The notes beneath the pieces were generated by a model that saw nothing but the letters and a program-made list of their open reading frames with translations, ran no database searches and was not told the origin of the DNA. Made by a program: the position numbers and the translations under genes. DNA of 63,403 nt, filler included, from Stramenopiles sp. TOSAG23-6 (Eukaryota), in NCBI GenBank assembly GCA_900128565.1. It is 10 parts of 10 records of this genome, joined end to end, with 100 filler letters (N's around TTAATTAATTAA, not from the genome) between each part and the next. Parts side by side here need not be neighbours in the genome. Positions count along the whole stretch, not along the records: positions 1 to 8,507 come from LT636446.1; positions 8,608 to 17,087 come from LT636447.1; positions 17,188 to 25,652 come from LT636448.1; positions 25,753 to 34,210 come from LT636449.1; positions 34,311 to 42,760 come from LT636450.1; positions 42,861 to 51,294 come from LT636451.1; positions 51,395 to 59,821 come from LT636452.1; positions 59,922 to 61,015 come from LT639736.1; 2 more parts are not named here. One strand, 5' to 3'. Below, in pieces: positions 1-63,403 of the stretch (its first letter is position 1; every line of letters starts with the position of its first letter).

Positions 1-606
1 CTCATGCGAGGAATGCTGCTTGAAAGCACCACGTTAGACCACTCCGTCATTCGTGAGAAATACTCCAGACGTTGCGTAACCTGAATTACTTAATGGCAAA
101 AAAATAATCAAATGTTTGAAATATTTTTTCACAATCCATATCGGAAAACAAAGTCAAAAATGTCTCCAATGTCAAACGGATTCAATAATTTGCGGGGGGA
201 GGACTTGTGGCATTTGCAAACTAGATTTTCCTGGTCATGCCAGTGATGCGTGTAAAAACTGTTTACAATCAAAATGTGCTCCTACATTATACGATTGTAG
301 TGGTCTTTCAAAAAATGAATACCCTTCACCGTGGAATTAGGGTTTACAAAATATTCAAAAAAAATTTAAAATTTTGTTAGGTACAAAATTTCGTACTAAA
401 AAACAATTTCAAAAAAAATAAAATAATACATGCCATTAAATTTGTGTGTGTTACTTAAAAACTTTATTTCCTTTTTAGACTTTCAAAACGAAAATCAAAC
501 TACGTAGAAAATTTCATCCAGAATTAGCGTCCTTATGCCGGATGCAAATCTGAAAAACAATTTTACGGCTAGTGTTAAATGATCATTCAGAAGAGACATT
601 ATACGA

Positions 607-1502
607 TCATTCAGAAGAGACATTAGGGTTAGGGAAAAGCATTTGGCGAACGACTGGTTGCAAATCTTGAAAAACAATTTTAAGACGTGATTCCAGTGTA
701 TTGTCACAAACAATGCGGTTAGAAGCACCAAGGAGGATGACGCCACCAGCGCCATTGTCTGGGAGGTAGTTGGAATCTAACCGAGTCGTAATTTTCACAT
801 CTCGGCCGCAATCTTCCTTCATCAATTTCGTATAAGCTTTTTCCGCTACCCTTGTTAGCTTGGTACACAATTTTAGATCACACTCTCTACACTTAATCTT
901 AACATTTTCTTCCATTAGCGTCACAAGTCCTTGTACCAATAACCTCTCGAGCAATTTTTCATACTCAGCACTTTTCGAAAACCCCACAAGATTATTTTGG
1001 GCCGTTGTCAACATATTACTTAAAAGCTCTTCACGAGAATTCATCTTACGCACAAGCTCTGATTGTGATGCTTTTGCTTTCATACTGTATGGTGGTTAAA
1101 TATATAAATCGTTTGAACTTTGTCAATTATTTTAATCATAGAATACAAAAATATTAGTAAATATTGACTGGTCCTGGGAAACATCAGAATATATATGATG
1201 AAACCAAACTCAAGGGAAAAAATATCCGAATAGTGGTATATTTCACTCGAATCGAGCATAATAATTCTGAAGTATGTATACAAAACACTTTACACTTACA
1301 TTCGCTTCTTTACGTTGAGGTCCTTCACCATCTGGTCATACTGGTCTTTGATAGACTGGCGACCCTGTACCGAAAGCAAAGATAATTGTTTATCTCGCTC
1401 TTGTTCCGTCTTTAACCTAATTTCTGCAACCTTCTCTTTTGCTTCCTGGTCAATAAAGGCACACATCTGCTGGATTTGCTTCCGAGCTTCTCCATCATTC
1501 AT
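607..1502 (-). CDS. ATP6V1E: V-type ATPase subunit E (2 exons: 1502-1300, 1084-607)
   Basis: MNDGEARKQIQQMCAFIDQEAKEK...GGVIL...RIVCDNTLESRL matches the V-ATPase E family; the exons join in frame as KKR-I-MKAK. Confidence 0.95.
1085..1299 (-). other. Canonical GT-AG spliceosomal intron (215 nt)
   Basis: GTAAGT...CCATACAG; removal restores the V-ATPase E frame; lacks the family core motif. Confidence 0.9.
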
Positions 1503-1838
1503 TGTGAACGTTGTGACTCCTGTTTTTATACTATATTATGAAGGCACACAGTTTTATAATTGCGTTTATTATTGATAATCAAATTAAGCTTGGCTTGGTT
1601 GGAGTGCTGGCCGGCAACTTGCCGGCGATGATTGGATGATTCGATTTTGACCGCATTTGATTTTTACCATTTTGAAAATTCATTACCCTAACCCTAATTT
1701 ATTTGAATAAATATCCTTTTATAGAATAATGAACCAACCCCACTCATAAATCCTCACAAATGATGATAATATTACACTTTATTATTTTTCAAGGATAATT
1801 TCAAAAAAATATTAATAAAAATAGCTGGACCAGTAATA

Positions 1839-3464
1839 TTACGGGAAGTGTTGAGGTCTTCCTGGTGTTGCTGGAAGTCTTTGTGGTGAGCCGCTCCATC
1901 GAAACATCCCATTACCAGTCTCAATATCACCTTTAAATTCACGCAAATNAGATGTTGCAGGTGAATTGGACACAAATTTAGGTAAAGTAGGTGCTCTGAC
2001 ACTTTCAGAATCCACAAAGAANTTCTGATGTTTTTTNGCAACGGGGGTAAGTACAGGTGTACTCTTCATGGGCATTCTAATCATACTCTTATCTTTCAAA
2101 TATTTGATCTGAAGTTTTTTCGCTACTGCTGATATGTCATGGTCTACTTTCTCAACTACAAAGGTTCTACTGTCTGTCGAATCATTGTTGATTTCTGGTT
2201 CTGGCGCTCCGACTACAACTTCAATTACATCTTCTTCGTCTACATCTACAATTTCAATTACATCTTTTTCGTCTACCGTACTCTCTGTGTGAAACGGTGG
2301 TAATTTTTTCAAATTTAGAATCCTATCATAAGATGGAATGGGCGCGGCTTTCCATCCACACCAAGATTCAACAATCCCGAAATTTTGTGGATCGGTTTGA
2401 AGTATTTTCAAATAGGCCTGATAGCGTGTTTGTTTCGCGCAAACTAAATCTTTCAGCTTATAAACAAGCTCTACGTCAGGAAGATGTTCATGGGCAACCA
2501 TCGCTACAGCAAGATTGTGATAGGCAGCATTTAAATTTCTAATATCTTCTTTAATATGTGGATCGCTGGCATCGTCGGATGCTAAAGACATTTGTTCGTA
2601 TCGAGAGAATTGAAAAATGTGTTTTTTTACATCGTCGTGAAATAATGAAATATTCACGATACTAGAAATTACTGCACTAACCACAAGCCAAGTTCGTCCG
2701 AAATTCCAATTGAAAAACAAAGATAGAATGAAACTAGTTGGTAAACTAGCTAGGGTAGTACTTATAATTGCGTTGAGACTTAGCATATTTCTTAGGAAAA
2801 TAATTACATACTCCATTGCAAGTAATCCCTGAGAACAATTAACTAAGGACCTTCTAAGTCTTCTCTTTTTTCCACCACAATTCTTTGCNAAAGGTTTCAA
2901 ANAATTCAATGATGGATATTTGAGTTTTCTTTTGTGAATCATCTGTGAAAATTTTGATATTATATTTGTTACATCTACACTACGCTGCGGAACGAGTTGA
3001 ACATCGCGGAAACTTTTTTTTACAGTAATATCCATTTTTTCGCCGTTTCGTAGTTCAATGTGAGCTTGATGGAGCGCCGCTTTACCATCTACCTGAATTT
3101 TCTGGAAATTGAAACTAGAATTACCCAATTTTTTGCGGTATAGTCTTTTAAATAAATCATTCAAGGTGTTAGATGAGAAATTATTTGACAATCCAAGTAT
3201 GCTTTTAGGAAGCTGAGAATTTGTAAAAGGGATAACGTCTGTATCTAAAAGTCCATCACGGATATTTATAATAGGCTGCAAATCACACACTCCAATAGAT
3301 AGAGAAATATGTGATTGTGGCTCTTGTTCCTTTTGTGTAGCATAAATGCTACACAAAAAAATATTATTTATGCCAATTGAAAACTCCAATGCTTTGATTG
3401 CTTCACACGGTGTTTGAAAAAGTGTAACGAGAAGTGACAGGAAAAGGATAGTATGCTTGTTCAT
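1839..3464 (-). CDS. Hypothetical secreted/membrane protein
   Basis: Long ORF with signal-peptide-like N-terminus (MNKHTILFLSLLVTLF) and a hydrophobic central segment. Confidence 0.6.
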   Translation of the reverse strand: MNKHTILFLSLLVTLFQTPCEAIKALEFSIGINNIFLCSIYATQKEQEPQSHISLSIGVCDLQPIINIRDGLLDTDVIPFTNSQLPKSILGLSNNFSSNTLNDLFKRLYRKKLGNSSFNFQKIQVDGKAALHQAHIELRNGEKMDITVKKSFRDVQLVPQRSVDVTNIISKFSQMIHKRKLKYPSLNXLKPXAKNCGGKKRRLRRSLVNCSQGLLAMEYVIIFLRNMLSLNAIISTTLASLPTSFILSLFFNWNFGRTWLVVSAVISSIVNISLFHDDVKKHIFQFSRYEQMSLASDDASDPHIKEDIRNLNAAYHNLAVAMVAHEHLPDVELVYKLKDLVCAKQTRYQAYLKILQTDPQNFGIVESWCGWKAAPIPSYDRILNLKKLPPFHTESTVDEKDVIEIVDVDEEDVIEVVVGAPEPEINNDSTDSRTFVVEKVDHDISAVAKKLQIKYLKDKSMIRMPMKSTPVLTPVXKKHQXFFVDSESVRAPTLPKFVSNSPATSXLREFKGDIETGNGMFRWSGSPQRLPATPGRPQHFP

Positions 3465-3885
3465 AATCAAGGAGAATGACAGAAGCAAAAGACTTTAAAA
3501 TACTGCAATCTTAATTACTTTGGCATGTACTCTATTCCAGGAGCTCTCTTTGTTTAATGTTATTTCTCGATGTCATTTTGAAACTAATAGTCCAACACTG
3601 ATATTATCTCTACTGTCAAATAGGGTATCTGATACGTGTGCATGTCAGTCCCTCGGGAGGCGCTAGCATTTTTCTGAATTCGAATTTCAAATTTAAATTC
3701 ACCGGTTGTTTTTGACAGTTATATTTATGGCCTCGGCCTCTTTCCCCCACTTGTGGTGTTCTACTTGTTGTGAAATTTCAAAATCATAAACAAAACTATA
3801 TCATGCCATTTTGAATGGCATTTCTCCAAGAAATGCATTTACAAGGTATTTCCTCTTAGAATTCACTTGAAGGTACTTTGCAGGA

Positions 3886-6428
3886 ATGTCGGAAGAAAAA
3901 TCAGCCCCCGCGAAGTTTCTGACACAAGCTTTGAAAACATTGACTCGTCAAAAGCCGCGTGCTTCTAAGTCTGAACAGACGAATATCTATGATACAGCAT
4001 CAGTGCCAAGTGCGATGGCAATTAGGGCTCGAATCCGGGCTGCTGATACGAATGTCTTGGAAAACAGAAAGAGTGGGCGTGATGAGTTTGGTCGTCCTCT
4101 GCAAATAAGTAGAAACGAAGCATGGGCAGAACATAGTCACAAAGCTTTGATAGCAACCCGTATAAAGGAAAGAGCAAGTAGAAAAGAAAGACGATTTCGC
4201 CGTAGAAAGAAAAACATCGCTCAGTCTGCTGCTGATAAAGAAATAGCAAAAGGTCCAGATGTTGTAACTCGCAAGGAAAGGGTAAGTGCATGGGATGGAA
4301 GTCGAAGTGATTCAGGAAGACTTCACAAGTGCCCTGAATGTAACTTTCATGGTACCAGAAGACGAGTTCGCGCTCATATAGCCACAACTCATCAACGAAA
4401 TATCGAGTCAATGCCTCGATGGGCAGAGGAAGTACCGATTTTGGATAAATTTGGAAATGTCGTCCCGCATCGGTGTGTGCTTTGTGCAAGAACCTTTTCT
4501 TCAAAACGTCACTTAGAAGTGCACGTCGATACCTCACACCCACAAATAGACCAAAGACAAATATTTTCCTGCTCAATGTGTAAATATTCCACATCATCAT
4601 CAAAAGGGCTAATGGAACATCAATTATCGCGACATCCTCGTTTAATGACGTATGAATGTACAAAACCAAACTGTGGTCAAAGATTTAGTACCGTCCGGGA
4701 ATTGCGAATACACAAAACTGCTCATAATATGGGCTCCGATGATGAAGATAACAAAAATGATAAAAATAATAAGGATCTACATCCGGAATTAAATAATGTA
4801 GCAGAATTTCCGGGTGTAAAAGAAATCAAAACTGGAGGGGAAGATGAGGCTTTCGAATACTCCAAAACTCCCATTCCTATACCCTTGCCAAGTACTGGAA
4901 TAAATCGACCAATTGATCCCCAAAAACCTCACCGATGCTCGAGATGTTTCCGAGATTTTCGTACGAAAGGTTTACTTGTGATTCATGATCGCCGGGTACA
5001 TCTAAAACGTCGTTCTGCGAAAGAAAATACTCTTAACCGTAGAGAAGAGCGCAAGTCTGAAAAGAGACAAGTCAAACAAGGATTAAAACTTCTCGATGAA
5101 GCAATTTTGTCTGTCACAAAAGAGATGAAAGCGGTAGATACAGCGAGAGGTAATAGACAACGCATTTTTCTGGAGAAAACACCTCGAATTGAGAAAACCA
5201 ATGATAATTGTAATAATAACAGTAATCGTAAACAAACATATCGAATTGAGAAAAACGATCATAATAGTAATAATAATAGTAATCTTAAACTGGATAATTC
5301 AAACAGCATCATGAGCGGAAAGTCCATAGAAACAAAAACTACAGAAGAAATTTCTAAAATGAAATTACGTTTCGACAAAATTCTTTCAGAGGAAGGTGAA
5401 AAAAATACCGCGAAAAAAACATTCGGTTGTAAATTTTGTGATAGGAGATTCAAATCAGAAAATCATCGCGATCTACACCAAATAAATTCGCATAAAGTAG
5501 AAGTGGATGAAACTCCAAACATAAAGGAAGTTAGTGAAAATATAAATAACAAACCCTATAAGTGTAATGTTTGTCATCGTAGATTCAAAATGATGCGACA
5601 TATGTATGTTTTATTTTTTTTCAAATTCGATATTTTTTTCGTACGAAATTTTGTACCTAACGATTTTTTTTAGATTTTTTTTGAAATATTTTTCCAAAAT
5701 ACATGCAACTTCATCAATCAACACATTCGGCTGTAAACCATAAACGAAGTAGCAAAATAATTAAAAAAGAAACAAACCCGCAGACTAGTGATAATACCAA
5801 AACAGAAAAACATGTGACATTTAATGATAGTGATACTATTATTCAACAGAAAAATAATGATGATAAAAAATCAAGTATCAAAGGACCTCCAAGTGTTAAT
5901 TCAAGTAAATCAAACGAAGAAAAATTTGATATAATGAGTTTAATGAAAAGAATGTCTCAAAGTGTTCCGGAAGGTGACGAGATAGCGGCTCTACAGGCAA
6001 AGATATCTACTGAAATGAATTCCATTGGATCTAGCTCTAATTTTGATATAAAATCATTACAAGGTATGTCTCATGGTGCTCAAATGCTTGGAAACTTCGG
6101 ACAAACAAATTTAGATGTGCCCACTGAGTTGCATTCAATGGATGATTTAAATATTTTCCGCTCCCGAATACAACAACAAGCCGCAGCAATGGCACCAATG
6201 ATGACAACCCTTGGCATAGATAACACAAATCCCATACAGCAAATGTTGGAAGGAAAAAACAAATATGCCATGTCTAATAAAGAAAGCAGGGCTGGTGCAC
6301 TTGCTACAGGAATGTCAAAAAAGTATAAGATGAAGTGTAGCGTTTGTCATAGAGGATTTAATTCCGAAAGGTTATGGAAATTACATGAAATGTCACACGC
6401 AAATAAGCAGCACCAAAAGCGTTTATAG
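3886..6428 (+). CDS. Multi-C2H2 zinc-finger protein (exons 3886-5603, 5705-6428)
   Basis: Many CxxC-x12-HxxxH fingers; the splice restores the finger CNVCHRRFKMMRHMQLHQSTH. Confidence 0.85.
5604..5704 (+). other. Family intron, GT-AT (101 nt)
   Basis: AT|GTATGT...TTCGTACGAAATTTTGTACCTAAC...CCAAAATACAT|G; removal gives exact C2H2 spacing. Confidence 0.85.
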
Positions 6429-6509
6429 CAAGTTTTGATGAATAAATAAATATCCTGAAAAATGATGTATAAATTTCGAATCAAATTTATTTTGCTTTTA
6501 TAGTTACGA

Positions 6510-8507
6510 TTATCTGATAAACCCAAATGTAGCGCCCCTACGAGCAGCCCTCCGCATTGCACCAAGAGATCGTTGGCCGGATTTCTTTTGCAAATTTGTG
6601 CTTTTGGCCACAGTATCACTTTCTCGTTCATTATCTCGAATACAAGTTTGTTTACACACATGCAAAAGGCTGTTATTTTCAATACCAATGCTGCCTACTG
6701 TATCAATTTCCTTTACAACANGCACAGACTGGTCGCCATGAAGAGCTGCTCGTAAAGCTCTCGATTTCTGGCTTTTATTTACAAGTATATGCTTATCCCA
6801 TACTAACCATATGCGTGACGTTAGACTATGTCCTCCAATCAACTCATACACCCGGTCATACAACTGTGAAATTCTTGTATTAATAGGCACGCACATTTGC
6901 CGAATTGTTTGAGTTTTATTCTGGGTAGGACTCATGATAGATGCTAGTTGAATTCTTATGAGTATACATGTTACTGATTCATTCCAATTTGCAGAAAACC
7001 CAAAGGATTTCTTTTTTGCTATGAAAGACAATAGCTTCACTGGTGTATTCTTTCGCTGAGAGCTAACTTTTATACTTTTTATGTTTTTTTTCGGTTGTGT
7101 TTTTCTTGTTATAATATCCTTATCTCGAGTGCTCAACTTGTGTATTCTTGTTTTGCCCTTTTCAGTTGTCACAGGAAATGTATTAATGGGATTTGTAGTT
7201 TTCATAATGATATTTTTACTATTAATATTATCATGAAGAGAAATGCTTTTGAGTTGTGATGATTGAATAGCCGCGTATATATCTGCTTTGAGAGACAATA
7301 CTTCATTTGGGTTGTGTAACTTTTTGAATAAATCCCATTTTTGGTCTATGGTGAGTAAATGTAACCAATTGTTGGAGACACATTCAGTCTTTACTAATGA
7401 ATTATTGGAAGAATGAGTATTACTCGGATTATTTGGATTGCTTACTATTTGTGTCTCTTCATATTCATTTGAATCACTCGAAAGAGAAGTCNCAAAACGC
7501 TTTATTTCATCAAGTTTTGAACCTTTGATTTGGGAATCAGGCGGGCAAGTAATTTTATTTACTAGGCATTTTTTCGATTTTATCCACGATTTTGTAGCCC
7601 CTTCAATAATATTTGCAGCCCATGTGCGTCGTCTATGTAATTGACCATCTCTTGACAACAAATATCGACGGCGGCGCGAAGATATATTACTCTGAGTATG
7701 AATCACTCTATTTGACAAATTTTCTTTATATACACCTAAAGATTCCTTTGCATGCAATAACAAAATTTTACTAGTTTCAGAAAGCTTCTGATTGCTTGTA
7801 GTCGCGTTAAGGTTTGCTTCAGACTCCAAATTGCAACAATGTTGTTCCATGTAGTGTACACCTATTTGCATCGCAGCAGATTCGGCATGTGCTTTAGAAG
7901 TACTAAAATCTATTTTTTCATGTAAATCAATATGATTGTAAGTGTCATTCTTCATTATATTCAAAATGTCTTCATAATTTGCTTGTGTGCGAGCTTGACA
8001 ATATTCTTTGATATTATGTGTTAATTGCCTGGCTTTGACCAAGTCTATTGACAAATGTTGGTGAGAGATTTCTCCAAATGATTTTAACTTACCATCGATA
8101 TCTTTTTGCAATATAATTGTCCGAGCTTTTGCTCTTTCCAAAGCTTGGTGTGCTAGTTTTGCATCTTTATCAGCAGTTTCTTTCAACGTTTTTGATAAAT
8201 CTTTCTCTAGAATAGATGCATGCTCTTTTGCTTTTATCATTGCTTGGTGTGCCAGTTTTGCATCTTTATCAGCAGTTTCTTTCAACTTTTTTGATAAATC
8301 TTTCTCTAAAATAGATGCATGTTCTTTTGCTTTTATCATTGCTTGGTGAGCTAGTTTTGCATCTTTATCAGCAGTTTCTTTCAACTTTTTTGCATGATCT
8401 TTTGCTTTTTCCAAAGCTTGGTGTGCTACTTTTGTATCTTTATCTACAGTTTCTTTCAACTTTTTTGATAAATCTTTCTCTAGAATAGATGCATGTTCTT
8501 TTGCTTT
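6510..8507 (-). CDS. Coiled-coil repeat protein, 5' truncated by gap
   Basis: Long ORF with tandem KETADKDAKLAHQAM repeats. Confidence 0.65.
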   Translation of the reverse strand, partial: KAKEHASILEKDLSKKLKETVDKDTKVAHQALEKAKDHAKKLKETADKDAKLAHQAMIKAKEHASILEKDLSKKLKETADKDAKLAHQAMIKAKEHASILEKDLSKTLKETADKDAKLAHQALERAKARTIILQKDIDGKLKSFGEISHQHLSIDLVKARQLTHNIKEYCQARTQANYEDILNIMKNDTYNHIDLHEKIDFSTSKAHAESAAMQIGVHYMEQHCCNLESEANLNATTSNQKLSETSKILLLHAKESLGVYKENLSNRVIHTQSNISSRRRRYLLSRDGQLHRRRTWAANIIEGATKSWIKSKKCLVNKITCPPDSQIKGSKLDEIKRFXTSLSSDSNEYEETQIVSNPNNPSNTHSSNNSLVKTECVSNNWLHLLTIDQKWDLFKKLHNPNEVLSLKADIYAAIQSSQLKSISLHDNINSKNIIMKTTNPINTFPVTTEKGKTRIHKLSTRDKDIITRKTQPKKNIKSIKVSSQRKNTPVKLLSFIAKKKSFGFSANWNESVTCILIRIQLASIMSPTQNKTQTIRQMCVPINTRISQLYDRVYELIGGHSLTSRIWLVWDKHILVNKSQKSRALRAALHGDQSVXVVKEIDTVGSIGIENNSLLHVCKQTCIRDNERESDTVAKSTNLQKKSGQRSLGAMRRAARRGATFGFIR

Positions 8508-8607
8508 NNNNNNNNNNNNNNNNNNNNNNNNNNNNNNNNNNNNNNNNNNNNTTAATTAATTAANNNNNNNNNNNNNNNNNNNNNNNNNNNNNNNNNNNNN
8601 NNNNNNN

Positions 8608-9944
8608 GGTGATAAGATAATGTCTGGNTTTTCTTCTTGTTTAATTGGTGATAAGATAATGTTTGGCTTTTCTTCTTGTGAAAAGTTCAATCGCTTTCTT
8701 TTATCTTGTACCAGTCTTTCCTGAAGCACATTCTGCGAATTATTTTTTTCTTTTTTTGACTCAACTGTGGATCTAATATTATTAGTCATTTGAGCATCAC
8801 ATTCCTTGGAAAATTCGTTCATATCATGAATCACACCAGTGAGACCAATATTGAATGCACTTGTATCCAAAATTTCACTACTGTCCAAATTTGAATGTGC
8901 AGTTGTATTGGATTTATTTCCGAACTCTTCATTTGCTTCTTTCACATCTTGATGTGTTTGATGATTTATTTCAATTTTGTCATTGATAACGTAACCGTCA
9001 CCTCCAAAAGAATTGTTTATTTGGATTTGAGTCTCTTCTTCATCTTGGAGTTTTGCTGAATTTGACCAATTTGCCTTTTCCCAATTTGCTTTCAATTCTC
9101 GATGACTTTTTTTTAGTCTTGCAATTTCTCTTTGTTGGGCCGCTACTGTTGCAAGTATCGCAGCTTCTTGCTGAGCAAATATTTTTTCACGATTACATCT
9201 CATCTTTTCGTCTTCATCTCTTTCGATTTCAATTGCTTGACATTTTTGTTGAACTTCTTGTTCTAGAGCATCTCTTTCTGCAATGAGCTCACCTAATTGA
9301 ACAGTCGCTTGCATTGCATTTTTCTCTTGATTTAATATTTTATTGTTTTGTTTTAATACATCTCTTTCTTCAATAACATTTGCAAATTGAGAGTTTCGTA
9401 AACTGAGTTTCGTTCGGAGTGATTCAGTTTCATGAATAACTTTTCTAATTTTTGTCGCGCTGATATTTTTTAGCGTGGAAAATTTAAGCTGCAAAAACTC
9501 CAATTCTTCACGATTCTTTGAATTTTCTTTCTGTGCAATAACGTTTTGTAGTTTTTGCTCTTCTATGTGAAGTTTATTCATTGAGGTAACTGTTTTTTCA
9601 CGAAGTTTATAACTTTTTATTTCACGTGTTTTTTCAGCAATTGTATCTGCATACTGTGAAATTTCACGCTTTGCTTCCGCCTGTTTTTGCTTAGATTCCA
9701 TTAATTCTTGATCATTGAGCATAAGTTGAATTTGGCATAAGTCAAGTTCATTTGAAATCTCTTTGTTTTGTTTGATCGAAGAAATTTTCCTTGGGTCATT
9801 TCGATGACCATGAGACTTCCAAAGAATTTGTGTTGCAGTTGCACGAGGACTACACGGGTGTCCGGATTGAACTTTATCTAAAGTGAAAGGTTCATCGTAC
9901 ATATGTTCCAGTGAATCGTCTGAAACCTCTGGAAACTCCATCAT
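8608..9944 (-). CDS. Coiled-coil protein, 3' truncated by gap
   Basis: Long E/K/Q-rich ORF. Confidence 0.65.
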
Positions 9945-10287
9945 TGACAGGATCTAATCCATTGGGCTCAATTGTTTTTCAATTCAATTATTCTATATTT
10001 ATTTTTCAGTAATTTTTTCGAAAAATTGTTTTCAAATTCAAAAATTCTCCAGAATCTGATTGATTTCGATTTTGACACGTGGCATAAATAATGTGGCATC
10101 AAATATCGCGGCAAGCCCAAGCGAATTTTTTTGAATTGAAATTTCGAAAATTTCTGTTGAATAAAATAATAATAAAACACACTAACGGGACAGAGAGTTT
10201 CATTTTTCGGAGCTTAAATCACATCTAATTACGCCCCAACTGCATTTTTGAACAAAATTTGTTTACAAACACACCTGAGTACGAGAT

Positions 10288-13200
10288 ATGGCGGAAATTA
10301 CATTTTTCTGTGACTTGCATGACTTTGCATCAAAGCTGAATAAGGATTGCGAGGATTTGAAACGCCGGGCAGATAATCCAAAACGGGGAAGAAGTGACAA
10401 ACACCAGGTTGGTAAATTTTGCGAAAAACTGAAGACACAAGCCAGGGAAATATTTGAAGAAATAACTTCACTTGAGGCTGCGCTTTCAATGGGAAAGGAA
10501 TCCGAGAAATTTACGGCTGCACCTGTAGCGGCTACCTCTCTTGAACTTTTTAAAAGTAATTGCGAACTAACAGACGCATTGGAGAAGCACCTTTCAGCAT
10601 ACGGCTATACTCCTTCAAATAAACCAAATGTCTTAGACGCATCTCAAAATTTATCATTCAATACATCAGATCAAAAAAATGATGACGGGTCTACTATTCT
10701 TTCGNCTGGNGTTNTTTTTTGAAAACAACGAAGACAAGGAAAATGTATATAATGGGAATGCTTCATTTCAATCTCGACAATATCTTGAAGAGTGCGTAGA
10801 TAATCTAAGTACTGTTGCTCTTCGTGGAGAAGACAGCGAAAAAGACTGTTTCGGAAGTGATATTTCTGTCGTAGGAAATAATAATATTTCAAATGGAGGT
10901 GTTGACTTATCCACTGGACTTTCTGGTTGTGTACAAAATACTCATGAGAACCTAGAAAATACGAATCATAGTATGGATGATGTAGAAAATGTAGATCGGG
11001 TAAATTATTCTCACCATAAAGGATCATCACGTGTAGATGAATATGTCTTCTCACCAAGATCTAATTCTAATGCTTCAATTAATGATGAAAATAAATTAAT
11101 TGGTAATGGCGAAGCACAACCGAGCCATTCGGTCGAAAATGAAATAGACAAAATAGAACAAATCAAAACGTCGTTTTCAATGGAAAACGTGTGTCCTTAT
11201 TCTGGAGATAAACATTCTTCTATGCAAACAGACATGATAGATTCTATGGATAATAATATTGATGACAATGCTCCTGAGCAGCAATGTACCACACCTACGG
11301 CGAACAGGGAGAAAGCAATTCACTCTGAAGTCCCACGACCATGTATGTTTTTTTTTTTCAAATTTCGAATTTTTTTTTTCATACGAAATTTTGTACCTAA
11401 CAAATTTTAGGTTTTTTTTTCAAATATTTTTCCAAAATACATCTGCAATGAAAGTTGGTTTTACTTATCAGGATGAAGAACCACTTACACCTTCTCTCGC
11501 AGATTTCGGTTTTTCTTCTTCAACGTTGACAATGCTTGGGCAAGACAAATTTTGTTCACCGAATGTGAATCAACGAACTAGTGTCCTTTCTACACACTCA
11601 CCTCACAGGAGACTTAGTGAGATGGCTAGTCCAGTGAAAACCCCTGCTGTAAGTAATTTACAACAAAGCGAATGGTCCATTGGTCCACGTACCAATAAAG
11701 CGCTAAGGCATGTAACCCCTGATGTAAAATCAGGCACCTTAAGCAATAGTCGGAATGATTTCACACAGACAACAATGTGTTTACTCAGAGCTCAGCCAAG
11801 ATTTTGTCATTCAGAGGGAGGGCGTTCAGTTTCATCCATTCCAACTCCGACGACACCAACTATGGCACAAATTTGTGGAGTTGCCTCAGGGAATAGAATC
11901 CCAGCGAATCGTAAAGCTGCTATTGAGGGTGTTGCTGCACAAAAATCATTATTTTCCAAAAGTGAAGGGAATGTATGTTTTATTTTTTTTAAATTTTAAA
12001 TTTTGAATTTATTTTTTTTTAGTACGCAATTTTGTGCCTAACGAATTTTACAAAAAAAAAAATTTTTTCACAATGCATGTACACAGCAAAAATCAAAACG
12101 TACGGTCAAATGTATTGAATAATAGTAGAGTAATGCATAAATGCCTCCCCAAAACTCCAATGATTGCTGCAAATTCAATTCCAATATCACCAATGGATAT
12201 AGATGATGTTGATTCACCAATGACACAAATTAGAAAGGATCCTGCGTTAAGTAGAATGTTGCTACCAAAAACTCCAATTTTACCGCCAATGCCAGAAATG
12301 TCTCAGAAATATGAGACTGAAACATCATCGAAAGAATATATAGACAGTATTGTAGAACCGAAAAATATATCTGAAAATATATCTGAAAATATATCTGAAA
12401 ATATATCTGAAAATATATCTGAAAATTCCCTAGTCGAGTCTCAACAAATAGATAAATCTGTCGCCACCCCAGTGAAATCGTCTGTGGTTACAACAAATCA
12501 GGATTTCGTTTCACCACTGTTATCACCATCGGATCACACGCATGATTTTGGTACACGATTAAACTTAGTCAATAATCAAGATAGCGATTCAGATGACGGA
12601 ACTATTGAGACGAAATCAAATAATCAGTTTGTTGGATTTGAGGATGATGATGAAGATATCAGACAACTTAGTGAACAGCTGGAGTCAGATGCTCGTATTG
12701 CTAAGCTGCCGAGACGATCACCACGACTTTTAAAAAAAGCATCGCAAATGAAAGTATCTTTTATGTCACCGAAACCTTCAGAGATGAAAATGGATGACGG
12801 TTCTCCTTTGGACACTTCAAAATGTACTCCTTCGCCTGTACAGAAATTACCTCGGCGATCTCCCCGTCTCTGTCGTAAAAATGCGGGGAACACTCCAAAG
12901 GCTACACGGAGAACTCCTCTATCTATTCACACATCTGAAAGTAGCAAGAAAATAAAAAAATGGCCGAAATCACCACGACTGCGCGCGAGAGCACAAGCAG
13001 AAGCTCTCGCAGAAAAAGAAGCACAAGAAGAAAAGGAACAAAGATGCAATACTTCAACGACTGACACACTGGAGAGAGTTAGTAAAGAGGAATTTTCCGG
13101 CGGTCCTAATTATTTGAAAGCTCAATTTACCCTGGAGAGTATCAATGAGGTAATTGATAGGATCAATGCTCATGGCGGCACTGTGTTTTCGACAGAATTG

Positions 13201-13311
13201 TTGGGTGGACTTATCCAAGATAGTTCGAAGGTCAAAGCCACAATATTATTCTTGACAAAGCTCAAAAGAATTACGATAAAGGCACGTGGTGTATATAAAT
13301 TTGTTATTTAA
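10288..13311 (+). CDS. Ska complex subunit (Ska3-like) with Ska1-type C-terminal domain; 2 family introns; frame break at Ns near 10705-10720
   Basis: N-terminal helix FFCDLHDFASKLNKDCEDLK; many TP/SP sites; C-terminus VSKEEF..PNYLKAQFTLESINEVIDRIN...LTKLKRI resembles the Ska1 microtubule-binding domain. Confidence 0.6.
11343..11442 (+). other. Family intron, GT-AT (100 nt)
   Basis: AT|GTATGT...core...CCAAAATACAT|CT; joins EVPRP-SAMK in frame. Confidence 0.8.
11973..12078 (+). other. Family intron, GT-AT (106 nt)
   Basis: AT|GTATGT...GTGCCTAAC...CACAATGCAT|G; joins SEGN-VHSK. Confidence 0.75.
12361..12426 (+). repeat. 12-nt coding tandem repeat (NISE x5)
   Basis: AAATATATCTGA repeated. Confidence 0.9.
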
Positions 13312-13684
13312 AACATATACAGATATAAGAATTTCACGAATAGTGTGATTGAATTTTAATTTCAAATTATCGAGTCATAATAATACGAATAATAAGATAT
13401 AATGGTTTATTGGAGTATTGTTTACAACTGTATCATTTCTCGTCGCTCACATCATATAAAATATATATTTTTGCACAAAATACTTTTTTACTTTTTATTC
13501 ATTCAAAGAGTAATAGAATTACCCTTTGGTTGATTTTGTTCAATATTGAATATTTACTAGTACTATAGCGTACGTAGTAGATAATATGTTTTAAAAAATA
13601 TATAATTTCACTTTAGCTTGTTTATAAAAAAGACAGTCTCTTCCCACAAGGATTTTAACGGGGTTTAAAAAAAAAAAAATTAAA

Positions 13685-14567
13685 TTAATCATTCATATTT
13701 AGAACAGGAGCACTTTCCAATGGTAATATACTCTGACATATTGGGCACTTATGGTCCCTATTCGAGTCGCGAGCATTCTTTGCAAGTATGCAGTGTGAAA
13801 AAAAAATTTATATTAAAAATTTGTTAGGTACGGAATTTGATACAAAAAAAAATTGAAATTCAATTTTGAAAACGTACGTTCGTTCACAGTGTGTGTGCAG
13901 GGAAACTTTGCATTTTTTATTCACACATTTGAATGTATCACATACAAAATAATTACATATGACACATTCTGGACATTCAAATTCTTCCAATAGATCCTGG
14001 AGCTCTAGCAAACTACGAACGCCAAGAGTAAAACAATTATTTTCTACTCTAGAATTCTCAATCCAACCGCCCTTGGTAAGATCCCGAACTAATTTGTTCA
14101 CACGTTCGACAGAAGGAGGTCGATTTTGATCACATGATTTAGTAACTTGTTGAAGAACACGGATATTGACAACATCAACTTCGTTGATTGTACCAGACTT
14201 CTGGATAATCAACTGTACCAAACATTTGAAGAATTCTAATTGCCACTGTTCTAATTGAGTTGACCATTCTGCAAAATTATCTTTTTCTTTATTTACCAAG
14301 CACCAAAAGAGTGTATCGTCACGTTCGTGTGTCATTTTCTCCACCTTCATCTTTACCATATTTAATGTTACGTTAACACGAGTTAGACAAGGATCCAACG
14401 CTTCATCGAGATTTTCAATGTTTTCTTTGCTGTATTGATCAGATATTTCCTTAAACGCCGTCTTCAACTGACCATCACTCATAAAGCGTCTCAGCATGAA
14501 TTCCTGTATTATTGCGCAATGCACATTTGTAGACTCATCAAGCAATTTTTGAGTCGCCTNNNNACAT
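13685..14567 (-). CDS. NSE1: Nse1-like SMC5/6 subunit (winged helix + RING); start approximate because of Ns
   Basis: FTLGVRSLLEL motif and RING CVIC...HTHC...CPIC, completed only after intron removal. Confidence 0.75.
13788..13877 (-). other. Family intron, GT-AT (90 nt)
   Basis: AC|GTACGT...CCGTACCTAAC...CACACTGCAT|A; restores the terminal CPIC of the RING. Confidence 0.8.
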
Positions 14568-14774
14568 GATTGAGAATTTAACCTCGGAAATAAAATTGTT
14601 TCAAACTGCGCACGGAAAAGAACGGAGAATCTGAAACAACACGGCTAAAATGTCGATCAAAAATTCATTGGTTTTTTGATGCCTGTCATTTTTGACTGAT
14701 TTTTTTCGATTTTCTGGATATTTAGTAGGAGAATTATATATATTCCTCTTAAGCATACTTTGCAATTGTGTACA

Positions 14775-15626
14775 ATGAATATATTGAATCGAGTTAGAGT
14801 TCAAGGCGATAAGCGGTGGGGAAATACCGTCTATCGCGCCTTTTCGAAACTTTCATTGCAGGGGAAAACAGCAATTATCACTGGAGGTGGTTCTGGAGTT
14901 GGACGAGCTGTCGCATTGGCATTTGCAGAAGAAGGTTGTTCCGTAATTGCAACTGGTCGTCGCGTTGAACCCATTCAAGAAACAGCAAAGCTTGTTAGTG
15001 AAATTGGATATAGCTCTGGTTCTGGAGCATGTGGGCGTGCTGTAAAAGCTGATTTATCGCTCCCGGAGGATGTACTTTCGCTGTTTGAGTTTGCTACTAA
15101 AGAGTTTGATCGCCTTGATATACTATTTAACAACGCTGGTATATCAGCTCCTGCTGTTCCGTTAGAGGATATAACAATAGAGCAATGGCAAAGTGTAGTC
15201 GATACTAACATTACGGGTGCTTTTTTATGCACTCAATCTGCATTTAAAACTTTTAAAAGTCAAGAACCCATTGGAGGACGTATTATAAATAATGGTTCTG
15301 TGTCTTGTGATAGACCTCGACCATTCAGTGCTCCTTATACAGCAACAAAACATGCAATGACAGGTCTAACAAAATCGACCTCTTTAGATGGTCGCAAATA
15401 CAATATCTCATGTGGGCAATTAGATATTGGCAATGCTGCAACATCAATGACCTCAAAAATGAATACAGGTGTGCGACAGGCAAATGGAAATATAGAAAAA
15501 GAACCAACAATGGATGTTGCCGATGTTGCTAGAGCTGCTGTGTATATGGCAAGTTTGCCACCTGATAGCAATTGCATGTGGTTAACTGTGATGGCATCCA
15601 AGATGCCGTTAATTGGTCGAGGTTAA
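14775..15626 (+). CDS. Short-chain dehydrogenase/reductase
   Basis: [12 protein letters not shown] and YTATK motifs. Confidence 0.95.
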
Positions 15627-15687
15627 TTACTAATTGTATATTCCTAAAATTGATCTAAATAAATGAAACTAGAATTATCAGTTTATT

Positions 15688-17087
15688 TTAACGTTTCTTA
15701 ATATCAGCTGATAAAACTATTTGTAATAAACATGCTAACTCAGTTGGATGGGATTCGCCAGTAATGCTGTATACATTAGGAGTTGAACATTTATTATCAC
15801 TGGGGTTTTCGGATTTTTCGGATTGTTCGGATGTACTTATTTCTGATACAACTTCTGTGACAACGTCCTCCAAATCCCCTGTATTTTTTAGTACAACAAT
15901 CGGCCAATTCATTTGAATAAATTTATATATGATATCTTTAGCCCCATCATAGTCATCACCGCCAATGACGAGGACCAAACGCTTTCTCGGACCATTTGTA
16001 GAAGAAGAAGGAGATATATTGTGAAAATTTAAAAATAAAAAAATCGTTAGGCGCAAAATTTGGTGCGAAAAATAAATTAGGTAAAAAGTTCATGTTGAAA
16101 ATGTACATGAGAGCTTCTGAATCACTTTGAAGAAAACTTCGCAGTACTTCAAAGGATTTGTTTCATTTACAAGTATTTCGTGGCTTAAAACTCCTTTGCT
16201 TGTACTTTGTGCGGTTGCATTTTCTTTCCGCACAAGCCCAAGGATAGGAACCTTATGTTTCGATGATACTTCCTTATATGCATTTTCTGCGTTTACAAAT
16301 GTTTTGCTAATAATATTGATTCGGCGCAATTGATGGTGGGCTCCTTTACTATTTGATAGTGTTTCCATCATAGCAACAGAAGACCAGCTATTACGCATAC
16401 CATCACTAATGATAATACCATCACAATATTTTGAAACAGAAATTATGCCTCGTACCATAAACTTTCGAAGAACTGTTTTTGTCTTGCGACTAGAGTCTAG
16501 ACCAATCATTGGAGACTTTCCAAGAACAACTATTACAGGGTTCGGCGGCTGATAACCGTCCAAATTAAGGTCCTTAACAAAAGTATCGAACTTCTGCGCA
16601 TCATCTAATTTCAGTTGAAGACAGCATGAATCTAATATTGGTACAAATGGTTGTTCTAATTTACCTTCACTATTGCCGGGAGATACGTGGGTAACATCAG
16701 TCTCGGATGAATTTTTGAGTGGCCTATCATAACTATTCACTTTGGGTTTTGTAATCATACCATTTGTATTGTTTTGGAGCTTTTTTAACCTTTTCAGTTT
16801 TTGCCGTTTTGGGGCTTGTAATGGTTTCTTAGATTTAATAAATGTTTCTGATTTTTCAGGGAGATGTTTTGATGGTGTAGTGTCTTTAATATGTTGCCCC
16901 TCGTCACCTTTTATAGTAACTTTATGAAGAATTATTTCACTTGAGATAGGAAGATCAGTGGATGCTTTTGGGTCTTTTGGTGCTGCAGCCATTTCTGCTT
17001 CTGCCACTTTCACTGTTGCCTTTTCCTTTGCATGTCCCTCACTAGCTACCTCTGCTTTTGCTTCTGCTTTTGCTTCTGCTTTTGCTT
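15688..17087 (-). CDS. SLOG/LSDAT (TRPM N-terminal-like) domain protein, 5' truncated
   Basis: PVIVVLG, LVLVIGGDD and WPIVVLKNTG motifs across two exons. Confidence 0.5.
16014..16106 (-). other. Family intron, GT-AT (93 nt)
   Basis: AT|GTACAT...TGCGCCTAAC...CACAATATAT|CT; joins QKLS-SPSS. Confidence 0.75.
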
Positions 17088-17332
17088 NNNNNNNNNNNNN
17101 NNNNNNNNNNNNNNNNNNNNNNNNNNNNNNNTTAATTAATTAANNNNNNNNNNNNNNNNNNNNNNNNNNNNNNNNNNNNNNNNNNNNTTGGCGCCAAAAA
17201 TGTAGGGTACCAAAATATATCTTGTACCCGAAGTCCACAGGAACCTTGCTGAGCAAGACATTGGTTGACGTAAACTATTCATCACTTACAAAAAGTTCTT
17301 GTTTTTAAATCAACAAGAAGAAAAGGAGAAAA

Positions 17333-18868
17333 ATGACTGCTTCTTATCTTACGGATGATTATGTATGGCTCGTTGTTATGGGTGCGCTTGCGAGTTTCTC
17401 TGCTGCATTCGGCATTGGTGCTAATGACGTTGCAAACTCACTTGCTACGGCTGTTGGTTCCANAGCCATTACCAAAACGCAAGCCGTCTTTCTTGCGGCA
17501 TTCTTCGAATTCTTTGGAAGTATTTTACTCGGGAACCATGTAACAAAGACTATTCGCAAAGGTATTGCNGACCAAGAATGCTTTGAAGACAATCCTGCTC
17601 TGCTCATGTATGGAATGATGTGTGTTCTTTTCGCTGTTGCAATCTGGCTTTACTTGGCGACTAAATGGAGAATGCCTGTAAGTACAACTCATTCTTGTGT
17701 CGGTGGTATTGTTGGTATGACTATGGTATTAGTCGGTACCGGATGTGTTACCTGGTATAAAAAGAAAGATGACTTCCCATTTGTTGGTGGTGTTGCTGGA
17801 ATTGTCGTCAGTTGGTTTGTTGCTCCTGTGCTATCATGTGCCTTTGCAACGGTTCTCTTTTTGTTTGTTCGTACATTCATTCTTCGATCTGAACACTCTT
17901 ATGAACGTGCATATAAGTTTTATCCATTCCTCGTATTTGTAACACTGACCGTTTGTGGCCTTTTTATTATCTTTAAAGGAGCAAAAGGAACAGACCTTGA
18001 TTTAAGTCTTGGTGAAGCCTTTGCTGTTTCTACAGGTTTTGCCTTTGTAGTTGCTATGGTAATGATACCAACTGTTCTACCTTGGATTCGTAGAAGAATT
18101 GATGAACAAATGGCAGAAAGAGAGAATGCTCTTGAAGCTGGNGAAAAACAAGTTGAAATGACTGAACCAGAAAAGAAAAACGTAGGTGTACTTAGNAAAA
18201 TTTCTCATCATGTATCAAAGAATCTTAATAGAGATTCCCATGCTATTGTCCTCGAAGATGCAACAACGGCTGCNGTTCACGATAACTGTGAAGTATTTGA
18301 TGAAAAAACTGAAATGTTTTTCAGGTATGTACAAGTATTTACTTGCTGTTGCGATAGTTTTTCTCATGGTGCAAATGACGTTGCTAACTCTATTGGTCCG
18401 TTTGCTGCAATTTATGTGGTTTATAATGCAGGAGAGGTTTCTAAGAAAAATGAACTTGGAGATGACGCATATTGGATTCTTGCTCTCGGTGCTGTTGGGA
18501 TTGTAATTGGGTTAGCTATTTATGGTTACAAGATTATGGAAGTTCTTGGTACACAAATGGTGAAATGCACTCCTTCAAGAGGATTTTCTATTGAATTAGG
18601 TGCCGTTGCTGTAATCATTATGGGTACAAGACTCGGAATTCCACTTTCGACAACACATTGCCAAGTAGGTGCTACGTGTGGTGTAGCCTGGTGTGAAGGT
18701 AGGCAGGGTATTAACTACAAAGTTCTTTTTACAGTTATAGCCGGATGGGTTCTCACTTTGCTTGTTGCCGGTGGAACTGCTGGAATCTTTTCTGCGATGG
18801 GAGCATATGCCCCAAGTGCACACGGAGTTACATTTGAGGGAATGAAAGTTGCGGTACCAGTTGCTTAG
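17333..18868 (+). CDS. PiT/PHO4 family inorganic phosphate transporter
   Basis: Two GANDVANS signatures, PVSTTH and PLSTTH. Confidence 0.95.
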   Translation: MTASYLTDDYVWLVVMGALASFSAAFGIGANDVANSLATAVGSXAITKTQAVFLAAFFEFFGSILLGNHVTKTIRKGIXDQECFEDNPALLMYGMMCVLFAVAIWLYLATKWRMPVSTTHSCVGGIVGMTMVLVGTGCVTWYKKKDDFPFVGGVAGIVVSWFVAPVLSCAFATVLFLFVRTFILRSEHSYERAYKFYPFLVFVTLTVCGLFIIFKGAKGTDLDLSLGEAFAVSTGFAFVVAMVMIPTVLPWIRRRIDEQMAERENALEAXEKQVEMTEPEKKNVGVLXKISHHVSKNLNRDSHAIVLEDATTAXVHDNCEVFDEKTEMFFRYVQVFTCCCDSFSHGANDVANSIGPFAAIYVVYNAGEVSKKNELGDDAYWILALGAVGIVIGLAIYGYKIMEVLGTQMVKCTPSRGFSIELGAVAVIIMGTRLGIPLSTTHCQVGATCGVAWCEGRQGINYKVLFTVIAGWVLTLLVAGGTAGIFSAMGAYAPSAHGVTFEGMKVAVPVA

Positions 18869-19308
18869 TTTAGTNTAGTGNTACAATTTAGGGATAATTT
18901 ATACATCGATGTATTATTGTTTTAATTGAAAACTGTATATCAATTTGACTTTGGAAATATACAACATATTCGTATATGAAAAAATAAAAGAATTCCTAAC
19001 TATATTATACATTTTTATTGTTTTACTCAAAAATTTATTCAGATAGTAATCATAATCACTCTTGATTGTAGAAACAAACACATTTTGATGTACAATACAG
19101 GTTGAAATATTATTGAATGAATATTTTACATTAAATATTTATACAACAGAAATCAACTCATTTTAAATAATAGATGAAAATATACAAATAGTAATGACAC
19201 TGAAATCATCAAAAATAAACAATAAAAAAATAAATATACACAACAATACTTTTTTTGGCGGACCTCATTGTTTATTATTAATATTAAATTAACTCAATCC
19301 TAAGAGAA

Positions 19309-22300
19309 TTACTCTCCTATTTTTTTTTTTTTTCCTATTTTTTTTGTAATATATCTCATTTCGTTCTGATTCTCATAAAATTCATTATAACGTATATAAG
19401 AAAAATGTGCGCCATTTTCTTCTCTAACTGGCCATATCCTAACTGCATCAGCAATCAAATCTTCTAAAGAAGAAGCTCGAGAATTATACAACCAGGAAAC
19501 ATCTTCCAATAATTTTTTTGCAATTTCAATATTAATATATTGGTAATTAGCGGTCCTTGGTGCACCACGTGGAGGTTTGATATTATTCCTGTGCCATTCA
19601 GAAAACATTCCTTTACCAGAAAAATGATCCGAAATTTTCTTATTTAAATAAGGAAGCATATTCAACTGAGATAGAATTTGTCTTGGAAATTTCCAGTCAT
19701 TTGGTTTATTCAAAGTATAGCCAGCATATCCAACTAAGTTTGGATCATTCAAATCGGGTCTTATCATCGAAGAAGCTACTTCTAAATGTCCATCTCTAGG
19801 TTCAACATGTACATAATTGACAAAAACTTTCGAAACACTCATTTTGACATTAAGTTTCAGAGATGAAGATTGCTTGCGTCTTTTTATTTTCTTTGTAGAC
19901 TTTTTGATTTTGTCTCTAGCATTTTGCTGTGCTCTCATCTTTTCTATTCTACGCCTACGCCATCGCCTAGAATAATTTCTGTTATATTTTGTCTTGTTTC
20001 TTTCATATTGGTGTACAGATTCATTTTGCTGAGTATTATCTTTGTGGACTTCATCTGAATCATTCTCAGAACTACTACTTTGATCCAAATCGTTGTCACA
20101 TTCACTATAGTGATTAGGACAGTTTTGTTCAATTCTTTTTCGACAAATCCAACTACAAAACTTATCAAAGTGAACTCTTTTTGTATGTCCTTTGTCCATG
20201 GAGTTGAATGCATTTCGAACAGTAACTTTTGTAAGTATTCTATGCATATTTAGTATCGTAATACCCTTTTCAAAATCAGATGAAGAAAGACAATTATCAT
20301 GTATTTTTAATGCTTTCGATATTAGTTGGCACATATGAAAGTAGTATATATATGTTATAAAAGATGTAAGTCTTCTACGAGAAAGCATTTCATTTTTTAA
20401 TGACTCATTATTGTATTGTTTAAGTCTATAGTGTGTAGTATACGCAAGAAACGCACGCTTTGCAACTGTTTCGTTCCAAGAAGAGTTTTCAAATGTTGAA
20501 GCCATAAAGTCAAAGATAGCGCTATAATTGACCTTTTTTGTGTTCGAACTATCTACACCACGAACATTATTCAAGAGAGACATCCAGGTTTTATCTAGCT
20601 CTTTTTCATTATGAATTAAATTAACTATTTTGCCTTCTAGTGAAACAAAATTATTGAATGCTTTCCAATTTATTTCTTTTGACTGTATACTTTTGTCTCC
20701 ATGGTTTATCCATATATGATTTTTGTTTCCAATGTTTTTATATTTTTCAAGTTCATAATTAAGTTCTGCATTACATATCCAAAGCGGCTCACTTAGATGC
20801 CCCCCAGCATTACTCATTTTAATAAAACTTTTATTTCTTGCTTTGTTCTGTGTTTTCCGTGACAATTTATTCATATGATAGTCTATACATTCACTCGGAG
20901 TAGGTATTAAAACTATCTCTCCATTTACACAAACAAAAAAATGCTGTCTACCAGGTGGGAGGATACAATGACAATACCATCTATTATTTCTATCTGCGTG
21001 CATTGTTGTACCCTTCCAACAATTACTACTAAAATGTATGGAAAGCACATCATTTTCATCAACATCTATAGGTAAAAAGACTTTAATAGTTTGATAATTC
21101 CAACCTCCACATAGCCAGCATCGTCGACCTTTAGGACAATGCGACTGTCTCGATAATATATGAGGTAATTCAAACCAGTTTTGTTTAGTGTATCCATTTC
21201 TAGTAAATTCGGATGTATGTTGACGAGATGCATTACCGCCACATCCTGAATCAAATTTTGAATTGACAGCATTTTGAGATCTCGCATCTAGGATAGGTGC
21301 ATTTTCTATAAGAAATCCTTGATTGTCCATATAAATATGACCTTGGTTACCATCTAAATGTAAACCAATTAAGGTGTGATTTGTTTTCATAGATTCTGCT
21401 AAATATTTCGTGTCACTAGATGATAAACCACAAGTGCTCATGTCAAGATGTAAAAGTGTTTTGTTATAACCAAGAGTATCCGCTATTTTCATTGGTAAAG
21501 TTTTATTTTGAGTATTATTTTCTAATGACGTTGATTTTATAAATGAAGTATCTTTGAGCTTACAAAAGCTAAGATTTAATACTTTTAGATCAAGTTGAAT
21601 TAGTTTCAATGCGCCTATACCAACTTGATTCCAAGAAATATCTAATTCAGTAATTGAATTATTTGCAGATACAATCGCAGATGCTAATGAAATGGTACAT
21701 TTTTCTGTAAACCCAACACGACTAATATTTAACCTTTGTAGTTTAGCCGTATGTAAACCTTCAATTAAATACTGTATACCAGGTATTGTCAGTGGATTGT
21801 TTGAGATATTTAATTCTTCAAGTTCCGATTCAGGTGTTTTCATAATAGTACACAATTCTTTACATGCATCACATCGAATATGATTATTAGATAGATCAAG
21901 CGTGCGAATATGTACGCCTAATCTTGATATTAATGAAACACTACCCTTTGAATGTATTCTATTTCCTGACAAACTAATAGATGTTGGTTTTTCTTCAAAC
22001 ACTTCATTCGCTTGGGATAAAGTATTTACTAATTCATCACCTAATGAATAATTGTTTAAATGGATATGCGTTGGGCCGCCTGTATTCACTGATCGAATAA
22101 CGGCAGATATTTCAGGGATTTTATTTTGCTCAACACAAGATTTTAAATATAATGTTCGTGGTGAAAGTTTACGTTCTGTGCAGTTTACATCTTCAGATAC
22201 GGGCTCACCTTGACCTTTTACATCAATAACACTTGCTGAATGTCGTATCATTTTCAAAAATCGAGTTTTACCTCGTGTTCCACGATAATCTTTATTTTCA

Positions 22301-23418
22301 GATTTCTGTAAATAAACACGTTGCCGACGCAATACTTTTGGTAAGGAGGAATCAAATAATTCTGAAAACATTTTTTTTCTCTCTGTGCTTAAACTTTGCG
22401 GACCTTTCATCGAATGTTTATCTCCAATATTTAAATTCTGTAGTAATGTCTCTTTATATCTCCGATTTTTCAACTTTTTCTTAAATACAAATTTTGCTTT
22501 ATTTGTGTATTTATCAATTTGTCCTCTGGAAACCCCATTTAAATTCTTTTCAAAAGATTGTAAGCGATCTTTCTTATCTGTACGAGTAAATGCGTCCATA
22601 GCGTCATCAACATACATCATACACAATTCTGTTGGGATGGAATTTTCTTCTATTGTTTTAGATGCAGTTTTTTTATTGTATACAATTTGTAATGAATCTT
22701 TATAATATCTATCTTGCTGTACTATCGATGGTTGTAAAGTAGGATTCATCTCAAACTCATTTGTATCTACTGTAAATGTTTGCATATCATTTTGTATACT
22801 ACTTTTTTCTATTTGTGTTGAACTTATTTCTTTAGTAGATATTTGTGGTGGTTCTATCCAATCATTAGGTGTATTGGATAGTTCAACGTTTTCTCTTGTA
22901 GATGATTCAGCTTTTTCTCCTGTACGGATGAAATGTATCAAAGTTTTAAGTTGTTTTGAGGGGACATATTGATCAGGATATTTTTTCTCCTTGTTGCTAT
23001 TGTTTGATGATTGTACAATGGTAGTTGTTGAAATTCGTGTTCTTTTCTGTGTTGTTTGATTTAATGGCAAAGACAAATCAGACGTATTTGTTTTCGTTGT
23101 TACCCGATACATTTTTTTATTATATTCAGAGTTATTTTGTTTGAACTTTTCATCTTTTATATATTTGTTATTCTTTTTCAAGTTTTCATGTAATCGTCGT
23201 GTGCCTTTGAGCTTGCGGTGCAGCCCTAGCTTTGTACCATCTTGCTTAGATATATGACGCTTTTTTGTTATAGTTAAAGTAAGTGGAAGGTCTGGAGTGT
23301 CACTGTTGACATCAACCAACCCGGCAACGGAAGGTCTATTTTCGATAAGAGGATTGGCATTTTTACGACCTCGAAATTTCGCTGTTGCACCGACTTTATA
23401 TTTAACCAATGAATACAT
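19309..23418 (-). CDS. Large intronless LRR (RNI-like) protein with EF-hand-like region
   Basis: LDLSNNHI, LNISNNPL and LDISWNQV repeats; AFNSMDKGHTKRVHFDKF. Confidence 0.75.
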   Translation of the reverse strand: MYSLVKYKVGATAKFRGRKNANPLIENRPSVAGLVDVNSDTPDLPLTLTITKKRHISKQDGTKLGLHRKLKGTRRLHENLKKNNKYIKDEKFKQNNSEYNKKMYRVTTKTNTSDLSLPLNQTTQKRTRISTTTIVQSSNNSNKEKKYPDQYVPSKQLKTLIHFIRTGEKAESSTRENVELSNTPNDWIEPPQISTKEISSTQIEKSSIQNDMQTFTVDTNEFEMNPTLQPSIVQQDRYYKDSLQIVYNKKTASKTIEENSIPTELCMMYVDDAMDAFTRTDKKDRLQSFEKNLNGVSRGQIDKYTNKAKFVFKKKLKNRRYKETLLQNLNIGDKHSMKGPQSLSTERKKMFSELFDSSLPKVLRRQRVYLQKSENKDYRGTRGKTRFLKMIRHSASVIDVKGQGEPVSEDVNCTERKLSPRTLYLKSCVEQNKIPEISAVIRSVNTGGPTHIHLNNYSLGDELVNTLSQANEVFEEKPTSISLSGNRIHSKGSVSLISRLGVHIRTLDLSNNHIRCDACKELCTIMKTPESELEELNISNNPLTIPGIQYLIEGLHTAKLQRLNISRVGFTEKCTISLASAIVSANNSITELDISWNQVGIGALKLIQLDLKVLNLSFCKLKDTSFIKSTSLENNTQNKTLPMKIADTLGYNKTLLHLDMSTCGLSSSDTKYLAESMKTNHTLIGLHLDGNQGHIYMDNQGFLIENAPILDARSQNAVNSKFDSGCGGNASRQHTSEFTRNGYTKQNWFELPHILSRQSHCPKGRRCWLCGGWNYQTIKVFLPIDVDENDVLSIHFSSNCWKGTTMHADRNNRWYCHCILPPGRQHFFVCVNGEIVLIPTPSECIDYHMNKLSRKTQNKARNKSFIKMSNAGGHLSEPLWICNAELNYELEKYKNIGNKNHIWINHGDKSIQSKEINWKAFNNFVSLEGKIVNLIHNEKELDKTWMSLLNNVRGVDSSNTKKVNYSAIFDFMASTFENSSWNETVAKRAFLAYTTHYRLKQYNNESLKNEMLSRRRLTSFITYIYYFHMCQLISKALKIHDNCLSSSDFEKGITILNMHRILTKVTVRNAFNSMDKGHTKRVHFDKFCSWICRKRIEQNCPNHYSECDNDLDQSSSSENDSDEVHKDNTQQNESVHQYERNKTKYNRNYSRRWRRRRIEKMRAQQNARDKIKKSTKKIKRRKQSSSLKLNVKMSVSKVFVNYVHVEPRDGHLEVASSMIRPDLNDPNLVGYAGYTLNKPNDWKFPRQILSQLNMLPYLNKKISDHFSGKGMFSEWHRNNIKPPRGAPRTANYQYINIEIAKKLLEDVSWLYNSRASSLEDLIADAVRIWPVREENGAHFSYIRYNEFYENQNEMRYITKKIGKKKKIGE

Positions 23419-23719
23419 TATTTCTTTTATAGTTTAGTCAATTGTTTCAGTGTAATTTACCAAGTGCTTTTATACATATACAACATCTGCTATTTGGTAT
23501 TGCGTTGGACTCGATACTTACGTAGACTGTGGTGGAAGATATTTTGTACGTTACAAAAATCCTTCTTAAAATCTCCGCTTTTTTCGGTCGACGGAGGTTT
23601 AACTTGATTTTGTTCTGAAATTTTTCTGACCACTCACTGGCCTGCCAACTGGTGGCCGAGAGAAAGAAAGAGAGAGAGAGAGAGAGAGTTAGAGTGAAAG
23701 AAAGTATTCTAACACTAAC

Positions 23720-25652
23720 ATGGGCGCGAAAGACAAACAAGAAGCTTTCAAGAGTTATGCTAAATCGGCGAATGCAGATAATAGTAAAGGACAAAATGAT
23801 CTTGGTGAATACTATTTAGATGGGACGCAAGCCACATTCGAGTACGAAGTTGAGGAAAGTGAAAATGATCGTATGTGGGTGGGTGAAATCTGTGAATTAG
23901 ACTCAGGTAAGATGTTTAGTATTCATGATGGAGAGAATACGATAGGATCTAGCCCTGATAATGATATATGTTTATCGGATCCCAGTGTTAGTCGAACTCA
24001 CGCTACCATAGATATTGACCTTACGTCTGGATTATTCCTGTTTAAAGATCTGAAAAGTAAAATTGGTTCTTCCATTGGTACAACGCTTACAAGTCTTTCT
24101 CGCGCTACTCCTCATCGTATGATACCTATTCCAACAAATGCATTTTTCAAAATTGGATGTGTTGTCCTACGTATAAGCTGTTTTTACCAAAGAGTCCTTA
24201 ATTTTTTCAAAAAATATAACCCCGATAAAGTTATTAATGTTCCTAAAATTGTCGAAAAGTACGCAGATCGTGAGAAAGAACTATTTGAGAATCTCTCTCA
24301 GCGATACCCTAATGCCCATATGCGGGTGGGTGAAATCTGTGAATTAGACTCAGGTAACGTGTTTATTATTCATGATGGAGTGAATACGATAGGATCTAGC
24401 CCTGATAATGATATATGTTTATCGGATCCCAGTGTTAGTCGAACTCACGCTACCATAGATATTGACCTTACGTCTGGATTATTCCTGTTTAAAGATCTGA
24501 AAAGTAAAATTGGTTCTTCCATTGGTACAACGCTTACAAGTCTTTCTCGCGCTACTCCTCATCGTATGATACCTATTCCAACAAATGCATTTTTCAAAAT
24601 TGGATGTGTTGTCCTACGTATAAGCTGTTTTTACCAAAGAGTCCTTAATTTTTTCAAAAAATATAACCCCGATAAAGTTATTAATGTTCCTAAAATTGTC
24701 GAAAAGTACGCAGATCGTGAGAAAGAACTATTTGAGATTCTCTCTCAGCGATATCCTGAGTCTTTACCAGAAGTATTAAATCCCGTACCTAATTCCTTAC
24801 GTAATATAAATGACGTGGAAAAAGCTGAACAGAACCCTAATTCTGCAAATGTATGTTTTAATTTTTTTTCAATTTTTTGTCTAATTTTTTTTTTCGTACG
24901 AAATTTTGTACTTAACGATTTTTTTTTTAAAATATTTTTCCAAAATATATGACAATTCTATTCAGCAAAATATGTCTCATTCTAGTATGTCGAAACCAAC
25001 GAAATCTTCACCTCGTATGTATGTTTTATTTTTTTTTTAACCAAAATTTAGCTAAATATTTTTCATACGAAATTTCGTACCTAACATTTTTTTTTTTTTT
25101 TTAGAAAAAAAAATTTTTGAAATATTTTTCCAAAATGTATGAGGAATGCTGCAGATATTGAACGCGAAATGCTTGCAAAATATGCTCCAAAACAAAACCA
25201 TACAACAACATCTTCTTCTGCTGCTGCTGCTGCTGATAGGTCCTACAGTACTAAATCGGCTAATTCCGGATATAGTGATGCACAATTCTATCTTGGTAAT
25301 TGTTATTATAATGGTAATGGTGTTGCTGAAGACAAAAAAGAAGCTTTCAAGTTGTTTACTAAATCGGCTAATGCTGGTAATAGTGAAGGACAAAACAGTA
25401 GTACGCCTGGTTTTAGTTTTGGTGCTCCAGCAAAGTCTGATGACGAGTCGAAAAAGAGTAGTATGCCTGGTTTTAGTTTTGGTGCTAATAGTACTGCACC
25501 TGCAGCAACTCCAGCCGCTGCACCATCAGTCGGAGGATTTCAATTTGGGGCTACTCCAGCAACTACTGCCACACCAGTAACAACAACGGCTGCTACCTCA
25601 TCAAACGCGTTTACATTTGGTGCTAATAGTNCTACAGCTGCACCAGCGACTG
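23720..25652 (+). CDS. Mosaic protein: SEL1 fragment, 2x FHA unit, SEL1, FG-repeat tail (2 family introns; runs into gap)
   Basis: IGSSPDNDICLSDPSVSRTHA (FHA) twice; AQFYLGNCYYNGNGV (SEL1); GFSFGA repeats. Confidence 0.65.
23873..24757 (+). repeat. Near-identical 447-bp tandem duplication (FHA + helical domain)
   Basis: Units start at 23873 and 24320. Confidence 0.9.
24851..24950 (+). other. Family intron, GT-AT (100 nt)
   Basis: AT|GTATGT...GTACTTAAC...CCAAAATATAT|G; next exon is open. Confidence 0.75.
25019..25140 (+). other. Family intron, GT-AT (122 nt)
   Basis: AT|GTATGT...core...CCAAAATGTAT|G; joins SPR-MRNAAD. Confidence 0.75.
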
Positions 25653-25751
25653 NNNNNNNNNNNNNNNNNNNNNNNNNNNNNNNNNNNNNNNNNNNNTTAA
25701 TTAATTAANNNNNNNNNNNNNNNNNNNNNNNNNNNNNNNNNNNNNNNNNNN

Positions 25752-26188
25752 NCAATAATTAGTTGAAGTGCCAAAGCAGTGTGATAGCCCAATAAAGGAG
25801 AATGTTGTAAAAGATCAGGATCATGTTGTGCAGCAAGTACAAGTGACTTATATATTGATAATAGAGGAGAGTCGCACAAGTTTTCGGCTGCAGATATGAC
25901 TGTATCTGTTGGTAAGGTCAAGAGCTCTTCTCCAACTGCAATATAATCATTTGCACGACTCGTTAGAAGATCAAGCTTTTCATTTACGCGAAAATTTTCA
26001 TGAGAATCAAGCCATTCAATTAGATGATTTGAAGTAATATTGTCACGCTCGAAAAGAAAGTTTGTTGGCGAAGAAGACAATACATGAGTCAAAAACGTAA
26101 ATATTGTACTGAAAAGGATACACGTAGAGAACATAGTGAACTTATTCCAAAACGTAAATAAATACTCAAAAGTACGTGGTTGATCCAA
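25752..26188 (-). CDS. Probable SET-domain (LSMT-like) protein N-terminal fragment
   Basis: LIEWL, IAVGEELLTLP and ALALQLI pattern; truncated by gap. Confidence 0.4.
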
Positions 26189-26664
26189 GTGAATAATTCA
26201 CCCTCTCTCTTACAGAAACAATTGATGCAATGTGGTGCCAAGAAAGCTTCAAAAGTTGTGAATTACTTCCTTATTGGCCTTTATCTGTGATGTTGGTGGA
26301 GAATTTCGAGTGGCTGACACTGCAGCTGATCAGTNNNNNNNNNNNNNNNNNNNNNNNNNNNNNNNNNNNNNNNNNNNNNNNNNNNNNNNNNNNNNNNNNN
26401 NNNCAGTCTGGATCAGTCTGCTGAGTCAAAACTGAGTGACCGGCAGAGCGCAAACCTGTCCCCAGCCCCAGTAAAAAATAGAAAAATAATTGCGAATAAT
26501 TGGAAAAAAAAAAAGAGTGTTGATCGCTGGAGTATAATCAATAAAATAAAACATCAATGAAAACACACATTCTTTTAAAAAGAAGTTTTTTTTGAAATAA
26601 TATCTTTTTTTAATGTACAACATAAGCAACATAATTTATCAAAATTATGTGAAATTATGTGGAA

Positions 26665-27549
26665 TTATGCTGGGTATGCATGTGCAGGAGCATTAGCCAC
26701 TACTACTACAGGGGTCGCGATTACTTCTGGTATTACTTGTGTGGTGTCTAGGGTTTCTTCTAATACCCTGGCCTGAACCACAGGAAGACTTGGAACCCTA
26801 ACACTAAGCCTGGCCTTTACCAAAGGAAGACTTTGAGGAATTTCTGAGATGAAGCCAATAAAGGAGCCAATTGCATAACAAACAAAAGCAGACCAACATA
26901 ATATTGTCGACGTTGCGAAAACATTATATTCATGTGAGATTGACATCCTGCCAAGAACTCCAATCGACACACCAAAATTATCGTTTTGAATAGACGATAC
27001 CCGGATAATCCAATACAATGGCCCGATAAAAACCAAGACGAGAGAGCCACAAGTTAAATACCACGGAATTAATCCAGGAAAGAGTTTCCTTGTTTTACGC
27101 ATGTAGGCATGAGGAATAGCCCATCCAGTCGTGAAGATTGCAATGATACCACAAACCATCCAAAGTGAACCCGCCGTTTCAATCACATCTACGTTGTGAA
27201 GAATTGATTCAACTGAAATACCTGAAATACCTGAAATACCTGAAAGACCTAAATCGCCAAATTTATCGATAGATTCGACGTTTGTTGGGTTTCTTTGGTG
27301 TGCTTTTAAGTAGCTTTTTACCACACTATATTTCATACAATCCTTGGCCAAGCTGCCGGGAATGAAATAACATAATTCATTCCAATTCAATTCGTATTGA
27401 AGTTCAACTAACCCATGTGGTCTGTAGACTATTATTGCCCCGTTTGATAATTTATCAATTCCCAAACATATTGAATGAAAAATGATAGCAAATGTCAGAA
27501 CAATCACAGCTTTGTGAGTAGTGGTTATATCTTTCATTTTCATTGCCAT
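26665..27549 (-). CDS. Four-TM (claudin-like topology) membrane protein
   Basis: Four hydrophobic segments; first loop carries W..LC...C. Confidence 0.55.
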   Translation of the reverse strand: MAMKMKDITTTHKAVIVLTFAIIFHSICLGIDKLSNGAIIVYRPHGLVELQYELNWNELCYFIPGSLAKDCMKYSVVKSYLKAHQRNPTNVESIDKFGDLGLSGISGISGISVESILHNVDVIETAGSLWMVCGIIAIFTTGWAIPHAYMRKTRKLFPGLIPWYLTCGSLVLVFIGPLYWIIRVSSIQNDNFGVSIGVLGRMSISHEYNVFATSTILCWSAFVCYAIGSFIGFISEIPQSLPLVKARLSVRVPSLPVVQARVLEETLDTTQVIPEVIATPVVVVANAPAHAYPA

Positions 27550-27816
27550 TTTTTTCTTTTACAATGGAATTGGTGCTTTGGTTTACAATGAGCTGTAAAA
27601 ATCTAATGCGCAACTTGCGTTTCAAGATAGCCAGCTCTACAGCTCTATGACAACTCTCAATTCTACGCGAAGAATCAGCTGACTTTAAACAACAATAACA
27701 GGTTTGTTCCGTTCGGAAAGATTTTTTTTTCGAAAGATTTTTTTTGAAATCTTTTTTGTGATATCTTTTTTTGACTCGGAAAACAAAAACAACTTACCTG
27801 AAATAACATTTTGGCA

Positions 27817-29424
27817 ATGGCTGACATTATTCAAGCACGAGTGATTCTTGATGGTGAAAGGAAAAAGCCCGCAACATGTGATCTTGCTTGGGGTATACTT
27901 TTTGCAACGCTTTTCCTCGTTAATTTAGGCTTGACTATTTATGTCGCGGTTGACGCAAACATGAGTGGTGAAGTCAAGGTTCGCTCTATTGTTTGTCCTG
28001 GTGGCGATTCATACACAGTGCAAGATTTTAAATGGAGTAGTAGAACAGTAATTTTCCTGTCGGCATTTGTGATTTCTGTAGGTTGGTTAATGATGATCAA
28101 GCATTGCGCTGTGCTTGTTGTATTTGGAACGATTGCAGTGCAAATTGCATTTGGGATTGGAATCTCGGTATTTCTCTTTTCAAATGATAGTGCTGTGATG
28201 GGAGGACTCTGTGTTGGATTGACGGGATTGTATCTTGGATATGTCATTTATCGAAAACAAAAATTTGTTAACGCCGCTCATTTTATGGCACAAGCAATCC
28301 GAGGTATAATTGCTCGAGCTTCAATTCTTCTTGTACTGATTCCTTTGCAACTATTTTACGTATTTCTACTTTGGTTAAATTGCCGTATGTGGATGGGTTA
28401 TGCCATGAAAATGAAAGTTAAATGTCCTGCTACTGGTCCGGATCTCGAACACGATGGTCAGTACAAAATTGGTATGTTTTGTACAGTAACATTATTGTGG
28501 ATATTATTCTTCATTCGCCATTTAAACCTTCATGTTACATCCCACTCTATTGCAACATGGTGTTTCAATCAAGATGTCGGAGGAGGCATTGGAGTCAAAG
28601 CTATGAAAATTGGTTTAACAAAATCAGCTCCAGTTCTTGCAATCACCTCCTTTATTGCTGCATTGACAGAAGATTTACGACAACGCGCTGAAAAAAAACT
28701 GTCATGGTGTTCTCCGTTGTTTCTTCTGAATATACTTGCTTGTGTCGTCGCACAACTAATTAAGACGTACGGTCGTTTCATGGTTGTTTTCCATTCGATT
28801 ACAAGTGACAATTTTTGTGATTCTGCAAAAAAATCTTTCGCAATTTTATCAAAAAATCTTGAAGACGTTTTGGTCACAGATTTTGCTGGAAAACAAGTTG
28901 TTGAGCTTGGATCATATGTGTTTGCTCTATGCATGGGTTTAGCATCATGGGCTTGGTATGATGACGTCCGAGGGGAAAATACATTGAAGCCAGGCAACTG
29001 GGATCATTCCTCTCTTTTTTATCTTTTGTTTCTTGTGTACATGTATATTCTTCGATATCCAATGATATGTATATTTATCATTGGAATATGGTTGGGTTCG
29101 GAAGATTGTGACGACGCTGGTGGACTTGTGACAGGAGTGTTCCTTGGATCAATTACATATTTAATCTTTCAATTTGTTGGTCAAATTATTCTTGGGGCAG
29201 TTGATTGTGTTTATGTGTGTTACGCCATACAAAAAGAAGCTAATACTCCACTCCCCGGAAAAGAAACAGATCAAGGTAAAATATACTATTTATTGGAAGC
29301 AGATGAAGCTAATGGTGGTGTCCTAGAGAAGAGGCCACAAAATGTAACTGGTGCTTATATAAATCCAGGACAAGTTCAGGTGCAAATGCAACCAGTCGTA
29401 CAACAACCAGTGAAAGTTGTTTAA
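27817..29424 (+). CDS. Choline transporter-like (CTL/SLC44) protein
   Basis: CDLAWGILF N-terminus, FCDSAKKSF and AVDCVYVCY motifs, about 10 TMs. Confidence 0.8.
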   Translation: MADIIQARVILDGERKKPATCDLAWGILFATLFLVNLGLTIYVAVDANMSGEVKVRSIVCPGGDSYTVQDFKWSSRTVIFLSAFVISVGWLMMIKHCAVLVVFGTIAVQIAFGIGISVFLFSNDSAVMGGLCVGLTGLYLGYVIYRKQKFVNAAHFMAQAIRGIIARASILLVLIPLQLFYVFLLWLNCRMWMGYAMKMKVKCPATGPDLEHDGQYKIGMFCTVTLLWILFFIRHLNLHVTSHSIATWCFNQDVGGGIGVKAMKIGLTKSAPVLAITSFIAALTEDLRQRAEKKLSWCSPLFLLNILACVVAQLIKTYGRFMVVFHSITSDNFCDSAKKSFAILSKNLEDVLVTDFAGKQVVELGSYVFALCMGLASWAWYDDVRGENTLKPGNWDHSSLFYLLFLVYMYILRYPMICIFIIGIWLGSEDCDDAGGLVTGVFLGSITYLIFQFVGQIILGAVDCVYVCYAIQKEANTPLPGKETDQGKIYYLLEADEANGGVLEKRPQNVTGAYINPGQVQVQMQPVVQQPVKVV

Positions 29425-29993
29425 TTGGATGGTCAAGATTACAGTATATAAATAATCGAGGGGGAAAGTGTGAAGATTAAAATATAATGACATTTTTTTT
29501 TGTTAGGTACAAAATTTACTATGAATAAAATCCCAGATTTTGTCAAGTACTCTTTTTCACAGTTCTTTGGTCAATAAATTTCTTTGGTATTGAATACATA
29601 AAATACTTTATCCATTATTTGAAATTTATTAGAAATAATAAGTTTCCAAACAACACCATTTTGTTTTCATAGTTCTTCTTTTGTCAATCTGCCTTCCGTA
29701 TTGAATATGAAATATATGAAATATTTACTTCGGGTTTGCATCACTAAATTTTAAAACATGTTTGTTCCAAATTGAAAAGTTTTTAAAGTTTTTGAGTGTC
29801 TTTTTCGAGTGAGTGGTTGACAACATGGTACCATTGTATTGGTAGAAATTTGCTACCGTTGACTTGTCATATGTGACTAGCTAGGATACGATACTGTAAT
29901 ACAAGAAACAAGAAGAAGTGCTAATCTATAGTGCAAAGGCCAACCATAAATCCCACCAAACCCAAATTATAACGCTAGCAAGAATATTGGGAA

Positions 29994-31745
29994 ATGCTTG
30001 CATTCTTTCATAGCGCCATTGTCTTTCTTCTAGTTTTCGGATTTTATCATTTTTGCAGCGCAGACGGAGGTTTCTTTGATTGTGTGCATCGTGATCCCAG
30101 ATGTCTTCACAAGTTTGACGTGATCACTCTAGCCGAAATAGTATTGGAAAAAGACGCCAATAACACAACAGTTCCATTAAACGAAACTGTTTATTTAGAC
30201 AAGCAATGTTATTCAGTTGCTCATTTAAACCAGTGGTTGAGCGGAAAGCCAAACATTCCACATTCAGGAATATATTTTACAAACGAATTTCTCAATAGTG
30301 AGAAAGTTTGTCCTGTATATACTGACCCGGAGGTAGAAAAGCTATGGAATTTTGTGCATTTACGAGAACAAAAATATGATAAATACGATCTAAATACAGT
30401 TTTGATGAATCATCCAGATTTTGTAAATTTGAGATTTCCTAGAGACAATGGGAAAACACCATTAATGTTAGCAGTTTCGAGAGGGTGCAATCTTGAAGCG
30501 ATCAAAACACTTATTAACTATGGTGCAAATAGAAACGATTTTGATGATGAGTTTACGACAACACTAAATCTTGCCATTCAAGAAGGTATTGGTCATAATT
30601 GCTTTAAAGTATCTTTGAAACGAGGTTTAGAAGTCCTTGGCATATTATTCAACGAACCTAAAGCGCCTTCATCATTTTGCAAGGAGATACCGAAAATTTC
30701 GGGTTTTAATAACTTACGAGTATTGACTCGTTGGAATGATAGCTTCGGTGATCACTGTGATAAATATGTATCAACCAGAGGTGTTTGTACATATGATTTA
30801 CCAAGTAAATTCGACGCGTCTGTTGAACATAAAATAAATATTAGCTTTGCTGAAGAACATTGCTGCCAGTGTGACGGTGGCTCAACAAGAATGTTAAAAG
30901 CTAATTATAGTCCACTTAGAGCAGACAATGGGGATATCGTGTCTCTTGATGATGAGCGTCGAATTCCTATTTTATGGGTAGCAGCAAAGAGGGCTTTGTT
31001 TGCTCCAGAAATCACAAATTTTCTTTTTTCAAATGGGGCAAAGGATCAACCAAAGAAATTCTTTTGTGATGATGGTCGCAAAATATGTTTTACTCATCCA
31101 GCTTTTTATGGCATAATCCGCCCTTTTGATAGAATATATGATGATGATCAAACCTTGAAAGACCCTAAATATCTTAAATTGTTGGGGGTATTTTATGAAA
31201 ACCAGTGCAAATCTGCTATACTTAACTTGGAATTATTCGGTATTCCTGATGAAAGGGAGGTAAGTTCCTTTTCATACTTTTCTGATTCAGGAGGAATAAT
31301 TATTGCAAATGCAACTACGGTGAATGGATTTCAAGTGCGCAGTCTTCGAGCCAATGCAAGAGGTATATCAGTTTCATATGTACAAAATGCATCAACCGTT
31401 CGTTTTCATGGACCATCCATTGGCCGCCATATACCTCCTCCTCCCAGACATATTAGACATGGCTTTAATCCGAAAGAATATTTTGTATCATGGAGAGATA
31501 TCATGGATATTTCGCTAGTTGACCAGGATATATATTATCAATTTGATAAGGACTGGATAGGAAACATTGGATTTCGTCATCCTGCTAACATGGTCATACG
31601 TGGTACAAGTGGTCATAAATTACTTAGTATTGCTTTCTTTGATGGACCTGAAGAATTAAATTTGCCTCATCGTATTGACCTACGATGGAGATTTTGGAAA
31701 TTATCTCAATGTATGTATATGCAAGCAGTTTTAGGCTTTTCTTGA
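29994..31745 (+). CDS. Secreted ankyrin-repeat-containing protein
   Basis: Signal-like N-terminus; GKTPLMLAV...LINYGAN. Confidence 0.65.
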   Translation: MLAFFHSAIVFLLVFGFYHFCSADGGFFDCVHRDPRCLHKFDVITLAEIVLEKDANNTTVPLNETVYLDKQCYSVAHLNQWLSGKPNIPHSGIYFTNEFLNSEKVCPVYTDPEVEKLWNFVHLREQKYDKYDLNTVLMNHPDFVNLRFPRDNGKTPLMLAVSRGCNLEAIKTLINYGANRNDFDDEFTTTLNLAIQEGIGHNCFKVSLKRGLEVLGILFNEPKAPSSFCKEIPKISGFNNLRVLTRWNDSFGDHCDKYVSTRGVCTYDLPSKFDASVEHKINISFAEEHCCQCDGGSTRMLKANYSPLRADNGDIVSLDDERRIPILWVAAKRALFAPEITNFLFSNGAKDQPKKFFCDDGRKICFTHPAFYGIIRPFDRIYDDDQTLKDPKYLKLLGVFYENQCKSAILNLELFGIPDEREVSSFSYFSDSGGIIIANATTVNGFQVRSLRANARGISVSYVQNASTVRFHGPSIGRHIPPPPRHIRHGFNPKEYFVSWRDIMDISLVDQDIYYQFDKDWIGNIGFRHPANMVIRGTSGHKLLSIAFFDGPEELNLPHRIDLRWRFWKLSQCMYMQAVLGFS

Positions 31746-31959
31746 TATTTTTTAGTGAGATTTTTTGAATAAAAAAAATATTACTAAATATGACATGTTT
31801 GTTCCACGCGAAAGAAAGAGAAAAAAAAAACTGCGCATCTCTCTACGTATTCTACTGTAGTAGTAGTAGTACTTTTCATCTTAAATTCAGGCCTTTTTTT
31901 TAATTGCGTGCTAGCTAGATGTGCTCTAGAGAGAATAATTTAAAATATAAAGTGATACA

Positions 31960-32730
31960 ATGTGTGTGAATCATTTCAGGGTAAGCACCATCAAATCAAT
32001 AGTAGTCAATACATTGGTTTCGTTTCTCTTCAGTATCCTTATTACAGAATCGAAGCAGGGCAAAATATTCACTACGTTTGAAACCTTGAGTCAGCCAAAC
32101 ATTACGTCTGGTAAAACAAAAAAAGGATGGCACAAAGAAAAGTCTGATTTTTTATATCCATTACCACGTGATTTAAAATATGGCCCGATGTGGTCGACCC
32201 TTCCTAACGGTATGATTTCTCTAGAGCCACTGGGAGGAGGTGGTGTCTTCTCGAACTACACTGCAAGTCGAAAGCCCGGTGAAGAAAAACTAAAGAGTTC
32301 AGGAAATACAAAATTAATTGAACGATTGAGCTCTACTCGTTTGACTTACCTAACGCAGTCAAACCCGCACAATTTACATTATAAAAATGCAAATAATAAT
32401 ACGACACATCACCTGAGTTGGAGTGTTCGTTGTTCACTTTTTAAAGATTGCTTTGTGAAGTTAGATAAAAAAGAGGTCTTAGATATTGATTTCCCAACAC
32501 CTATTGTCCCCATAAAATCTAAGAAGATTCAAAAACCAGTTCATTTGAAAAAAGTAAATATATCAATGTTTGATAGAAAATATGCCTTGAAACATGCGAA
32601 AAATACGACAGCAGAGAAAGATACTACTAATAGTAGCAAGATAAATTCGCAAAATATGGTGGAGTTAATTCCTGCAAATACTCGACATGCGAATGGAAAA
32701 GCACCATTTTTTGAATATATTGGTAAATAG
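31960..32730 (+). CDS. Hypothetical protein
   Basis: 256-aa ORF. Confidence 0.5.
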   Translation: MCVNHFRVSTIKSIVVNTLVSFLFSILITESKQGKIFTTFETLSQPNITSGKTKKGWHKEKSDFLYPLPRDLKYGPMWSTLPNGMISLEPLGGGGVFSNYTASRKPGEEKLKSSGNTKLIERLSSTRLTYLTQSNPHNLHYKNANNNTTHHLSWSVRCSLFKDCFVKLDKKEVLDIDFPTPIVPIKSKKIQKPVHLKKVNISMFDRKYALKHAKNTTAEKDTTNSSKINSQNMVELIPANTRHANGKAPFFEYIGK

Positions 32731-32851
32731 TAGGTTTGTAAAGTAAGAAATATATTGTGAAAGAATATACATATATACGTATATTTGTAGTAGAAGATAT
32801 TTATTTCATATTTTCTCTAAATTAAATAAAAAAGTCATAAATTTATGATCC

Positions 32852-34210
32852 TTAAATAAACTTATAATCAGCCATTTCTGATAATAAGACGTCGTCAATT
32901 TCTACTAACAAATTATAATCCTTATTTTGTATATGTTCTCTTTCATGAACGTGACTATTAGGACTACTTACGTTATTCAAATCAAAGAAATCATTTGAAT
33001 AAACATGTATTGTGAAAAAATATTTAAAAAAAAAATCGTTAGGTACAAAATTTACTATGAAAAAAATTCGAAATTGAAAAAAAAAAAAAAAACGTACATT
33101 ACTCTCGGAATTTTGTTCAGAAGAATGATGTACAGTTTTTTTAATTACAGGAGGTTGTATCATTTGAGATGGTTGGATTTGATGCAAATGACTTGTACTA
33201 AAATTTGCTATTTGTTTCATGGATTTTGCCATAGTCGATTGATCGATTTGCATCAGAGAATTACTCCATTCTGTCATATCACTTTCTCCAATATTTGTAA
33301 ACATGCTATCAAATGAAGGCATTGCATTATTTTCCTGGTGATCTGTCGTATACGACGGAACATTTTCACTCCAATTAAAATCAAAGTTCATATCATATTG
33401 CATTGTATTTCCATTTGTCGTTCCATTTGTTGGATTCCACACTAGATTTTCATGAGTAATATTTGGTGAACAATTTTTTGCTTTTCTCCCCAAAAAATTC
33501 AATGGACTATAATTATTAGTGCGTTCAAGAGTAATATTTGGTGAGCATTTTTTTACTTTTTTCCCCAAAAAATTCAATGGAATATTGCTCTTTGCCAAAG
33601 TTAACATATCTACATTTAGACGACCCTTCGAGTTTTCTAGTTGTTTTTTTTTCTTGCAAATTGGTTTGATGTGATTTATTGTTTTTCTTGGTTTTGACGA
33701 AGTAACTCTTTTTTGCGATGTTGTACTTTTCATCTTTTTGGTTTTCAGAATATTATCTCCTTTCTTGATCTTCTTTCTAGATTTGTTGAAAAGAACATAA
33801 ATTGTGAAAAAAAAAAAAAGTTTGAAATTTGTTAGGTACAAAATTTCGTACTAAAAAAAAATAAATTTGAAATTCATAATGGAAAAACGTACTGTTTTGG
33901 CAGCCGCAGTTGCTATCAAAGCTCTCTTTTTCTCATTTGCTGTGACAACGTGTGATTTTCTACGATCGAGTGAGGGATGCTTTTCTAGTTTGAGAGTTTT
34001 TTTTAATTCTTCCTTCAACCGGGATTTTTCTTGACGTTGACGTTTGCTACGATATGTATTTTGGAAAAATATTTCAAAAAAAAAAAAAGTAAAATTTGTT
34101 AGGTACAAAATTTCGTACGAAAAAAAAAACGAATTTGAAAAAAAAAAATAAAACATACATACGCTTCGCATTTATCTGTCTGACGACAACGAGTTTCAAA
34201 TTGATTTGAT
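32852..34210 (-). CDS. Hypothetical basic protein with 3 family introns, 5' truncated
   Basis: Exons join in frame after removal of the GT-AT elements. Confidence 0.55.
33005..33097 (-). other. Family intron, GT-AT (93 nt, stop-free 3n)
   Basis: AT|GTACGT...GTACCTAAC...CACAATACAT|G. Confidence 0.75.
33797..33892 (-). other. Family intron, GT-AT (96 nt)
   Basis: CA|GTACGT...core...CACAATTTAT|G; joins AAKT-VLFNK. Confidence 0.75.
34054..34162 (-). other. Family intron, GT-AT (boundaries ambiguous by a few nt)
   Basis: GTATGTATGT...core...CCAAAATACAT. Confidence 0.65.
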
Positions 34211-34363
34211 NNNNNNNNNNNNNNNNNNNNNNNNNNNNNNNNNNNNNNNNNNNNTTAATTAATTAANNNNNNNNNNNNNNNNNNNNNNNNNNNNNNNNNN
34301 NNNNNNNNNNATCATTCATCCGTTTAATTTCTTCAGCCAAATCTGTTTTTTTTGACAATATTT

Positions 34364-34399
<36 letters not shown>

Positions 34400-34402
34400 G
34401 AA

Positions 34403-34456
<54 letters not shown>

Positions 34457-34467
34457 ATGAAAACGTA

Positions 34468-35436
34468 CAATCCATTGAATTGGAGAATGTGAATTTTCAT
34501 TCGTTAAAACTGATTCACAAGTATGGTACATTGAAGATCGATGCCATTCTTTCATTTTTGTTTGGTACTCCTTATCAACTCTATCCATATATTGTAGCAC
34601 AGATTTTATTTCATTCAAACGTACCTCAGGTGGACATATATTGTAAAAAAATGTTGACATTCAAAATTGGTTTAAAAAAAATCGTTAGGTACAAAATTTC
34701 GTATGAAAAAAAAATTTGAAATTCATAATGAAAATGTACATTTCACTGATAAATGAATGGATACGACTCCAATATATTTTGGAGGTAAGTCGTCAATATT
34801 ATCAGTAGGAATTTCAATCACACGTCCTATAGCACATCCACTATCTGGTATATTTTCTATTGTACTATCAAAAGTATCGAAATTGTGAAATGGAATTTTA
34901 CTGCAAACGGCGACGCGTAGCTCAGAATTTGATAAATTTGGTATTCCAAAAGTATCAGGTAAAAAGTGACATTTTGAACTGGGTGCTAAAGATATATATT
35001 TATAACCAGCATTTTGTATCCTGCTTAATTCTGGAGTGGTAGTATTATCCTTTGGATTTTTCATAGGAATTTCTTGAAGGAGAATAACATCTGGTTTATA
35101 ATTGTGTACTATATTCAGAACATGATCAATATTATGTGGAGTATCATCATTCACAGTTTCACTTACTTCTCTCCAAAAATGAATGTTGAAAGTCATGACA
35201 CGTAGTAAAGAAGAATCCTTTACAAATTTAATCCCGTCGTGTTTTGGTATTTTGTTATTTAAACCAATTCTTTGCGCTTTGTCAATATCTTTGAAATATG
35301 AAGAGTATATAAGTTGTTTCGATTCCTTTCCAAAGGGAAACTTCACGCCTTCGCGGAGTCTTCGTTCAAGTTCAGAGACATAGCTACTGGATACTACCAG
35401 ATTATCACACGTATCTGCGATTTCGTTCTCTATCAT
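34468..35436 (-). CDS. Endonuclease/exonuclease/phosphatase (EEP) family protein, 3' end unclear
   Basis: LRVMTFNIH, PDVILLQE and VVSIHL motifs. Confidence 0.8.
34636..34739 (-). other. Family intron, GT-AT (104 nt)
   Basis: AT|GTACAT...core...TACAATATAT|G; joins HLSVK-CPPEVRLNE. Confidence 0.8.
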
Positions 35437-35705
35437 TCTATACACCAACAAATAAAATGGTCCTCTAGTATATTTTATACTAGCTAGAAACTACTTGTAA
35501 GCTGTAGTATAGTAGGCTAGTAATACCTGCAAGGTGACTGTTGCGCTTGATACAACCTTGTTTGGACGTGGGTGGTAGCAATTCCCAATAATATGACGTC
35601 ATCGTCATCACTGACTTCTTTTCGAACCCATTCCGTGACGTCGGGTCATTAATTGCGAACAACAACAACAAAAAAAAGGAGGAAGAAATTGAAATTGAAG
35701 ACAAA

Positions 35706-36476
35706 ATGGCGAATAAAGCAGCTATGCAGGCAATCAAAGCAGAATGTGCGGAAATGATGAAGCAATGGCCTAAAGAGATAACTTGTGTAAAAAAGGGTGT
35801 CAAGGGTTCTCCTTTCCCAGTAGAAGTCACTCGAACAATTCCACAACCTAAAGCGTGTAGCATGTGGGATGTCTATAATCTCAAAGTTCGTTTAATTATT
35901 GACGGCAAGGATAAGTCAGAATTACCAGTTAGAGTTGAAATTCCAAAACAAGGTCAGGGCAATGGTATGCATATTGATGTACGAGAAGCGATAGAAGATG
36001 AATTAGAGGAAAAGTGGAAAAAAGCCCTAGAAATTCTGACTACTAATTCTAGTTCTGGATGGGCAATGTCTCGTATATTTCAATATGCTGAAGAGTCTTA
36101 TGACTCTTTACTTCGTCTTATACCCGAGTTAGTAGAAGTAGAGATGGGATATGATCCAAATACTATGCGTGAATGTAGACGATGGAACATCAAAAGTGAT
36201 GAAATCCAAGAAGAAGAAATCGAATTGACAGAAGAACAAATTATGAAAAATGAACTACGACGTATTAGAAGAGAACGCAAGGCAGCTGAAGCAGAAGAGG
36301 CTAAAATGAAAGAAGACGATGAAAAACGGAGATTAGCTGAAAGTGGATTAGTAACAAAGGTACAAGTTGTGCATCAAAAAAAACAAACTCGGAAAGAACG
36401 CTCAGGTGTGAGAACTGCTAAAACGGGTTCACGTTGCACGAAATACGACCCTACTGCAGAAAAAAACAAAAAATAA
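35706..36476 (+). CDS. Hypothetical protein with charged C-terminal tail
   Basis: 256-aa ORF with natural composition. Confidence 0.6.
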   Translation: MANKAAMQAIKAECAEMMKQWPKEITCVKKGVKGSPFPVEVTRTIPQPKACSMWDVYNLKVRLIIDGKDKSELPVRVEIPKQGQGNGMHIDVREAIEDELEEKWKKALEILTTNSSSGWAMSRIFQYAEESYDSLLRLIPELVEVEMGYDPNTMRECRRWNIKSDEIQEEEIELTEEQIMKNELRRIRRERKAAEAEEAKMKEDDEKRRLAESGLVTKVQVVHQKKQTRKERSGVRTAKTGSRCTKYDPTAEKNKK

Positions 36477-36677
36477 AAATGTATGTAATATTTTTTCGAA
36501 ATTGTCTATAGTATTAATATGCATATGATATATGAGTGTTAATTGTTGTATTGATTGTGATTTTTAATTTTTGATGGACGTACCATTTTTTCGTGCTATA
36601 GTAATTTTAGTGCTCTAATGATGGAAAAACTCCCGGATGAATTGTTATAATAGTTATAAATATGTTTTATTTTTAGT

Positions 36678-39600
36678 TCATTTTACACGAAAGGTAGGAA
36701 CAGTACTTGCTCTACTAACTTTACTAATTTTTACACTCATATGCGGCTTCTTTTGATTTGGTTTTGCTGCTTTTGTTTCTTGTTGCTCATCTTCTGTAAC
36801 AAGCGTATTCACATCCGTGCCTTTCTTGTCAGTTGTAACAAGAGTATTCACATCCGTGCCTTTCTTGTCAGTTGTAACAAGAGTATTCACATCCGTGTCT
36901 TTCTTGTCAGTATACGATTGAAGATTATTTCTATTTGCTTTGTTTGTTTCTAAACTAATTGAAGATTTTTCTCGCATTAACATTTTCAACGTATCATGAT
37001 GACCACTGGGTAATCCATCACCCAATACATCGTGAGGTATAAATTGTGCCTGTTTTCGGCTACTTCGAAAGAAATTCGAGTAATCCAAATGTTCACTGTC
37101 TTTAGATAAATTGTGAATATCATGTATTTTGGGATCAAAGTCGGAACTTATTAAATGTTGAGGTTTTTCTTCTAAAATATCTATTCCAAACATTAATGAA
37201 TCCGAAAGTGATTTATGGCGTTTTCTTACCGACTCTAGCCATCCTGGAACATCTTCAATAGAGTATGAAACCAAACATTGTATGAGATGTACAACAAATA
37301 CAAATGCTATAAAAGCAATAAATCTTTGTTCATTTGTTGTAAATATGGGAGTTGTAAAAGCAAAGAGAGTCCCGTTTGTTATTATTGCTGTTTTTGTTAC
37401 GATAACCATATAATTATAAAATGCGCCAATATCTTGTGCTCCCTCCGGTATTGGGCGAGCAATTAAATAACATAGCTTGTTTGAATCAATGTACTGTTCT
37501 ACTACAGTAGAAAGTCGCGCAAGTAATGGTGTTAACGGAAATGCAGCGACAAATAAAGTAACATATCCATATTGTATAACTACTTCACTGTAATCTTCAC
37601 CTAAGTCGTATGGGTCTAGTGCTGACTCTTCTTCAACGATTGATAATTCTACTGGCTTTGAAGATGTTATACTTTTAACTTTAAGAGTTTCATTGTGCAT
37701 GTTTTCAACGGTTTTAGTCTCCTTTAAAGTATTGTTTTCCTGATCATTTACGTCACGTGTTGCGCCATCTATTGGAACGCTTGACGATTTTTCTTCGCGC
37801 AATGCTAAATATCTATCAATCCATGGGAGTAATAACTCTATTGTATTTAAAATTGTAATAGAAGAAAGAAAAATGATGCCTAACTGAAACATTACTTCTT
37901 GTTCACAATCACCTTCATATTCCTCAAATTCTGAACTAAAATGCCTACCAGATGGCCAATTATTCTTATTTTTATCATATGAGTCACCTGGATAAATATT
38001 TTTCATCTCTGACTTTAGCAAAGGACATTCAGACTCATCCCAGGATAGTCCCCACTGAATACTCTTACACGCACCATAACATCCTGTGTCGAAACGCTTA
38101 AAAATGGCAAGATAAAAGAATGAATTAAAATTGTTAATACATCTGAATAACATCAGCTTATCAGCTAAATGGTTATTGTATGCAGTATTTGTTTGCCAGT
38201 TTTCCATTTCTGTAAGTTTTGTAGCAAGCCATGTATAAATGACATTGAAGATCTGAATTTGTATGAAATTTAAGACACCAGCAATGGCAGCACCTGTCAT
38301 TCGAAATTTCTCTAGTGACATGAGATAGGTACGGAAAATCATGATTGTTGCTACGGTAGCCACTACACATCCAAGCATTGTCATCACTAAACATGCACTC
38401 ATAACTAATGTACGTCTTCGACGACGAGAAGAATAATGTAATGTATGTTTACCTTGCCACTGCCCTTCTCGTATTGTACCCAAAGAAGAGGACTCAACTA
38501 AATCACCCCAAAATTGAGGGCGGTCGACTTCCCTGCTCTGAAAGTCAGCCGTACCCCATCGAGTGGCTAAACTTTGTTGTTTTTGTTTCCAAAATGCTAA
38601 CATTAACGGTGACCAAATTGCAATAAAAACAGAAAAAACACACGTAGGAATTCCTCTGTAATTTCCAGGATCAAAAGCAAACCTTTCGAGCATTTGCCAG
38701 ATAAATATACAGGTTCCTACTAAAGAGGGTATCCAGAGAGAATTTGTATAATACATTAGAAATGCAAAGTAAAAAGCAATTTGTTCACCAAAGTAATTTC
38801 TAATTTTTCCAAGAGGAACTCTAGATGATTTTGCTGCATTCCAACTACACCAGGAGTTTGCTAACACTTGTAAGACGTCGTGTATTGTGAAAAATATGTT
38901 TTAAGTTTGAAATTCGTTAGGTACGAAAAACCTATAGCATTTGGATTTTATACGAAAAACACATACGTTTGAACTTAATAATGAATACGTACTTGTTCAT
39001 GTAAAGCAAAACAGTTTTTCATAATACCAATTTCTAAAAGTTTATCAATATTTAATGTCTTTCTCATGTGATGATTCATCAGTTTTAATCTATCCACAGT
39101 GCGAAATAATGATGTATTTTGGAAAAATATTTCAAAAAAAAATCGTTAGGTAAAAATTTCGTACGAAAAATAAATTCGAAAATGAAAAAAAAATAAAATG
39201 TACATGTAGCTCCCTCACCAGTAGAATATCGTTGATATAAAGAAAATATTTCAGGGCGTTGATCATAACTGACATATGCATGACAACCTTTATGTGCATC
39301 ATTATCCACATCAATAGATTTGTCAAATTGCAATTTATAACCCTCAGCCGTTGCCGCAGCAAGTAAATCCTGTTCATCTGAGCGCACAATAATAAATATT
39401 TGTTTCCTGTTACAACCCCAATGAATAAGCGTATCCAATCCACAAAACTCATTAATTAATTTCGAAATGAATAAAGCACGAAGAATATGAAAATCTCGAT
39501 TATCAGCGACATAATCTTCACTCCCTCTCATTTCAATCCAAAACAGTCTAAAATATTCTTTTTCAAGAATGATTGACAGTGGTTTTATACTTGAATGTGG

Positions 39601-40440
39601 TAGCATATTACTGTATAACCGCCTCCATGTAAATCTATGTTTATGATGGAGATGGACATTTATCGGTATATGCATGGAGTTACGACGGCGTGGGCGCTTT
39701 GGTTTTTTATCTTTGCGATGAAGTCTATTTTGTTTTTCTTGTTTTGACCACAGTTTTAGTTGTCTCTGCCTTTCTTTTTCATCCAATTTTGATTGTGGAA
39801 TTTTAAATACAAAACAAAAATCCCATCGATGTTTAAAATCATGAGCTGCCTCGATGACATCTTTTGTATGCTTCATTGACATTTTACGCAACTTTTTTAT
39901 TTTCTCTATCTGCTGCCGTTGTAAATGACCCCGGGCTACACATTGAATTTTTGTTGCCGATTGTGCTTCTTTTTTATGAATCGGACTTGGAGTTTTAATA
40001 GATTTAATACGGCGCATGACTCCTTCAACAACTACATTTGTAATAATTCTTGCCATTTCCGTAGTATATGCTCCTGACTCCTTTGCCGTATCAAAAGTTG
40101 AAGAATATATAACATCTCTTGAAGAACCTGAAGCAGCGACTTGAACAGCAGTATTCATAGCAGCGCGTTCAACAACATGATTCAGTTTGATTGCCCAAGC
40201 GACAGCTTTGAGTGATAATTGCATTGCTAAAGATTGTGAGCAACCTGCATTCAACGCAGATCGCCTTGACTTTTGCTGAATTTCAAATCGAGATAAACCT
40301 TTAGCAACAGCTACGGCAGCTGTCTCCTTTGCTGCTTTCATAGCACTGGATTCCTCAACACCATTTTTAGCAGTGTCCAACTTTGTTTCTTTCATAACAC
40401 TGGATGTCTCAACAGTATTTTTTTGTATTGGATCCATCAT
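36678..40440 (-). CDS. Anoctamin/TMEM16 family protein (3 exons)
   Basis: IRNYFGEQIAFYFAFL, DYSEVVIQYGYVTLF and FPLTPLLA; splices restore SLFRTVDRLKL and CFALHEQ-DVLQVL. Confidence 0.9.
38880..38992 (-). other. Family intron, GT-AC variant (113 nt)
   Basis: AA|GTACGT...GTACCTAAC...CACAATACAC|G. Confidence 0.7.
39112..39203 (-). other. Family intron, GT-AT (92 nt)
   Basis: AT|GTACAT...TACCTAAC...CCAAAATACAT|CA. Confidence 0.85.
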
Positions 40441-40703
40441 ACATTACTATATCAATATGCACTGAAGGAAACATCAATTTTATAAATTCTTTGAAACGCA
40501 AGAACCTAACTTGATTAAGATTGAGATATATAGCTGCTGTGTGTATATCTGCACGTACAGAGTATTGTATACAGCCGTTACTTAGGCTGTAATCAATCGT
40601 CCGTTACTTTTGAGAAATTTCTTTTTCTCCCCTTCAAAGCAGTTTCGTTCCATTTTTTTGAGGAGGAGGAGCAGAACGTTCACCTCCTCCGTCCATAGTC
40701 ATC

Positions 40704-41966
40704 ATGACAAGAATGAATAATATGTTTTCAAAATCATTTTTACATCTCAAGGATGACAAGATGAAGCACCGTCGTTCTGTAAACTACAGTAAGCAACATG
40801 TGGCTCTTTTACTGTGTGTTTTGCAATTTATCAATATTATAATTTGGTATACGTGTATACGTAAAGGAGTTCACAATGTGAAAAAGGGTTTACGTTATTC
40901 TTCGCCTATGACACTACCGGTCAAGGAATATACACCCAAAGATGAATATTTTATGCAGCATGATACACGTATACGAGATTATCGATTAGTGGAACACTCT
41001 GGATTAGGCCATTTTGCAGTTCATGGTGATTCAAATGAATGTCATTCAGGTAAATGGAAGTTTTGTTATATTAAGGGAAACACACGACTCGTCAAAGCTG
41101 AACTTTCAACTATTGGTTTTATTAATGACGCCGCAATATCACCAAATGTATCGGAAAGTATTGGTGACTATGAAATAATATGGACCCTCGCTGACATTGC
41201 AGATTCAAACAACTATTTCCATTATCTTAATTTGAAATCTTATGTACTTTTTTCCACCCACAAACTTTTAGTTTTTTTTTTTTTTTTGGTAAAAAAATTT
41301 CATACCTAACAAATTTCAAATTTCTGAAATATGTTTTCTTTGGCATCAAAAGATTAATCATTTTCCAGGAATGTATGAAATAGGTAATAAATTTCATTTA
41401 AACAAAAACCTAAGAGAAGCACAAGGAAAATATGGGACTTTAATTTATAATTTTTTTCCTATTTCATATCAAATGCCAACTGATTATGAACAGTTAAAAG
41501 CTGTTTTCTTGGAATCTGAAAAAAAACAAATGTGGATTACGAAAAATGGTTCAAAAGATAGAGGGGAAGGGATACAAATGATTCAGAATATCTCAGAAGT
41601 AGACAAAACTTCAAGTACTACAGTAGTACAAAAATACATTCAATACCCTTATTTATTATATTCATACAAATTCACACTACGATGTTACATCCTTCTCACA
41701 TCGATAAATCCTCTACGATTGCATCTTTCTCGAATTGGATTTGCTCATCTTGCCACAGAAAAATACAATTCTGATCCTACATTTTACAATCATAAATATA
41801 TGCATCTAACAAACCCAGATATAAATGGTGACCGGGAGCCGTATAAATCAAATCCAAGGCCTTGGTATTGGAGTCTTCAAGAAGTCTTGCACTATATGAA
41901 AAAACATAGTTCACTTGAACCTCAAGATGTTTTTGATTCAATATCCAAAGTGGCACTAAAAACTAT
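40704..41966 (+). CDS. Tubulin-tyrosine ligase-like (TTLL) protein, C-terminus unresolved
   Basis: YQKINHFPGM (after splice), WITK...RGEGI, VVQKYI.YP, KFTLRCYILL and HLTN motifs. Confidence 0.85.
41244..41346 (+). other. Family intron, GT-AT (103 nt)
   Basis: AT|GTACTT...CATACCTAAC...TTTGGCAT|CAA; restores the TTLL motif Y-QKINHFPG. Confidence 0.85.
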
Positions 41967-42072
41967 GTACGTTTTATTTTTTTCAATTTTTAGTCTAATT
42001 TTTTTTTCGTACGAAATTTTGTACCTAACAATTTTTTTTAGATTTTTTTTTAAATATTTTTCCAAAATACAT
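41967..42072 (+). other. Family intron (3' end 42070 or 42072)
   Basis: AT|GTACGT...core...CCAAAATACAT. Confidence 0.65.
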
Positions 42073-42709
42073 TAAGTATACTCAATGCTCGTGTGTCTGC
42101 TGCTCCAGTGAAGCCGACTTCTGTTTTATCGTCACTTGTTGAAGAATTCGAAAAAGCTGTAGAAAAAGCTGCTCATTTTGATGTATATCAAAAAGGTAAT
42201 TTACGATTGATCAAATCACGAAAACGAGATATTTCAGAAATGGACTGTCTGTCAAATTTGATATCAAAAATAGTTACAGATATCGTAAATTGTCGAAAAC
42301 AAAAGACAAAATTTAGTTATATTTCGTTGTCAGAAAAATGCAATGTTGTTTTAGCTCAAATAAAGAGGAGCAATGTCATTTCACGATTTTCCGGAATCAG
42401 CGATATAATAAGGCAAATAAGTCGGTTAGCTTTCAAGTATAAAAGATTATTAGAAATGAGTTTCCTTGCTGCTTCATTTTTAGGTGAATCGGGAGAAATG
42501 TATATAGATGATAGTTTGACGGTACATGTACGTTTTCACAAAAACAAAAAAAATCAAATTTAATTCTTTTCATACGAAATTTTGTACCTAACGATTTTTT
42601 TTTAAATATTTTCATAATACATGATGGGGGTTTGAATAATAATGTTTTAATGAAATCCACGCCTCAAAGTCAAAGTCGAATGTCTAGTCCTGGCTACGAT
42701 AAAAGGAAT
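42073..42709 (+). CDS. Hypothetical exons (continuation of TTLL or a different gene)
   Basis: Open frame LSILNARVSAAP...LTVH-DGGLNN; next family intron starts at 42710 and runs into the gap. Confidence 0.45.
42528..42622 (+). other. Family intron, GT-AT (95 nt)
   Basis: AT|GTACGT...core...CATAATACAT|G. Confidence 0.75.
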
Positions 42710-42860
42710 GTATGTTTTATTTTTTTTCAAATTCCAATTTTTTTTCGTACGAAATTTTGTNNNNNNNNNNNNNNNNNNNNNNNNNNNNNNNNNNNNNNNN
42801 NNNNTTAATTAATTAANNNNNNNNNNNNNNNNNNNNNNNNNNNNNNNNNNNNNNNNNNNN

Positions 42861-43314
42861 GTAACTCATTTTTATGTTGTTCTACTTGTCGTGGTTGGGT
42901 TGGCCAGGCACGATAATCATCGTTTGCTGTTGTGAAGTCACGAGTATCCTTCACTTTCTGATAGGGAATTCGATCAGCAGCATGAATTCTTGGAGGCAAT
43001 GGCAAATGCTTAAAATCATGATCATATGTACTTTGAAAATGGTCTTTCACATTCACCTTTTCACCGTTTGCGTCAACTACAACGATAGAGTCGCCATGGT
43101 GCAATCCTGGGAATGTCGAAGTATCACATTGGATGTTTCCGTTTATGAATAATTGTATTGGTCCTTTCATACCAAATGAGTTCATACACATATGCTCAAG
43201 TTCACTGAAGGATTGCGGAAGAGGAATGGATAAACGCTGAGAATGATCTCCGCGGTGAAGGTCCATTGTGCTATCTCTCCGTTCTAGTTTTGGTGTTTGA
43301 ATTTCGTCTCTCAT
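42861..43314 (-). CDS. Possible SAXO/STOP-like microtubule-binding protein, truncated
   Basis: FQSTYDHDFK and FTTANDDYRAWP resemble Mn-type repeats. Confidence 0.4.
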
Positions 43315-43887
43315 TTTTATAGATATTATTGTTTCGTTTTCAACTTTTCAAGCTTCTACTTGTCCAATTTTTAAGATTCAAACTTTGAGACGATCGTATT
43401 GGTCAGAGAGATCAGATTTGTATAATAAAGGAGGAGTCGGGTTCTCTGAATGATAATAGAAACAGGATCGCAAAATAGTAATAAAGATAGATGTGTAAAA
43501 AAGAGAAAAAAATAAATAAAAATAACGGACGAAAAAAATACGGTACCCGGGCCCCCGCAAAGTATGATTATGCGAATAATGAATAATTTCGATTGAGAAT
43601 CTTCATAATTCGATACTATAACTTGATTTTATCTATATCTATATAATTCTTTATCAATAAATAGTAAACACCAAAAGCTGTCAGTAATGGTACCCGACAG
43701 TAACGAAACTATATTTTCTTTCTACGTAAAAATATCCTTTACAGTGAAAAGACTACCCTGGATTTTGTTGGATTTTGTTGAATTTTGTTGAACTAGTATT
43801 TTTGACTCAAAAATATATTATATTACTACTAAGTCACCACATATTCATACTTGTTTGTGGTTCAAAATGCTTTCAGAGTTACTCTAT

Positions 43888-44223
43888 TTATTTCTTGCAA
43901 AGCATTCTAAGAATACGTTTTCGCTGAGCCCCCTGAACGTAAACAGTTTGACCTTGGTCGCGAAGTTTTTTTCGGTTATTTGGTTGTGCTAAATGGCGTC
44001 TTCCAGCTTGACTCATTTTAACATTGACTGCTTTACTATTACCACCTAAACGAAATCGTTTCTTTGTCCCACTATGAGTCTTGAGTTTTGCACAAAGGCT
44101 TGTGCTTCGAAAGCCCCTCACAGAAGACGTGAGAGGGATAGTTACACGAGATGCAACCACAAATGATTTTGTTGTAAAATTTGAAGCAAGGTGAACACTG
44201 AGATGTGCTAATGATGAAATCAT
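43888..44223 (-). CDS. MRPL35: Mitochondrial ribosomal protein bL35
   Basis: KLKTHSGTKKRFR...QAGRRH with a transit-peptide-like N-terminus. Confidence 0.85.
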   Translation of the reverse strand: MISSLAHLSVHLASNFTTKSFVVASRVTIPLTSSVRGFRSTSLCAKLKTHSGTKKRFRLGGNSKAVNVKMSQAGRRHLAQPNNRKKLRDQGQTVYVQGAQRKRILRMLCKK

Positions 44224-44542
44224 ACTTATATCGGCTACTATTTATTGATTATTGTTGCAACTATATTATGTGTAGTGACAACAATTCCAGGTAGTTTTCG
44301 TTGGACTTTCTAGCTAGTGTTGTTGTAGCACACACGCTTTGACACAGTGTTTTCACACAGAAACTGAACTAAAAAAAAGCCACGTGTCGCTCGTGGAAGA
44401 TACCCGGTACTGCGAGTCAAAGATTCGAAACCGCACAGTATCTTTGTGCAAGCGCAAGTTGCAACAACAACAACAAATACACGCGTTCATATATAGACTA
44501 TATATATATAGCTTCTTCCTTTATAATAAAAGCACACACAAA

Positions 44543-46570
44543 ATGTCTTACAATAGGGAATATCAGATGACCAAAGAGAGAAGAGAAGCCACAACAACTC
44601 CAATACCAGCTTTAAATAATCTAGTTGAGGGGAGAGGTGCAGTAGAACGATATTCTGACGACGTAATACAACAACAGGCCTCTGGTGACGCAAAGAAGAT
44701 AAAAAGAGGTCGAAAAACACGACAGAACGCAGGAGGTGAAAAGACGATGGAAATTTCCGGAGATTCACTTAAGTTTCAGTGGCAGAAGAAAATGAATGCA
44801 TTTGCTCAACTGTGGCAGGAAGGTTTACTTTGTGACGTCATTTTACGAGCACAAACAAGTGAAGAAAGCGATACAAAAAAATATACTGAGGAAAAGCCTA
44901 CCTCAGCAGACAACGAAATACGAGAATACAAAGAGGATTCTACATCACTTTGCACCTCGGAAGGGTATAATGTACATGCCGTTGTTGTTGCTGCTTGCTC
45001 TCCATATTTAAAAGCTTTACTTTGTACAGAGGTTGGACAACCTCCATTAAAGTCAAAATCATCTGGATTAAATATTGTTACTTTAAAGGGTATAAGTCCA
45101 GATGCTTTAGAACCACTCATCAAATACATGTACACAGAAAAACTCGATCTTGACTCAGATGTAGTCATGGCTGTTCTTGCTGGTGCAGATATTTTACAAT
45201 TAGATGGTGCAAAGTTTTTTTGTTGTGAATGGCTAGAGCAACACGTTGATGCTTCAAATGCCTTTATGTTCGTTTTATTTTTTTCAAATTCGATGTTTTT
45301 TTTTCGTACGAAATTTCGTATATCGTCAGCTGCGGAACGGTACCATTGTTTTGGTTTGATAAAAACAGTTCAGCAATTTATAGATTTGAACTTTTCTGAT
45401 ATAGTAAATGATCCATCTTTTCTTCTCATTAAAGAAACAGTTCTTCAAGAACTTCTCATTCGTGATCAAATTCGAGTTTTAGCAGAATCCGAAGTAATTG
45501 AAGCACTTGTTAAATGGACAAATTATGAGGAGAATAGATTAGAAGCATTTGGACGTATACTAGATTCGGGTGCAGTTAGACTTTCCCTTCTCACTGGTAC
45601 TGAGTTGAATCAGTTTAATATTACAACAATGGTCCAGTCTTCCAGACAGGCAATGAGAGCTGTAGGACGCGAGGCGTGTTCTCGCCTTTCAGGATCTCTT
45701 CGAGTTTTTCAACATAGACGATGGATGCCTGTGGCTCCAAGACATTGTGCACATCAAATGCAATCTCATCGTCATGCAGTCTACGCTCTCATGGAGTTTC
45801 AGTTAAAGTTAGTCTCTGGTTCTGCAGACAATACCATTAAAATATGGGATCCCCTAACTTGGGAGTGTGAAAAAACATTGACAGGACATACTGATGAAGT
45901 AGCGACATTAGGATCGTGTGCTGGTATGTTGATATCAGGTTCTGGTGATCGTACAATTAAGGTTTGGGACCCTAAATCATGGGTTTGTGCACATACACTT
46001 GAAGGTCATGAAGATGAAGTGTGTGCTCTGACGGTATGTCAAAATAGATTAGTTTCAGCGTCTGCTGATTTTACGGTCCGTATTTGGATTCCTGGAAGAT
46101 GGGAGTGTGAACGTATAGTAGGAAGTCATATGGACGTCGCTGTTGCTTTAACAGTATGTGCCGACAAATTAATTTCAGGATCCGAAGATGGCACTATTAA
46201 GGTATGGGAAGCTGATGGTTGGTCATGTGTGCGAACTATTCATGCTCACACTTCAGCATTAGCTACTTTAACTTGTTGCAATGGTAAAGTAGTTTCTGGA
46301 TCAGCAGATAGTACTATCAAAGTATGGGATCCTCATACTTGGGCATGCGAGCGAACATTAGAAGGACATGCAGATCAAGTGTGTGTATTAGTCGAAGCCG
46401 GAAGTAAATTAATATCAGCATCTGGTGATGCCAACATTAAAATTTGGTCCACTGATAATTGGACGTGTGATAGAACACTGGAAGCACACGACCATCCTGT
46501 AGTTGCACTTTGTACCTGTAGCGGACGACTGGTTTCGGGTAGTGGTGACGGAATTAAAGTATGGGAGTAA
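44543..46570 (+). CDS. BTB-BACK-WD40 protein
   Basis: LCDVIL/HAVVVAACSPY (BTB), BACK helices, seven GH...SGS.D.TIKVW repeats. Confidence 0.85.
   Translation: MSYNREYQMTKERREATTTPIPALNNLVEGRGAVERYSDDVIQQQASGDAKKIKRGRKTRQNAGGEKTMEISGDSLKFQWQKKMNAFAQLWQEGLLCDVILRAQTSEESDTKKYTEEKPTSADNEIREYKEDSTSLCTSEGYNVHAVVVAACSPYLKALLCTEVGQPPLKSKSSGLNIVTLKGISPDALEPLIKYMYTEKLDLDSDVVMAVLAGADILQLDGAKFFCCEWLEQHVDASNAFMFVLFFSNSMFFFRTKFRISSAAERYHCFGLIKTVQQFIDLNFSDIVNDPSFLLIKETVLQELLIRDQIRVLAESEVIEALVKWTNYEENRLEAFGRILDSGAVRLSLLTGTELNQFNITTMVQSSRQAMRAVGREACSRLSGSLRVFQHRRWMPVAPRHCAHQMQSHRHAVYALMEFQLKLVSGSADNTIKIWDPLTWECEKTLTGHTDEVATLGSCAGMLISGSGDRTIKVWDPKSWVCAHTLEGHEDEVCALTVCQNRLVSASADFTVRIWIPGRWECERIVGSHMDVAVALTVCADKLISGSEDGTIKVWEADGWSCVRTIHAHTSALATLTCCNGKVVSGSADSTIKVWDPHTWACERTLEGHADQVCVLVEAGSKLISASGDANIKIWSTDNWTCDRTLEAHDHPVVALCTCSGRLVSGSGDGIKVWE
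45268..45321 (+). other. Truncated family element (54 nt, in frame, lacks CCTAAC)
   Basis: AT|GTTCGTTTT...TTCGTACGAAATTTCGTAT inside the BACK domain. Confidence 0.6.
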
Positions 46571-46689
46571 TTATTATTTGGTCAAAGTCTTGTGGCTAAT
46601 TTGTTTAGTTTTGCTACATTAATTATATTAGTAATTGTTATAAATAATTTATGAACAAAACAATCAACAATTAATACATATTTTATTCG

Positions 46690-47340
46690 TTATTCGTTAT
46701 TCGGAAGTAAAGGAAATGGAACTAAGGATAATTTTGATGTAGAAGGAGAATTACTTTGAGAAGGACATACGCCAACAGGATTTACATTAAAATTGCTATC
46801 GGTAATATTACTCACACTTGAAGCAATTAAAGATGGCTCAGGATTTTCCTCGTAATATGTCGACTGGATGAAAGTACACGGCGTAGAACTACATGAGGTA
46901 TATGATATCGCATTTCTACGTTTTGGTTTAACTTTACTTTTGTATCTTGAATAGGGATGATGTCGAGTGCTTTGAGATTGAAATCTCTCACGCCTATTCT
47001 TCTGACTGGAATCTCGTTCTAAAGAGCATTGGCTCTCAAGACTATTACATAGTTCTATTCGGCTTGCTGCTTCTGCACCAGCAATCAAGCCCCTTTCAAA
47101 CGCATCTTTTAACGAATTATTCACCACTCTGACTGATTTATCTAGGAAGCTATTTACTAACCCTGTAAGAGAATCAGCACTACTTTTATTACCCTTTTCT
47201 CTAGGTCGAGTTGTTGTTCTAGTGTCAGAGGATAATAAAGGTGCAGGTTTAAAGTTTGGACAATCATCGGCAGCGTTTCTTCGAGAACTTTTACATCTCG
47301 ACCGCATTTTAGTGTTTGAACACTTGGGCATATTGTTCAA
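46690..47340 (-). CDS. Hypothetical Ser-rich protein
   Basis: 216-aa ORF. Confidence 0.5.
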   Translation of the reverse strand: MNNMPKCSNTKMRSRCKSSRRNAADDCPNFKPAPLLSSDTRTTTRPREKGNKSSADSLTGLVNSFLDKSVRVVNNSLKDAFERGLIAGAEAASRIELCNSLESQCSLERDSSQKNRRERFQSQSTRHHPYSRYKSKVKPKRRNAISYTSCSSTPCTFIQSTYYEENPEPSLIASSVSNITDSNFNVNPVGVCPSQSNSPSTSKLSLVPFPLLPNNE

Positions 47341-47737
47341 TATGAAATTGAAAAAAATAGTTCAATACTTGACAGAAATGATCAAATATGAAGACCCTGC
47401 AAACATTGTCTACTTTAATGGGTTCAATTTGGTTGTTGGTCAACATCACTGTCATAATAAAAAGAATTTTGTTGGCCAACGCCAAAAAAAACCCAAAATG
47501 ACTGGTGAAGTCAAGTCAAAAATTCAAAATTTAAATTTCGAAATTTCAAATTGAAATTATTGAATATTTTAGACTAAAAAATGTCATAGTCAAGTTGTAG
47601 TACACTTTTATTTTTTATTTCTGAGAATAAATGAACGTCTTTCAAATTGGATATCATAATAGTGAAAAGAATATAANAAAAGAATTGCTNCATTTAAAAT
47701 TTAAATTGACGAAAAATCACTTTATTTTTATATACTT

Positions 47738-48805
47738 TTATTCAACCTTTTTACTCTCTTGCTCTTTTTTGCTCTCTTGTTCTCTTGTCAAATTCTTTGT
47801 TTGCTGATTATAGTTTTGTCTCAGCCATTTCATTAATACTATATCATCCCACACAATTAGTAATAATAAAGGAACAAAGACAGGAATTGTCCAGTTGTAG
47901 TGTTGAAAAATTAGTTTCTTAATGTAAATTGTTTGCCAAGTCCAATTAACGAGGCAGCAAGTGGAATAAATCAAAAGAGCTAAACCGGATATTATTTGAC
48001 TTTGTTTTGGTGATGGTCCCATAAAACGGGAAGCAAGTAGAAGATTGACCAAATATGCAAACGTCGAAAACACAGCATATACAACTATACACCGACCAAC
48101 ACCGTCCTTTTTATAGTCAGCATAGAAGTTGAAGGTTGCAAATGCTTGAACAATAAGATGATGAATGATTGTACTACGCGCCATACGCTTTACTAATAAC
48201 AAAGATACGAAATCGGGTATTGCGTAGAGTACCCCTAGATTACGAATACGGACGTTGTTCCACTCGTCGTTTATCAAAGCCTCATAAAGAAGATAACCTG
48301 CCATGGGTGTGTATGCTAATAACAAAGCAGATTTTATCAGATTACTTAGCACATAAAATTGTTTATCAGATTCAATAGCTTGGTAACTTGTAGAAAGCTT
48401 TGAGAGATAAAAATGAAAAGTAAAGTACGACGAACCAACAAAGTGAGAACCTGCTGCAAAGAGAAATACAGAGTGTTTTGATTCTACCACAAAAGCATCC
48501 ATAATGAACTGTAGAGCAACAAAAAAGAAAAAAAACATCAAGAGAACTGTAGCAGTTGGCTTACCAGACAAAGCTTGTGTCCACATTACTTCTGTTCCAC
48601 GGCTAAAGTGTTCTGCAATTAACGAGGGTGGTGCGCGGCGGCGCTTTCGTGCCTTTGTGTTTGCCAGTTCTTCCTGTTTTTTTACAGCTGCTGACATTGA
48701 TTCATATGCTTCTTTTGGTGAAGTTTTTTTGTGTTGATTAATGTGTACCAAATCATTTCCAAAGCTGCTCACTCTGGGGAATTTCGCTTTTGGAGAAGTT
48801 GACAT
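47738..48805 (-). CDS. Multi-pass membrane protein (TLC-like)
   Basis: Several TMs with a TIIHHLIV motif. Confidence 0.6.
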   Translation of the reverse strand: MSTSPKAKFPRVSSFGNDLVHINQHKKTSPKEAYESMSAAVKKQEELANTKARKRRRAPPSLIAEHFSRGTEVMWTQALSGKPTATVLLMFFFFFVALQFIMDAFVVESKHSVFLFAAGSHFVGSSYFTFHFYLSKLSTSYQAIESDKQFYVLSNLIKSALLLAYTPMAGYLLYEALINDEWNNVRIRNLGVLYAIPDFVSLLLVKRMARSTIIHHLIVQAFATFNFYADYKKDGVGRCIVVYAVFSTFAYLVNLLLASRFMGPSPKQSQIISGLALLIYSTCCLVNWTWQTIYIKKLIFQHYNWTIPVFVPLLLLIVWDDIVLMKWLRQNYNQQTKNLTREQESKKEQESKKVE

Positions 48806-49029
48806 TTCAATGGTTTAATCGATGATGAGTTATTTTACTAATTTTTCATTTTATACTCGGAGAGAGTGAAAAACCCGAGAGAGTCAACACAATTTCAACC
48901 AAGCAAGCGCCGAGCCCTAACCCTAACCCTTCAAAAGCCCTTCAAAGTACGAAAATAACATTCAAAATATCTTAGAATAATTTGCTAATTAAAATTTTAT
49001 GAATTTGCAAAACTTTCTCTTTCTTTTTA

Positions 49030-50802
49030 TTACACCATTGTGCACCGTACTTTATTTTTTAGTGCAGCAATATAATGATTTACTTTCTCATATACCTTTG
49101 AATACCAAAGTTTACCATAGTCACGACCTCGTAAATTTCCTCTGGGTGGGACAGCAAAGAATTTAGCTTGTTCTTCAAGTTGTTTTAGCATCCTACAATT
49201 ATGCTCCAGATATGCGAGTATTGTAGTGGTTAATGTGGCATCAAATGTTGGACCACCATTTTCCTGAATAATTTGTTGCATCATTCGAATAACAAGCCTT
49301 TCTGCAATTTCATCATCAGTAATACTACCGCTTCCATGATGCTGTATATCACCCCATGAAATGTATAAAGTATTTGATGCACCCATTTTGTGCTTCACAT
49401 TATGATTAATTGCAATGGTAGTACTGTCATTCACTACACCTGATTTAGGTCCAGCAGAATGTTTCATTTGCGCCAAAGAAAAATCCTTCATTTGAGCTTC
49501 AGTTACAGTGGGTGCGCTATTCATCAGTGATGTATTTATCGCTTTTTCATCATTTTTAGGTACAGTAAATGCCAACTCTTTTGGTTTGTTATCCTCAGGT
49601 ACAGTAGATATCTCTTCAAAAAGCAATGATTTATCACTATCAACTTGATGTTGGGAAAAATTAACCCAGCCCCATCTTTTGAGGACATCTTTTTTTTCCG
49701 CGGTCTCTTTGACTTCTATGAAGTTTTCGCCATCAACTTGATCTTCAGGTAGAGTAGATATTACTTCTTCCGGTACATTAGGAATCTCTTCAAAATGCAG
49801 TGATAAATCACTATTGATTTTATGTTTATGTTGCCCGACGCCTTTTTTTTCCACCGTATCTTTGACTTCAATGAAGTTTTCCGCATCAACTTGATCTTCA
49901 GGTAGAGTAGATATAATCTCTTCAAAATTTGATGATGAATCATTATTGACTTTATGTTTATGTTGCTTGACACCTCTTTTCCCCGCTGCCTCTTTGACTC
50001 CTATGAAGTTTTCGGCATCAACTTGTTCTTCAGGTAGAGTAGATATGATCTCTTCCGGTACAGTAGGCATCTCTTCAAAATTTGACGATGAATCATTATT
50101 GACTTTACGTTGCTTGACACCTCTTTTTTCCGCTGCTTTCACTCCTATGAAATTTTTGGGTTCAACTTGATCTTCAGGTAGAGTAGATATGATCTCTTCG
50201 GGTACTGTAGGCATCTCTTCAAAATGCAATGATAAATCACTATTGACTTTACGTTGCTTGACACCTTTTTTGCTCACCGTATCTTTGACTTCTATGAAGT
50301 TTTCGGCATCAACTTCATCTTCAGGTAGAGTAGATATGATCTCTTCCGGTACAGTAGGCATTTCTTCAAAATTTGATAAATCACTATTGAAATTTTGTTG
50401 CTTGACATCATTATCATTTTTATACTCTCCAGTTGGTTCTAAAGTTTTGTCGTCGTCATGTTTTTCACTATACTGATTCGGAGACTCTTCAATCACTTCC
50501 AAAATTTTACCTTGGTTATTATATTCCCCTACTCGTTCCAGTATACCAGAATCACCAATATCGTCTAAGTCTTCTGAATGTGCGGAGAAATTTCTCCCAC
50601 CATTTTCTTGGATATATTCACCCACTTGATCCTTTCTTTGCGGTGGAACGATAATTACATCCATTTCATACTCATTCTCCTGCCTTGTGGCAGGTGGGAC
50701 AGGCACGTAGACATCATCGTTACCACCACCACAACACCCCCAAAACGTGGCAGAAACTACTGCACTGTAGGCAAATAATACAAAAAATAGTAGCAACTTC
50801 AT
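49030..50802 (-). CDS. Secreted acidic repeat protein
   Basis: Signal peptide; repeated FEEMPTVPEEIISTLPEDQVDAENFIEVK units. Confidence 0.7.
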   Translation of the reverse strand: MKLLLFFVLFAYSAVVSATFWGCCGGGNDDVYVPVPPATRQENEYEMDVIIVPPQRKDQVGEYIQENGGRNFSAHSEDLDDIGDSGILERVGEYNNQGKILEVIEESPNQYSEKHDDDKTLEPTGEYKNDNDVKQQNFNSDLSNFEEMPTVPEEIISTLPEDEVDAENFIEVKDTVSKKGVKQRKVNSDLSLHFEEMPTVPEEIISTLPEDQVEPKNFIGVKAAEKRGVKQRKVNNDSSSNFEEMPTVPEEIISTLPEEQVDAENFIGVKEAAGKRGVKQHKHKVNNDSSSNFEEIISTLPEDQVDAENFIEVKDTVEKKGVGQHKHKINSDLSLHFEEIPNVPEEVISTLPEDQVDGENFIEVKETAEKKDVLKRWGWVNFSQHQVDSDKSLLFEEISTVPEDNKPKELAFTVPKNDEKAINTSLMNSAPTVTEAQMKDFSLAQMKHSAGPKSGVVNDSTTIAINHNVKHKMGASNTLYISWGDIQHHGSGSITDDEIAERLVIRMMQQIIQENGGPTFDATLTTTILAYLEHNCRMLKQLEEQAKFFAVPPRGNLRGRDYGKLWYSKVYEKVNHYIAALKNKVRCTMV

Positions 50803-51238
50803 ATTGATGTTTAGCTTTTATTTTTCAATGATATAGTAGTTTGTAATCATTTACGAGAGAATGAATGATGTTATTTTGGGTATACCATCTGTTTTATTTT
50901 TGACATCTACAATTTAAAATTGACATCTGAATTTGAATTCAAAAGTTACCGGGTAACACATAATTAGTTTTTGTTTTTGTCTTTATTGGTATATTTCGGT
51001 ATATTTTTGAATGATTTTTCAGCCTTTTTCACTCATCTCATCATCTCCAAAACACCATAAATGAGACATTTCATGCTTTAAATTTATTATAAACAGATTG
51101 TATAGGTAGTGTTGGATGCTTTGCAATTTTAGGTTTTGTAGTGAAATTTGTACCTAACAAAAAATTTTTTTTCCTTCATATTGTAATTTATTTAGTTGTT
51201 TATATATGCAGATGGCGTAGAAGAATGCAATAACTACT

Positions 51239-51286
<48 letters not shown>

Positions 51287-51294
51287 ACTGGTTC
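51239..51294 (+). tRNA. trnF: tRNA-Phe (GAA), 3' truncated by gap
   Basis: GCCGCGATAGCTCAGTTGGGAGAGCGTCAGACTGAAGATCTGAAGGTCACTGGTTC. Confidence 0.92.
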
Positions 51295-51393
51295 NNNNNN
51301 NNNNNNNNNNNNNNNNNNNNNNNNNNNNNNNNNNNNNNTTAATTAATTAANNNNNNNNNNNNNNNNNNNNNNNNNNNNNNNNNNNNNNNNNNN

Positions 51394-53068
51394 NTTTTTA
51401 TTTTTTGTATTTTTTGTATTTTTTGTATTTTTTGTATTTTTTGTATTTTTTGTATTTTTTTCTGTTTCAGTAGGGTTAGGGTTTGCATGTGCAAATAATC
51501 GATCAGCTAAAATTCGACCAGCAGCAATTGCAACAGGGGTTAACTCCCATTGACCACATACATCACCCAATGCGTATACATTTTTTGTACCTAAACAATT
51601 TGCATATTGATCAACTTCTATATGTCCATGTAGAGTACAAAAATAGTTCAAAGTATTTTGAAAATTGTTAGGTACAAAAAAAAAATTTTGAAAAAAAAAA
51701 AAATGTTTAGGTACAAAATTTCGTACGAAAAAAACATTTGAAAAAAAAATTTGAAATTTTTTTTGAAAATTTGAAATTGAAACACATACATAATCAGTGA
51801 GAGAAATATTTGCAGATGTAACATCAAGTGGTTGAGTCATTGGTTTTCGACCAATTGCCCAGATAATACAATCAACATCCAAAGGATCATATTTTTCATT
51901 ATTTACAAAAACACGAAATTCAGATTTTTTTTCATTATTTTTTTCATTTTTTTTTTCATTATTTTTTTCATTATTTTTTTCATGATCAAAACGTTCAATA
52001 CTTGAGACACCATTTGAATCACGCATAATAGAAACACCACTTTTTTCTAATCCTTCTTCTACAGCTCTTGACAACATGTATCGTAAAAAATATTTTTTTT
52101 TAATTGTTAGGTATGAAATTTCAAAAAAAAAAAAAATTTCAAAAAAAATTTTAAATTTTTTTTTAAATTATTAGGTACAAAATTTCGTATGAAAAAAAAA
52201 ATTGAAAAAAAAAAAAAAAATCATAATGAAAACAAACATATCATCAAAAGAACGTAAAACACCAGATTTTCTAATTATTAATGATGTTTCAGCTCCAAGA
52301 GCACTTAAAACACCAGCTAACTCAACAGCAATATATCCAGCACCAACAATAGCTACTTTTTTAGGCATTTCATTTAATTCAAAAAAACCATCACTAGTGA
52401 TTCCATGTATTGTAAAAAAAAATTTCAAACATTTTCAAAAAAAAATTGTTAGGTACAAAATTTCGTACGAAAAAAAAAAATTCAAAAAAAAATTTTAAAA
52501 AAATTAACCCTAACCCTAATTATTGTTAAAGACGTACATGCCGTGCTCCAGGAATTTCATTTGGTATTTCTGGATATCCACCAACAGCAATAAGAATATG
52601 ATCTGCAGTATATTCGCCATCACCATCCATTGATACTTTATTTGGAGATAAGAAAGTAGCTTCACCTCGAAGTAGTTCAATACCAGATGTGTCTAGATTT
52701 CGTTCATAAATTCCATTTAAACGTTTTATATATGCATCTCTTCTTTTTTTCATATCTTTCCAATTGAATTGTACATCTGGAACATCAAATCCAAGCTGAG
52801 CGGAATCATGTAATAACTCAGCAAATGAAGCAGCGTTCCACATGACTTTTTTAGGAACACAACCCACATTTACACACGTTCCACCCATCACAGTCTTTTC
52901 AATTAAACCAACACGAGCTCCATGATCAGCCGCACGTCGGGCAGAAGCCATACCACCACTTCCACCACCAATCACTAAATATTCAAAATGTCGATTAGGT
53001 AATGAACTAACACAACGATAAGATTGCTTTGATAGAAGTATTCGACGCATTGAAGAGAATGTGTACAT
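51394..53068 (-). CDS. GSR: Glutathione reductase (3 family introns; 3' end lost in gap)
   Basis: [27 protein letters not shown] and [11 protein letters not shown]; splices restore [21 protein letters not shown] and TDY-GHIEVD. Confidence 0.93.
51628..51789 (-). other. Family intron, GT-AT (162 nt, two core copies, stop-free 3n)
   Basis: AT|GTATGT...CTCTACAT|GGA. Confidence 0.85.
52076..52237 (-). other. Family intron, GT-AT (162 nt, two core copies)
   Basis: AT|GTTTGT...CGATACAT|G. Confidence 0.85.
52405..52537 (-). other. Family intron, GT-AT (133 nt)
   Basis: AT|GTACGT...core...TACAATACAT|GGA. Confidence 0.87.
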
Positions 53069-53318
53069 TGTAGTAATAATACGTAATATTTTTATGCAGT
53101 TAGTACTCAAGAGACTTTCGAGAGAGTGACAGACGAAAAAAAAAAGTTGACCGAATGTTTTGTGTGACAAACCTGTTTTCATGAATTATTTTCAAGAATC
53201 TCAAAAATTTGCTACCTTTTACAATGTAGTCTTATGACTCTCTCTCTCTCTCTGTCTATTGTCTCTTTAGCTATTGTATCTCTTTCTCAATTAACTCAGC
53301 AAACAAAAAGTACACAAC

Positions 53319-53546
53319 ACAATCTTAACTTGAATCATTTACTAGATGCCACAATGGCATCATTATACCACAATGGTAAGGATGTAACCACTATGGATAC
53401 TCCTATGTTTCAGTGAAATTGTTTGTGTACTATTGTTATTGCTAGACCTCCATGTGAACCTCATAGAATAACTACAGGACAATCTCAACTTGAACAATCT
53501 ACTAGATGCCACAATGGCATCATAATACCACAATGGTAAGAATGTA
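53319..53546 (+). repeat. Two ~68-bp direct repeats (period 160), each with twin hairpins
   Basis: ...ACTAGATGCCACAATGGCATCA-TA-TACCACAATGGTAAG at 53319 and 53479. Confidence 0.8.
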
Positions 53547-53599
53547 GTAATGAGAACAGTTCTGTATCACCTCACAGTTCTATTGACAGACATTTCAAA

Positions 53600-56281
53600 T
53601 ATTTGAAGAAGAAATGAATAAATCACATGATCAAGAAGACCAAAGACAGGGAATTTATTATGATGATATGATTCTCATTAGGAATGATACACTTAAAAAT
53701 AGTAGACAAGTCCAAGCTTCTTTTTTTCTCAATGAAAATAAGGTTGAAACCCTCTTATGGCTCTAAATCAGAGCTTTTCTGATTGGGAAGAATTCATATG
53801 TCACTGAAGCTCTAGTACTAGAAGTACTTTTAGTAACATGAGGATGTTCAGGAGGGGATGGAGCATTTAATCTCTTACCTGATACCCAATTGCTACAACA
53901 CAAGTATGGAAAACATAAAACTCCTTTCTTGCTACACAAGGTTGGAGATAAAAATTTGTATAAAACATTGTTAAATTTAGGTTATCTCCATTTGCAGGCC
54001 AATATCAAAAATGATTCACAGTGGAATGATAAAAAATGGGAAGACTTTTCAAATACAGATTTAAAAAAATGTATGCAATTAGTACTTCAAAGTCAAACCC
54101 TTGTAGCAATAGGGGACAATAAAATACAAAACTCTATTGAAACCCAACTATCTCTCACCTATATGTCTAAGAAAATGTCTAACAGAATGACTAAGTTATG
54201 TGGCAGTTGTAAAGATCAAGAATGCAATGTAGCATATTGCACTACATGTGTGTCAAAGATTCCTTCTTGTTGGAATATCCTGCTATCATACCAGGATCAG
54301 GTTTTCCTGAGGATTGGATGTGGGATGAAACTGAAGCTACACAAGCTGATGTTCAAACTGAGATTAACAATTTCTTTGGTGGAATTGCCTATAATGGATG
54401 GGTAAACCATCTCGAAAAAGACTGAATAAGAATATGTGATTAAAAGAAAACATACAACATGTAGATAACTTTAAGCATAATTGTAGTAAAGGTGAATGTG
54501 TTAGCATTGACTGGTCTTTTGAATATGGGACAAAGCTTGATTTAATCCTATTTACACCTAAAAATCCACCAAACACACTTCCAAAATGTATTATGGATAT
54601 GGAAATGTTAAGATTTTACAACTTCCAATCCAATACAAATCAAGCAGCAAATTCCAGATGGAGTACAATTTGTACTATATCCTTTCTCTACTTATGCATG
54701 AAGTGTCCATTATTGAGAAAATGTGATAATTCAAGGACTCTCAGACATTTTGTTTTGAAAATTGGTAAATCATTGACAGTAATATGAGAAAAATTGGTAG
54801 GTATGATTGGAAGAGTAGACAATGTGCTCCACCTCCAGCAACTTCCACAAAAAACACTATGTTCACATTACAACAAAGAAGACATGATTCAAAAAATGGT
54901 AATGTGCATTCTTCATCACAATGATGATACTCTGTCAAAAGTAACAATGGATATCAATAACATTGAGACAGTGTCATTCAAGCAATAGAAAAGTTCGTTT
55001 GTGGAGGAGCCCTAAGTTTTGTAAGTGAAGGAGCCCTCAATGAAACACAAGATTGTAAAACCTTATTCAATGAATGGCTAAAAGAGAATAAAGTAATTCT
55101 CATACATATAAAGAGGAACAACAACAACAACACCTTCGTTCAATTCAACTCCTGATGTTGCAGTAGAATCAATATGTGTACAACCATCTGATTCACTGGT
55201 ACAAAATGTGTATGGAACAAAGAAAGAGGATGCCACCAAAGTTAATGAACTGAAGTTTTTCCTAAACATTTCCCCCATGTATATCAATGATTCAAATCGA
55301 TGTTCTGAAAACAATCAATCAATTAGCCCAACATATTTATCAATTCAAAATGAAGGGTCAAAGTAGAAAATGTCAAACATATCGAGGCTGGAATACATTT
55401 CTCAAAAAGTTATGCGATGATGTGAAGACAAAGGTTGATGGATGTAGTATTTGTTCTGATATAAAGAACTCACACCTACTAGAAAAACTACCACTAAATT
55501 TGGTACTATCGATCTAACAAATGATACCTTTAAAGTACATGCAAAATTAGACCAGCAAGTAACTTCTTTGGGATATGACCCTGAATCTACTATGAATGAA
55601 ACTTATCATGGAGCAATGAAGAGAAGAAACTATTAACAAAATCAAAGTGAGATTCCAACAGATAAGGAATTCTGGTGATCTAATGGAATGGCAAACAGTT
55701 GATCCTGAGTGAAAAACATTGCATCAAATGTGCACACTGTTTCCAGAAGAAAATGACAAAAAAAGGTTAAACTATAATTCATTCAGAAACACTTATATAC
55801 CTAGTCTTTGGAGGAGATTAAATGAACTTAAAATTGATTATGGAGGTAAACTGCCACACATCACAATCATATTGTGAGTGCATAGATTACTTGAGAAAGG
55901 GATCTGTACACTCTTTTGGCTGTAAGCATATTTCTTTTTATTACAACATTTACTATTCTTAATGTTGATACTTTTTAAATGTTTCCTTTACAAAACATTC
56001 TGGAAAAACAAGACAAAATGATAGATACAATGATGCAGACAAAAATCTAATGGAAAAAAGATGTCCACCAAAATGAAGTAGGCCAAAATGAAGTAGGATT
56101 GAAAAATTTTGATACAACATGCTTTGAAAATGCAATTCTTCAATGCATGGCATGCATTCCACATGTTTCAAATTATTTTCTACAACTAAATATTAGGACA
56201 GATATGGAAATGGTATGGTGCTGTGCAGCACTAGAATTTATAATAAAGAAAGCAAACTTAAACTATGCAAAAACTTTTTGA
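53600..56281 (+). pseudogene. Decayed coding region (possible transposon relic) ending in a USP/peptidase C19 Cys-box fragment
   Basis: Fragmented ORFs; GLKNFDTTCFENAILQCM..IP..SNYFL at ~56096-56180; visibly CpG-poor. Confidence 0.45.
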
Positions 56282-56301
56282 AAATTATAAATAGTATTAT
56301 T

Positions 56302-59300
56302 TTATTTTTTTTCATTTTGTAGTATTTCATGTAATATATCTTTTGCTTGAAGTAAATTTTGTAATAAATGACTTTTATCATCCTCTATAATAAATGCCAT
56401 TCCAATATCAGGAAAAACATCACGTAATGGAGTATAATATTTCATACCAAGATTTTGTGTTTTTTTTCTTTTCTCCATTAATCCTCTTAAAAATAAATTT
56501 CGTGTTTTATTTTTTTTCTCTGTATTTCTTTTCACTTTTTCATAACATATTGGAATATCCTTGTGTAATTTACCTTGTAAAAAATATTGCCGCATTTCAA
56601 ACGTTGTAAATATACTGTGAAAAAATATTTCAAAAAATTTTAAATTTTTTTGTTAGGTACAAAATTTCGTATGAAAACAACAAAGAAAGGTTAAGAAAAA
56701 TTAATTTCAAAGACATACATGGACCTTTTTCAATATGTTCATCATTTAAATACCACCAAAATGCATTTCTTTTATTTATCATACTAGGGTTAGGGATATG
56801 ATTTTCTGCAATTTGAAAGGATATTAGAAGAGAGCTTAATACATTACGCAATGTTGTATTTTTTGTATTTTGTATTGATCTAGTAGGGTTAGGGTTTGAT
56901 GTTGTATGTAATGTTTTTTTTCCCATAGTATATTGAGATGCAATAAAGTTATTTCGATGTTGTAATTTTCGTAAATGTAATTCAAGTTTTTTATTTTCCA
57001 TTTTTATATTTTTATGTTTTGTTTCATCATTTGTTGTATCATTTATTATATATTTCATATTGTTTGTATTTTCTGGTAAATGCCATCGAACTTCATTTGT
57101 ATCTTTGTTATAATAGTATTGTCTATGTGAAGAATCAAATGCTATACACCACATTTCATTATTATTATTATCATTATTATTATAATCATTATTATTATTA
57201 TCATTGTTATCATTATTATTATTATCAATAGTATTATTATTATTATTATCAGAAATAATATTTTGAAATTTTTTTGTATTATATTTATATCTTTTTACTT
57301 TTTTAGATTTTACATTTTTATTTCGTGTGAGTAGTCTTTGATGTATTTTATGTATAGATTGTTGATTGGCGACATCAATAATATTGACTTTATCATTACA
57401 ATCACTTTTAAATTCATCATTTTGATTATGTATTTGTTTTTTATATTCAACTATTGTATCAATTTCATATTTATTTGATTTATTTGATTCATTTGATATT
57501 GTATCAATTTCATATTTATTTGATTTTTTTGATTCATTTGATATTGTATCAATTTCATATTTATTTGATTCATTTGATATTGTATCAATTTCATATTTAT
57601 TTGATTCATTTGATATTTTTTCTTGAGTTTGACATTGTAAATGACGTTTTGGATTATTAGTTTTTGTTTCAAGTACAAAATATTGGTATAAACAATCCGA
57701 TTTCATTTCATCATTTAATTCTCTTTGTTTTTCATTATTTCGTGTTGTAAACCATTGTTTATGTTTTTGTTCAAAATATTCAATATATTCAACAATTTGA
57801 TGTTGTACAAAACAATTTGTATCGGAACCTATATTTAATAACCATTTTAATACTTGAATATAAGACGATGTTTCATTATTTAGATTATTCTCTGAAATTG
57901 CTTTTTTATAACATATATCTAAAACAGTCTCGCCATGACACGTGGCACAATCTTTAGAAATACACCATTTTTTTATAGTATTTTTGGGGGTATTTGGGTT
58001 TAGTGCTGCAGTACTATCTGTAGAAGTCTCACATAATGTTGTACATGACTCGTATAAAAGTTTTGCAATATTTAAAAATCGATTTCCACCAGATACATGT
58101 ATTGTGAAACAATATTTTTTTTTTGAAAAAAAATTGTTAGGTACAAAATTTCGTACGAAAATATTTTTTTAAAAAAAAATTAAAAAAAATAAAAACATAC
58201 AGCTATATGTAATGGTGTTTCATATTTTCCATTCCGAGCTTCAGTATCCGCACCATGACCAATAAGAAGCTGAATTAATTTCAAATTACCTGAAATAATG
58301 GCAACATGAAGTGAAGTTGTCCAATAAGGTGGTAATCGTATATTGATATACTGTTGAAAAATATTTCAAGTTTTTTTTTTAAATGTTTGTTAGGTACAAA
58401 ATTTCGTACGAAAAAAAAAATTATAATTTTAAAAAAAATATTTTGATGAAAATGTACATTAATCCATTCACTCTATAAATTTGATTTTTAAATTTCACTT
58501 TTTCATTTAAAATTGGTTTTAATTTTGAATATTCTTGATCAAGACGACCACTAGGATTATCGTGGCATTGTAATAATAAACGAATTTTATCTACATCTTG
58601 TTTTTTTGCACGGGTACATATATTATGAAATAATATTAAAAAAAATATTTTTTTAAATGTTAGGTACAAAATTTCGTACGAAAAAAAAAATTTGAAATTT
58701 CAAAAAAAAAATTTTAAATTTTCAATGAAAACGTACAATATACCATCATATCTTGTGTATATCTATGGAGTAAACCTGCTCGTAGTCCACCTTTAACCAT
58801 TTGATTTTGAATTTTAATGGCACAACTATTTAAAGTTTGATATAAATTTCGACATTTTTTATATCTGAAAAGTCTTTGTAATTGTATCAAATAATATTTT
58901 TTTCTATATTCCTCTATTTTATATACTATAGTTTGAGATAATATTTCAAAAATTTTAAATTTTTGTTAGATATGAAATTTTCTACGAAAAAAAATTAAAA
59001 AAAATTTTAAGTTTTTAATGTTTTAAGTTTTGTTAGGTACAAAATTTCGTACGAAAAAAATAAAATGAAAAAAAAATTCATACCAAAAACATACATACAA
59101 ATTGACGTACAAAACGTTGAATAACAAAAATCGATTGTTTTGCACGTTTATATCGCAACAGTTTTGTCCATTTTCTTATATTTTTTTGTACCAAAAGACA
59201 AGAAGATAATCGTTTAATTGCATCATATACTGTGAAAAAAATATTTCAAAATAAAATATTTTTTCGTTAGGTACAAAATTTCGTACGAAAACCAAAAAAA

Positions 59301-59441
59301 AAAAAATTCAAAATTCAAAAAATTGAAATGAAAACGTATATATTTTGTTACTTTTGTAAACCACAAATTTGAAATTGAATTAATATGCAAATAATCATGA
59401 ATTTTCAAATTAATGATTTTTCTAGCTGAATATCCTCTTAT
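56302..59441 (-). CDS. IQ-ankyrin-WW-GYF-like multidomain protein with at least 6 family introns
   Basis: IQRFVRQF, TSLHVAI/TPLHIAV, W...D...RQYYYN...VRWHLP and WWYL...GPFTTFEMRQYF motifs; exon phases consistent. Confidence 0.75.
56610..56718 (-). other. Family intron, GT-AT (109 nt)
   Basis: AT|GTATGT...core...CACAGTATAT|TT; restores the GYF motif GPF. Confidence 0.85.
58097..58200 (-). other. Family intron, GT-AT (104 nt)
   Basis: CT|GTATGT...core...CACAATACAT|G; restores ankyrin TPLHIA-V. Confidence 0.85.
58346..58457 (-). other. Family intron, GT-AT (112 nt)
   Basis: AT|GTACAT...core...CAACAGTATAT|C. Confidence 0.8.
58618..58736 (-). other. Family intron, GT-AT (119 nt)
   Basis: TT|GTACGT...core...CATAATATAT|G. 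Confidence 0.8.
58921..59098 (-). other. Family intron, two core copies (boundaries ambiguous)
   Basis: TT|GTATGT...ATAGTATAT|AAA. Confidence 0.6.
59225..59339 (-). other. Family intron with ATACGT 5' end (115 nt)
   Basis: AT|ATACGTTTT...core...CACAGTATAT|G. Confidence 0.55.
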
Positions 59442-59633
59442 ATGTGTTGTAAAAAGATATATCAAATTTGAGTTTTTTTTTGTTAGGTATGAAATTTTGT
59501 ACTGAAAAACCAAAAAAAAAAAAAAAATGTTTAGGTACAAAATTGTGTATGAAAAAAAAATTACCAAAAAAAAAAATTACCAAAAAAAAAAACAAATTTT
59601 TGTTAGGTATAAAATTGTGTACGAAAAAAATAC
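59442..59633 (-). other. Family element with three core copies; flanking frames do not join cleanly
   Basis: Three TACCTAA(A)C cores; ends CAACACAT. Confidence 0.5.
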
Positions 59634-59921
59634 ATTTTTGGTGATAAAATATATCCAAATTCAAAACCATCCTCGACATTATCCGCATTCTGCATACACA
59701 TTTCAACAAAGTCTTGATATTCTTGGATATACGAAATCGAATTCTTTGTAGTACCATTAGGATTAGTTTTTTTTTCATCAGATTTATTTGTACCAAATTC
59801 TGTACCTAACGAATTTTTATTNNNNNNNNNNNNNNNNNNNNNNNNNNNNNNNNNNNNNNNNNNNNTTAATTAATTAANNNNNNNNNNNNNNNNNNNNNNN
59901 NNNNNNNNNNNNNNNNNNNNN

Positions 59922-61015
59922 AGTTAGCTATATCCTCTTGTGGAGATATGTCATCGACAAAGTTAGCTATATCCTCAGTAGTATCGACAGTTATCTTCAT
60001 CATGTCAGATTCGGAATTTATACATGTGTTTTCATCTATCGAACTATTCGCTTCATTATCTAGCGAATTTATTAAAGTGGAAATATCTCTTACGGCAACA
60101 TTGGCAAAAAAAGCCGCAGTTTTAACGGCGTATCCAGACTTTGCATTTTGCTGCTGTCTTTTAAAATTAGAATCTACCTCGCGTATAGTTGCGCGGGATA
60201 TAAGAGNTGTCAGTTGAGATGTTCGGTTAATGTATCTTTTTTCTAATATATCCCATTGACATTTAATTTTGTGTACAACAGATTTCTTAATTTTAGTGCA
60301 GGATTGCAATGAACGAAATAAATTGATTTTTACTTTATCGATATTCGATTCAATACTCACACATTGTTCAGTGTAAGTACGCATTGCATTCTCTAAAAAC
60401 ATAATCTGTTGTTCTATATCTTTGATATAATTCAGTCGGAATTCTTTCATATAGTGCCGATGCACTATAGTCCCTACATCTTCCATAGTCTGTAGACTGT
60501 TGATATTTTCTGTGTGACTTTCCATTGCTGCTTTTGCAGCTGAGGATTTTAAAAGCTTCTCAAGAATTTCACAGCGAAACCTCTCCAATTGTTGCGGTGC
60601 TTCTTCAACTTGAGATAAAAACGATTCATGCTCATCTTCATGCTTATGCATAGGGATACTTCCATGATTAGCATGAAGTGAAGATATTTGAAATTCTATT
60701 CGAAGGAGTCCAGCTTCATGTTTGTGAAAAAATATTTAAAATTTGAAATTCGTTAGGTACGGAATTTTCTATGAAAAAAAAAAGATTTGAAATTAATGAT
60801 GAAAACATACAGCCTTACGGACTCGACTTTCAGCACGACTAACATTTTGTGTTATTTCGTTCAAATCGGTAGTCAAAATATCATCTTCTTCATCACTACT
60901 CTCGTCAATATCTTCAAAATCAAAAGGAATTTCATTTATATCTTGGTTTATATCTTGGTCGGTAACTGGATCTTCAAAATTATTTATATCTTGGTGGGTA
61001 ACTGGATCTTCAAAA
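59922..61015 (-). CDS. Coiled-coil protein internal fragment (contig repeated at 61116-62209 and 62310-63403)
   Basis: Open frame across the intron: ESRVRKA-EAGLLRIEF...MHKHEDE. Confidence 0.6.
60718..60810 (-). other. Family intron, GT-AT (93 nt; copies at 61912-62004 and 63106-63198)
   Basis: CT|GTATGT...CCGTACCTAAC...CACAAACAT|G. Confidence 0.8.
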
Positions 61016-63403
61016 NNNNNNNNNNNNNNNNNNNNNNNNNNNNNNNNNNNNNNNNNNNNTTAATTAATTAANNNNNNNNNNNNNNNNNNNNNNNNNNNNN
61101 NNNNNNNNNNNNNNNAGTTAGCTATATCCTCTTGTGGAGATATGTCATCGACAAAGTTAGCTATATCCTCAGTAGTATCGACAGTTATCTTCATCATGTC
61201 AGATTCGGAATTTATACATGTGTTTTCATCTATCGAACTATTCGCTTCATTATCTAGCGAATTTATTAAAGTGGAAATATCTCTTACGGCAACATTGGCA
61301 AAAAAAGCCGCAGTTTTAACGGCGTATCCAGACTTTGCATTTTGCTGCTGTCTTTTAAAATTAGAATCTACCTCGCGTATAGTTGCGCGGGATATAAGAG
61401 NTGTCAGTTGAGATGTTCGGTTAATGTATCTTTTTTCTAATATATCCCATTGACATTTAATTTTGTGTACAACAGATTTCTTAATTTTAGTGCAGGATTG
61501 CAATGAACGAAATAAATTGATTTTTACTTTATCGATATTCGATTCAATACTCACACATTGTTCAGTGTAAGTACGCATTGCATTCTCTAAAAACATAATC
61601 TGTTGTTCTATATCTTTGATATAATTCAGTCGGAATTCTTTCATATAGTGCCGATGCACTATAGTCCCTACATCTTCCATAGTCTGTAGACTGTTGATAT
61701 TTTCTGTGTGACTTTCCATTGCTGCTTTTGCAGCTGAGGATTTTAAAAGCTTCTCAAGAATTTCACAGCGAAACCTCTCCAATTGTTGCGGTGCTTCTTC
61801 AACTTGAGATAAAAACGATTCATGCTCATCTTCATGCTTATGCATAGGGATACTTCCATGATTAGCATGAAGTGAAGATATTTGAAATTCTATTCGAAGG
61901 AGTCCAGCTTCATGTTTGTGAAAAAATATTTAAAATTTGAAATTCGTTAGGTACGGAATTTTCTATGAAAAAAAAAAGATTTGAAATTAATGATGAAAAC
62001 ATACAGCCTTACGGACTCGACTTTCAGCACGACTAACATTTTGTGTTATTTCGTTCAAATCGGTAGTCAAAATATCATCTTCTTCATCACTACTCTCGTC
62101 AATATCTTCAAAATCAAAAGGAATTTCATTTATATCTTGGTTTATATCTTGGTCGGTAACTGGATCTTCAAAATTATTTATATCTTGGTGGGTAACTGGA
62201 TCTTCAAAANNNNNNNNNNNNNNNNNNNNNNNNNNNNNNNNNNNNNNNNNNNNTTAATTAATTAANNNNNNNNNNNNNNNNNNNNNNNNNNNNNNNNNNN
62301 NNNNNNNNNAGTTAGCTATATCCTCTTGTGGAGATATGTCATCGACAAAGTTAGCTATATCCTCAGTAGTATCGACAGTTATCTTCATCATGTCAGATTC
62401 GGAATTTATACATGTGTTTTCATCTATCGAACTATTCGCTTCATTATCTAGCGAATTTATTAAAGTGGAAATATCTCTTACGGCAACATTGGCAAAAAAA
62501 GCCGCAGTTTTAACGGCGTATCCAGACTTTGCATTTTGCTGCTGTCTTTTAAAATTAGAATCTACCTCGCGTATAGTTGCGCGGGATATAAGAGNTGTCA
62601 GTTGAGATGTTCGGTTAATGTATCTTTTTTCTAATATATCCCATTGACATTTAATTTTGTGTACAACAGATTTCTTAATTTTAGTGCAGGATTGCAATGA
62701 ACGAAATAAATTGATTTTTACTTTATCGATATTCGATTCAATACTCACACATTGTTCAGTGTAAGTACGCATTGCATTCTCTAAAAACATAATCTGTTGT
62801 TCTATATCTTTGATATAATTCAGTCGGAATTCTTTCATATAGTGCCGATGCACTATAGTCCCTACATCTTCCATAGTCTGTAGACTGTTGATATTTTCTG
62901 TGTGACTTTCCATTGCTGCTTTTGCAGCTGAGGATTTTAAAAGCTTCTCAAGAATTTCACAGCGAAACCTCTCCAATTGTTGCGGTGCTTCTTCAACTTG
63001 AGATAAAAACGATTCATGCTCATCTTCATGCTTATGCATAGGGATACTTCCATGATTAGCATGAAGTGAAGATATTTGAAATTCTATTCGAAGGAGTCCA
63101 GCTTCATGTTTGTGAAAAAATATTTAAAATTTGAAATTCGTTAGGTACGGAATTTTCTATGAAAAAAAAAAGATTTGAAATTAATGATGAAAACATACAG
63201 CCTTACGGACTCGACTTTCAGCACGACTAACATTTTGTGTTATTTCGTTCAAATCGGTAGTCAAAATATCATCTTCTTCATCACTACTCTCGTCAATATC
63301 TTCAAAATCAAAAGGAATTTCATTTATATCTTGGTTTATATCTTGGTCGGTAACTGGATCTTCAAAATTATTTATATCTTGGTGGGTAACTGGATCTTCA
63401 AAA

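What the first reader, a model, noticed from the sequence alone, without database searches (positions are those of the whole stretch)
5604..60810. Genome dominated by a repetitive family of non-canonical GT-AT introns
Seen in sequence: about 27 complete, mutually similar 90-190 nt inserts interrupt about 13 unrelated genes, always in the gene's sense orientation. They begin GTA(T/C)(G/A)T, carry a TTTCGTACGAAATTTTGTACCTAAC core and end in YAT (CAT or TAT), with no terminal AG. GT..AT excision restores conserved motifs: C2H2 finger spacing (5604), TTLL YQKINHFPG (41244), glutathione reductase [12 protein letters not shown] and YGHI (52405, 52076, 51628), GYF GPF (56610), ankyrin TPLHIAV (58097) and anoctamin SLFRTVDRLKL (39112). 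Many junctions can slide because of flanking AT repeats. Copies with non-AT exon ends (33797, 58097, 58618, 60718) and the variable bases before the final AT (AC/GC/AT/GT) leave GT-AT as the only register shared across these copies. Established: spliceosomal introns are almost all GT/GC-AG or AT-AC; introner bursts (Micromonas, Aureococcus) and non-canonical-rich genomes (Amoebophrya, Fritillaria) are known. Inference: an introner-like expansion handled by a spliceosome that accepts, or prefers, an AU 3' splice site. I know of no lineage with GT-AT as the majority class, but I cannot search to confirm that.
Basis: partly seen in the sequence, partly recalled or inferred. Interest (0 to 1): 0.95.

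Follow-up and report, generated by a model that had tools for sequence, protein, structure and literature searches.

The report
Repeated introns ending in AT
About 26 copies of one short AT-rich insert interrupt a dozen genes of an uncultured marine protist and must be cut out as GT...AT rather than GT...AG to restore the proteins, a splicing rule so far described mainly in a few larvacean tunicates; no RNA data could be checked here.

Summary
I curated 26 complete copies (90-172 nt, 18% GC) of one insert family, plus 7 partial or unclear ones. The window is a chain of about 8.5-kb contigs. All 26 lie in the sense orientation of the reading frame they interrupt. 25 start with GT and 25 end with AT; one ends with AC. 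Cutting them out in that register joins the flanking frames in 25 of 26. The junctions align without gaps in glutathione reductase (3 junctions) and anoctamin (2). No in-frame AG acceptor exists except in one copy. An AT-AC register puts a stop codon into one copy and breaks the ankyrin TPLHIA motif in another. A 610/611-identical public protein carries a source label that I read as a MAST-3 stramenopile, so this is not a tunicate. It rests on sequence only, because the one read-mapping call was lost to a filter. The claim of no precedent is too strong. Fritillariid larvaceans already show YAY-ended, transposon-derived introns with 3'-AT as the commonest end. I rate it a new variant of a known kind, in a new lineage and unusually uniform.

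The parts
5604..5704 (+). Insert A in a C2H2 zinc-finger gene. 101 nt, GT-AT, exon end AT.
   Evidence: Excision restores CNVC-x12-H-x3-H. If the insert is kept, a stop follows.
11343..11442 (+). Insert B. 100 nt, GT-AT.
   Evidence: Frames join.
11973..12078 (+). Insert C, upstream of the SKA1-like exon. 106 nt, GT-AT.
13788..13877 (-). Insert W in the Nse1 RING-like domain. 90 nt, GT-AT, exon end AC. No sliding of the junction is possible.
   Evidence: The frame runs on into ...HKCPICQ.
16014..16106 (-). Insert V. 93 nt, GT-AT.
24851..24950 (+). Insert D in an FHA-domain gene. 100 nt, GT-AT.
25019..25140 (+). Insert E in the same gene, 68 nt downstream of D. 122 nt, GT-AT.
33005..33097 (-). 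Insert U. 93 nt, GT-AT. It has no in-frame stop, so its removal is not forced by the frame.
33797..33892 (-). Insert T. 96 nt, GT-AT, exon end CA.
34054..34158 (-). Insert S. 105 nt, GT-AT. It begins 13 nt after a likely start codon.
34636..34739 (-). Insert R in an endonuclease/exonuclease/phosphatase-family gene. 104 nt, GT-AT.
38880..38992 (-). Insert X2 in the anoctamin gene. 113 nt, GT-AC, exon end AA.
   Evidence: HEQ|DVLQVL aligns without a gap to homologue P0123.
39112..39203 (-). Insert X1 in the anoctamin gene. 92 nt, GT-AT.
   Evidence: GEGAT|SLFRTVDRLKL aligns without a gap to P0123.
41244..41346 (+). Degenerate family member in the TTLL gene. 103 nt, GTACTT...GGCAT.
   Evidence: The next exon starts at QKINHFPG, which matches residue 62 of TTLL7.
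41967..42072 (+). Insert F in the TTLL gene. 106 nt. The GT-AT register breaks the frame. Removing 104 nt (GT-AC) or 107 nt would restore it.
42528..42622 (+). Insert G in the TTLL gene. 95 nt, GT-AT.
51628..51789 (-). Insert Q in glutathione reductase. 162 nt, GT-AT, with the branch-like motif duplicated.
   Evidence: LTDY|GHIEVD aligns without a gap.
52076..52237 (-). Insert P in glutathione reductase. 162 nt, GTTTGT...ACAT.
   Evidence: SFDD-M-LSRAV aligns without a gap.
52405..52537 (-). Insert O in glutathione reductase. 133 nt, GT-AT. It contains TTAGGGTTAGGG.
   Evidence: The numbering in human glutathione reductase runs on from 173 to 174 across the junction.
56610..56718 (-). Insert N in the GYF/WW/ankyrin gene. 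109 nt, GT-AT.
58097..58200 (-). Insert M. 104 nt, GT-AT, exon end CT.
   Evidence: Excision gives TPLHIA|VSGGN. A register shifted by -2 gives TPLHID.
58346..58457 (-). Insert X3. 112 nt, GT-AT.
58618..58736 (-). Insert K. 119 nt, GT-AT, exon end TT.
   Evidence: A register shifted by -2 creates an in-frame TAA.
58923..59094 (-). Insert X4. 172 nt, two cores. GT-AT, or GT-AG with an intron 3 nt shorter.
59225..59339 (-). Insert I. 115 nt. It starts ATACGT and ends TATAT.
59443..59640 (-). Complex copy with three tandem cores. The 5' boundary is unclear.
60718..60810 (-). Insert H. 93 nt, GT-AT, exon end CT. The same contig is repeated at 61912-62004 and 63106-63198.

Best explanation
The inserts are introns made by a proliferating intron-generating element (an introner-like family) in a marine stramenopile that a source label marks as MAST-3.

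Each copy carries three conserved blocks:
- a strong donor, GTAYGTTTT;
- a 25-nt core that ends in a branch-site-like CCTAAC, 31-49 nt from the 3' end in most single-core copies;
- a T-run followed by a 3' block, (C/T)A(C/A)AAT-A-Y-AT.

It is removed from the transcript by cuts before the GT and after the final YAT (once YAC). The acceptor dinucleotide is therefore AU, or rarely AC, instead of AG.

The AT that precedes the donor in 20 of 26 copies repeats the AT that ends the intron. The simplest reading is a 2-bp target duplication or a target preference. On that reading the element brings its own donor, and the acceptor sits at the duplicated site, as in introners that co-opt a splice site from the target duplication.

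Shown: the family, its orientation, its termini, and the exact mRNA product for the junctions checked by homology.

Inferred: that the removal happens at the RNA level, that the spliceosome does it, the exact chemical register, and the way the copies spread.
For: - Family. 22 core matches against 0 in shuffles. Mean pairwise identity is 0.65, maximum 0.89, against 0.54 for shuffled copies. In one subfamily the segments outside the signal blocks are 0.70-0.73 identical. The 5' variant is linked to the 3' block variant, Fisher p=0.023.
- Orientation. 26 of 26 are in sense, binomial p=3e-8.
- Need for removal. 18 of 26 lengths are not multiples of three. All but two copies (Q and U) put a stop in frame if kept.
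- Product. Excision is in phase in 25 of 26, p=2e-11 against a chance of 1/3. Alignments run without gaps across three glutathione reductase junctions and two anoctamin junctions. After excision the anoctamin gene is one 1,186-codon frame.
- No AG acceptor. 17 of 26 copies have no AG between the first CTAA(C/T/A) match, which in some copies lies upstream of the core, and the 3' end. Only X4 has an in-frame AG.
- Register. GT-AT is common to all copies. W allows no sliding at all. AT-AC gives a stop codon in K and puts D in place of the conserved ankyrin A in M.
- Recent gain. The closest homologue with a continuous frame (P0123, 50% identical) has no interruption at X1 or X2.
- Precedent. YAY-ended, transposon-derived introns removed by a U2-type spliceosome are described in PMC13326754 (sections 4, 21 and 30 read) and PMC11282704 (passages). 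Introners that carry the donor and co-opt the acceptor from the duplication are described in PMC9860276 (passages).
Against: - No transcript evidence of any kind was obtained.
- Copy F (41967-42072) breaks the frame in the GT-AT register.
- Copy X4 could be an ordinary GT-AG intron.
- For 20 of 26 copies the junction can slide, so the register rests on six copies with a non-AT exon end and on uniformity across the family.
- The terminal complementarity (ATGTA/TACAT) shows no covariation beyond shuffled partners: 160 pairs observed against a mean of 161.7.
- Predicted folds are not more stable than shuffles: six copies gave z-scores from -2.2 to +0.3.
- The direct repeat is only 2 bp, and the third base agrees in about 7 of 26 by my reading. 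A transposon origin is therefore not demonstrated.
- A conserved upstream TAT in the AAATATTTTT block is not used as the acceptor. How the acceptor is chosen remains unexplained.
Confidence: 0.62

Rival explanations
1. The family is spliced by a transformed minor (U12-type) spliceosome. This machinery naturally tolerates non-AG acceptors and picks the acceptor by its distance from a nearby branch site. The conserved block 5-15 nt before the 3' end would then be the true branch region.
For: - The donor conservation is extended, +1 to +9 GTAYGTTTT. It agrees with the U12 donor GTATCCTTT/GTATCTTTT at 7 of 9 positions, by my own comparison with the motif printed in preprint 10.1101/2020.10.12.336362.
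- A conserved motif lies immediately before the acceptor.
Against: - Position +5 is G in 21 of 26 and +6 is T in 26 of 26, where U12 donors have CC or CT.
- The TCCTTAAC-like CCTAAC lies 31-49 nt or more from the 3' end, not 10-15 nt.
- A long T-tract is present.
- No snRNA was found in the window, and no genome is held to look for U11, U12 or U6atac.
Confidence: 0.15
2. These are the organism's ordinary, old introns. They look alike only because the species has unusually long and strict splicing signals. They are not copies of a mobile element.
For: - The best conserved parts are just those expected of signals: the donor, the CTAAC and the 3' block.
- Overall identity is only 0.65.
- Earlier notes of this scan found such a case in Ostreococcus (e1-566034).
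Against: - A 25-nt core containing a 12-nt palindrome is far longer than a branch signal.
- Pairs reach 0.84-0.89 identity over the whole length.
- Segments outside the signals are 0.70-0.73 identical within a subfamily, and the 5' and 3' variants are linked.
- Several copies carry internal tandem duplications of the core.
- X1 and X2 are absent from the closest homologue.
- Even on this reading the acceptor would still be AT.
Confidence: 0.1
3. The inserts are removed at the DNA level, like the internal eliminated sequences of ciliates. Alternatively they are not removed at all, and the interrupted genes are pseudogenes or assembly artefacts.
For: - The inserts are short, AT-rich and bounded by a short direct repeat and a short inverted repeat.
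- Two copies (Q and U) can be read through.
- One copy (F) breaks the frame.
Against: - DNA excision does not depend on orientation, yet 26 of 26 copies are in sense.
- A spliceosomal-type donor and a branch motif are conserved.
- 25 of 26 copies are in phase, and the flanking exons keep conserved residues, which does not fit pseudogenes.
- 26 independent copies with the same termini cannot all be assembly errors.
Confidence: 0.05

Closest known systems
Non-canonical, MITE-derived introns of Fritillariidae larvaceans (Fritillaria borealis, F. pellucida)
   Same: - A YAY triplet forms the last three intron bases. Here it is CAT 15, TAT 10 and CAC 1 of 26.
- A YAY triplet often lies just before the donor. 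Here TAT 9 and CAT 6 of 26.
- 3'-AT is the commonest intron end, and 3'-AC is also used.
- A pyrimidine tract is kept.
- The introns are thought to come from transposon insertions with a target duplication.
Sources: PMC13326754 section 21 and PMC11282704 passages.
   Different: - The host is a stramenopile by source label, not a chordate.
- The donor here is a near-invariant canonical-looking GTAYGT, whereas AG/AC and AG/AT are the commonest classes in F. borealis.
- All copies seen here belong to one family with a 25-nt core.
- The termini are far more uniform, 25 of 26 against no class above 18% in F. borealis.
- There is no RNA evidence here.
Introners of Micromonas, Aureococcus, Chrysochromulina, dinoflagellates and others
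   Same: - Many similar short introns lie in unrelated genes.
- They are AT-rich relative to the exons.
- The element carries one splice site, and the other lies at the target duplication. The Chrysochromulina type carries the 5' site and co-opts the 3' site (PMC9860276 passages).
   Different: - Those families use GY-AG boundaries.
- Here the co-opted site is AT.
- The direct repeat is only 2 bp and the inverted repeat about 5 bp.
Introner elements and non-canonical introns of Amoebophrya
   Same: Repeated introns whose ends carry inverted repeats and whose boundaries are overlapped by short direct repeats, with non-GT-AG boundaries (PMC7789003 passages).
   Different: - Amoebophrya shows no preferred dinucleotide pair and has 8-20 nt inverted repeats that form hairpins.
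- Here the pair is almost fixed, and no significant hairpin is predicted.
Non-canonical U12-type introns (GT-AT subclass, e.g. Physarum)
   Same: GT-AT boundaries, an extended conserved donor, and a relaxed acceptor dinucleotide (preprint 10.1101/2020.10.12.336362, passages).
   Different: - The donor differs at +5 and +6.
- The branch-like motif lies far from the acceptor.
- In Physarum GT-AT is a small minority: 17% of the 0.8% of introns that are non-canonical.

Membership tests
Introner / introner-like element | Many sequence-similar introns in unrelated genes of one genome | tested here: met
   26 complete copies in about 12 genes. Identity reaches 0.89, mean 0.65, against 0.54 for shuffled copies.
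Introner / introner-like element | Copies are spliced out of transcripts | not testable with these tools
Removal is inferred only from restored frames and homology.
Introner / introner-like element | Positions are lineage-specific (recent gain) | tested here: met
   Tested for two copies only. The 50%-identical homologue P0123 is continuous across X1 and X2.
Introner / introner-like element | Transposon hallmarks: target duplication and terminal inverted repeats | tested here: inconclusive
   The AT direct repeat is present in 20 of 26 but is only 2 bp. The termini show 5-bp complementarity without covariation.
Fritillaria-type YAY introns | Last three intron bases are YAY | tested here: met
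   26 of 26: CAT 15, TAT 10, CAC 1 (minus the row I rejected).
Fritillaria-type YAY introns | YAY triplet immediately upstream of the 5' splice site | tested here: inconclusive
   15 of 26 are YAY (TAT 9, CAT 6). Five more are AAT.
Fritillaria-type YAY introns | Host is a fritillariid larvacean with duplicated U2AF subunits | tested here: not met
   A 610/611-identical protein bears the source label GSMAST32. The named glutathione reductase and anoctamin neighbours include stramenopiles. U2AF could not be examined.
Canonical U2-type GT-AG intron | AG at the 3' end | tested here: not met
   No copy ends in AG in the register that homology supports. Only X4 has an in-frame AG, 3 nt upstream.
U12-type intron | Donor [AG]TATCC(T)TT | tested here: not met
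   Position +5 is G in 21 of 26 and +6 is T in 26 of 26.
U12-type intron | Branch motif TCCTTAAC 10-15 nt from the acceptor | tested here: not met
   CCTAAC lies 31 nt or more from the 3' end.
U12-type intron | U11, U12, U4atac and U6atac snRNAs present | not testable with these tools
   No genome is held. Rfam found nothing in the window.
Ciliate-type internal eliminated sequence | Excision is independent of orientation and the element is bounded by TA | tested here: not met
   26 of 26 are in sense. The flanking repeat is AT, not TA.

The most novel reading that the evidence does not exclude
A free-living marine stramenopile lineage (MAST-3 by source label) has changed its standard intron acceptor from AG to AU. 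GT-AU introns, seeded by one introner family, would then be the majority class genome-wide. This would be a second origin of a YAY-type 3' splice-site rule, independent of the larvacean tunicates, and would be coupled here to a fully canonical donor.
Probability: 0.4. Interest if true: 0.85.

Novelty: new variant of a known kind. Interest (0 to 1): 0.72.

Why it matters
If transcripts confirm the junctions, this would be an independent case of a spliceosome that reads AU as its acceptor. Because the donor stays canonical, acceptor recognition could be studied alone: U2AF35/U2AF65, Slu7, Prp8, and the pairing of the first and last intron bases.

It would also show that the target site of an intron-making element can set a genome's splice rule.

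There is a practical side. Public gene models for this organism appear to miss these introns. The one model I could inspect starts downstream of two of them and removes two conserved coding stretches as GT-AG 'introns'. Proteomes of this uncultured group, as used in phylogenomics and metatranscriptome mapping, may therefore be fragmented. In three MAST genomics papers I found no discussion of intron types. A term search gave 'intron' 2, 0 and 0 times in their main texts, with 'splice' once, in a reference title.

Tried and rejected
- RNA and DNA read evidence. The look-up of sequencing runs listed one DNA run holding 0.80 of the sampled words. It also listed two metatranscriptome runs holding 0.06-0.07. 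These small shares were never laid and are evidence of nothing.
- Whole genome. None is held, so I made no genome-wide copy count and no search for snRNAs or splicing factors.
- Metagenome scans. A protein scan with the 459-aa exon found no relative. The 19-nt core found 3 contigs in metagenome contigs, 0 in viral contigs and 1 in genome contigs (a Bacteroidales MAG). I read the three metagenome hits; they are unrelated chance matches. I did not read the genome-contig hit.
- Homologues of the 459-aa exon, sought to catch spliced transcripts or gene models. None was found in the near length range. The representative library gave only weak hits over a short stretch overlapping the WW-domain match (11 at E<=0.001, none at 1e-10).
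- Larvacean hypothesis. I considered that the window was a Fritillaria-like tunicate, because of the YAY signature and the human-like glutathione reductase. I rejected it.
- A 38-nt candidate intron outside the family, at 34624-34587. I rejected it because removing it together with insert R gives a stop (and my frame check). It reads as coding.
- Rfam and tRNA scans found nothing.
- The atlas search on anoctamin was uninformative for taxonomy.
- Terminal-stem covariation and RNA folding gave no support for a structure-guided mechanism.
- Earlier findings of the scan held nothing on this genome or this sequence.
- Literature. Searches for 'GT-AT' returned only surveys in which GT-AT is a rare class. 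I did not see the full text of Henriet et al. 2019, which I cite through PMC11282704 and PMC13326754.


Full report
WHAT THE WINDOW IS

The window is not one stretch of a chromosome. It is a chain of contigs of about 8.5 kb each, sorted by length and joined by N44-TTAATTAATTAA-N44 spacers. It ends with one 1,194-bp contig present three times. GC content is about 34%.

The window carries ordinary eukaryotic genes:
- anoctamin
- a TTLL-type ligase
- glutathione reductase
- Nse1
- an SKA1-like protein
- a PHO4-type phosphate transporter
- a choline-transporter-like protein
- C2H2, FHA, BTB-WD40, LRR and ankyrin/WW/GYF proteins

Many of these are long uninterrupted frames, up to 1,374 codons. No whole genome is held for the window.

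WHOSE GENOME

The 740-codon anoctamin frame is 98% identical to one Logan-derived protein. It is 610 of 611 residues identical, apart from two gaps, to a EukProt protein whose source name begins GSMAST32. I read that label as a MAST-3 marine stramenopile. This is a reading of a label, not a phylogeny.

The named neighbours of the anoctamin and of glutathione reductase include oomycetes, brown algae and ochrophytes among others. That fits but does not prove the assignment. I had first suspected a larvacean tunicate (see the comparison below), and this result rejects that idea.

THE OBSERVATION

The 25-nt core occurs 22 times at up to 3 mismatches and never in 100 shuffles. A profile built from 21 copies, followed by curation, gives 26 complete copies of 90-172 nt and 18% GC. 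A further 7 loci are partial, cut by contig ends, or unclear.

All 26 complete copies lie in the sense orientation of the frame they interrupt (p=3e-8).

Termini:
- Donor side: G25/A1, T26, A25, Y26, G21, T26, then TTT.
- Acceptor side: a T-run, then (C/T)A(C/A)AAT, A/G, C/T, A26, T25/C1.
- The exon base after the intron is G in 16 of 26.
- The two exon bases before the intron are AT in 20 of 26.

THE INSERTS MUST BE REMOVED, AND THE PRODUCT IS DEFINED

- 18 of 26 lengths are not multiples of three. All copies except Q and U carry an in-frame stop.
- Cutting before GT and after the terminal YAT (YAC in X2) puts the flanking frames in phase in 25 of 26. This gives p=2e-11 against a chance of one in three. 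Some boundaries (X1, X2, X3, the TTLL copy, I, N) were fixed after looking at the family consensus and at frames, so the count is not fully blind.
- Glutathione reductase: the three junctions give ...[14 protein letters not shown]......RSFDD-M-LSRAV... and ...LTDY|GHIEVD.... These align without gaps to eight homologues. The numbering of human glutathione reductase runs on from 173 to 174 across the first junction.
- Anoctamin: removing X1 (92 nt) and X2 (113 nt) fuses three pieces into one 1,186-codon frame. That frame aligns without gaps across both junctions to a 50%-identical homologue, P0123. P0123 is itself continuous there, so these two introns are not shared.
- Other junctions restore a C2H2 finger spacing (A), the start of the TTL domain at QKINHFPG, an ankyrin TPLHIA|V and the CPxC end of the Nse1 RING-like domain.

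NO ORDINARY ACCEPTOR IS AVAILABLE

17 of 26 copies have no AG at all between the first CTAA(C/T/A) match, which in some copies lies upstream of the core, and the 3' boundary. Among the rest only X4 has an AG in frame, 3 nt before the AT, so X4 may be a normal GT-AG intron. For the five junctions verified by homology, none of the sliding-equivalent registers is GT-AG.

WHICH REGISTER

Because the exon usually ends in AT, 20 copies can slide. For these copies GT-AT, TG-YA and AT-NN give the same mRNA.

The AT-AC reading, the only other known class, is open to just 10 of 26 copies. In K it creates an in-frame TAA, and in M it replaces the conserved ankyrin alanine by aspartate. Copy W allows no sliding. 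T, X2, M, K and H allow only small slides. The only shift common to all copies is zero.

A one-base shift (TG...YA) would fit 23 of 26 copies. It is disfavoured only by uniformity and by the resemblance of GTAYGT to a standard donor. I therefore take GT-AT as the register, with moderate confidence.

Exceptions:
- X2 ends in AC at the homologous position.
- Copy I begins ATACGT.
- Copy F breaks the frame as GT-AT and would need 104 nt (GT-AC) or 107 nt removed. This may be a real alternative site, an assembly indel or a decaying gene. The TTLL gene also lacks a recognisable C-terminal catalytic part.

FAMILY OR STRICT SIGNALS

The rival view is that these are ordinary introns sharing long signals. 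Against it:
- The core is 25 nt long and contains a 12-nt palindrome.
- Pairs reach 0.84-0.89 identity over the whole length.
- Segments outside the signals are 0.70-0.73 identical within a subfamily, and the 5' and 3' variants are linked (p=0.023).
- Several copies carry tandem duplications of the core.

The family is not young, since mean identity is 0.65. I found no canonical intron in the window. The one candidate outside the family (34624-34587) fails the frame test.

MECHANISM: WHAT IS INFERRED

The layout is donor GTAYGT, then CCTAAC, then a pyrimidine tract of about 31-49 nt, then Y-A-N. From my own knowledge, this is the layout of a yeast-like U2-type intron with U in place of the final G.

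The terminal ATGTA/TACAT complementarity could bring the ends together. It shows no covariation, and the folds are not significant.

The AT before the donor repeats the AT that ends the intron. This fits a 2-bp target duplication that supplies the acceptor, as in introners that co-opt a splice site from the duplication (PMC9860276 passages). A target preference of reverse splicing would look the same.

What selects the last YAT rather than the conserved TAT about 15-20 nt upstream is not explained. The conserved 3' block is the obvious candidate signal.

A U12-like mechanism is a real rival. [quoted passage not shown] However, the donor differs at +5 and +6, and the branch-like motif is too far from the acceptor.

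COMPARISON WITH WHAT IS KNOWN

The closest match is the non-canonical intron system of fritillariid larvaceans. According to PMC13326754 (sections 4, 21 and 30 read) and PMC11282704 (passages):
- A YAY triplet precedes the donor and forms the last three intron bases.
- 3'-AT is the most frequent end in F. pellucida (44%) and F. borealis (34%).
- The pyrimidine tract is retained.
- The introns are attributed to MITE insertions with target duplications.
- They are removed by a U2-type spliceosome with duplicated U2AF subunits.

The differences here are the host, the canonical donor, the single family and the near-uniform termini.

Amoebophrya introners (PMC7789003 passages) and hemistasiid diplonemid introns (PMC12621601 section 5) have diverse termini and are further away.

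In the MAST genomics papers I could search, the main texts do not discuss intron types or splice sites. In PMC5778133 'intron' occurs twice and 'splice' never. In PMC12614181 neither word occurs. In PMC8163842 'intron' never occurs and 'splice' occurs once, in the title of a cited paper. Supplements were closed, so a note there cannot be excluded.

LIMITS

- There is no RNA evidence.
- Only about 60 kb was examined.
- 'Genome dominated' is an extrapolation.
- The taxonomic assignment rests on a source label.

VERDICT

The novelty is a new, unusually clean variant of transposon-derived non-canonical introns, in a new lineage.

Noticed in passing
window 8508-8607, 17088-17187, 25653-25752, 34211-34310, 42761-42860, 51295-51394, 59822-59921, 61016-61115, 62210-62309: The window is a chain of contigs joined by N44-TTAATTAATTAA-N44 spacers. 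The contigs are sorted by falling length. The last 1,194-bp contig (59922-61015) is repeated exactly at 61116-62209 and 62310-63403.
   Followed up: yes
window 36678-38900 (-) versus protein P0122: The public gene model for the anoctamin starts at an internal Met downstream of inserts X1 and X2. It also removes two stretches of 120 and 123 nt as GT-AG 'introns'. The first removed stretch is conserved coding sequence in homologue P0123. The annotation seems blind to the GT-AT introns.
   Followed up: partly
window 45270-45323 (+): A 54-nt 5' half of a family copy (GTTCGT...CGTAT, exon end TAT) lies in frame and without a stop inside the 750-codon BTB-BACK-WD40 frame, between the BTB and BACK domains. 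It could be an exonised remnant or a short GT-AT intron.
   Followed up: no
window 34587-34624 (-): A 38-nt stretch with intron-like ends (GTACGTTT...CTACAATATAT) lies 11 nt after insert R. It must be read as coding (VRLNEIKSVLQY) for the frame to stay open. It is possibly a relic of a collapsed copy.
   Followed up: partly
window 41347-42760 (+): The TTLL gene matches the TTL domain only up to profile position 216 of 292. The usual C-terminal ATP-grasp part is not seen in any frame before the contig end. The same gene holds insert F, which breaks the frame.
   Followed up: partly
window about 52503-52517 (-), inside insert O: Two telomere-like TTAGGG units (TTAGGGTTAGGGTTA) lie inside an intron copy.
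   Followed up: no
window about 51243-51294 (+): A sequence resembling the 5' part of a tRNA (GCGATAGCTCAGTTGGGAGAGCG...) runs into the contig end. ARAGORN reports no tRNA, presumably because the sequence is cut.
   Followed up: no
window 59783-59821 (+): A partial core lies in the antisense direction to the minus-strand frame 59422-59805, at a contig end. It is the only copy-like stretch that may be antisense within a coding frame.
   Followed up: no
window 51395-51460 (-) and 51850-51930 (-): The glutathione reductase carries low-complexity insertions, EKNNEKNN... in a loop and TKNTKNTKN... at the contig end, that are absent from homologues.
   Followed up: no
window 5637-5648 and every core copy: The first 12 nt of the core, TTTCGTACGAAA, are a perfect DNA palindrome. 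The following GTACGA...UUGUAC forms a small hairpin in 4 of the 6 folds. This could be a protein-binding site for mobilisation rather than a splicing signal.
   Followed up: partly

What the first reader, a model, noticed from the sequence alone, without database searches (positions are those of the whole stretch)
11341..11442. AT|G replaces the usual AG|G context at both junctions; ends form short inverted repeats
Most copies are preceded by exonic AT and many are followed by G, mirroring the classic AG|G proto-splice context with G changed to T at both junctions. The structure also reads as AT + GTAT...ATAC + AT, a 2-nt target duplication flanking short terminal inverted repeats (ATGTATGTTTT vs AAAATACAT), as expected for a MITE-derived introner. 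Exceptions (exon ends CA, CT, TT, AC, AA) and the AT before the canonical vatE intron argue that a spliceosomal preference may also contribute. End pairing could also juxtapose the splice sites.
Basis: inference. Interest (0 to 1): 0.7.

Follow-up and report, generated by a model that had tools for sequence, protein, structure and literature searches.

The report
AT-ended introns with rewritten U1 RNA
In a marine protist, thousands of look-alike introns end in AT instead of AG and follow exons that also end in AT, the cell's U1 splicing RNA has been re-spelled to match that exon end, and the two-base repeat at the junctions looks partly inherited from the parent intron, which gives a rare handle on how introns multiply and how the splicing machine adapts to them.

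Summary
Observation confirmed. 11343-11442 is one copy of a genome-wide ~100-nt intron family (3,935 exact core matches). In 127 copies, 87 exons end in AT (background about 10%), 102 introns end in AT, 5 in AG. Protein homology fixes GT donors and AT acceptors; no RNA reads were laid.

Two new results. (1) The only U1 snRNA found starts AAACGUACAUG, not AUACUUACCUG: the exact complement of CAU|GUACGUUU, including the exonic -1 U. (2) Exon end and intron end match copy by copy (GT with GT, TT with TT; p=1e-15), but in the youngest subfamily the intron's last two bases track the intron's own lineage (p=0.007). That fits a donor-carried core better than a plain target-site duplication. The inverted repeat is 4-6 nt and does not covary, no partner transposase was identified, and 125 of 127 copies sit sense in reading frames. 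The MITE reading is only partly supported.

The scan noted the GT-AT family and the 2-nt repeat before on other pieces of this genome; the notes listed to me mention neither the U1 change nor inherited ends. Closest known: Fritillaria non-canonical introns; Mastigamoeba/Entamoeba U1.

The parts
11343..11442 (+). Focal family intron, GT...AT, 100 nt, phase 1, in a gene whose last exon weakly matches SKA1
   Evidence: Frame restored only with this cut; PF07160 E=2.8e-5, below cut-off
11341..11342 (+). Exon-terminal AT; pairs with U10 and A9 of this genome's U1; left copy of the 2-nt direct repeat
   Evidence: exonic status from register test on other copies
11343..11351 (+). Donor site GTATGTTTT, complementary to U1 positions 1-8 (G5 wobble with +4 U)
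11382..11401 (+). Family core ending in branch-like CTAAC (branch A inferred at 11400)
   Evidence: 3,935 exact matches of the consensus core in the genome, 0 for the reversed control; logo
11409..11410 (+). Out-of-frame AG that cannot be the acceptor
11428..11440 (+). Conserved 3' motif (T-run, CCAAAATAC) two bases before the cut
   Evidence: logo
11441..11442 (+). Intron-terminal AT (acceptor); right copy of the 2-nt direct repeat
11973..12078 (+). Second family intron of the same gene, AT|GT...AT|G
5604..5704 (+). Family intron splitting a C2H2 zinc finger, AT|GT...AT|G
   Evidence: finger spacing restored (motif recalled)
52405..52537 (-). Glutathione reductase intron 1, GT...AT
   Evidence: gapless junction against homologues; both AG alternatives truncate
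52076..52237 (-). Glutathione reductase intron 2, GT...AT
51628..51789 (-). Glutathione reductase intron 3, GT...AT
58097..58200 (-). Mismatched copy CT|GT...AT in an ankyrin repeat; shows the upstream dinucleotide is exonic
33797..33892 (-). Mismatched copy CA|GT...AT
13788..13877 (-). Mismatched copy AC|GT...AT in the Nse1 gene
1085..1299 (-). Non-family GT-AG intron of V-ATPase subunit E, preceded by exonic AT

Best explanation
These are major-spliceosome introns of one self-spreading family, cut at GT and two bases after a conserved ...ATAC motif, with the AG requirement lost. The AT|G context has two sources. Splicing side: this organism's U1 snRNA has three changes (U2A, U5G, C9A) that make it the exact complement of the family donor, C9A pairing with the exonic -1 U, so exons ending in AT are favoured. 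Mobility side: the moving copy carries its own last two bases and lands mostly where the target's two bases match them (a 2-nt homology core, T at -1 nearly always), giving a direct repeat that looks like a target-site duplication; imperfect matches give the XT/AT class. Shown: sequence statistics, reading-frame and homology constraints, U1 complementarity. Inferred: that splicing happens as predicted, that this U1 is expressed, that ends are inherited, and (about 60%) that U1 followed the intron burst. The enzyme and the intermediate are unidentified; the strong sense-coding bias leans to an RNA- or transcription-linked route with microhomology at the intron 3' end.
For: U1 5' end AAACGUACAUG inside a U5-U2-U1-U4 cluster; -2 A 97/127 and -1 T 110/127, positions not used for calling; mean duplex energy -9.0 kcal/mol, -6.7 with C9 put back, -1.9 for canonical U1; no canonical U1 behind the 3 chance 12-mer hits. 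U2 GUAGUA, U5 loop and U6 ACAGAGA are standard; no U6atac. Three AT acceptors in glutathione reductase align without gaps, 6 of 6 AG alternatives truncate. Register: the AT-AC shift makes a stop in one copy and breaks four recalled family motifs. Junction match, hand-counted after dropping duplicates: exon AT gives intron AT 86/89; exon GT gives GT 28/80, TT 2/80; exon TT gives TT 37/78, GT 1/78 (p=1e-15). Youngest subfamily: -2 base concordant 44/49; GT targets carry the +4 T variant 15/17 against 11/32; nearest neighbour shares the end 23/30 against 15.1 expected, p=0.007; an internal variant ends in TT 5/5 against 15/89 for its control. No flank sharing beyond -2. 125/127 copies sense in open frames against 23% non-coding expected.
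Against: No RNA evidence for splicing or for U1 expression. U1 scores 54 bits, under Rfam's 69.5 cut-off, and the assembly is incomplete, so a second U1 could be missing. The inheritance signal is absent in older copies (10/18 against 9.5, p=0.51; 18/43 against 16.3, p=0.37), rests on short low-complexity sequences, and four of the five TT-variant copies were those that led me to the variant. Matched GT/GT and TT/TT copies look younger than GT/AT and TT/AT (0.75 against 0.63, p=0.005), which also fits duplication followed by drift or selection to AT. About 11 of 192 core hits (hand-read) are core-only outside introns and 3 of 34 young copies lack an open frame, so non-coding insertions exist. 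34 of 39 non-synonymous register cases could not be judged. Too few non-family introns were found to test U1's effect on them.
Confidence: 0.55

Rival explanations
1. Classic MITE-type introner: a GTAT...ATAC element moved by a DDE transposase makes a target-derived 2-bp duplication, mostly at AT, and the right copy is used as acceptor; mismatches arise later by exon drift or selection of the intron end to AT; U1 adapted afterwards.
For: Copy-by-copy match meets the published TSD criterion (PMC9860276 methods passage); matched copies look younger; several DDE transposase genes exist.
Against: Ends track intron lineage in young copies; 6 of 30 young near-identical copies already mismatch; mismatches are not enriched at wobble positions (11/32 against 33/133, p=0.27); 74 of 80 GTAC-starting copies keep A at -6, so no TIR covariation; sense-coding bias.
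Confidence: 0.2
2. Donor overhang overwrite: a hairpin-forming transposase carries two flanking bases from the donor, as piggyBac carries TTAA, and repair writes the donor's bases into one or both junctions, so exon ends are converted, not chosen.
For: Explains inherited ends and both junction classes; two piggyBac-type open frames are in the genome; donor-derived overhangs described in PMC7351741 passages.
Against: Their ends were not seen; no maintained TIR; would mutate coding sequence; does not explain the sense-coding bias.
Confidence: 0.1
3. Reverse splicing into mRNA (intron end inherited, no duplication), with the junction match produced afterwards by selection because acceptor choice somehow compares the intron end with the exon end.
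For: Inherited ends, no real TIR, sense-coding bias.
Against: No known spliceosome step makes that comparison (own knowledge); 43/80 and 36/78 copies tolerate a mismatch.
Confidence: 0.1
4. The introns are AT-AC, cut two bases to the left at both ends, or are minor-spliceosome introns.
For: With AT/AT repeats both registers give the same mRNA; -4/-3 are mostly AC.
Against: U1 and U6 pair in the GT register; the shift gives a stop or breaks motifs in 5 of 5 cases that could be judged; no U6atac.
Confidence: 0.03
5. Not spliced: DNA-level excision, dead genes or assembly artefact.
For: No RNA was seen; the assembly has duplicated contigs.
Against: Donor, branch-like and orientation signals are strand-specific, essential genes carry copies, and U1 matches them.
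Confidence: 0.02

Closest known systems
Non-canonical introns of Fritillaria borealis and F. pellucida (PMC13326754: abstract, section 21, first part of discussion; PMC11282704: main text)
   Same: YAY at both junctions, 3' AT common (34% and 44% of introns there), transposon-like origin, major spliceosome.
   Different: There donors are mostly AG and U1 keeps a standard 5' end, adaptation being through U2AF paralogues and m6A; here the donor stays GT, a branch-like motif is strong, and U1's sequence itself is changed.
Co-evolved U1 of Entamoeba, Mastigamoeba and Physarum (bioRxiv 2022.06.08.495308, passages)
   Same: U1 pairing region changed to match the donor; Mastigamoeba has the same ACGUAC.
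   Different: The passages describe changes facing intron positions only, with no AG-less acceptors; here the base facing the exon's last nucleotide is also changed and the match is to an expanding family.
Introners of Micromonas, Aureococcus, Chrysochromulina and others (PMC9860276, passages; PMC11282704)
   Same: Many similar introns at unrelated sites; donor carried by the element, acceptor in a junction repeat; families without TIRs exist.
   Different: Those acceptors are AG and the repeat is treated as target-derived; here it is 2 nt, mostly AT, and appears partly inherited.
piggyBac transposition (PMC7351741, passages)
   Same: Donor-derived flank bases travel with the element.
   Different: Four bases, long TIRs, and the overhang does not choose the target there.
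Amoebophrya introner elements (PMC11282704 summary; PMC7789003 seen only as a listing)
   Same: Non-canonical repeated introns with junction repeats in a marine protist.
   Different: U1 apparently absent there, 3-5 nt repeats, varied termini.

Membership tests
U2-type spliceosomal intron | GT donor complementary to U1 and U6 | tested here: met
   GT in 114/127; complementarity to own U1 and standard U6
U2-type spliceosomal intron | Branch motif able to pair with U2 GUAGUA | tested here: met
   CTAAC core 23-91 nt (median 39) before the end; U2 standard; branch use not shown
U2-type spliceosomal intron | AG acceptor | tested here: not met
   AG 5/127, AT 102/127; AT forced by homology in 3 of 3 reductase introns
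U2-type spliceosomal intron | Removal from RNA | tested here: inconclusive
   No reads laid; inferred from frames and homology only
U12-type intron | Minor snRNAs and RTATCCT donor (consensus recalled) | tested here: not met
   No U6atac in an incomplete assembly; donor is GTAYGT; U11 and U12 not searched
Introner (broad sense) | Many similar introns at unrelated sites of one genome | tested here: met
Introner (broad sense) | Recent gain: empty alleles or absence in relatives | not testable with these tools
   No relatives held; 0 hits in metagenome and viral scans
MITE-type introner | Locus-specific junction repeat | tested here: met
   p=1e-15
MITE-type introner | Repeat derived from the target, independent of element lineage | tested here: not met
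   Lineage signal in young subfamily; moderate strength, absent in older copies
MITE-type introner | Terminal inverted repeats of 6 nt or more, maintained | tested here: not met
   4 nt inside the element, no covariation; fold not significant
MITE-type introner | Autonomous transposase element with the same ends | tested here: inconclusive
   One Harbinger-type element has a different end; ends of piggyBac-type and DDE_3 hits unseen; hAT, MULE, CACTA, Helitron and reverse transcriptases not searched
MITE-type introner | Insertion in non-coding DNA and both orientations | tested here: not met
   125/127 sense-coding; some core-only non-coding hits

The most novel reading that the evidence does not exclude
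An intron family that spreads through an RNA-linked route in which the intron's own last two bases pair with the target, with no transposon ends, has replaced most introns of a stramenopile and driven its spliceosome to drop the AG check and re-code U1, including the base that reads the exon. This would be a natural experiment showing that the proto-splice site is set jointly by a mobile intron and U1, and a new mechanism of intron gain.
Probability: 0.3. Interest if true: 0.9.

Novelty: new variant of a known kind. Interest (0 to 1): 0.72.

Why it matters
Why exons end in AG and why that resembles the intron end is an old question (insertion footprint or spliceosome preference). Here both letters changed together, and both causes can be measured apart: a U1 base change for the exon side and a lineage-tracking 2-nt repeat for the intron side. 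It is a second, independent lineage (after Fritillaria) in which 3' AT displaces AG, with a different adaptation. If ends are truly inherited, the usual reading of junction repeats as target-site duplications fails for this family and the intron-gain mechanism becomes testable. In practice, GT-AG gene prediction will mis-splice most of these genes.

Tried and rejected
RNA check: two seawater metatranscriptome runs held 7% and 6% of the words of one stretch; no reads were laid, so this is no evidence and splicing stays inferred. Scans for the U1 start and the core motif in metagenome contigs and for the core in viral contigs found nothing (own genome may be left out). Wobble decay of the exon copy as the source of XT/AT: not supported (p=0.27). 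End pairing and TIR covariation: rejected. Longer flank homology: none at -3 to -8 or +1 to +5; one of 32 tests gave p=0.009 at +6; the all-copies neighbour test at -2 in that call is confounded by my enriched sample and was replaced. Harbinger/ISL2EU partner: 5 matches, 2 distinct; one ends GGCC then TAA, unlike the family, the other's ends were not identified. Tyrosine recombinase, U6atac, METTL16: no match in an incomplete assembly. U2AF35: not among 17 zf-CCCH matches, but that search missed fingers seen, so inconclusive. Prp8 stretch around the alpha-finger is identical to human except K1514R. Search for non-family GT-AG introns gave 9 candidates, about 3 convincing (exon ends AG, AT, TG), too few. 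Frame alone does not force AT everywhere: 47 of 105 non-AG copies have an in-frame AG within reach. First pattern listing cut off the 3' ends and was not used for the table.

Full report
Setting. The window is several contigs joined by N linkers from a 21-Mb, 6,236-contig eukaryote assembly. A Prp8 tree places it in a clade with oomycete and pelagophyte sequences, support 0.99, so a stramenopile; one gene, fast tree.

The observation. 11341-11442 reads AT + GTATG...AATAC + AT. Cutting 11343-11442 keeps the frame open; the AG at 11409-11410 does not. The 20-nt core ending in CTAAC has 3,935 exact matches in the genome and 0 for the reversed control (duplicated contigs included). I called 127 distinct copies in about 484 kb with matrices that ignore the last two exon and intron bases: exon end AT 87, intron end AT 102, AG 5, next base G 69; donors GT 114, AT 7, GC 3, GA 2, GG 1. 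Background AT is 7-13%. 75 of 192 strong core hits were outside this called set, so it leans to well-conserved copies.

Where the cuts are. In glutathione reductase, three GT-AT cuts give gapless junctions against homologues and all 6 nearby AG alternatives truncate the protein. With AT on both sides an AT-AC reading gives the same mRNA, so I used mismatched copies: of 55 with a phase, 16 are synonymous, 34 could not be judged, and 5 of 5 judged favour the GT donor (one stop codon; ankyrin, EF-hand, DEAD and AAA motifs, families, consensus residues recalled). No RNA reads were laid, so splicing is inferred.

Spliceosome side. U5, U2, U1 and U4 lie in one cluster, U6 elsewhere. U2 GUAGUA, the U5 loop and U6 ACAGAGA are standard. 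U1 (E=7.5e-12, 54 bits, below the 69.5 cut-off) begins AAACGUACAUGG where Rfam has AUACUUACCUGG. The three changes face +7 (T in 127/127), +4 (C 49, T 75) and the exonic -1 (T 110/127); -2 is A in 97/127 (intron positions are inflated by the calling, -1 and -2 are not). Mean duplex energy is -9.0 kcal/mol, -6.7 with C9 restored and -1.9 with canonical U1. The canonical 12-mer occurs 3 times (control 2), never in a U1 fold. The non-family vatE intron also follows AT, but too few such introns were found for a test. How the acceptor is chosen is open: a conserved T-run/CAMAATAC motif sits two bases before the cut; U2AF35 is inconclusive; Prp8 keeps the human alpha-finger stretch but differs at 21 of 697 near-invariant columns.

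Junction repeat. One pattern gave 992, 116 and 101 genome-wide matches for exon ends AT, GT and TT. From the first 100 rows of each, hand-counted, dropping 11, 20 and 22 rows (duplicates and one false match): AT gives AT 86/89; GT gives GT 28, AT 43, TT 2, other 7 of 80; TT gives TT 37, AT 36, GT 1, other 4 of 78 (Fisher p=1e-15). This is a direct repeat, not pairing, which would give AC and AA. Mismatches are not enriched at wobble positions (p=0.27), and at conserved residues the target cannot have been AT. Matched copies are closer to other copies than mismatched ones (p=0.005).

Inheritance of the end. In the youngest subfamily the -2 bases agree in 44/49 and targets are relaxed (AT 21, GT 17, TT 8, other 3, hand-counted, 3 duplicates dropped). 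GT targets carry the +4 T variant in 15/17, others in 11/32 (p=3e-4). Among 30 GT- or TT-ending members the nearest neighbour shares the end in 23, 15.1 expected, p=0.007. An internal variant, searched without regard to ends, occurs 5 times and ends in TT each time, against 15/89 for the control variant; four of the five had suggested the variant. Older copies show no such signal. Flanks are not shared beyond -2. A target-derived duplication should reset the end at each jump; these data say it is often kept. The evidence is moderate.

MITE features. The inverted repeat inside the element is GTAT/ATAC; 74 of 80 copies that start GTAC keep A at -6; C at -3 does not go with G at +1 (18/42 against 51/85); the focal copy folds no better than shuffles and its ends pair only in the centroid structure. 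125 of 127 copies lie sense in open frames, the other two beside neighbouring introns, where 23% non-coding is expected (p=1e-12); against this, 3 of 34 young copies lack a frame and about 11 core-only fragments lie outside introns. Harbinger-type, piggyBac-type and DDE_3 transposases exist; the one end I could read does not match; no tyrosine recombinase.

Model. A mobile intron carries GT donor, branch motif, 3' motif and its last two bases, inserts in transcribed coding DNA mostly where those bases match, and is removed exactly by a major spliceosome that no longer needs AG and whose U1 now reads CAU|GUAYGUUU. Confidence 0.55; classic MITE 0.2; overhang overwrite 0.1; reverse splicing with selection 0.1.

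Literature. Seen: PMC11282704 main text; PMC13326754 abstract, section 21 and most of the discussion; passages of bioRxiv 2022.06.08.495308, PMC9860276, PMC7351741, PMC10158995 (nothing bearing on U1 changes). Searches listed no paper on a GT-AT-dominated stramenopile or on a natural change of the U1 base facing the exon; the library lacks most subscription papers, and I read no supplements, where introner family tables could include this genome. Earlier notes of this scan report the GT-AT family and the 2-nt repeat on other pieces of this genome; a word search for the U1 and inheritance points returned none.

Verdict. Real, genome-wide, a new variant of the introner plus non-canonical splicing theme, convergent with Fritillaria, with a re-coded U1 and a junction repeat that may not be a simple target duplication. 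Interest 0.72.

Noticed in passing
L013:9-645 (G000:C1146), + strand: U5, U2, U1 and U4 snRNA genes lie head to tail within 640 nt with gaps of 2-23 nt, suggesting a shared transcript or tight cluster; the U1 protein-binding loops are diverged.
   Followed up: partly
L153 (G000:C84), Prp8: 21 of 697 near-invariant columns differ (95th percentile of homologues is 19), 8 of them at human 1246-1301; the sister sequence P0130 shares 6 of the 21.
   Followed up: partly
L041:1930-2375 (G000:C10): About 45-nt imperfect inverted repeats, each holding GGCCAC and the intron core motif, flank about 390 nt of non-coding DNA; only 2 matches of a strict pattern genome-wide. Possible relic of an ancestral element or a binding site.
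   Followed up: partly
L157 (G000:C2432): Harbinger-type element with two convergent open frames; a shortened copy of the intron lies between them.
   Followed up: partly
G000:C1226:4670-5917, C256:2805-3440, C304:6479-6913, C2340:2143-2580: piggyBac-type domains in open frames of 1,275 and 1,003 codons and two DDE_3 domains; ends not read.
   Followed up: no
window 59225-59339 (-); L043, L048, L056: 7 of 127 copies start with AT instead of GT (AT-AT and AT-AC introns), so the +1 G is also relaxed.
   Followed up: no
window about 45260-45330 (+): A truncated in-frame fragment of the element appears to be retained in the open frame of a BTB/WD40-like gene.
   Followed up: no
window 376-430 (-), 29502-29520 (-), 51139-51158 (+): Core motif outside any complete intron, in apparently non-coding DNA.
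   Followed up: partly
window 59822-63403: The same 1,194-nt block occurs three times between linkers: duplicated contigs, an assembly artefact that inflates raw counts.
   Followed up: yes
G000 contig ends: Many contigs begin or end inside a family copy, so the family fragments the assembly.
   Followed up: no
G000: No METTL16-family match, which would fit the pyrimidine at +4 (link recalled), but the assembly is incomplete.
   Followed up: partly

What the first reader, a model, noticed from the sequence alone, without database searches (positions are those of the whole stretch)
56610..58457. Ready-made CAG/TAG acceptors are bypassed in favour of AT
The introns at 56610-56718 and 58346-58457 end CAG-TATAT. 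Using the CAG 5 nt upstream frameshifts the GYF and ankyrin exons, while the AT end gives GPF and LINIRLPPYWTTSLHVA. Similarly, TTTTAG inside the 5604 and 11343 introns lies 31 and 32 nt before the AT end and gives out-of-frame products. Inference: acceptor choice is not first-AG scanning after the branch point.
Basis: partly seen in the sequence, partly recalled or inferred. Interest (0 to 1): 0.75.

Follow-up and report, generated by a model that had tools for sequence, protein, structure and literature searches.

The report
Mobile intron family ending in AT
Most genes in this marine protist sequence are interrupted by copies of one small mobile-element-like intron that must be cut out from a normal GT start to an unusual AT end, not AG, so this organism seems to pick intron ends by an unusual rule.

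Summary
Both focal introns end CAG-TATAT, and the 5604 and 11343 introns carry a TTTTAG 31 and 32 nt before an AT end.

They are not isolated. They are four of at least 25 copies of one ~90-160-nt intron family (AT|GTAYGT...CGTACGAAATTTTGTACCTAAC...YCAMAATAYAT|G).

Evidence that the excised segment runs from GT to AT:
- Removing it joins the flanking reading frames in 21 of 24 copies (binomial p = 6e-8).
- It restores gapless alignment to glutathione reductase homologues at 3 of 3 junctions.
- It rebuilds a C2H2 zinc finger exactly.

No copy can end in AG under any equivalent boundary placement. 18 of 25 have no AG downstream of the CCTAAC box, and 7 of 25 have one that would have to be skipped.

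Short direct repeats make boundaries ambiguous within single copies. Only GT...AT fits every copy except two variants (one GT-AC, one AT-AT).

Best reading: an introner-like family with a normal 5' splice site and branch box but an A-T 3' end, possibly supplied by an AT(G) target duplication.

No RNA evidence could be obtained. For the two focal introns an in-frame AT...AG alternative is not excluded.

This is a new variant of known transposon-derived non-canonical introns.

The parts
56610..56718 (-). Focal intron 1, a family copy: GTATGT...CACAGTATAT, phase 1, between the WW-domain exon and the GPF/GYF-like exon. A CAG lies 5 nt before the AT end.
   Evidence: (upstream ORF 483 codons, downstream 101, frames agree).
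58346..58457 (-). Focal intron 2, a family copy: GTACAT...AACAGTATAT, phase 2, just upstream of the ankyrin-repeat exon. A CAG lies 5 nt before the AT end.
   Evidence: ORFs of 80 and 54 codons, frames agree; Ank, E = 7e-8, on exon 58201-58344.
5604..5704 (+). Family copy inside a C2H2 zinc finger. TTTTTTTTAG ends 31 nt before the AT end.
   Evidence: 577/240 codons; zf-C2H2 HMM positions 1-11 end at the exon edge; the spliced product reads C-x2-C-x12-H-x3-H.
11343..11442 (+). Family copy. ATTTTAG ends 32 nt before the AT end.
   Evidence: (209/184 codons).
11973..12078 (+). Family copy, ends CACAATGCAT.
   Evidence: 244/410 codons.
13788..13877 (-). Family copy with no flanking direct repeat. 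GT-AT is the only possible boundary placement.
   Evidence: shift set {0}; 226/33 codons.
16014..16106 (-). Family copy.
   Evidence: 326/107 codons.
24851..24950 (+). Family copy in the FHA/Sel1 gene. A 68-nt exon follows it.
   Evidence: The simple frame test fails only because the exon is short; the chain phase 0 -> 68 nt -> phase 2 is consistent (my count).
25019..25140 (+). Family copy, ends AAAATGTAT. An in-frame TTTAG lies 36 nt before the end.
33005..33097 (-). Family copy.
   Evidence: 251/50 codons.
33797..33892 (-). Family copy preceded by CA, not AT. Rules out the AT-AC and TG-NA readings.
   Evidence: shifts 0 to +2 only; 93/314 codons.
34054..34158 (-). Family copy 13 nt after a likely ATG start codon.
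   Evidence: Frame compatible only through the ATG four codons upstream, so weak.
34636..34739 (-). Family copy in an Exo_endo_phos gene.
   Evidence: 250/105 codons.
38880..38992 (-). Family copy in the anoctamin gene that ends AC (GT-AC).
   Evidence: (51/733 codons; shifts 0 and +1 only).
39112..39203 (-). Family copy in the anoctamin gene.
   Evidence: 413/44 codons.
41244..41346 (+). Degenerate family copy in the TTL gene: GTACTT...TTTGGCAT.
   Evidence: One search shows the exon starting at 41347 begins at TTL HMM position 9.
41967..42079 (+). Family copy in the TTL gene and an exception. The consensus AT end (42072) is out of frame. In-frame ends are 42070 (AC), 42073 (TT), 42076 (AG) and 42079 (AT).
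   Evidence: Unresolved; TTL homology stops at the exon edge.
42528..42622 (+). Family copy.
   Evidence: 158/46 codons.
51628..51789 (-). Two-core composite copy in the glutathione reductase gene.
   Evidence: One search shows the junction [11 protein letters not shown] gapless against homologues.
52076..52237 (-). Two-core composite copy in the glutathione reductase gene (5' GTTTGT).
   Evidence: One search shows the junction LRSFDD|MLSRAV gapless.
52405..52537 (-). Family copy in the glutathione reductase gene. It carries a TTAGGGTTAGGG insert.
   Evidence: One search shows the junction [13 protein letters not shown] gapless.
58097..58200 (-). Family copy inside an ankyrin repeat (TPLHIA|VSGG). 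Preceded by CT, so the AT-AC reading is impossible.
   Evidence: 55/488 codons.
58618..58736 (-). Family copy preceded by TT.
   Evidence: 76/64 codons.
58923..59094 (-). Multi-core composite copy with an uncertain 3' end. Both TATAG| (58926) and TATAGTAT| (58923) are in frame; the terminal AT (58921) is not.
59225..59339 (-). Family copy beginning ATACGT and ending CACAGTATAT (AT-AT).
   Evidence: (79/48 codons).
60718..60810 (-). Family copy ending CACAAACAT. It recurs identically at 61912-62004 and 63106-63198 (coordinates offset by the 1,194-nt spacing) because the 1,094-nt contig is present three times.
   Evidence: (68/170 codons).
56302..59224 (-). Host gene of the focal introns: IQ-like, ankyrin, WW and GPF/GYF-like regions. 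With the GT..AT removals it is one open frame of 768 codons ending at a stop.
   Evidence: spliced translation computed in a script; Ank, WW.

Best explanation
The four introns are copies of one short (about 90-160 nt) introner-like element that interrupts most genes in this window.

Each copy has:
- a yeast-like 5' splice site, GTAYGT;
- a highly conserved core ending in a branch-site-like CCTAAC;
- a T/A-rich tail of 31-56 nt;
- a conserved terminal motif, YCAMAATAYAT.

To give a working mRNA, the segment from the G of GT through the T of the final AT must be removed. One copy ends AC and one copy starts AT.

Inferred mechanism. The element is removed by the major (U2-type) spliceosome, using GTAYGT and the CCTAAC branch site. 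The second step is directed to the element's own terminal A-T, not to an AG. The site would be set by the conserved terminal motif, and perhaps by pairing of the two intron ends (positions +1, +2, +5 to +7 with -1, -2, -5 to -7), not by scanning.

The AT may exist because insertion duplicated an AT(G) target. The exon keeps one copy (AT|GT...). The other copy becomes the last two bases of the intron (...AT|G). Cutting after that AT restores the original message exactly.

Shown: the family, the exact excised interval, the absence of any possible AG end, and the skipped AGs.

Inferred: that removal is spliceosomal and at the RNA level, that the spliceosome is U2-type, how the end is chosen, and the target-duplication origin.
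For: Family.
- The core matches 28 times against 0.05 expected.
- nhmmer gives 48 hits at E <= 1, of which I curated 25 copies with both ends.
- 22 of those 25 were aligned.

Exact excision.
- The longest upstream and downstream frames agree after GT..AT removal in 21 of 24 copies (binomial p = 6.1e-8).
- Three of 3 junctions in the glutathione reductase gene align without gaps to homologues (40 of 120 hits aligned, 14 rows printed).
- The C2H2 finger is restored to C-x2-C-x12-H-x3-H.
- The TTL exon starts at HMM position 9 directly after 41346.
- The focal gene becomes one open frame of 768 codons.

Boundary.
- Allowed shifts differ between copies and only shift 0 is common to all: 13877 allows only shift 0, 33892 and 38992 allow no negative shift, and 56718, 58457 and 16106 allow no positive shift.
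- At shift 0, 22 of those 24 copies read GT-AT. The other two read GT-AC (38992) and AT-AT (59339).
- No allowed shift in any of those 24 copies gives AG.

Signals (n = 25; 22 aligned copies).
- Intron +1 G 24, +2 T 25, +3 A 24, +6 T 25.
- TAAC invariant in the aligned copies.
- Position -2 A 25, -1 T 24.

AG.
- 7 of 25 tails contain an AG and 18 contain none.
- There are about 4.5 earlier AT dinucleotides per tail.

Target repeat.
- The exon shows A at -2 in 21 of 25, T at -1 in 22 of 25, AT in 19 of 25, and G at +1 in 16 of 25.

End pairing.
- 74% of cells pair in register 0.
- The first and last bases form GU in 20, AU in 1 and GC in 1 of 22 copies.
Against: No same-species spliced protein was found.

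Three of 24 copies fail the simple frame test. Two are explainable. One (41967) is a true exception, and it has an in-frame AG nearby, as does 59094.

AG is depleted in the tails: 7 observed against 15.2 +/- 3.0 in shuffles, P = 0.0035. This could mean AG is still recognised and selected against. However, the copies share ancestry, so the test is not independent.

End pairing shows no covariation beyond shuffles, and a 2-nt slide pairs nearly as well. RNAalifold finds essentially no consensus structure (-0.23 kcal/mol).

In the 6 copies without an upstream AT, the exon dinucleotide does not match the intron's last two bases. The duplication model therefore needs later exon change, and it cannot be told apart from an insertion-site preference. 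Gozashti et al. state the same ambiguity (passages).

Whether the organism has any ordinary GT-AG introns is unknown. I saw none in this window but made no exhaustive search.
Confidence: 0.6

Rival explanations
1. The same intron family is removed by a minor (U12-like) spliceosome, or a transformed version of one. There the 3' site is set by a fixed short distance from a proximal branch adenosine (for example the A at -9 in TTTYCAM), and the terminal dinucleotide is loosely specified. This would explain why a CAG 5 nt upstream is too close to be used and why a TTTTAG 31 nt upstream is irrelevant.
For: GT-AT, AT-AT and AT-AN ends are documented for U12-type introns. The U12 machinery can splice GT-AT (Sheth et al. 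2006, PMC1557818, passages and Table 2). [quoted passage not shown]

This family shows A-T, one A-C and one AT-AT copy. There is a near-invariant A at -9 (23 of 25). GTATGTTT differs from Physarum's GTATCTTT only at +5. CCTAAC resembles the U12 box CCTTAAC.
Against: No copy has C at +5 (0 of 25), so the defining TATCC/TATCT 5' motif is absent. GTATGT is the classic U2-type yeast site (recalled).

The invariant CTAAC is a perfect U2-type CTRAY box lying 31-56 nt from the end.

The region around -9 (TTYCAM) has little resemblance to TTCCTTRAC.

No minor snRNA was seen in the window, but no whole genome was available.
Confidence: 0.15
2. In the copies that carry CAGTATAT (56718, 58457, 59339), and possibly in 41967 and 59094, the AG is the real acceptor. 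In the three CAGTATAT copies it would pair with an AT donor 2 nt upstream of the GT, giving an AT-AG intron that adds one codon. In 41967 and 59094 it would pair with the normal GT. On this reading the 'bypass' in the two focal introns is only apparent.
For: For the three CAGTATAT copies the AT...AG placement is in frame (my reading of the sequences). For 41967 and 59094 the GT...AG placement is in frame while the consensus AT is not.

AG is under-represented in the tails, so AG may still be recognised.

AT-AG is the commonest non-canonical U12-type pair (20 of 66, Table 2 of PMC1557818).
Against: 18 of 25 family members have no AG available yet need the same interval removed.

The AT-AG reading would turn GPF into GPIF, which breaks the spacing of the recalled GYF motif.

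The 5' context ATGTAYGT is not a known AT-type donor.

The TTTTAG of 5604 cannot be used with any nearby donor without destroying the zinc finger.
Confidence: 0.1
3. The elements are removed without the spliceosome. Either they are excised as RNA by a structure-guided pathway, like euglenid non-conventional introns. Or they are cut out of the DNA, like ciliate internal eliminated sequences, guided by the terminal inverted repeat and the flanking direct repeat.
For: The intron ends are partly complementary (74% of cells pair). They are flanked by a short direct repeat (AT in 19 of 25), as described for euglenid non-conventional introns and for other transposon-derived introns (review PMC11282704, passages). 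The intron-to-IES idea is discussed in the Mesodinium preprint (passages).
Against: The borders are uniform, not variable. The 5' GTAYGT and the invariant CTAAC are exactly what a spliceosome needs, and they are the best-conserved parts of the element.

There is no covariation in the terminal helix.

Reading frames use the standard code with long ORFs, and homologues point to a stramenopile-like protist, not a ciliate.

The ends are not TA-bounded in the way Paramecium IESs are (recalled).
Confidence: 0.07

Closest known systems
Introners (transposon-derived intron families of Micromonas, Aureococcus, Chrysochromulina, Florenciella, dinoflagellates and others; Gozashti et al. 2022/2025)
   Same: Many near-identical short introns sit at unrelated positions in unrelated genes, in sense orientation. 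Excision restores the original frame. There is a short terminal inverted repeat and a direct repeat at the borders. The host is aquatic. One described type carries the 5' site and takes the 3' site from the target duplication (Chrysochromulina type; passages).
   Different: In the passages I read, described families end in AG or AC. The 2025 survey treated 3' ends other than AG or AC as unfamiliar, and kept such families only if transcript or RNA-seq alignments confirmed them. Here the end is AT in 23 of 25 curated copies. No autonomous transposon, empty site or RNA evidence is available here.
Non-canonical MITE-derived introns of the tunicate Fritillaria borealis (AG-AC, AG-AT)
   Same: Introns derive from transposons, carry TIR/TSD traces and end in AC or AT instead of AG. 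Such introns dominate a compact marine genome. The 3' end is formed from the duplicated exon motif (review PMC11282704; abstract of PMC13326754).
   Different: Fritillaria introns also lack GT at the 5' end and have diverse families and borders. This family keeps a textbook GTAYGT and a CTAAC branch box, and is a single family. The host looks like a stramenopile-type protist, not an animal. The divergent U2AF paralogues that read the odd ends in Fritillaria could not be looked for here.
Non-canonical U12-type introns (GT-AT, AT-AT, AT-AG), including the expanded Physarum set
   Same: The terminal pairs GT-AT and AT-AT are the same. AG is not required. Physarum's introns also show inverted-repeat ends and a proposed transposon origin.
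   Different: The 5' motif TATCC/TATCT is absent (0 of 25 copies with C at +5). The best branch box lies 31-56 nt from the end, not 10-12 nt.
Euglenid non-conventional and 'intermediate' introns
   Same: Non-AG ends, end-to-end complementarity and TSD-like repeats at the borders. 'Intermediate' introns combine features of conventional and non-conventional introns (review passages; abstract start of PMC4770533 seen in the listing).
   Different: Euglenid borders are variable, and those introns lack conserved spliceosomal signals. Here the borders and signals are uniform. Circular excision was not tested.
Rare U2-type GT-AT introns of animals (for example DGCR2)
   Same: An optimal U2-type 5' site with a non-AG (AT) terminus, conserved between species (PMC1557818, passages).
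   Different: Those are isolated single introns, not a repeated family dominating a genome region.

Membership tests
Introner / introner-like element | Many introns of high mutual sequence similarity at non-homologous positions in unrelated genes of one genome | tested here: met
   28 core matches against 0.05 expected. 25 curated copies lie in genes for C2H2, anoctamin, TTL, glutathione reductase, FHA/Sel1, ankyrin-WW and others.
Introner / introner-like element | The element is an intron: its removal restores the coding sequence | tested here: met
   21 of 24 copies are frame-consistent. Three of 3 glutathione reductase junctions are gapless. The zinc finger is restored. Shown by frame and homology only, not by RNA.
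Introner / introner-like element | Removal from RNA shown by transcripts | not testable with these tools
No same-species spliced protein found.
Introner / introner-like element | Transposon signatures (TIR, TSD) or evidence of mobility | tested here: inconclusive
   AT precedes 19 of 25 copies and G follows 16 of 25. The ends pair in 74% of cells but without covariation. There is no locus-specific extension of the repeat, so TSD and site preference cannot be separated. No empty sites were available.
U2-type (major) spliceosomal intron | GT (GY) start with an extended 5' consensus | tested here: met
   G at +1 in 24 of 25 and T at +2 in 25 of 25. Consensus GTAYGT.
U2-type (major) spliceosomal intron | CTRAY-type branch box upstream of the 3' end | tested here: met
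   CCTAAC, CTTAAC or CCTAAA is present in 25 of 25 copies, 31-56 nt from the end. TAAC is invariant in the 22 aligned copies. Use as the branch point is not shown.
U2-type (major) spliceosomal intron | YAG 3' terminus | tested here: not met
   None of the 24 copies can end in AG under any equivalent boundary. The same holds for 41244-41346 by hand.
U12-type (minor) intron | 5' motif [G/A]TATCCTT (Physarum variant TATCTTT) | tested here: not met
   Position +5 is G in 20, A in 4, T in 1 and C in 0 of 25 copies.
U12-type (minor) intron | TTCCTTRAC-like branch box close to the 3' end | tested here: inconclusive
   CCTAAC resembles CCTTAAC but lies 31-56 nt away. The conserved A at -9 sits in TTYCAM, a poor match.
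U12-type (minor) intron | Minor snRNAs (U11, U12, U4atac, U6atac) present in the genome | not testable with these tools
   No whole genome is held. There are no Rfam hits in the window.
Fritillaria-type non-canonical introns | Non-GT 5' ends (mostly AG) together with AC/AT 3' ends | tested here: not met
   The 5' end is GT in 24 of 25 copies. Only the 3' half of the feature (AT/AC) is met.
Euglenid non-conventional introns | Variable borders with a conserved end-pairing structure and no spliceosomal signals | tested here: not met
   Borders and signals are uniform. The pairing has no covariation support.
   Neither half-exon hits Pfam or the PDB. Only the recalled motif GPF-x4-M-x2-[WY]-x3-G fits the spliced product.

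The most novel reading that the evidence does not exclude
In this organism the predominant, perhaps only, intron class ends in A-T (A-Y). All 25 introns recognised in about 58 kb do so. That would mean the rule for the second splicing step has shifted genome-wide away from AG.

The usual G-G contact between the first and last intron bases would be replaced by an ordinary pair: G-U in 20, G-C in 1 and A-U in 1 of 22 copies. The site would be fixed by pairing of the intron's own ends. A textbook branch box + poly-T + AG (TACCTAACGATTTTTTTTAG) 31 nt upstream is ignored.

A single invading element with an AT(G) target duplication would have forced, or exploited, this change.
Probability: 0.3. Interest if true: 0.85.

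Novelty: new variant of a known kind. Interest (0 to 1): 0.68.

Why it matters
Nearly all spliceosomal introns end in AG. The known large-scale exceptions (Fritillaria, Amoebophrya, euglenids, Physarum's minor introns) are few, and each has taught something about how the spliceosome chooses its sites.

Here one clean family keeps a textbook 5' site and branch box and changes only the last base (AG to AT). The copies form a natural series: some have no AG, some an AG 5 nt upstream, some a perfect poly-T + AG 31 nt upstream, one ends AC, and one starts AT. That isolates the question of how the 3' site is chosen and makes it directly testable with junction reads and minigenes.

It also shows how a target-site duplication may dictate a non-canonical splice site.

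Introner surveys that rely on annotated introns, or that treat 3' ends other than AG or AC as suspect, are likely to miss such families. Gene predictors run on this lineage would mis-call most of its genes.

Tried and rejected
RNA evidence.
- The look-up of sequencing runs found two metatranscriptome runs holding 5-6% of the sampled words, and DNA holders.
It was then capped. Nothing was laid, so these shares say nothing.

Whole genome. None is held.

Rfam. No family reached gathering score in the window.

The family elsewhere.
- The exact 20-mer of the core gave 0 hits in viral contigs and 0 in metagenome contigs.
- It gave 1 hit in prokaryote genome contigs (L001). That hit lacks the intron ends and is a chance match.
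- None of the 80 glutathione reductase loci from metagenomes carries the family, and their best identity is 60%.

Same-species spliced proteins.
- None for the glutathione reductase exon among longer proteins.
- None at all for the WW exon or the last exon.

GYF confirmation. Pfam on the half-exons and two PDB searches gave nothing usable.

Anoctamin junctions. Pfam coordinates are only roughly continuous.

TTL downstream exon. No TTL match, so the 41967 exception stays open.

Structure.
- RNAalifold found only a marginal 5-bp pairing of GUAYG with YGUAC next to the branch box (-0.23 kcal/mol).
- A terminal helix is possible but unsupported by covariation.

Rejected readings.
- AT-AC (U12 canonical) borders are impossible in 6 of 24 copies.
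- First-AT scanning is ruled out by about 4.5 earlier ATs per tail.
- My first guess for the 3' end of the 41244 copy (GAAATAT) was out of frame and was replaced by GGCAT.
- My automatic boundary picker chose internal ATATs and was replaced by curated ends.

Taxon. The protein-atlas search was uninformative.

Earlier findings of this scan. Nothing relevant.

Literature.
- No paper holds both 'GT-AT' and 'introner'.
- The searches gave no report of such a family.
- The two MAST single-cell genome papers do not discuss splice sites.
- Supplementary tables of the introner surveys could not be seen and might list a similar family.


Full report
WHAT THE WINDOW IS

The 63.4-kb window is not one molecule. 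It is a string of contigs of about 8.4 kb joined by N44-TTAATTAATTAA-N44 linkers, followed by one 1,094-nt contig present three times. It is eukaryotic, gene-dense and about 35% G+C. It encodes a phosphate transporter, anoctamin, a choline-transporter-like protein, BTB-BACK-WD40, TTL, glutathione reductase and others.

The closest named homologues of the phosphate transporter are from brown algae and a raphidophyte, at 52-54% identity. An unnamed 98%-identical protein also exists in public assemblies. I take it to be a marine, stramenopile-like protist. I did not try to resolve it further. No whole genome is held.

THE OBSERVATION

On the minus strand the two focal introns read GTATGTCTTT...CACAGTATAT (56718->56610) and GTACATTTTC...AACAGTATAT (58457->58346). 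With the GT donor, the AT end joins an upstream frame of 483 codons to a downstream frame of 101 codons for the first intron, and 80 to 54 codons for the second. This gives ...EKGPF-TTFEM... and ...NGLINIRLPPYWTTSLHVA....

The CAG lies 5 nt before the end in both. The introns at 5604-5704 and 11343-11442 contain TTTTTTTTAG and ATTTTAG ending 31 and 32 nt before the AT end.

The ankyrin exon is confirmed (Pfam Ank, E = 7e-8). So is a weak WW domain (E = 4e-5, below the curated cut-off). The GYF label could not be confirmed.

WHAT IT REALLY IS

The four introns are copies of one repeated element.
- An 18-nt core (CGAAATTTTGTACCTAAC) matches 28 times with up to 3 mismatches, against 0.05 expected.
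- A profile built from 18 copies found 48 hits at E <= 1.
- From these I curated 25 copies with both ends recognisable.

I left out the following:
- truncated or partial copies (412-350, 29532-29499, 42710-42760 cut by a contig end, 45270-45320, 51123-51167, 59784-59820);
- weak opposite-strand echoes of the palindromic core;
- two multi-core composites whose 3' end is uncertain (59094, 59633);
- the two duplicate contigs.

The consensus is AT|GTAYGTTTT ... TTTTCRTACGAAATTTTGTACCTAAC ... T/A-rich tail ... TTTYCAMAATAYAT|G. All 25 copies lie in the sense orientation of a gene. In the conserved genes I looked at I saw no ordinary GT-AG intron, but I made no exhaustive search.

IS THE EXCISED INTERVAL REALLY GT...AT?

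1. Frame test. I compared the phase of the longest upstream open frame with the frame of the longest downstream one. The two agree after removing GT...AT in 21 of 24 copies, against 1/3 expected (p = 6.1e-8). Of the three failures:
   - 24851 is followed by a 68-nt exon and is consistent when phases are chained;
   - 34158 sits four codons after a likely ATG;
   - 41967 is a true exception.

2. Homology. The glutathione reductase gene carries three copies. After removing them, the protein aligns to homologues without a gap at [25 protein letters not shown] and [12 protein letters not shown] aligned 40 of the 120 hits and printed 14 rows. Two short or aberrant rows drop out at the second and third junctions.

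3. Zinc finger. Removing 5604-5704 rebuilds a zinc finger with exact C-x2-C-x12-H-x3-H spacing. Pfam places zf-C2H2 positions 1-11 at the very end of the upstream exon.

4. TTL. The TTL exon that follows 41346 begins at profile position 9.

5. Focal gene. It becomes a single frame of 768 codons ending at a stop.

BOUNDARY AMBIGUITY

Most copies are flanked by a short direct repeat, so within one copy GT-AT, TG-TA/CA and AT-AC/AT give the same mRNA. RNA-seq could not separate these either. The set of allowed shifts differs between copies, however:
- 13877 allows only shift 0;
- 33892 and 38992 allow no leftward shift;
- 11343, 16106, 39203, 56718 and 58457 allow no rightward shift.

If one rule serves all copies, it is shift 0. 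At shift 0, 22 of the 24 copies read GT-AT; 38992 reads GT-AC and 59339 reads AT-AT. The classical AT-AC reading is impossible in 6 of 24 copies. No allowed shift gives a 3' AG in any of the 24 copies. The same holds for 41244-41346, which I worked out by hand.

THE AG QUESTION

Between the CCTAAC box and the end:
- 18 of 25 copies contain no AG;
- 7 contain one: four at 31-36 nt before the end, three at 5 nt.

With the GT donor, six of these seven would shift the frame. The seventh (25019) lies 36 nt before the end, so the frame is kept. The TTTTAG copies are striking, because TACCTAACGATTTTTTTTAG is a textbook branch box, pyrimidine tract and AG. Each tail also holds about 4.5 AT dinucleotides before the one used, so the rule is not 'first AT' either.

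Three points count against a simple 'AG is invisible' reading:
- AG is rarer in the tails than in shuffles: 7 against 15.2 +/- 3.0, P = 0.0035. The copies share ancestry, so this is weak.
- In 41967 and 59094 the consensus AT is out of frame, while an AG, and an AT 3 nt after it, are in frame.
- For the three CAGTATAT copies, an AT donor 2 nt upstream paired with the CAG is also in frame and adds one codon. That alternative would turn GPF into GPIF, which breaks the spacing of the GYF motif as I recall it (W-x-Y-x6-11-GPF-x4-M-x2-W-x3-GYF). That is memory, not a test.

HOW IT MOST LIKELY WORKS

The best-conserved parts of the element are the parts a major spliceosome needs:
- G+1 (24 of 25), T+2 (25), A+3 (24), T+6 (25);
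- an invariant TAAC in CCTAAC;
- A-2 (25 of 25) and T-1 (24 of 25).

GTATGT and a CTAAC box are the yeast-type U2 signals (recalled). I therefore favour removal by the major spliceosome, with branching at CTAAC and a second step directed to the element's own terminal A-T.

What fixes that site is not shown. Candidates are the conserved 12-nt terminal motif and pairing between the intron ends. Positions +1, +2, +5, +6 and +7 pair with -1, -2, -5, -6 and -7 in most copies. Overall 74% of cells pair. The first and last bases form G-U in 20, A-U in 1 and G-C in 1 of 22 copies. There is no covariation beyond shuffles, and a 2-nt slide pairs almost as well. The complementarity may therefore be only a remnant of a terminal inverted repeat. 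RNAalifold finds no real consensus fold.

WHY AT?

The exon ends in AT before 19 of 25 copies and starts with G after 16 of 25. If insertion duplicated an AT(G) target, the exon keeps one copy. The other copy supplies the intron's last two bases, and the G of the 5' GT. Cutting after that AT then restores the original message without a footprint.

This is the logic described for introners that co-opt a splice site from the duplication (Gozashti et al., passages) and for Fritillaria (review PMC11282704, passages). As those authors note, a repeat that is the same at every site cannot be told apart from an insertion preference. In the six copies without upstream AT, the exon dinucleotide does not match the intron end.

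RIVALS

A minor-spliceosome-like process is the main rival.
- For: GT-AT and AT-AT are known U12-type pairs, and the U12 machinery tolerates them (PMC1557818; Physarum preprint). A site set by distance from a proximal branch would neatly explain both kinds of skipped AG.
- Against: the defining 5' motif is absent (0 of 25 copies with C at +5), and the good branch box is 31-56 nt away.

The other rivals are AG use with shifted donors in the CAG copies, and non-spliceosomal or DNA-level excision. Both are scored low, for the reasons given under Rival explanations.

COMPARISON AND NOVELTY

Transposon-derived intron families, and the relaxed splice-site rules that come with them, are known: introners, Fritillaria, Amoebophrya, Polarella, euglenids and Physarum. 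GT-AT is a known rare terminal pair. What I did not find in print is an introner family whose regular end is AT combined with canonical 5' and branch signals.
- No paper in the library holds both 'GT-AT' and 'introner'.
- The searches gave none.
- The two single-cell stramenopile genome papers do not discuss splice sites.
- The 2025 introner survey lists only AG and AC as expected 3' ends. It kept families with unfamiliar ends only if transcript or RNA-seq alignments confirmed them (passages).

Supplementary tables were closed and may hold a similar family.

I rate this a new variant of a known kind.

LIMITS

There is no RNA evidence of any kind and no whole genome. There are no snRNA or U2AF data. 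Homology support exists for five junctions, and only frame support for the two focal ones. The assembly is a low-quality draft with scattered Ns.

Noticed in passing
window 8508-8607, 17088-17187, 25653-25752, 34211-34310, 42761-42860, 51295-51394, 59822-59921, 61016-61115, 62210-62309: N44-TTAATTAATTAA-N44 linkers. The window is a chain of separate contigs of slowly decreasing length (about 8.5 to 8.4 kb), so neighbouring genes across a linker are not really neighbours.
   Followed up: yes
window 59922-61015, 61116-62209, 62310-63403: The last three 1,094-nt contigs are identical (0 differences). This is either a triplicated record or a repeat collapsed and written three times. Each holds a 289-codon frame with no Pfam match and one family intron.
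   Followed up: partly
window 45270-45320 (+): The 5' half of a family copy (GTTCGTTTTATTTTTTTCAAATTCG...CGTACGAAATTTCGTAT) lies in frame inside the uninterrupted 750-codon BTB-BACK-WD40 ORF, between the BTB and BACK domains. It has no CCTAAC box or AT-end motif. It may be an exonised, truncated copy.
   Followed up: no
window 51628-51789, 52076-52237, 58923-59094, 59440-59633 (-): Some copies are composites with two to four tandem cores (internal duplications of the CGAAATTTTGTACCTAAC region). Two of them are exactly 162 nt long, and one of these (51789-51628) is open in frame.
   Followed up: partly
window 623, 1686, 48915, 51471, 52508, 56785, 56884: Telomere-like TTAGGGTTAGGG / CCCTAACCCTA(A) blocks occur upstream of a gene (48915), inside a family intron (52508) and in coding sequence, where they encode NPNP (51471 in glutathione reductase; 56785 and 56884 in the focal gene). 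Their origin is unexplained.
   Followed up: no
window 53200-56300 (+): A 3-kb stretch has only short overlapping ORFs in alternating frames on the + strand. It ends in the first 34 positions of a UCH (ubiquitin hydrolase) domain at about 56093-56195, which then stops just before the 3' end of the minus-strand gene. It may be a decayed gene, sequencing frameshifts or an unrecognised intron type.
   Followed up: partly
window 57440-57620 (-): The large exon of the focal gene holds tandem repeats encoding SNESNKYEIDTI units and long Asn/Asp runs.
   Followed up: no
window 51395-51470 (-): The glutathione reductase frame leaves homology after RLFAHA and runs into [16 protein letters not shown]... 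up to the contig end. This may be another insert or intron of a different kind.
   Followed up: no
L001 6177-6206: A Bacteroidales MAG contig shares the exact 20-mer of the core but none of the intron ends. About one such chance hit is expected in 596 Gb.
   Followed up: yes
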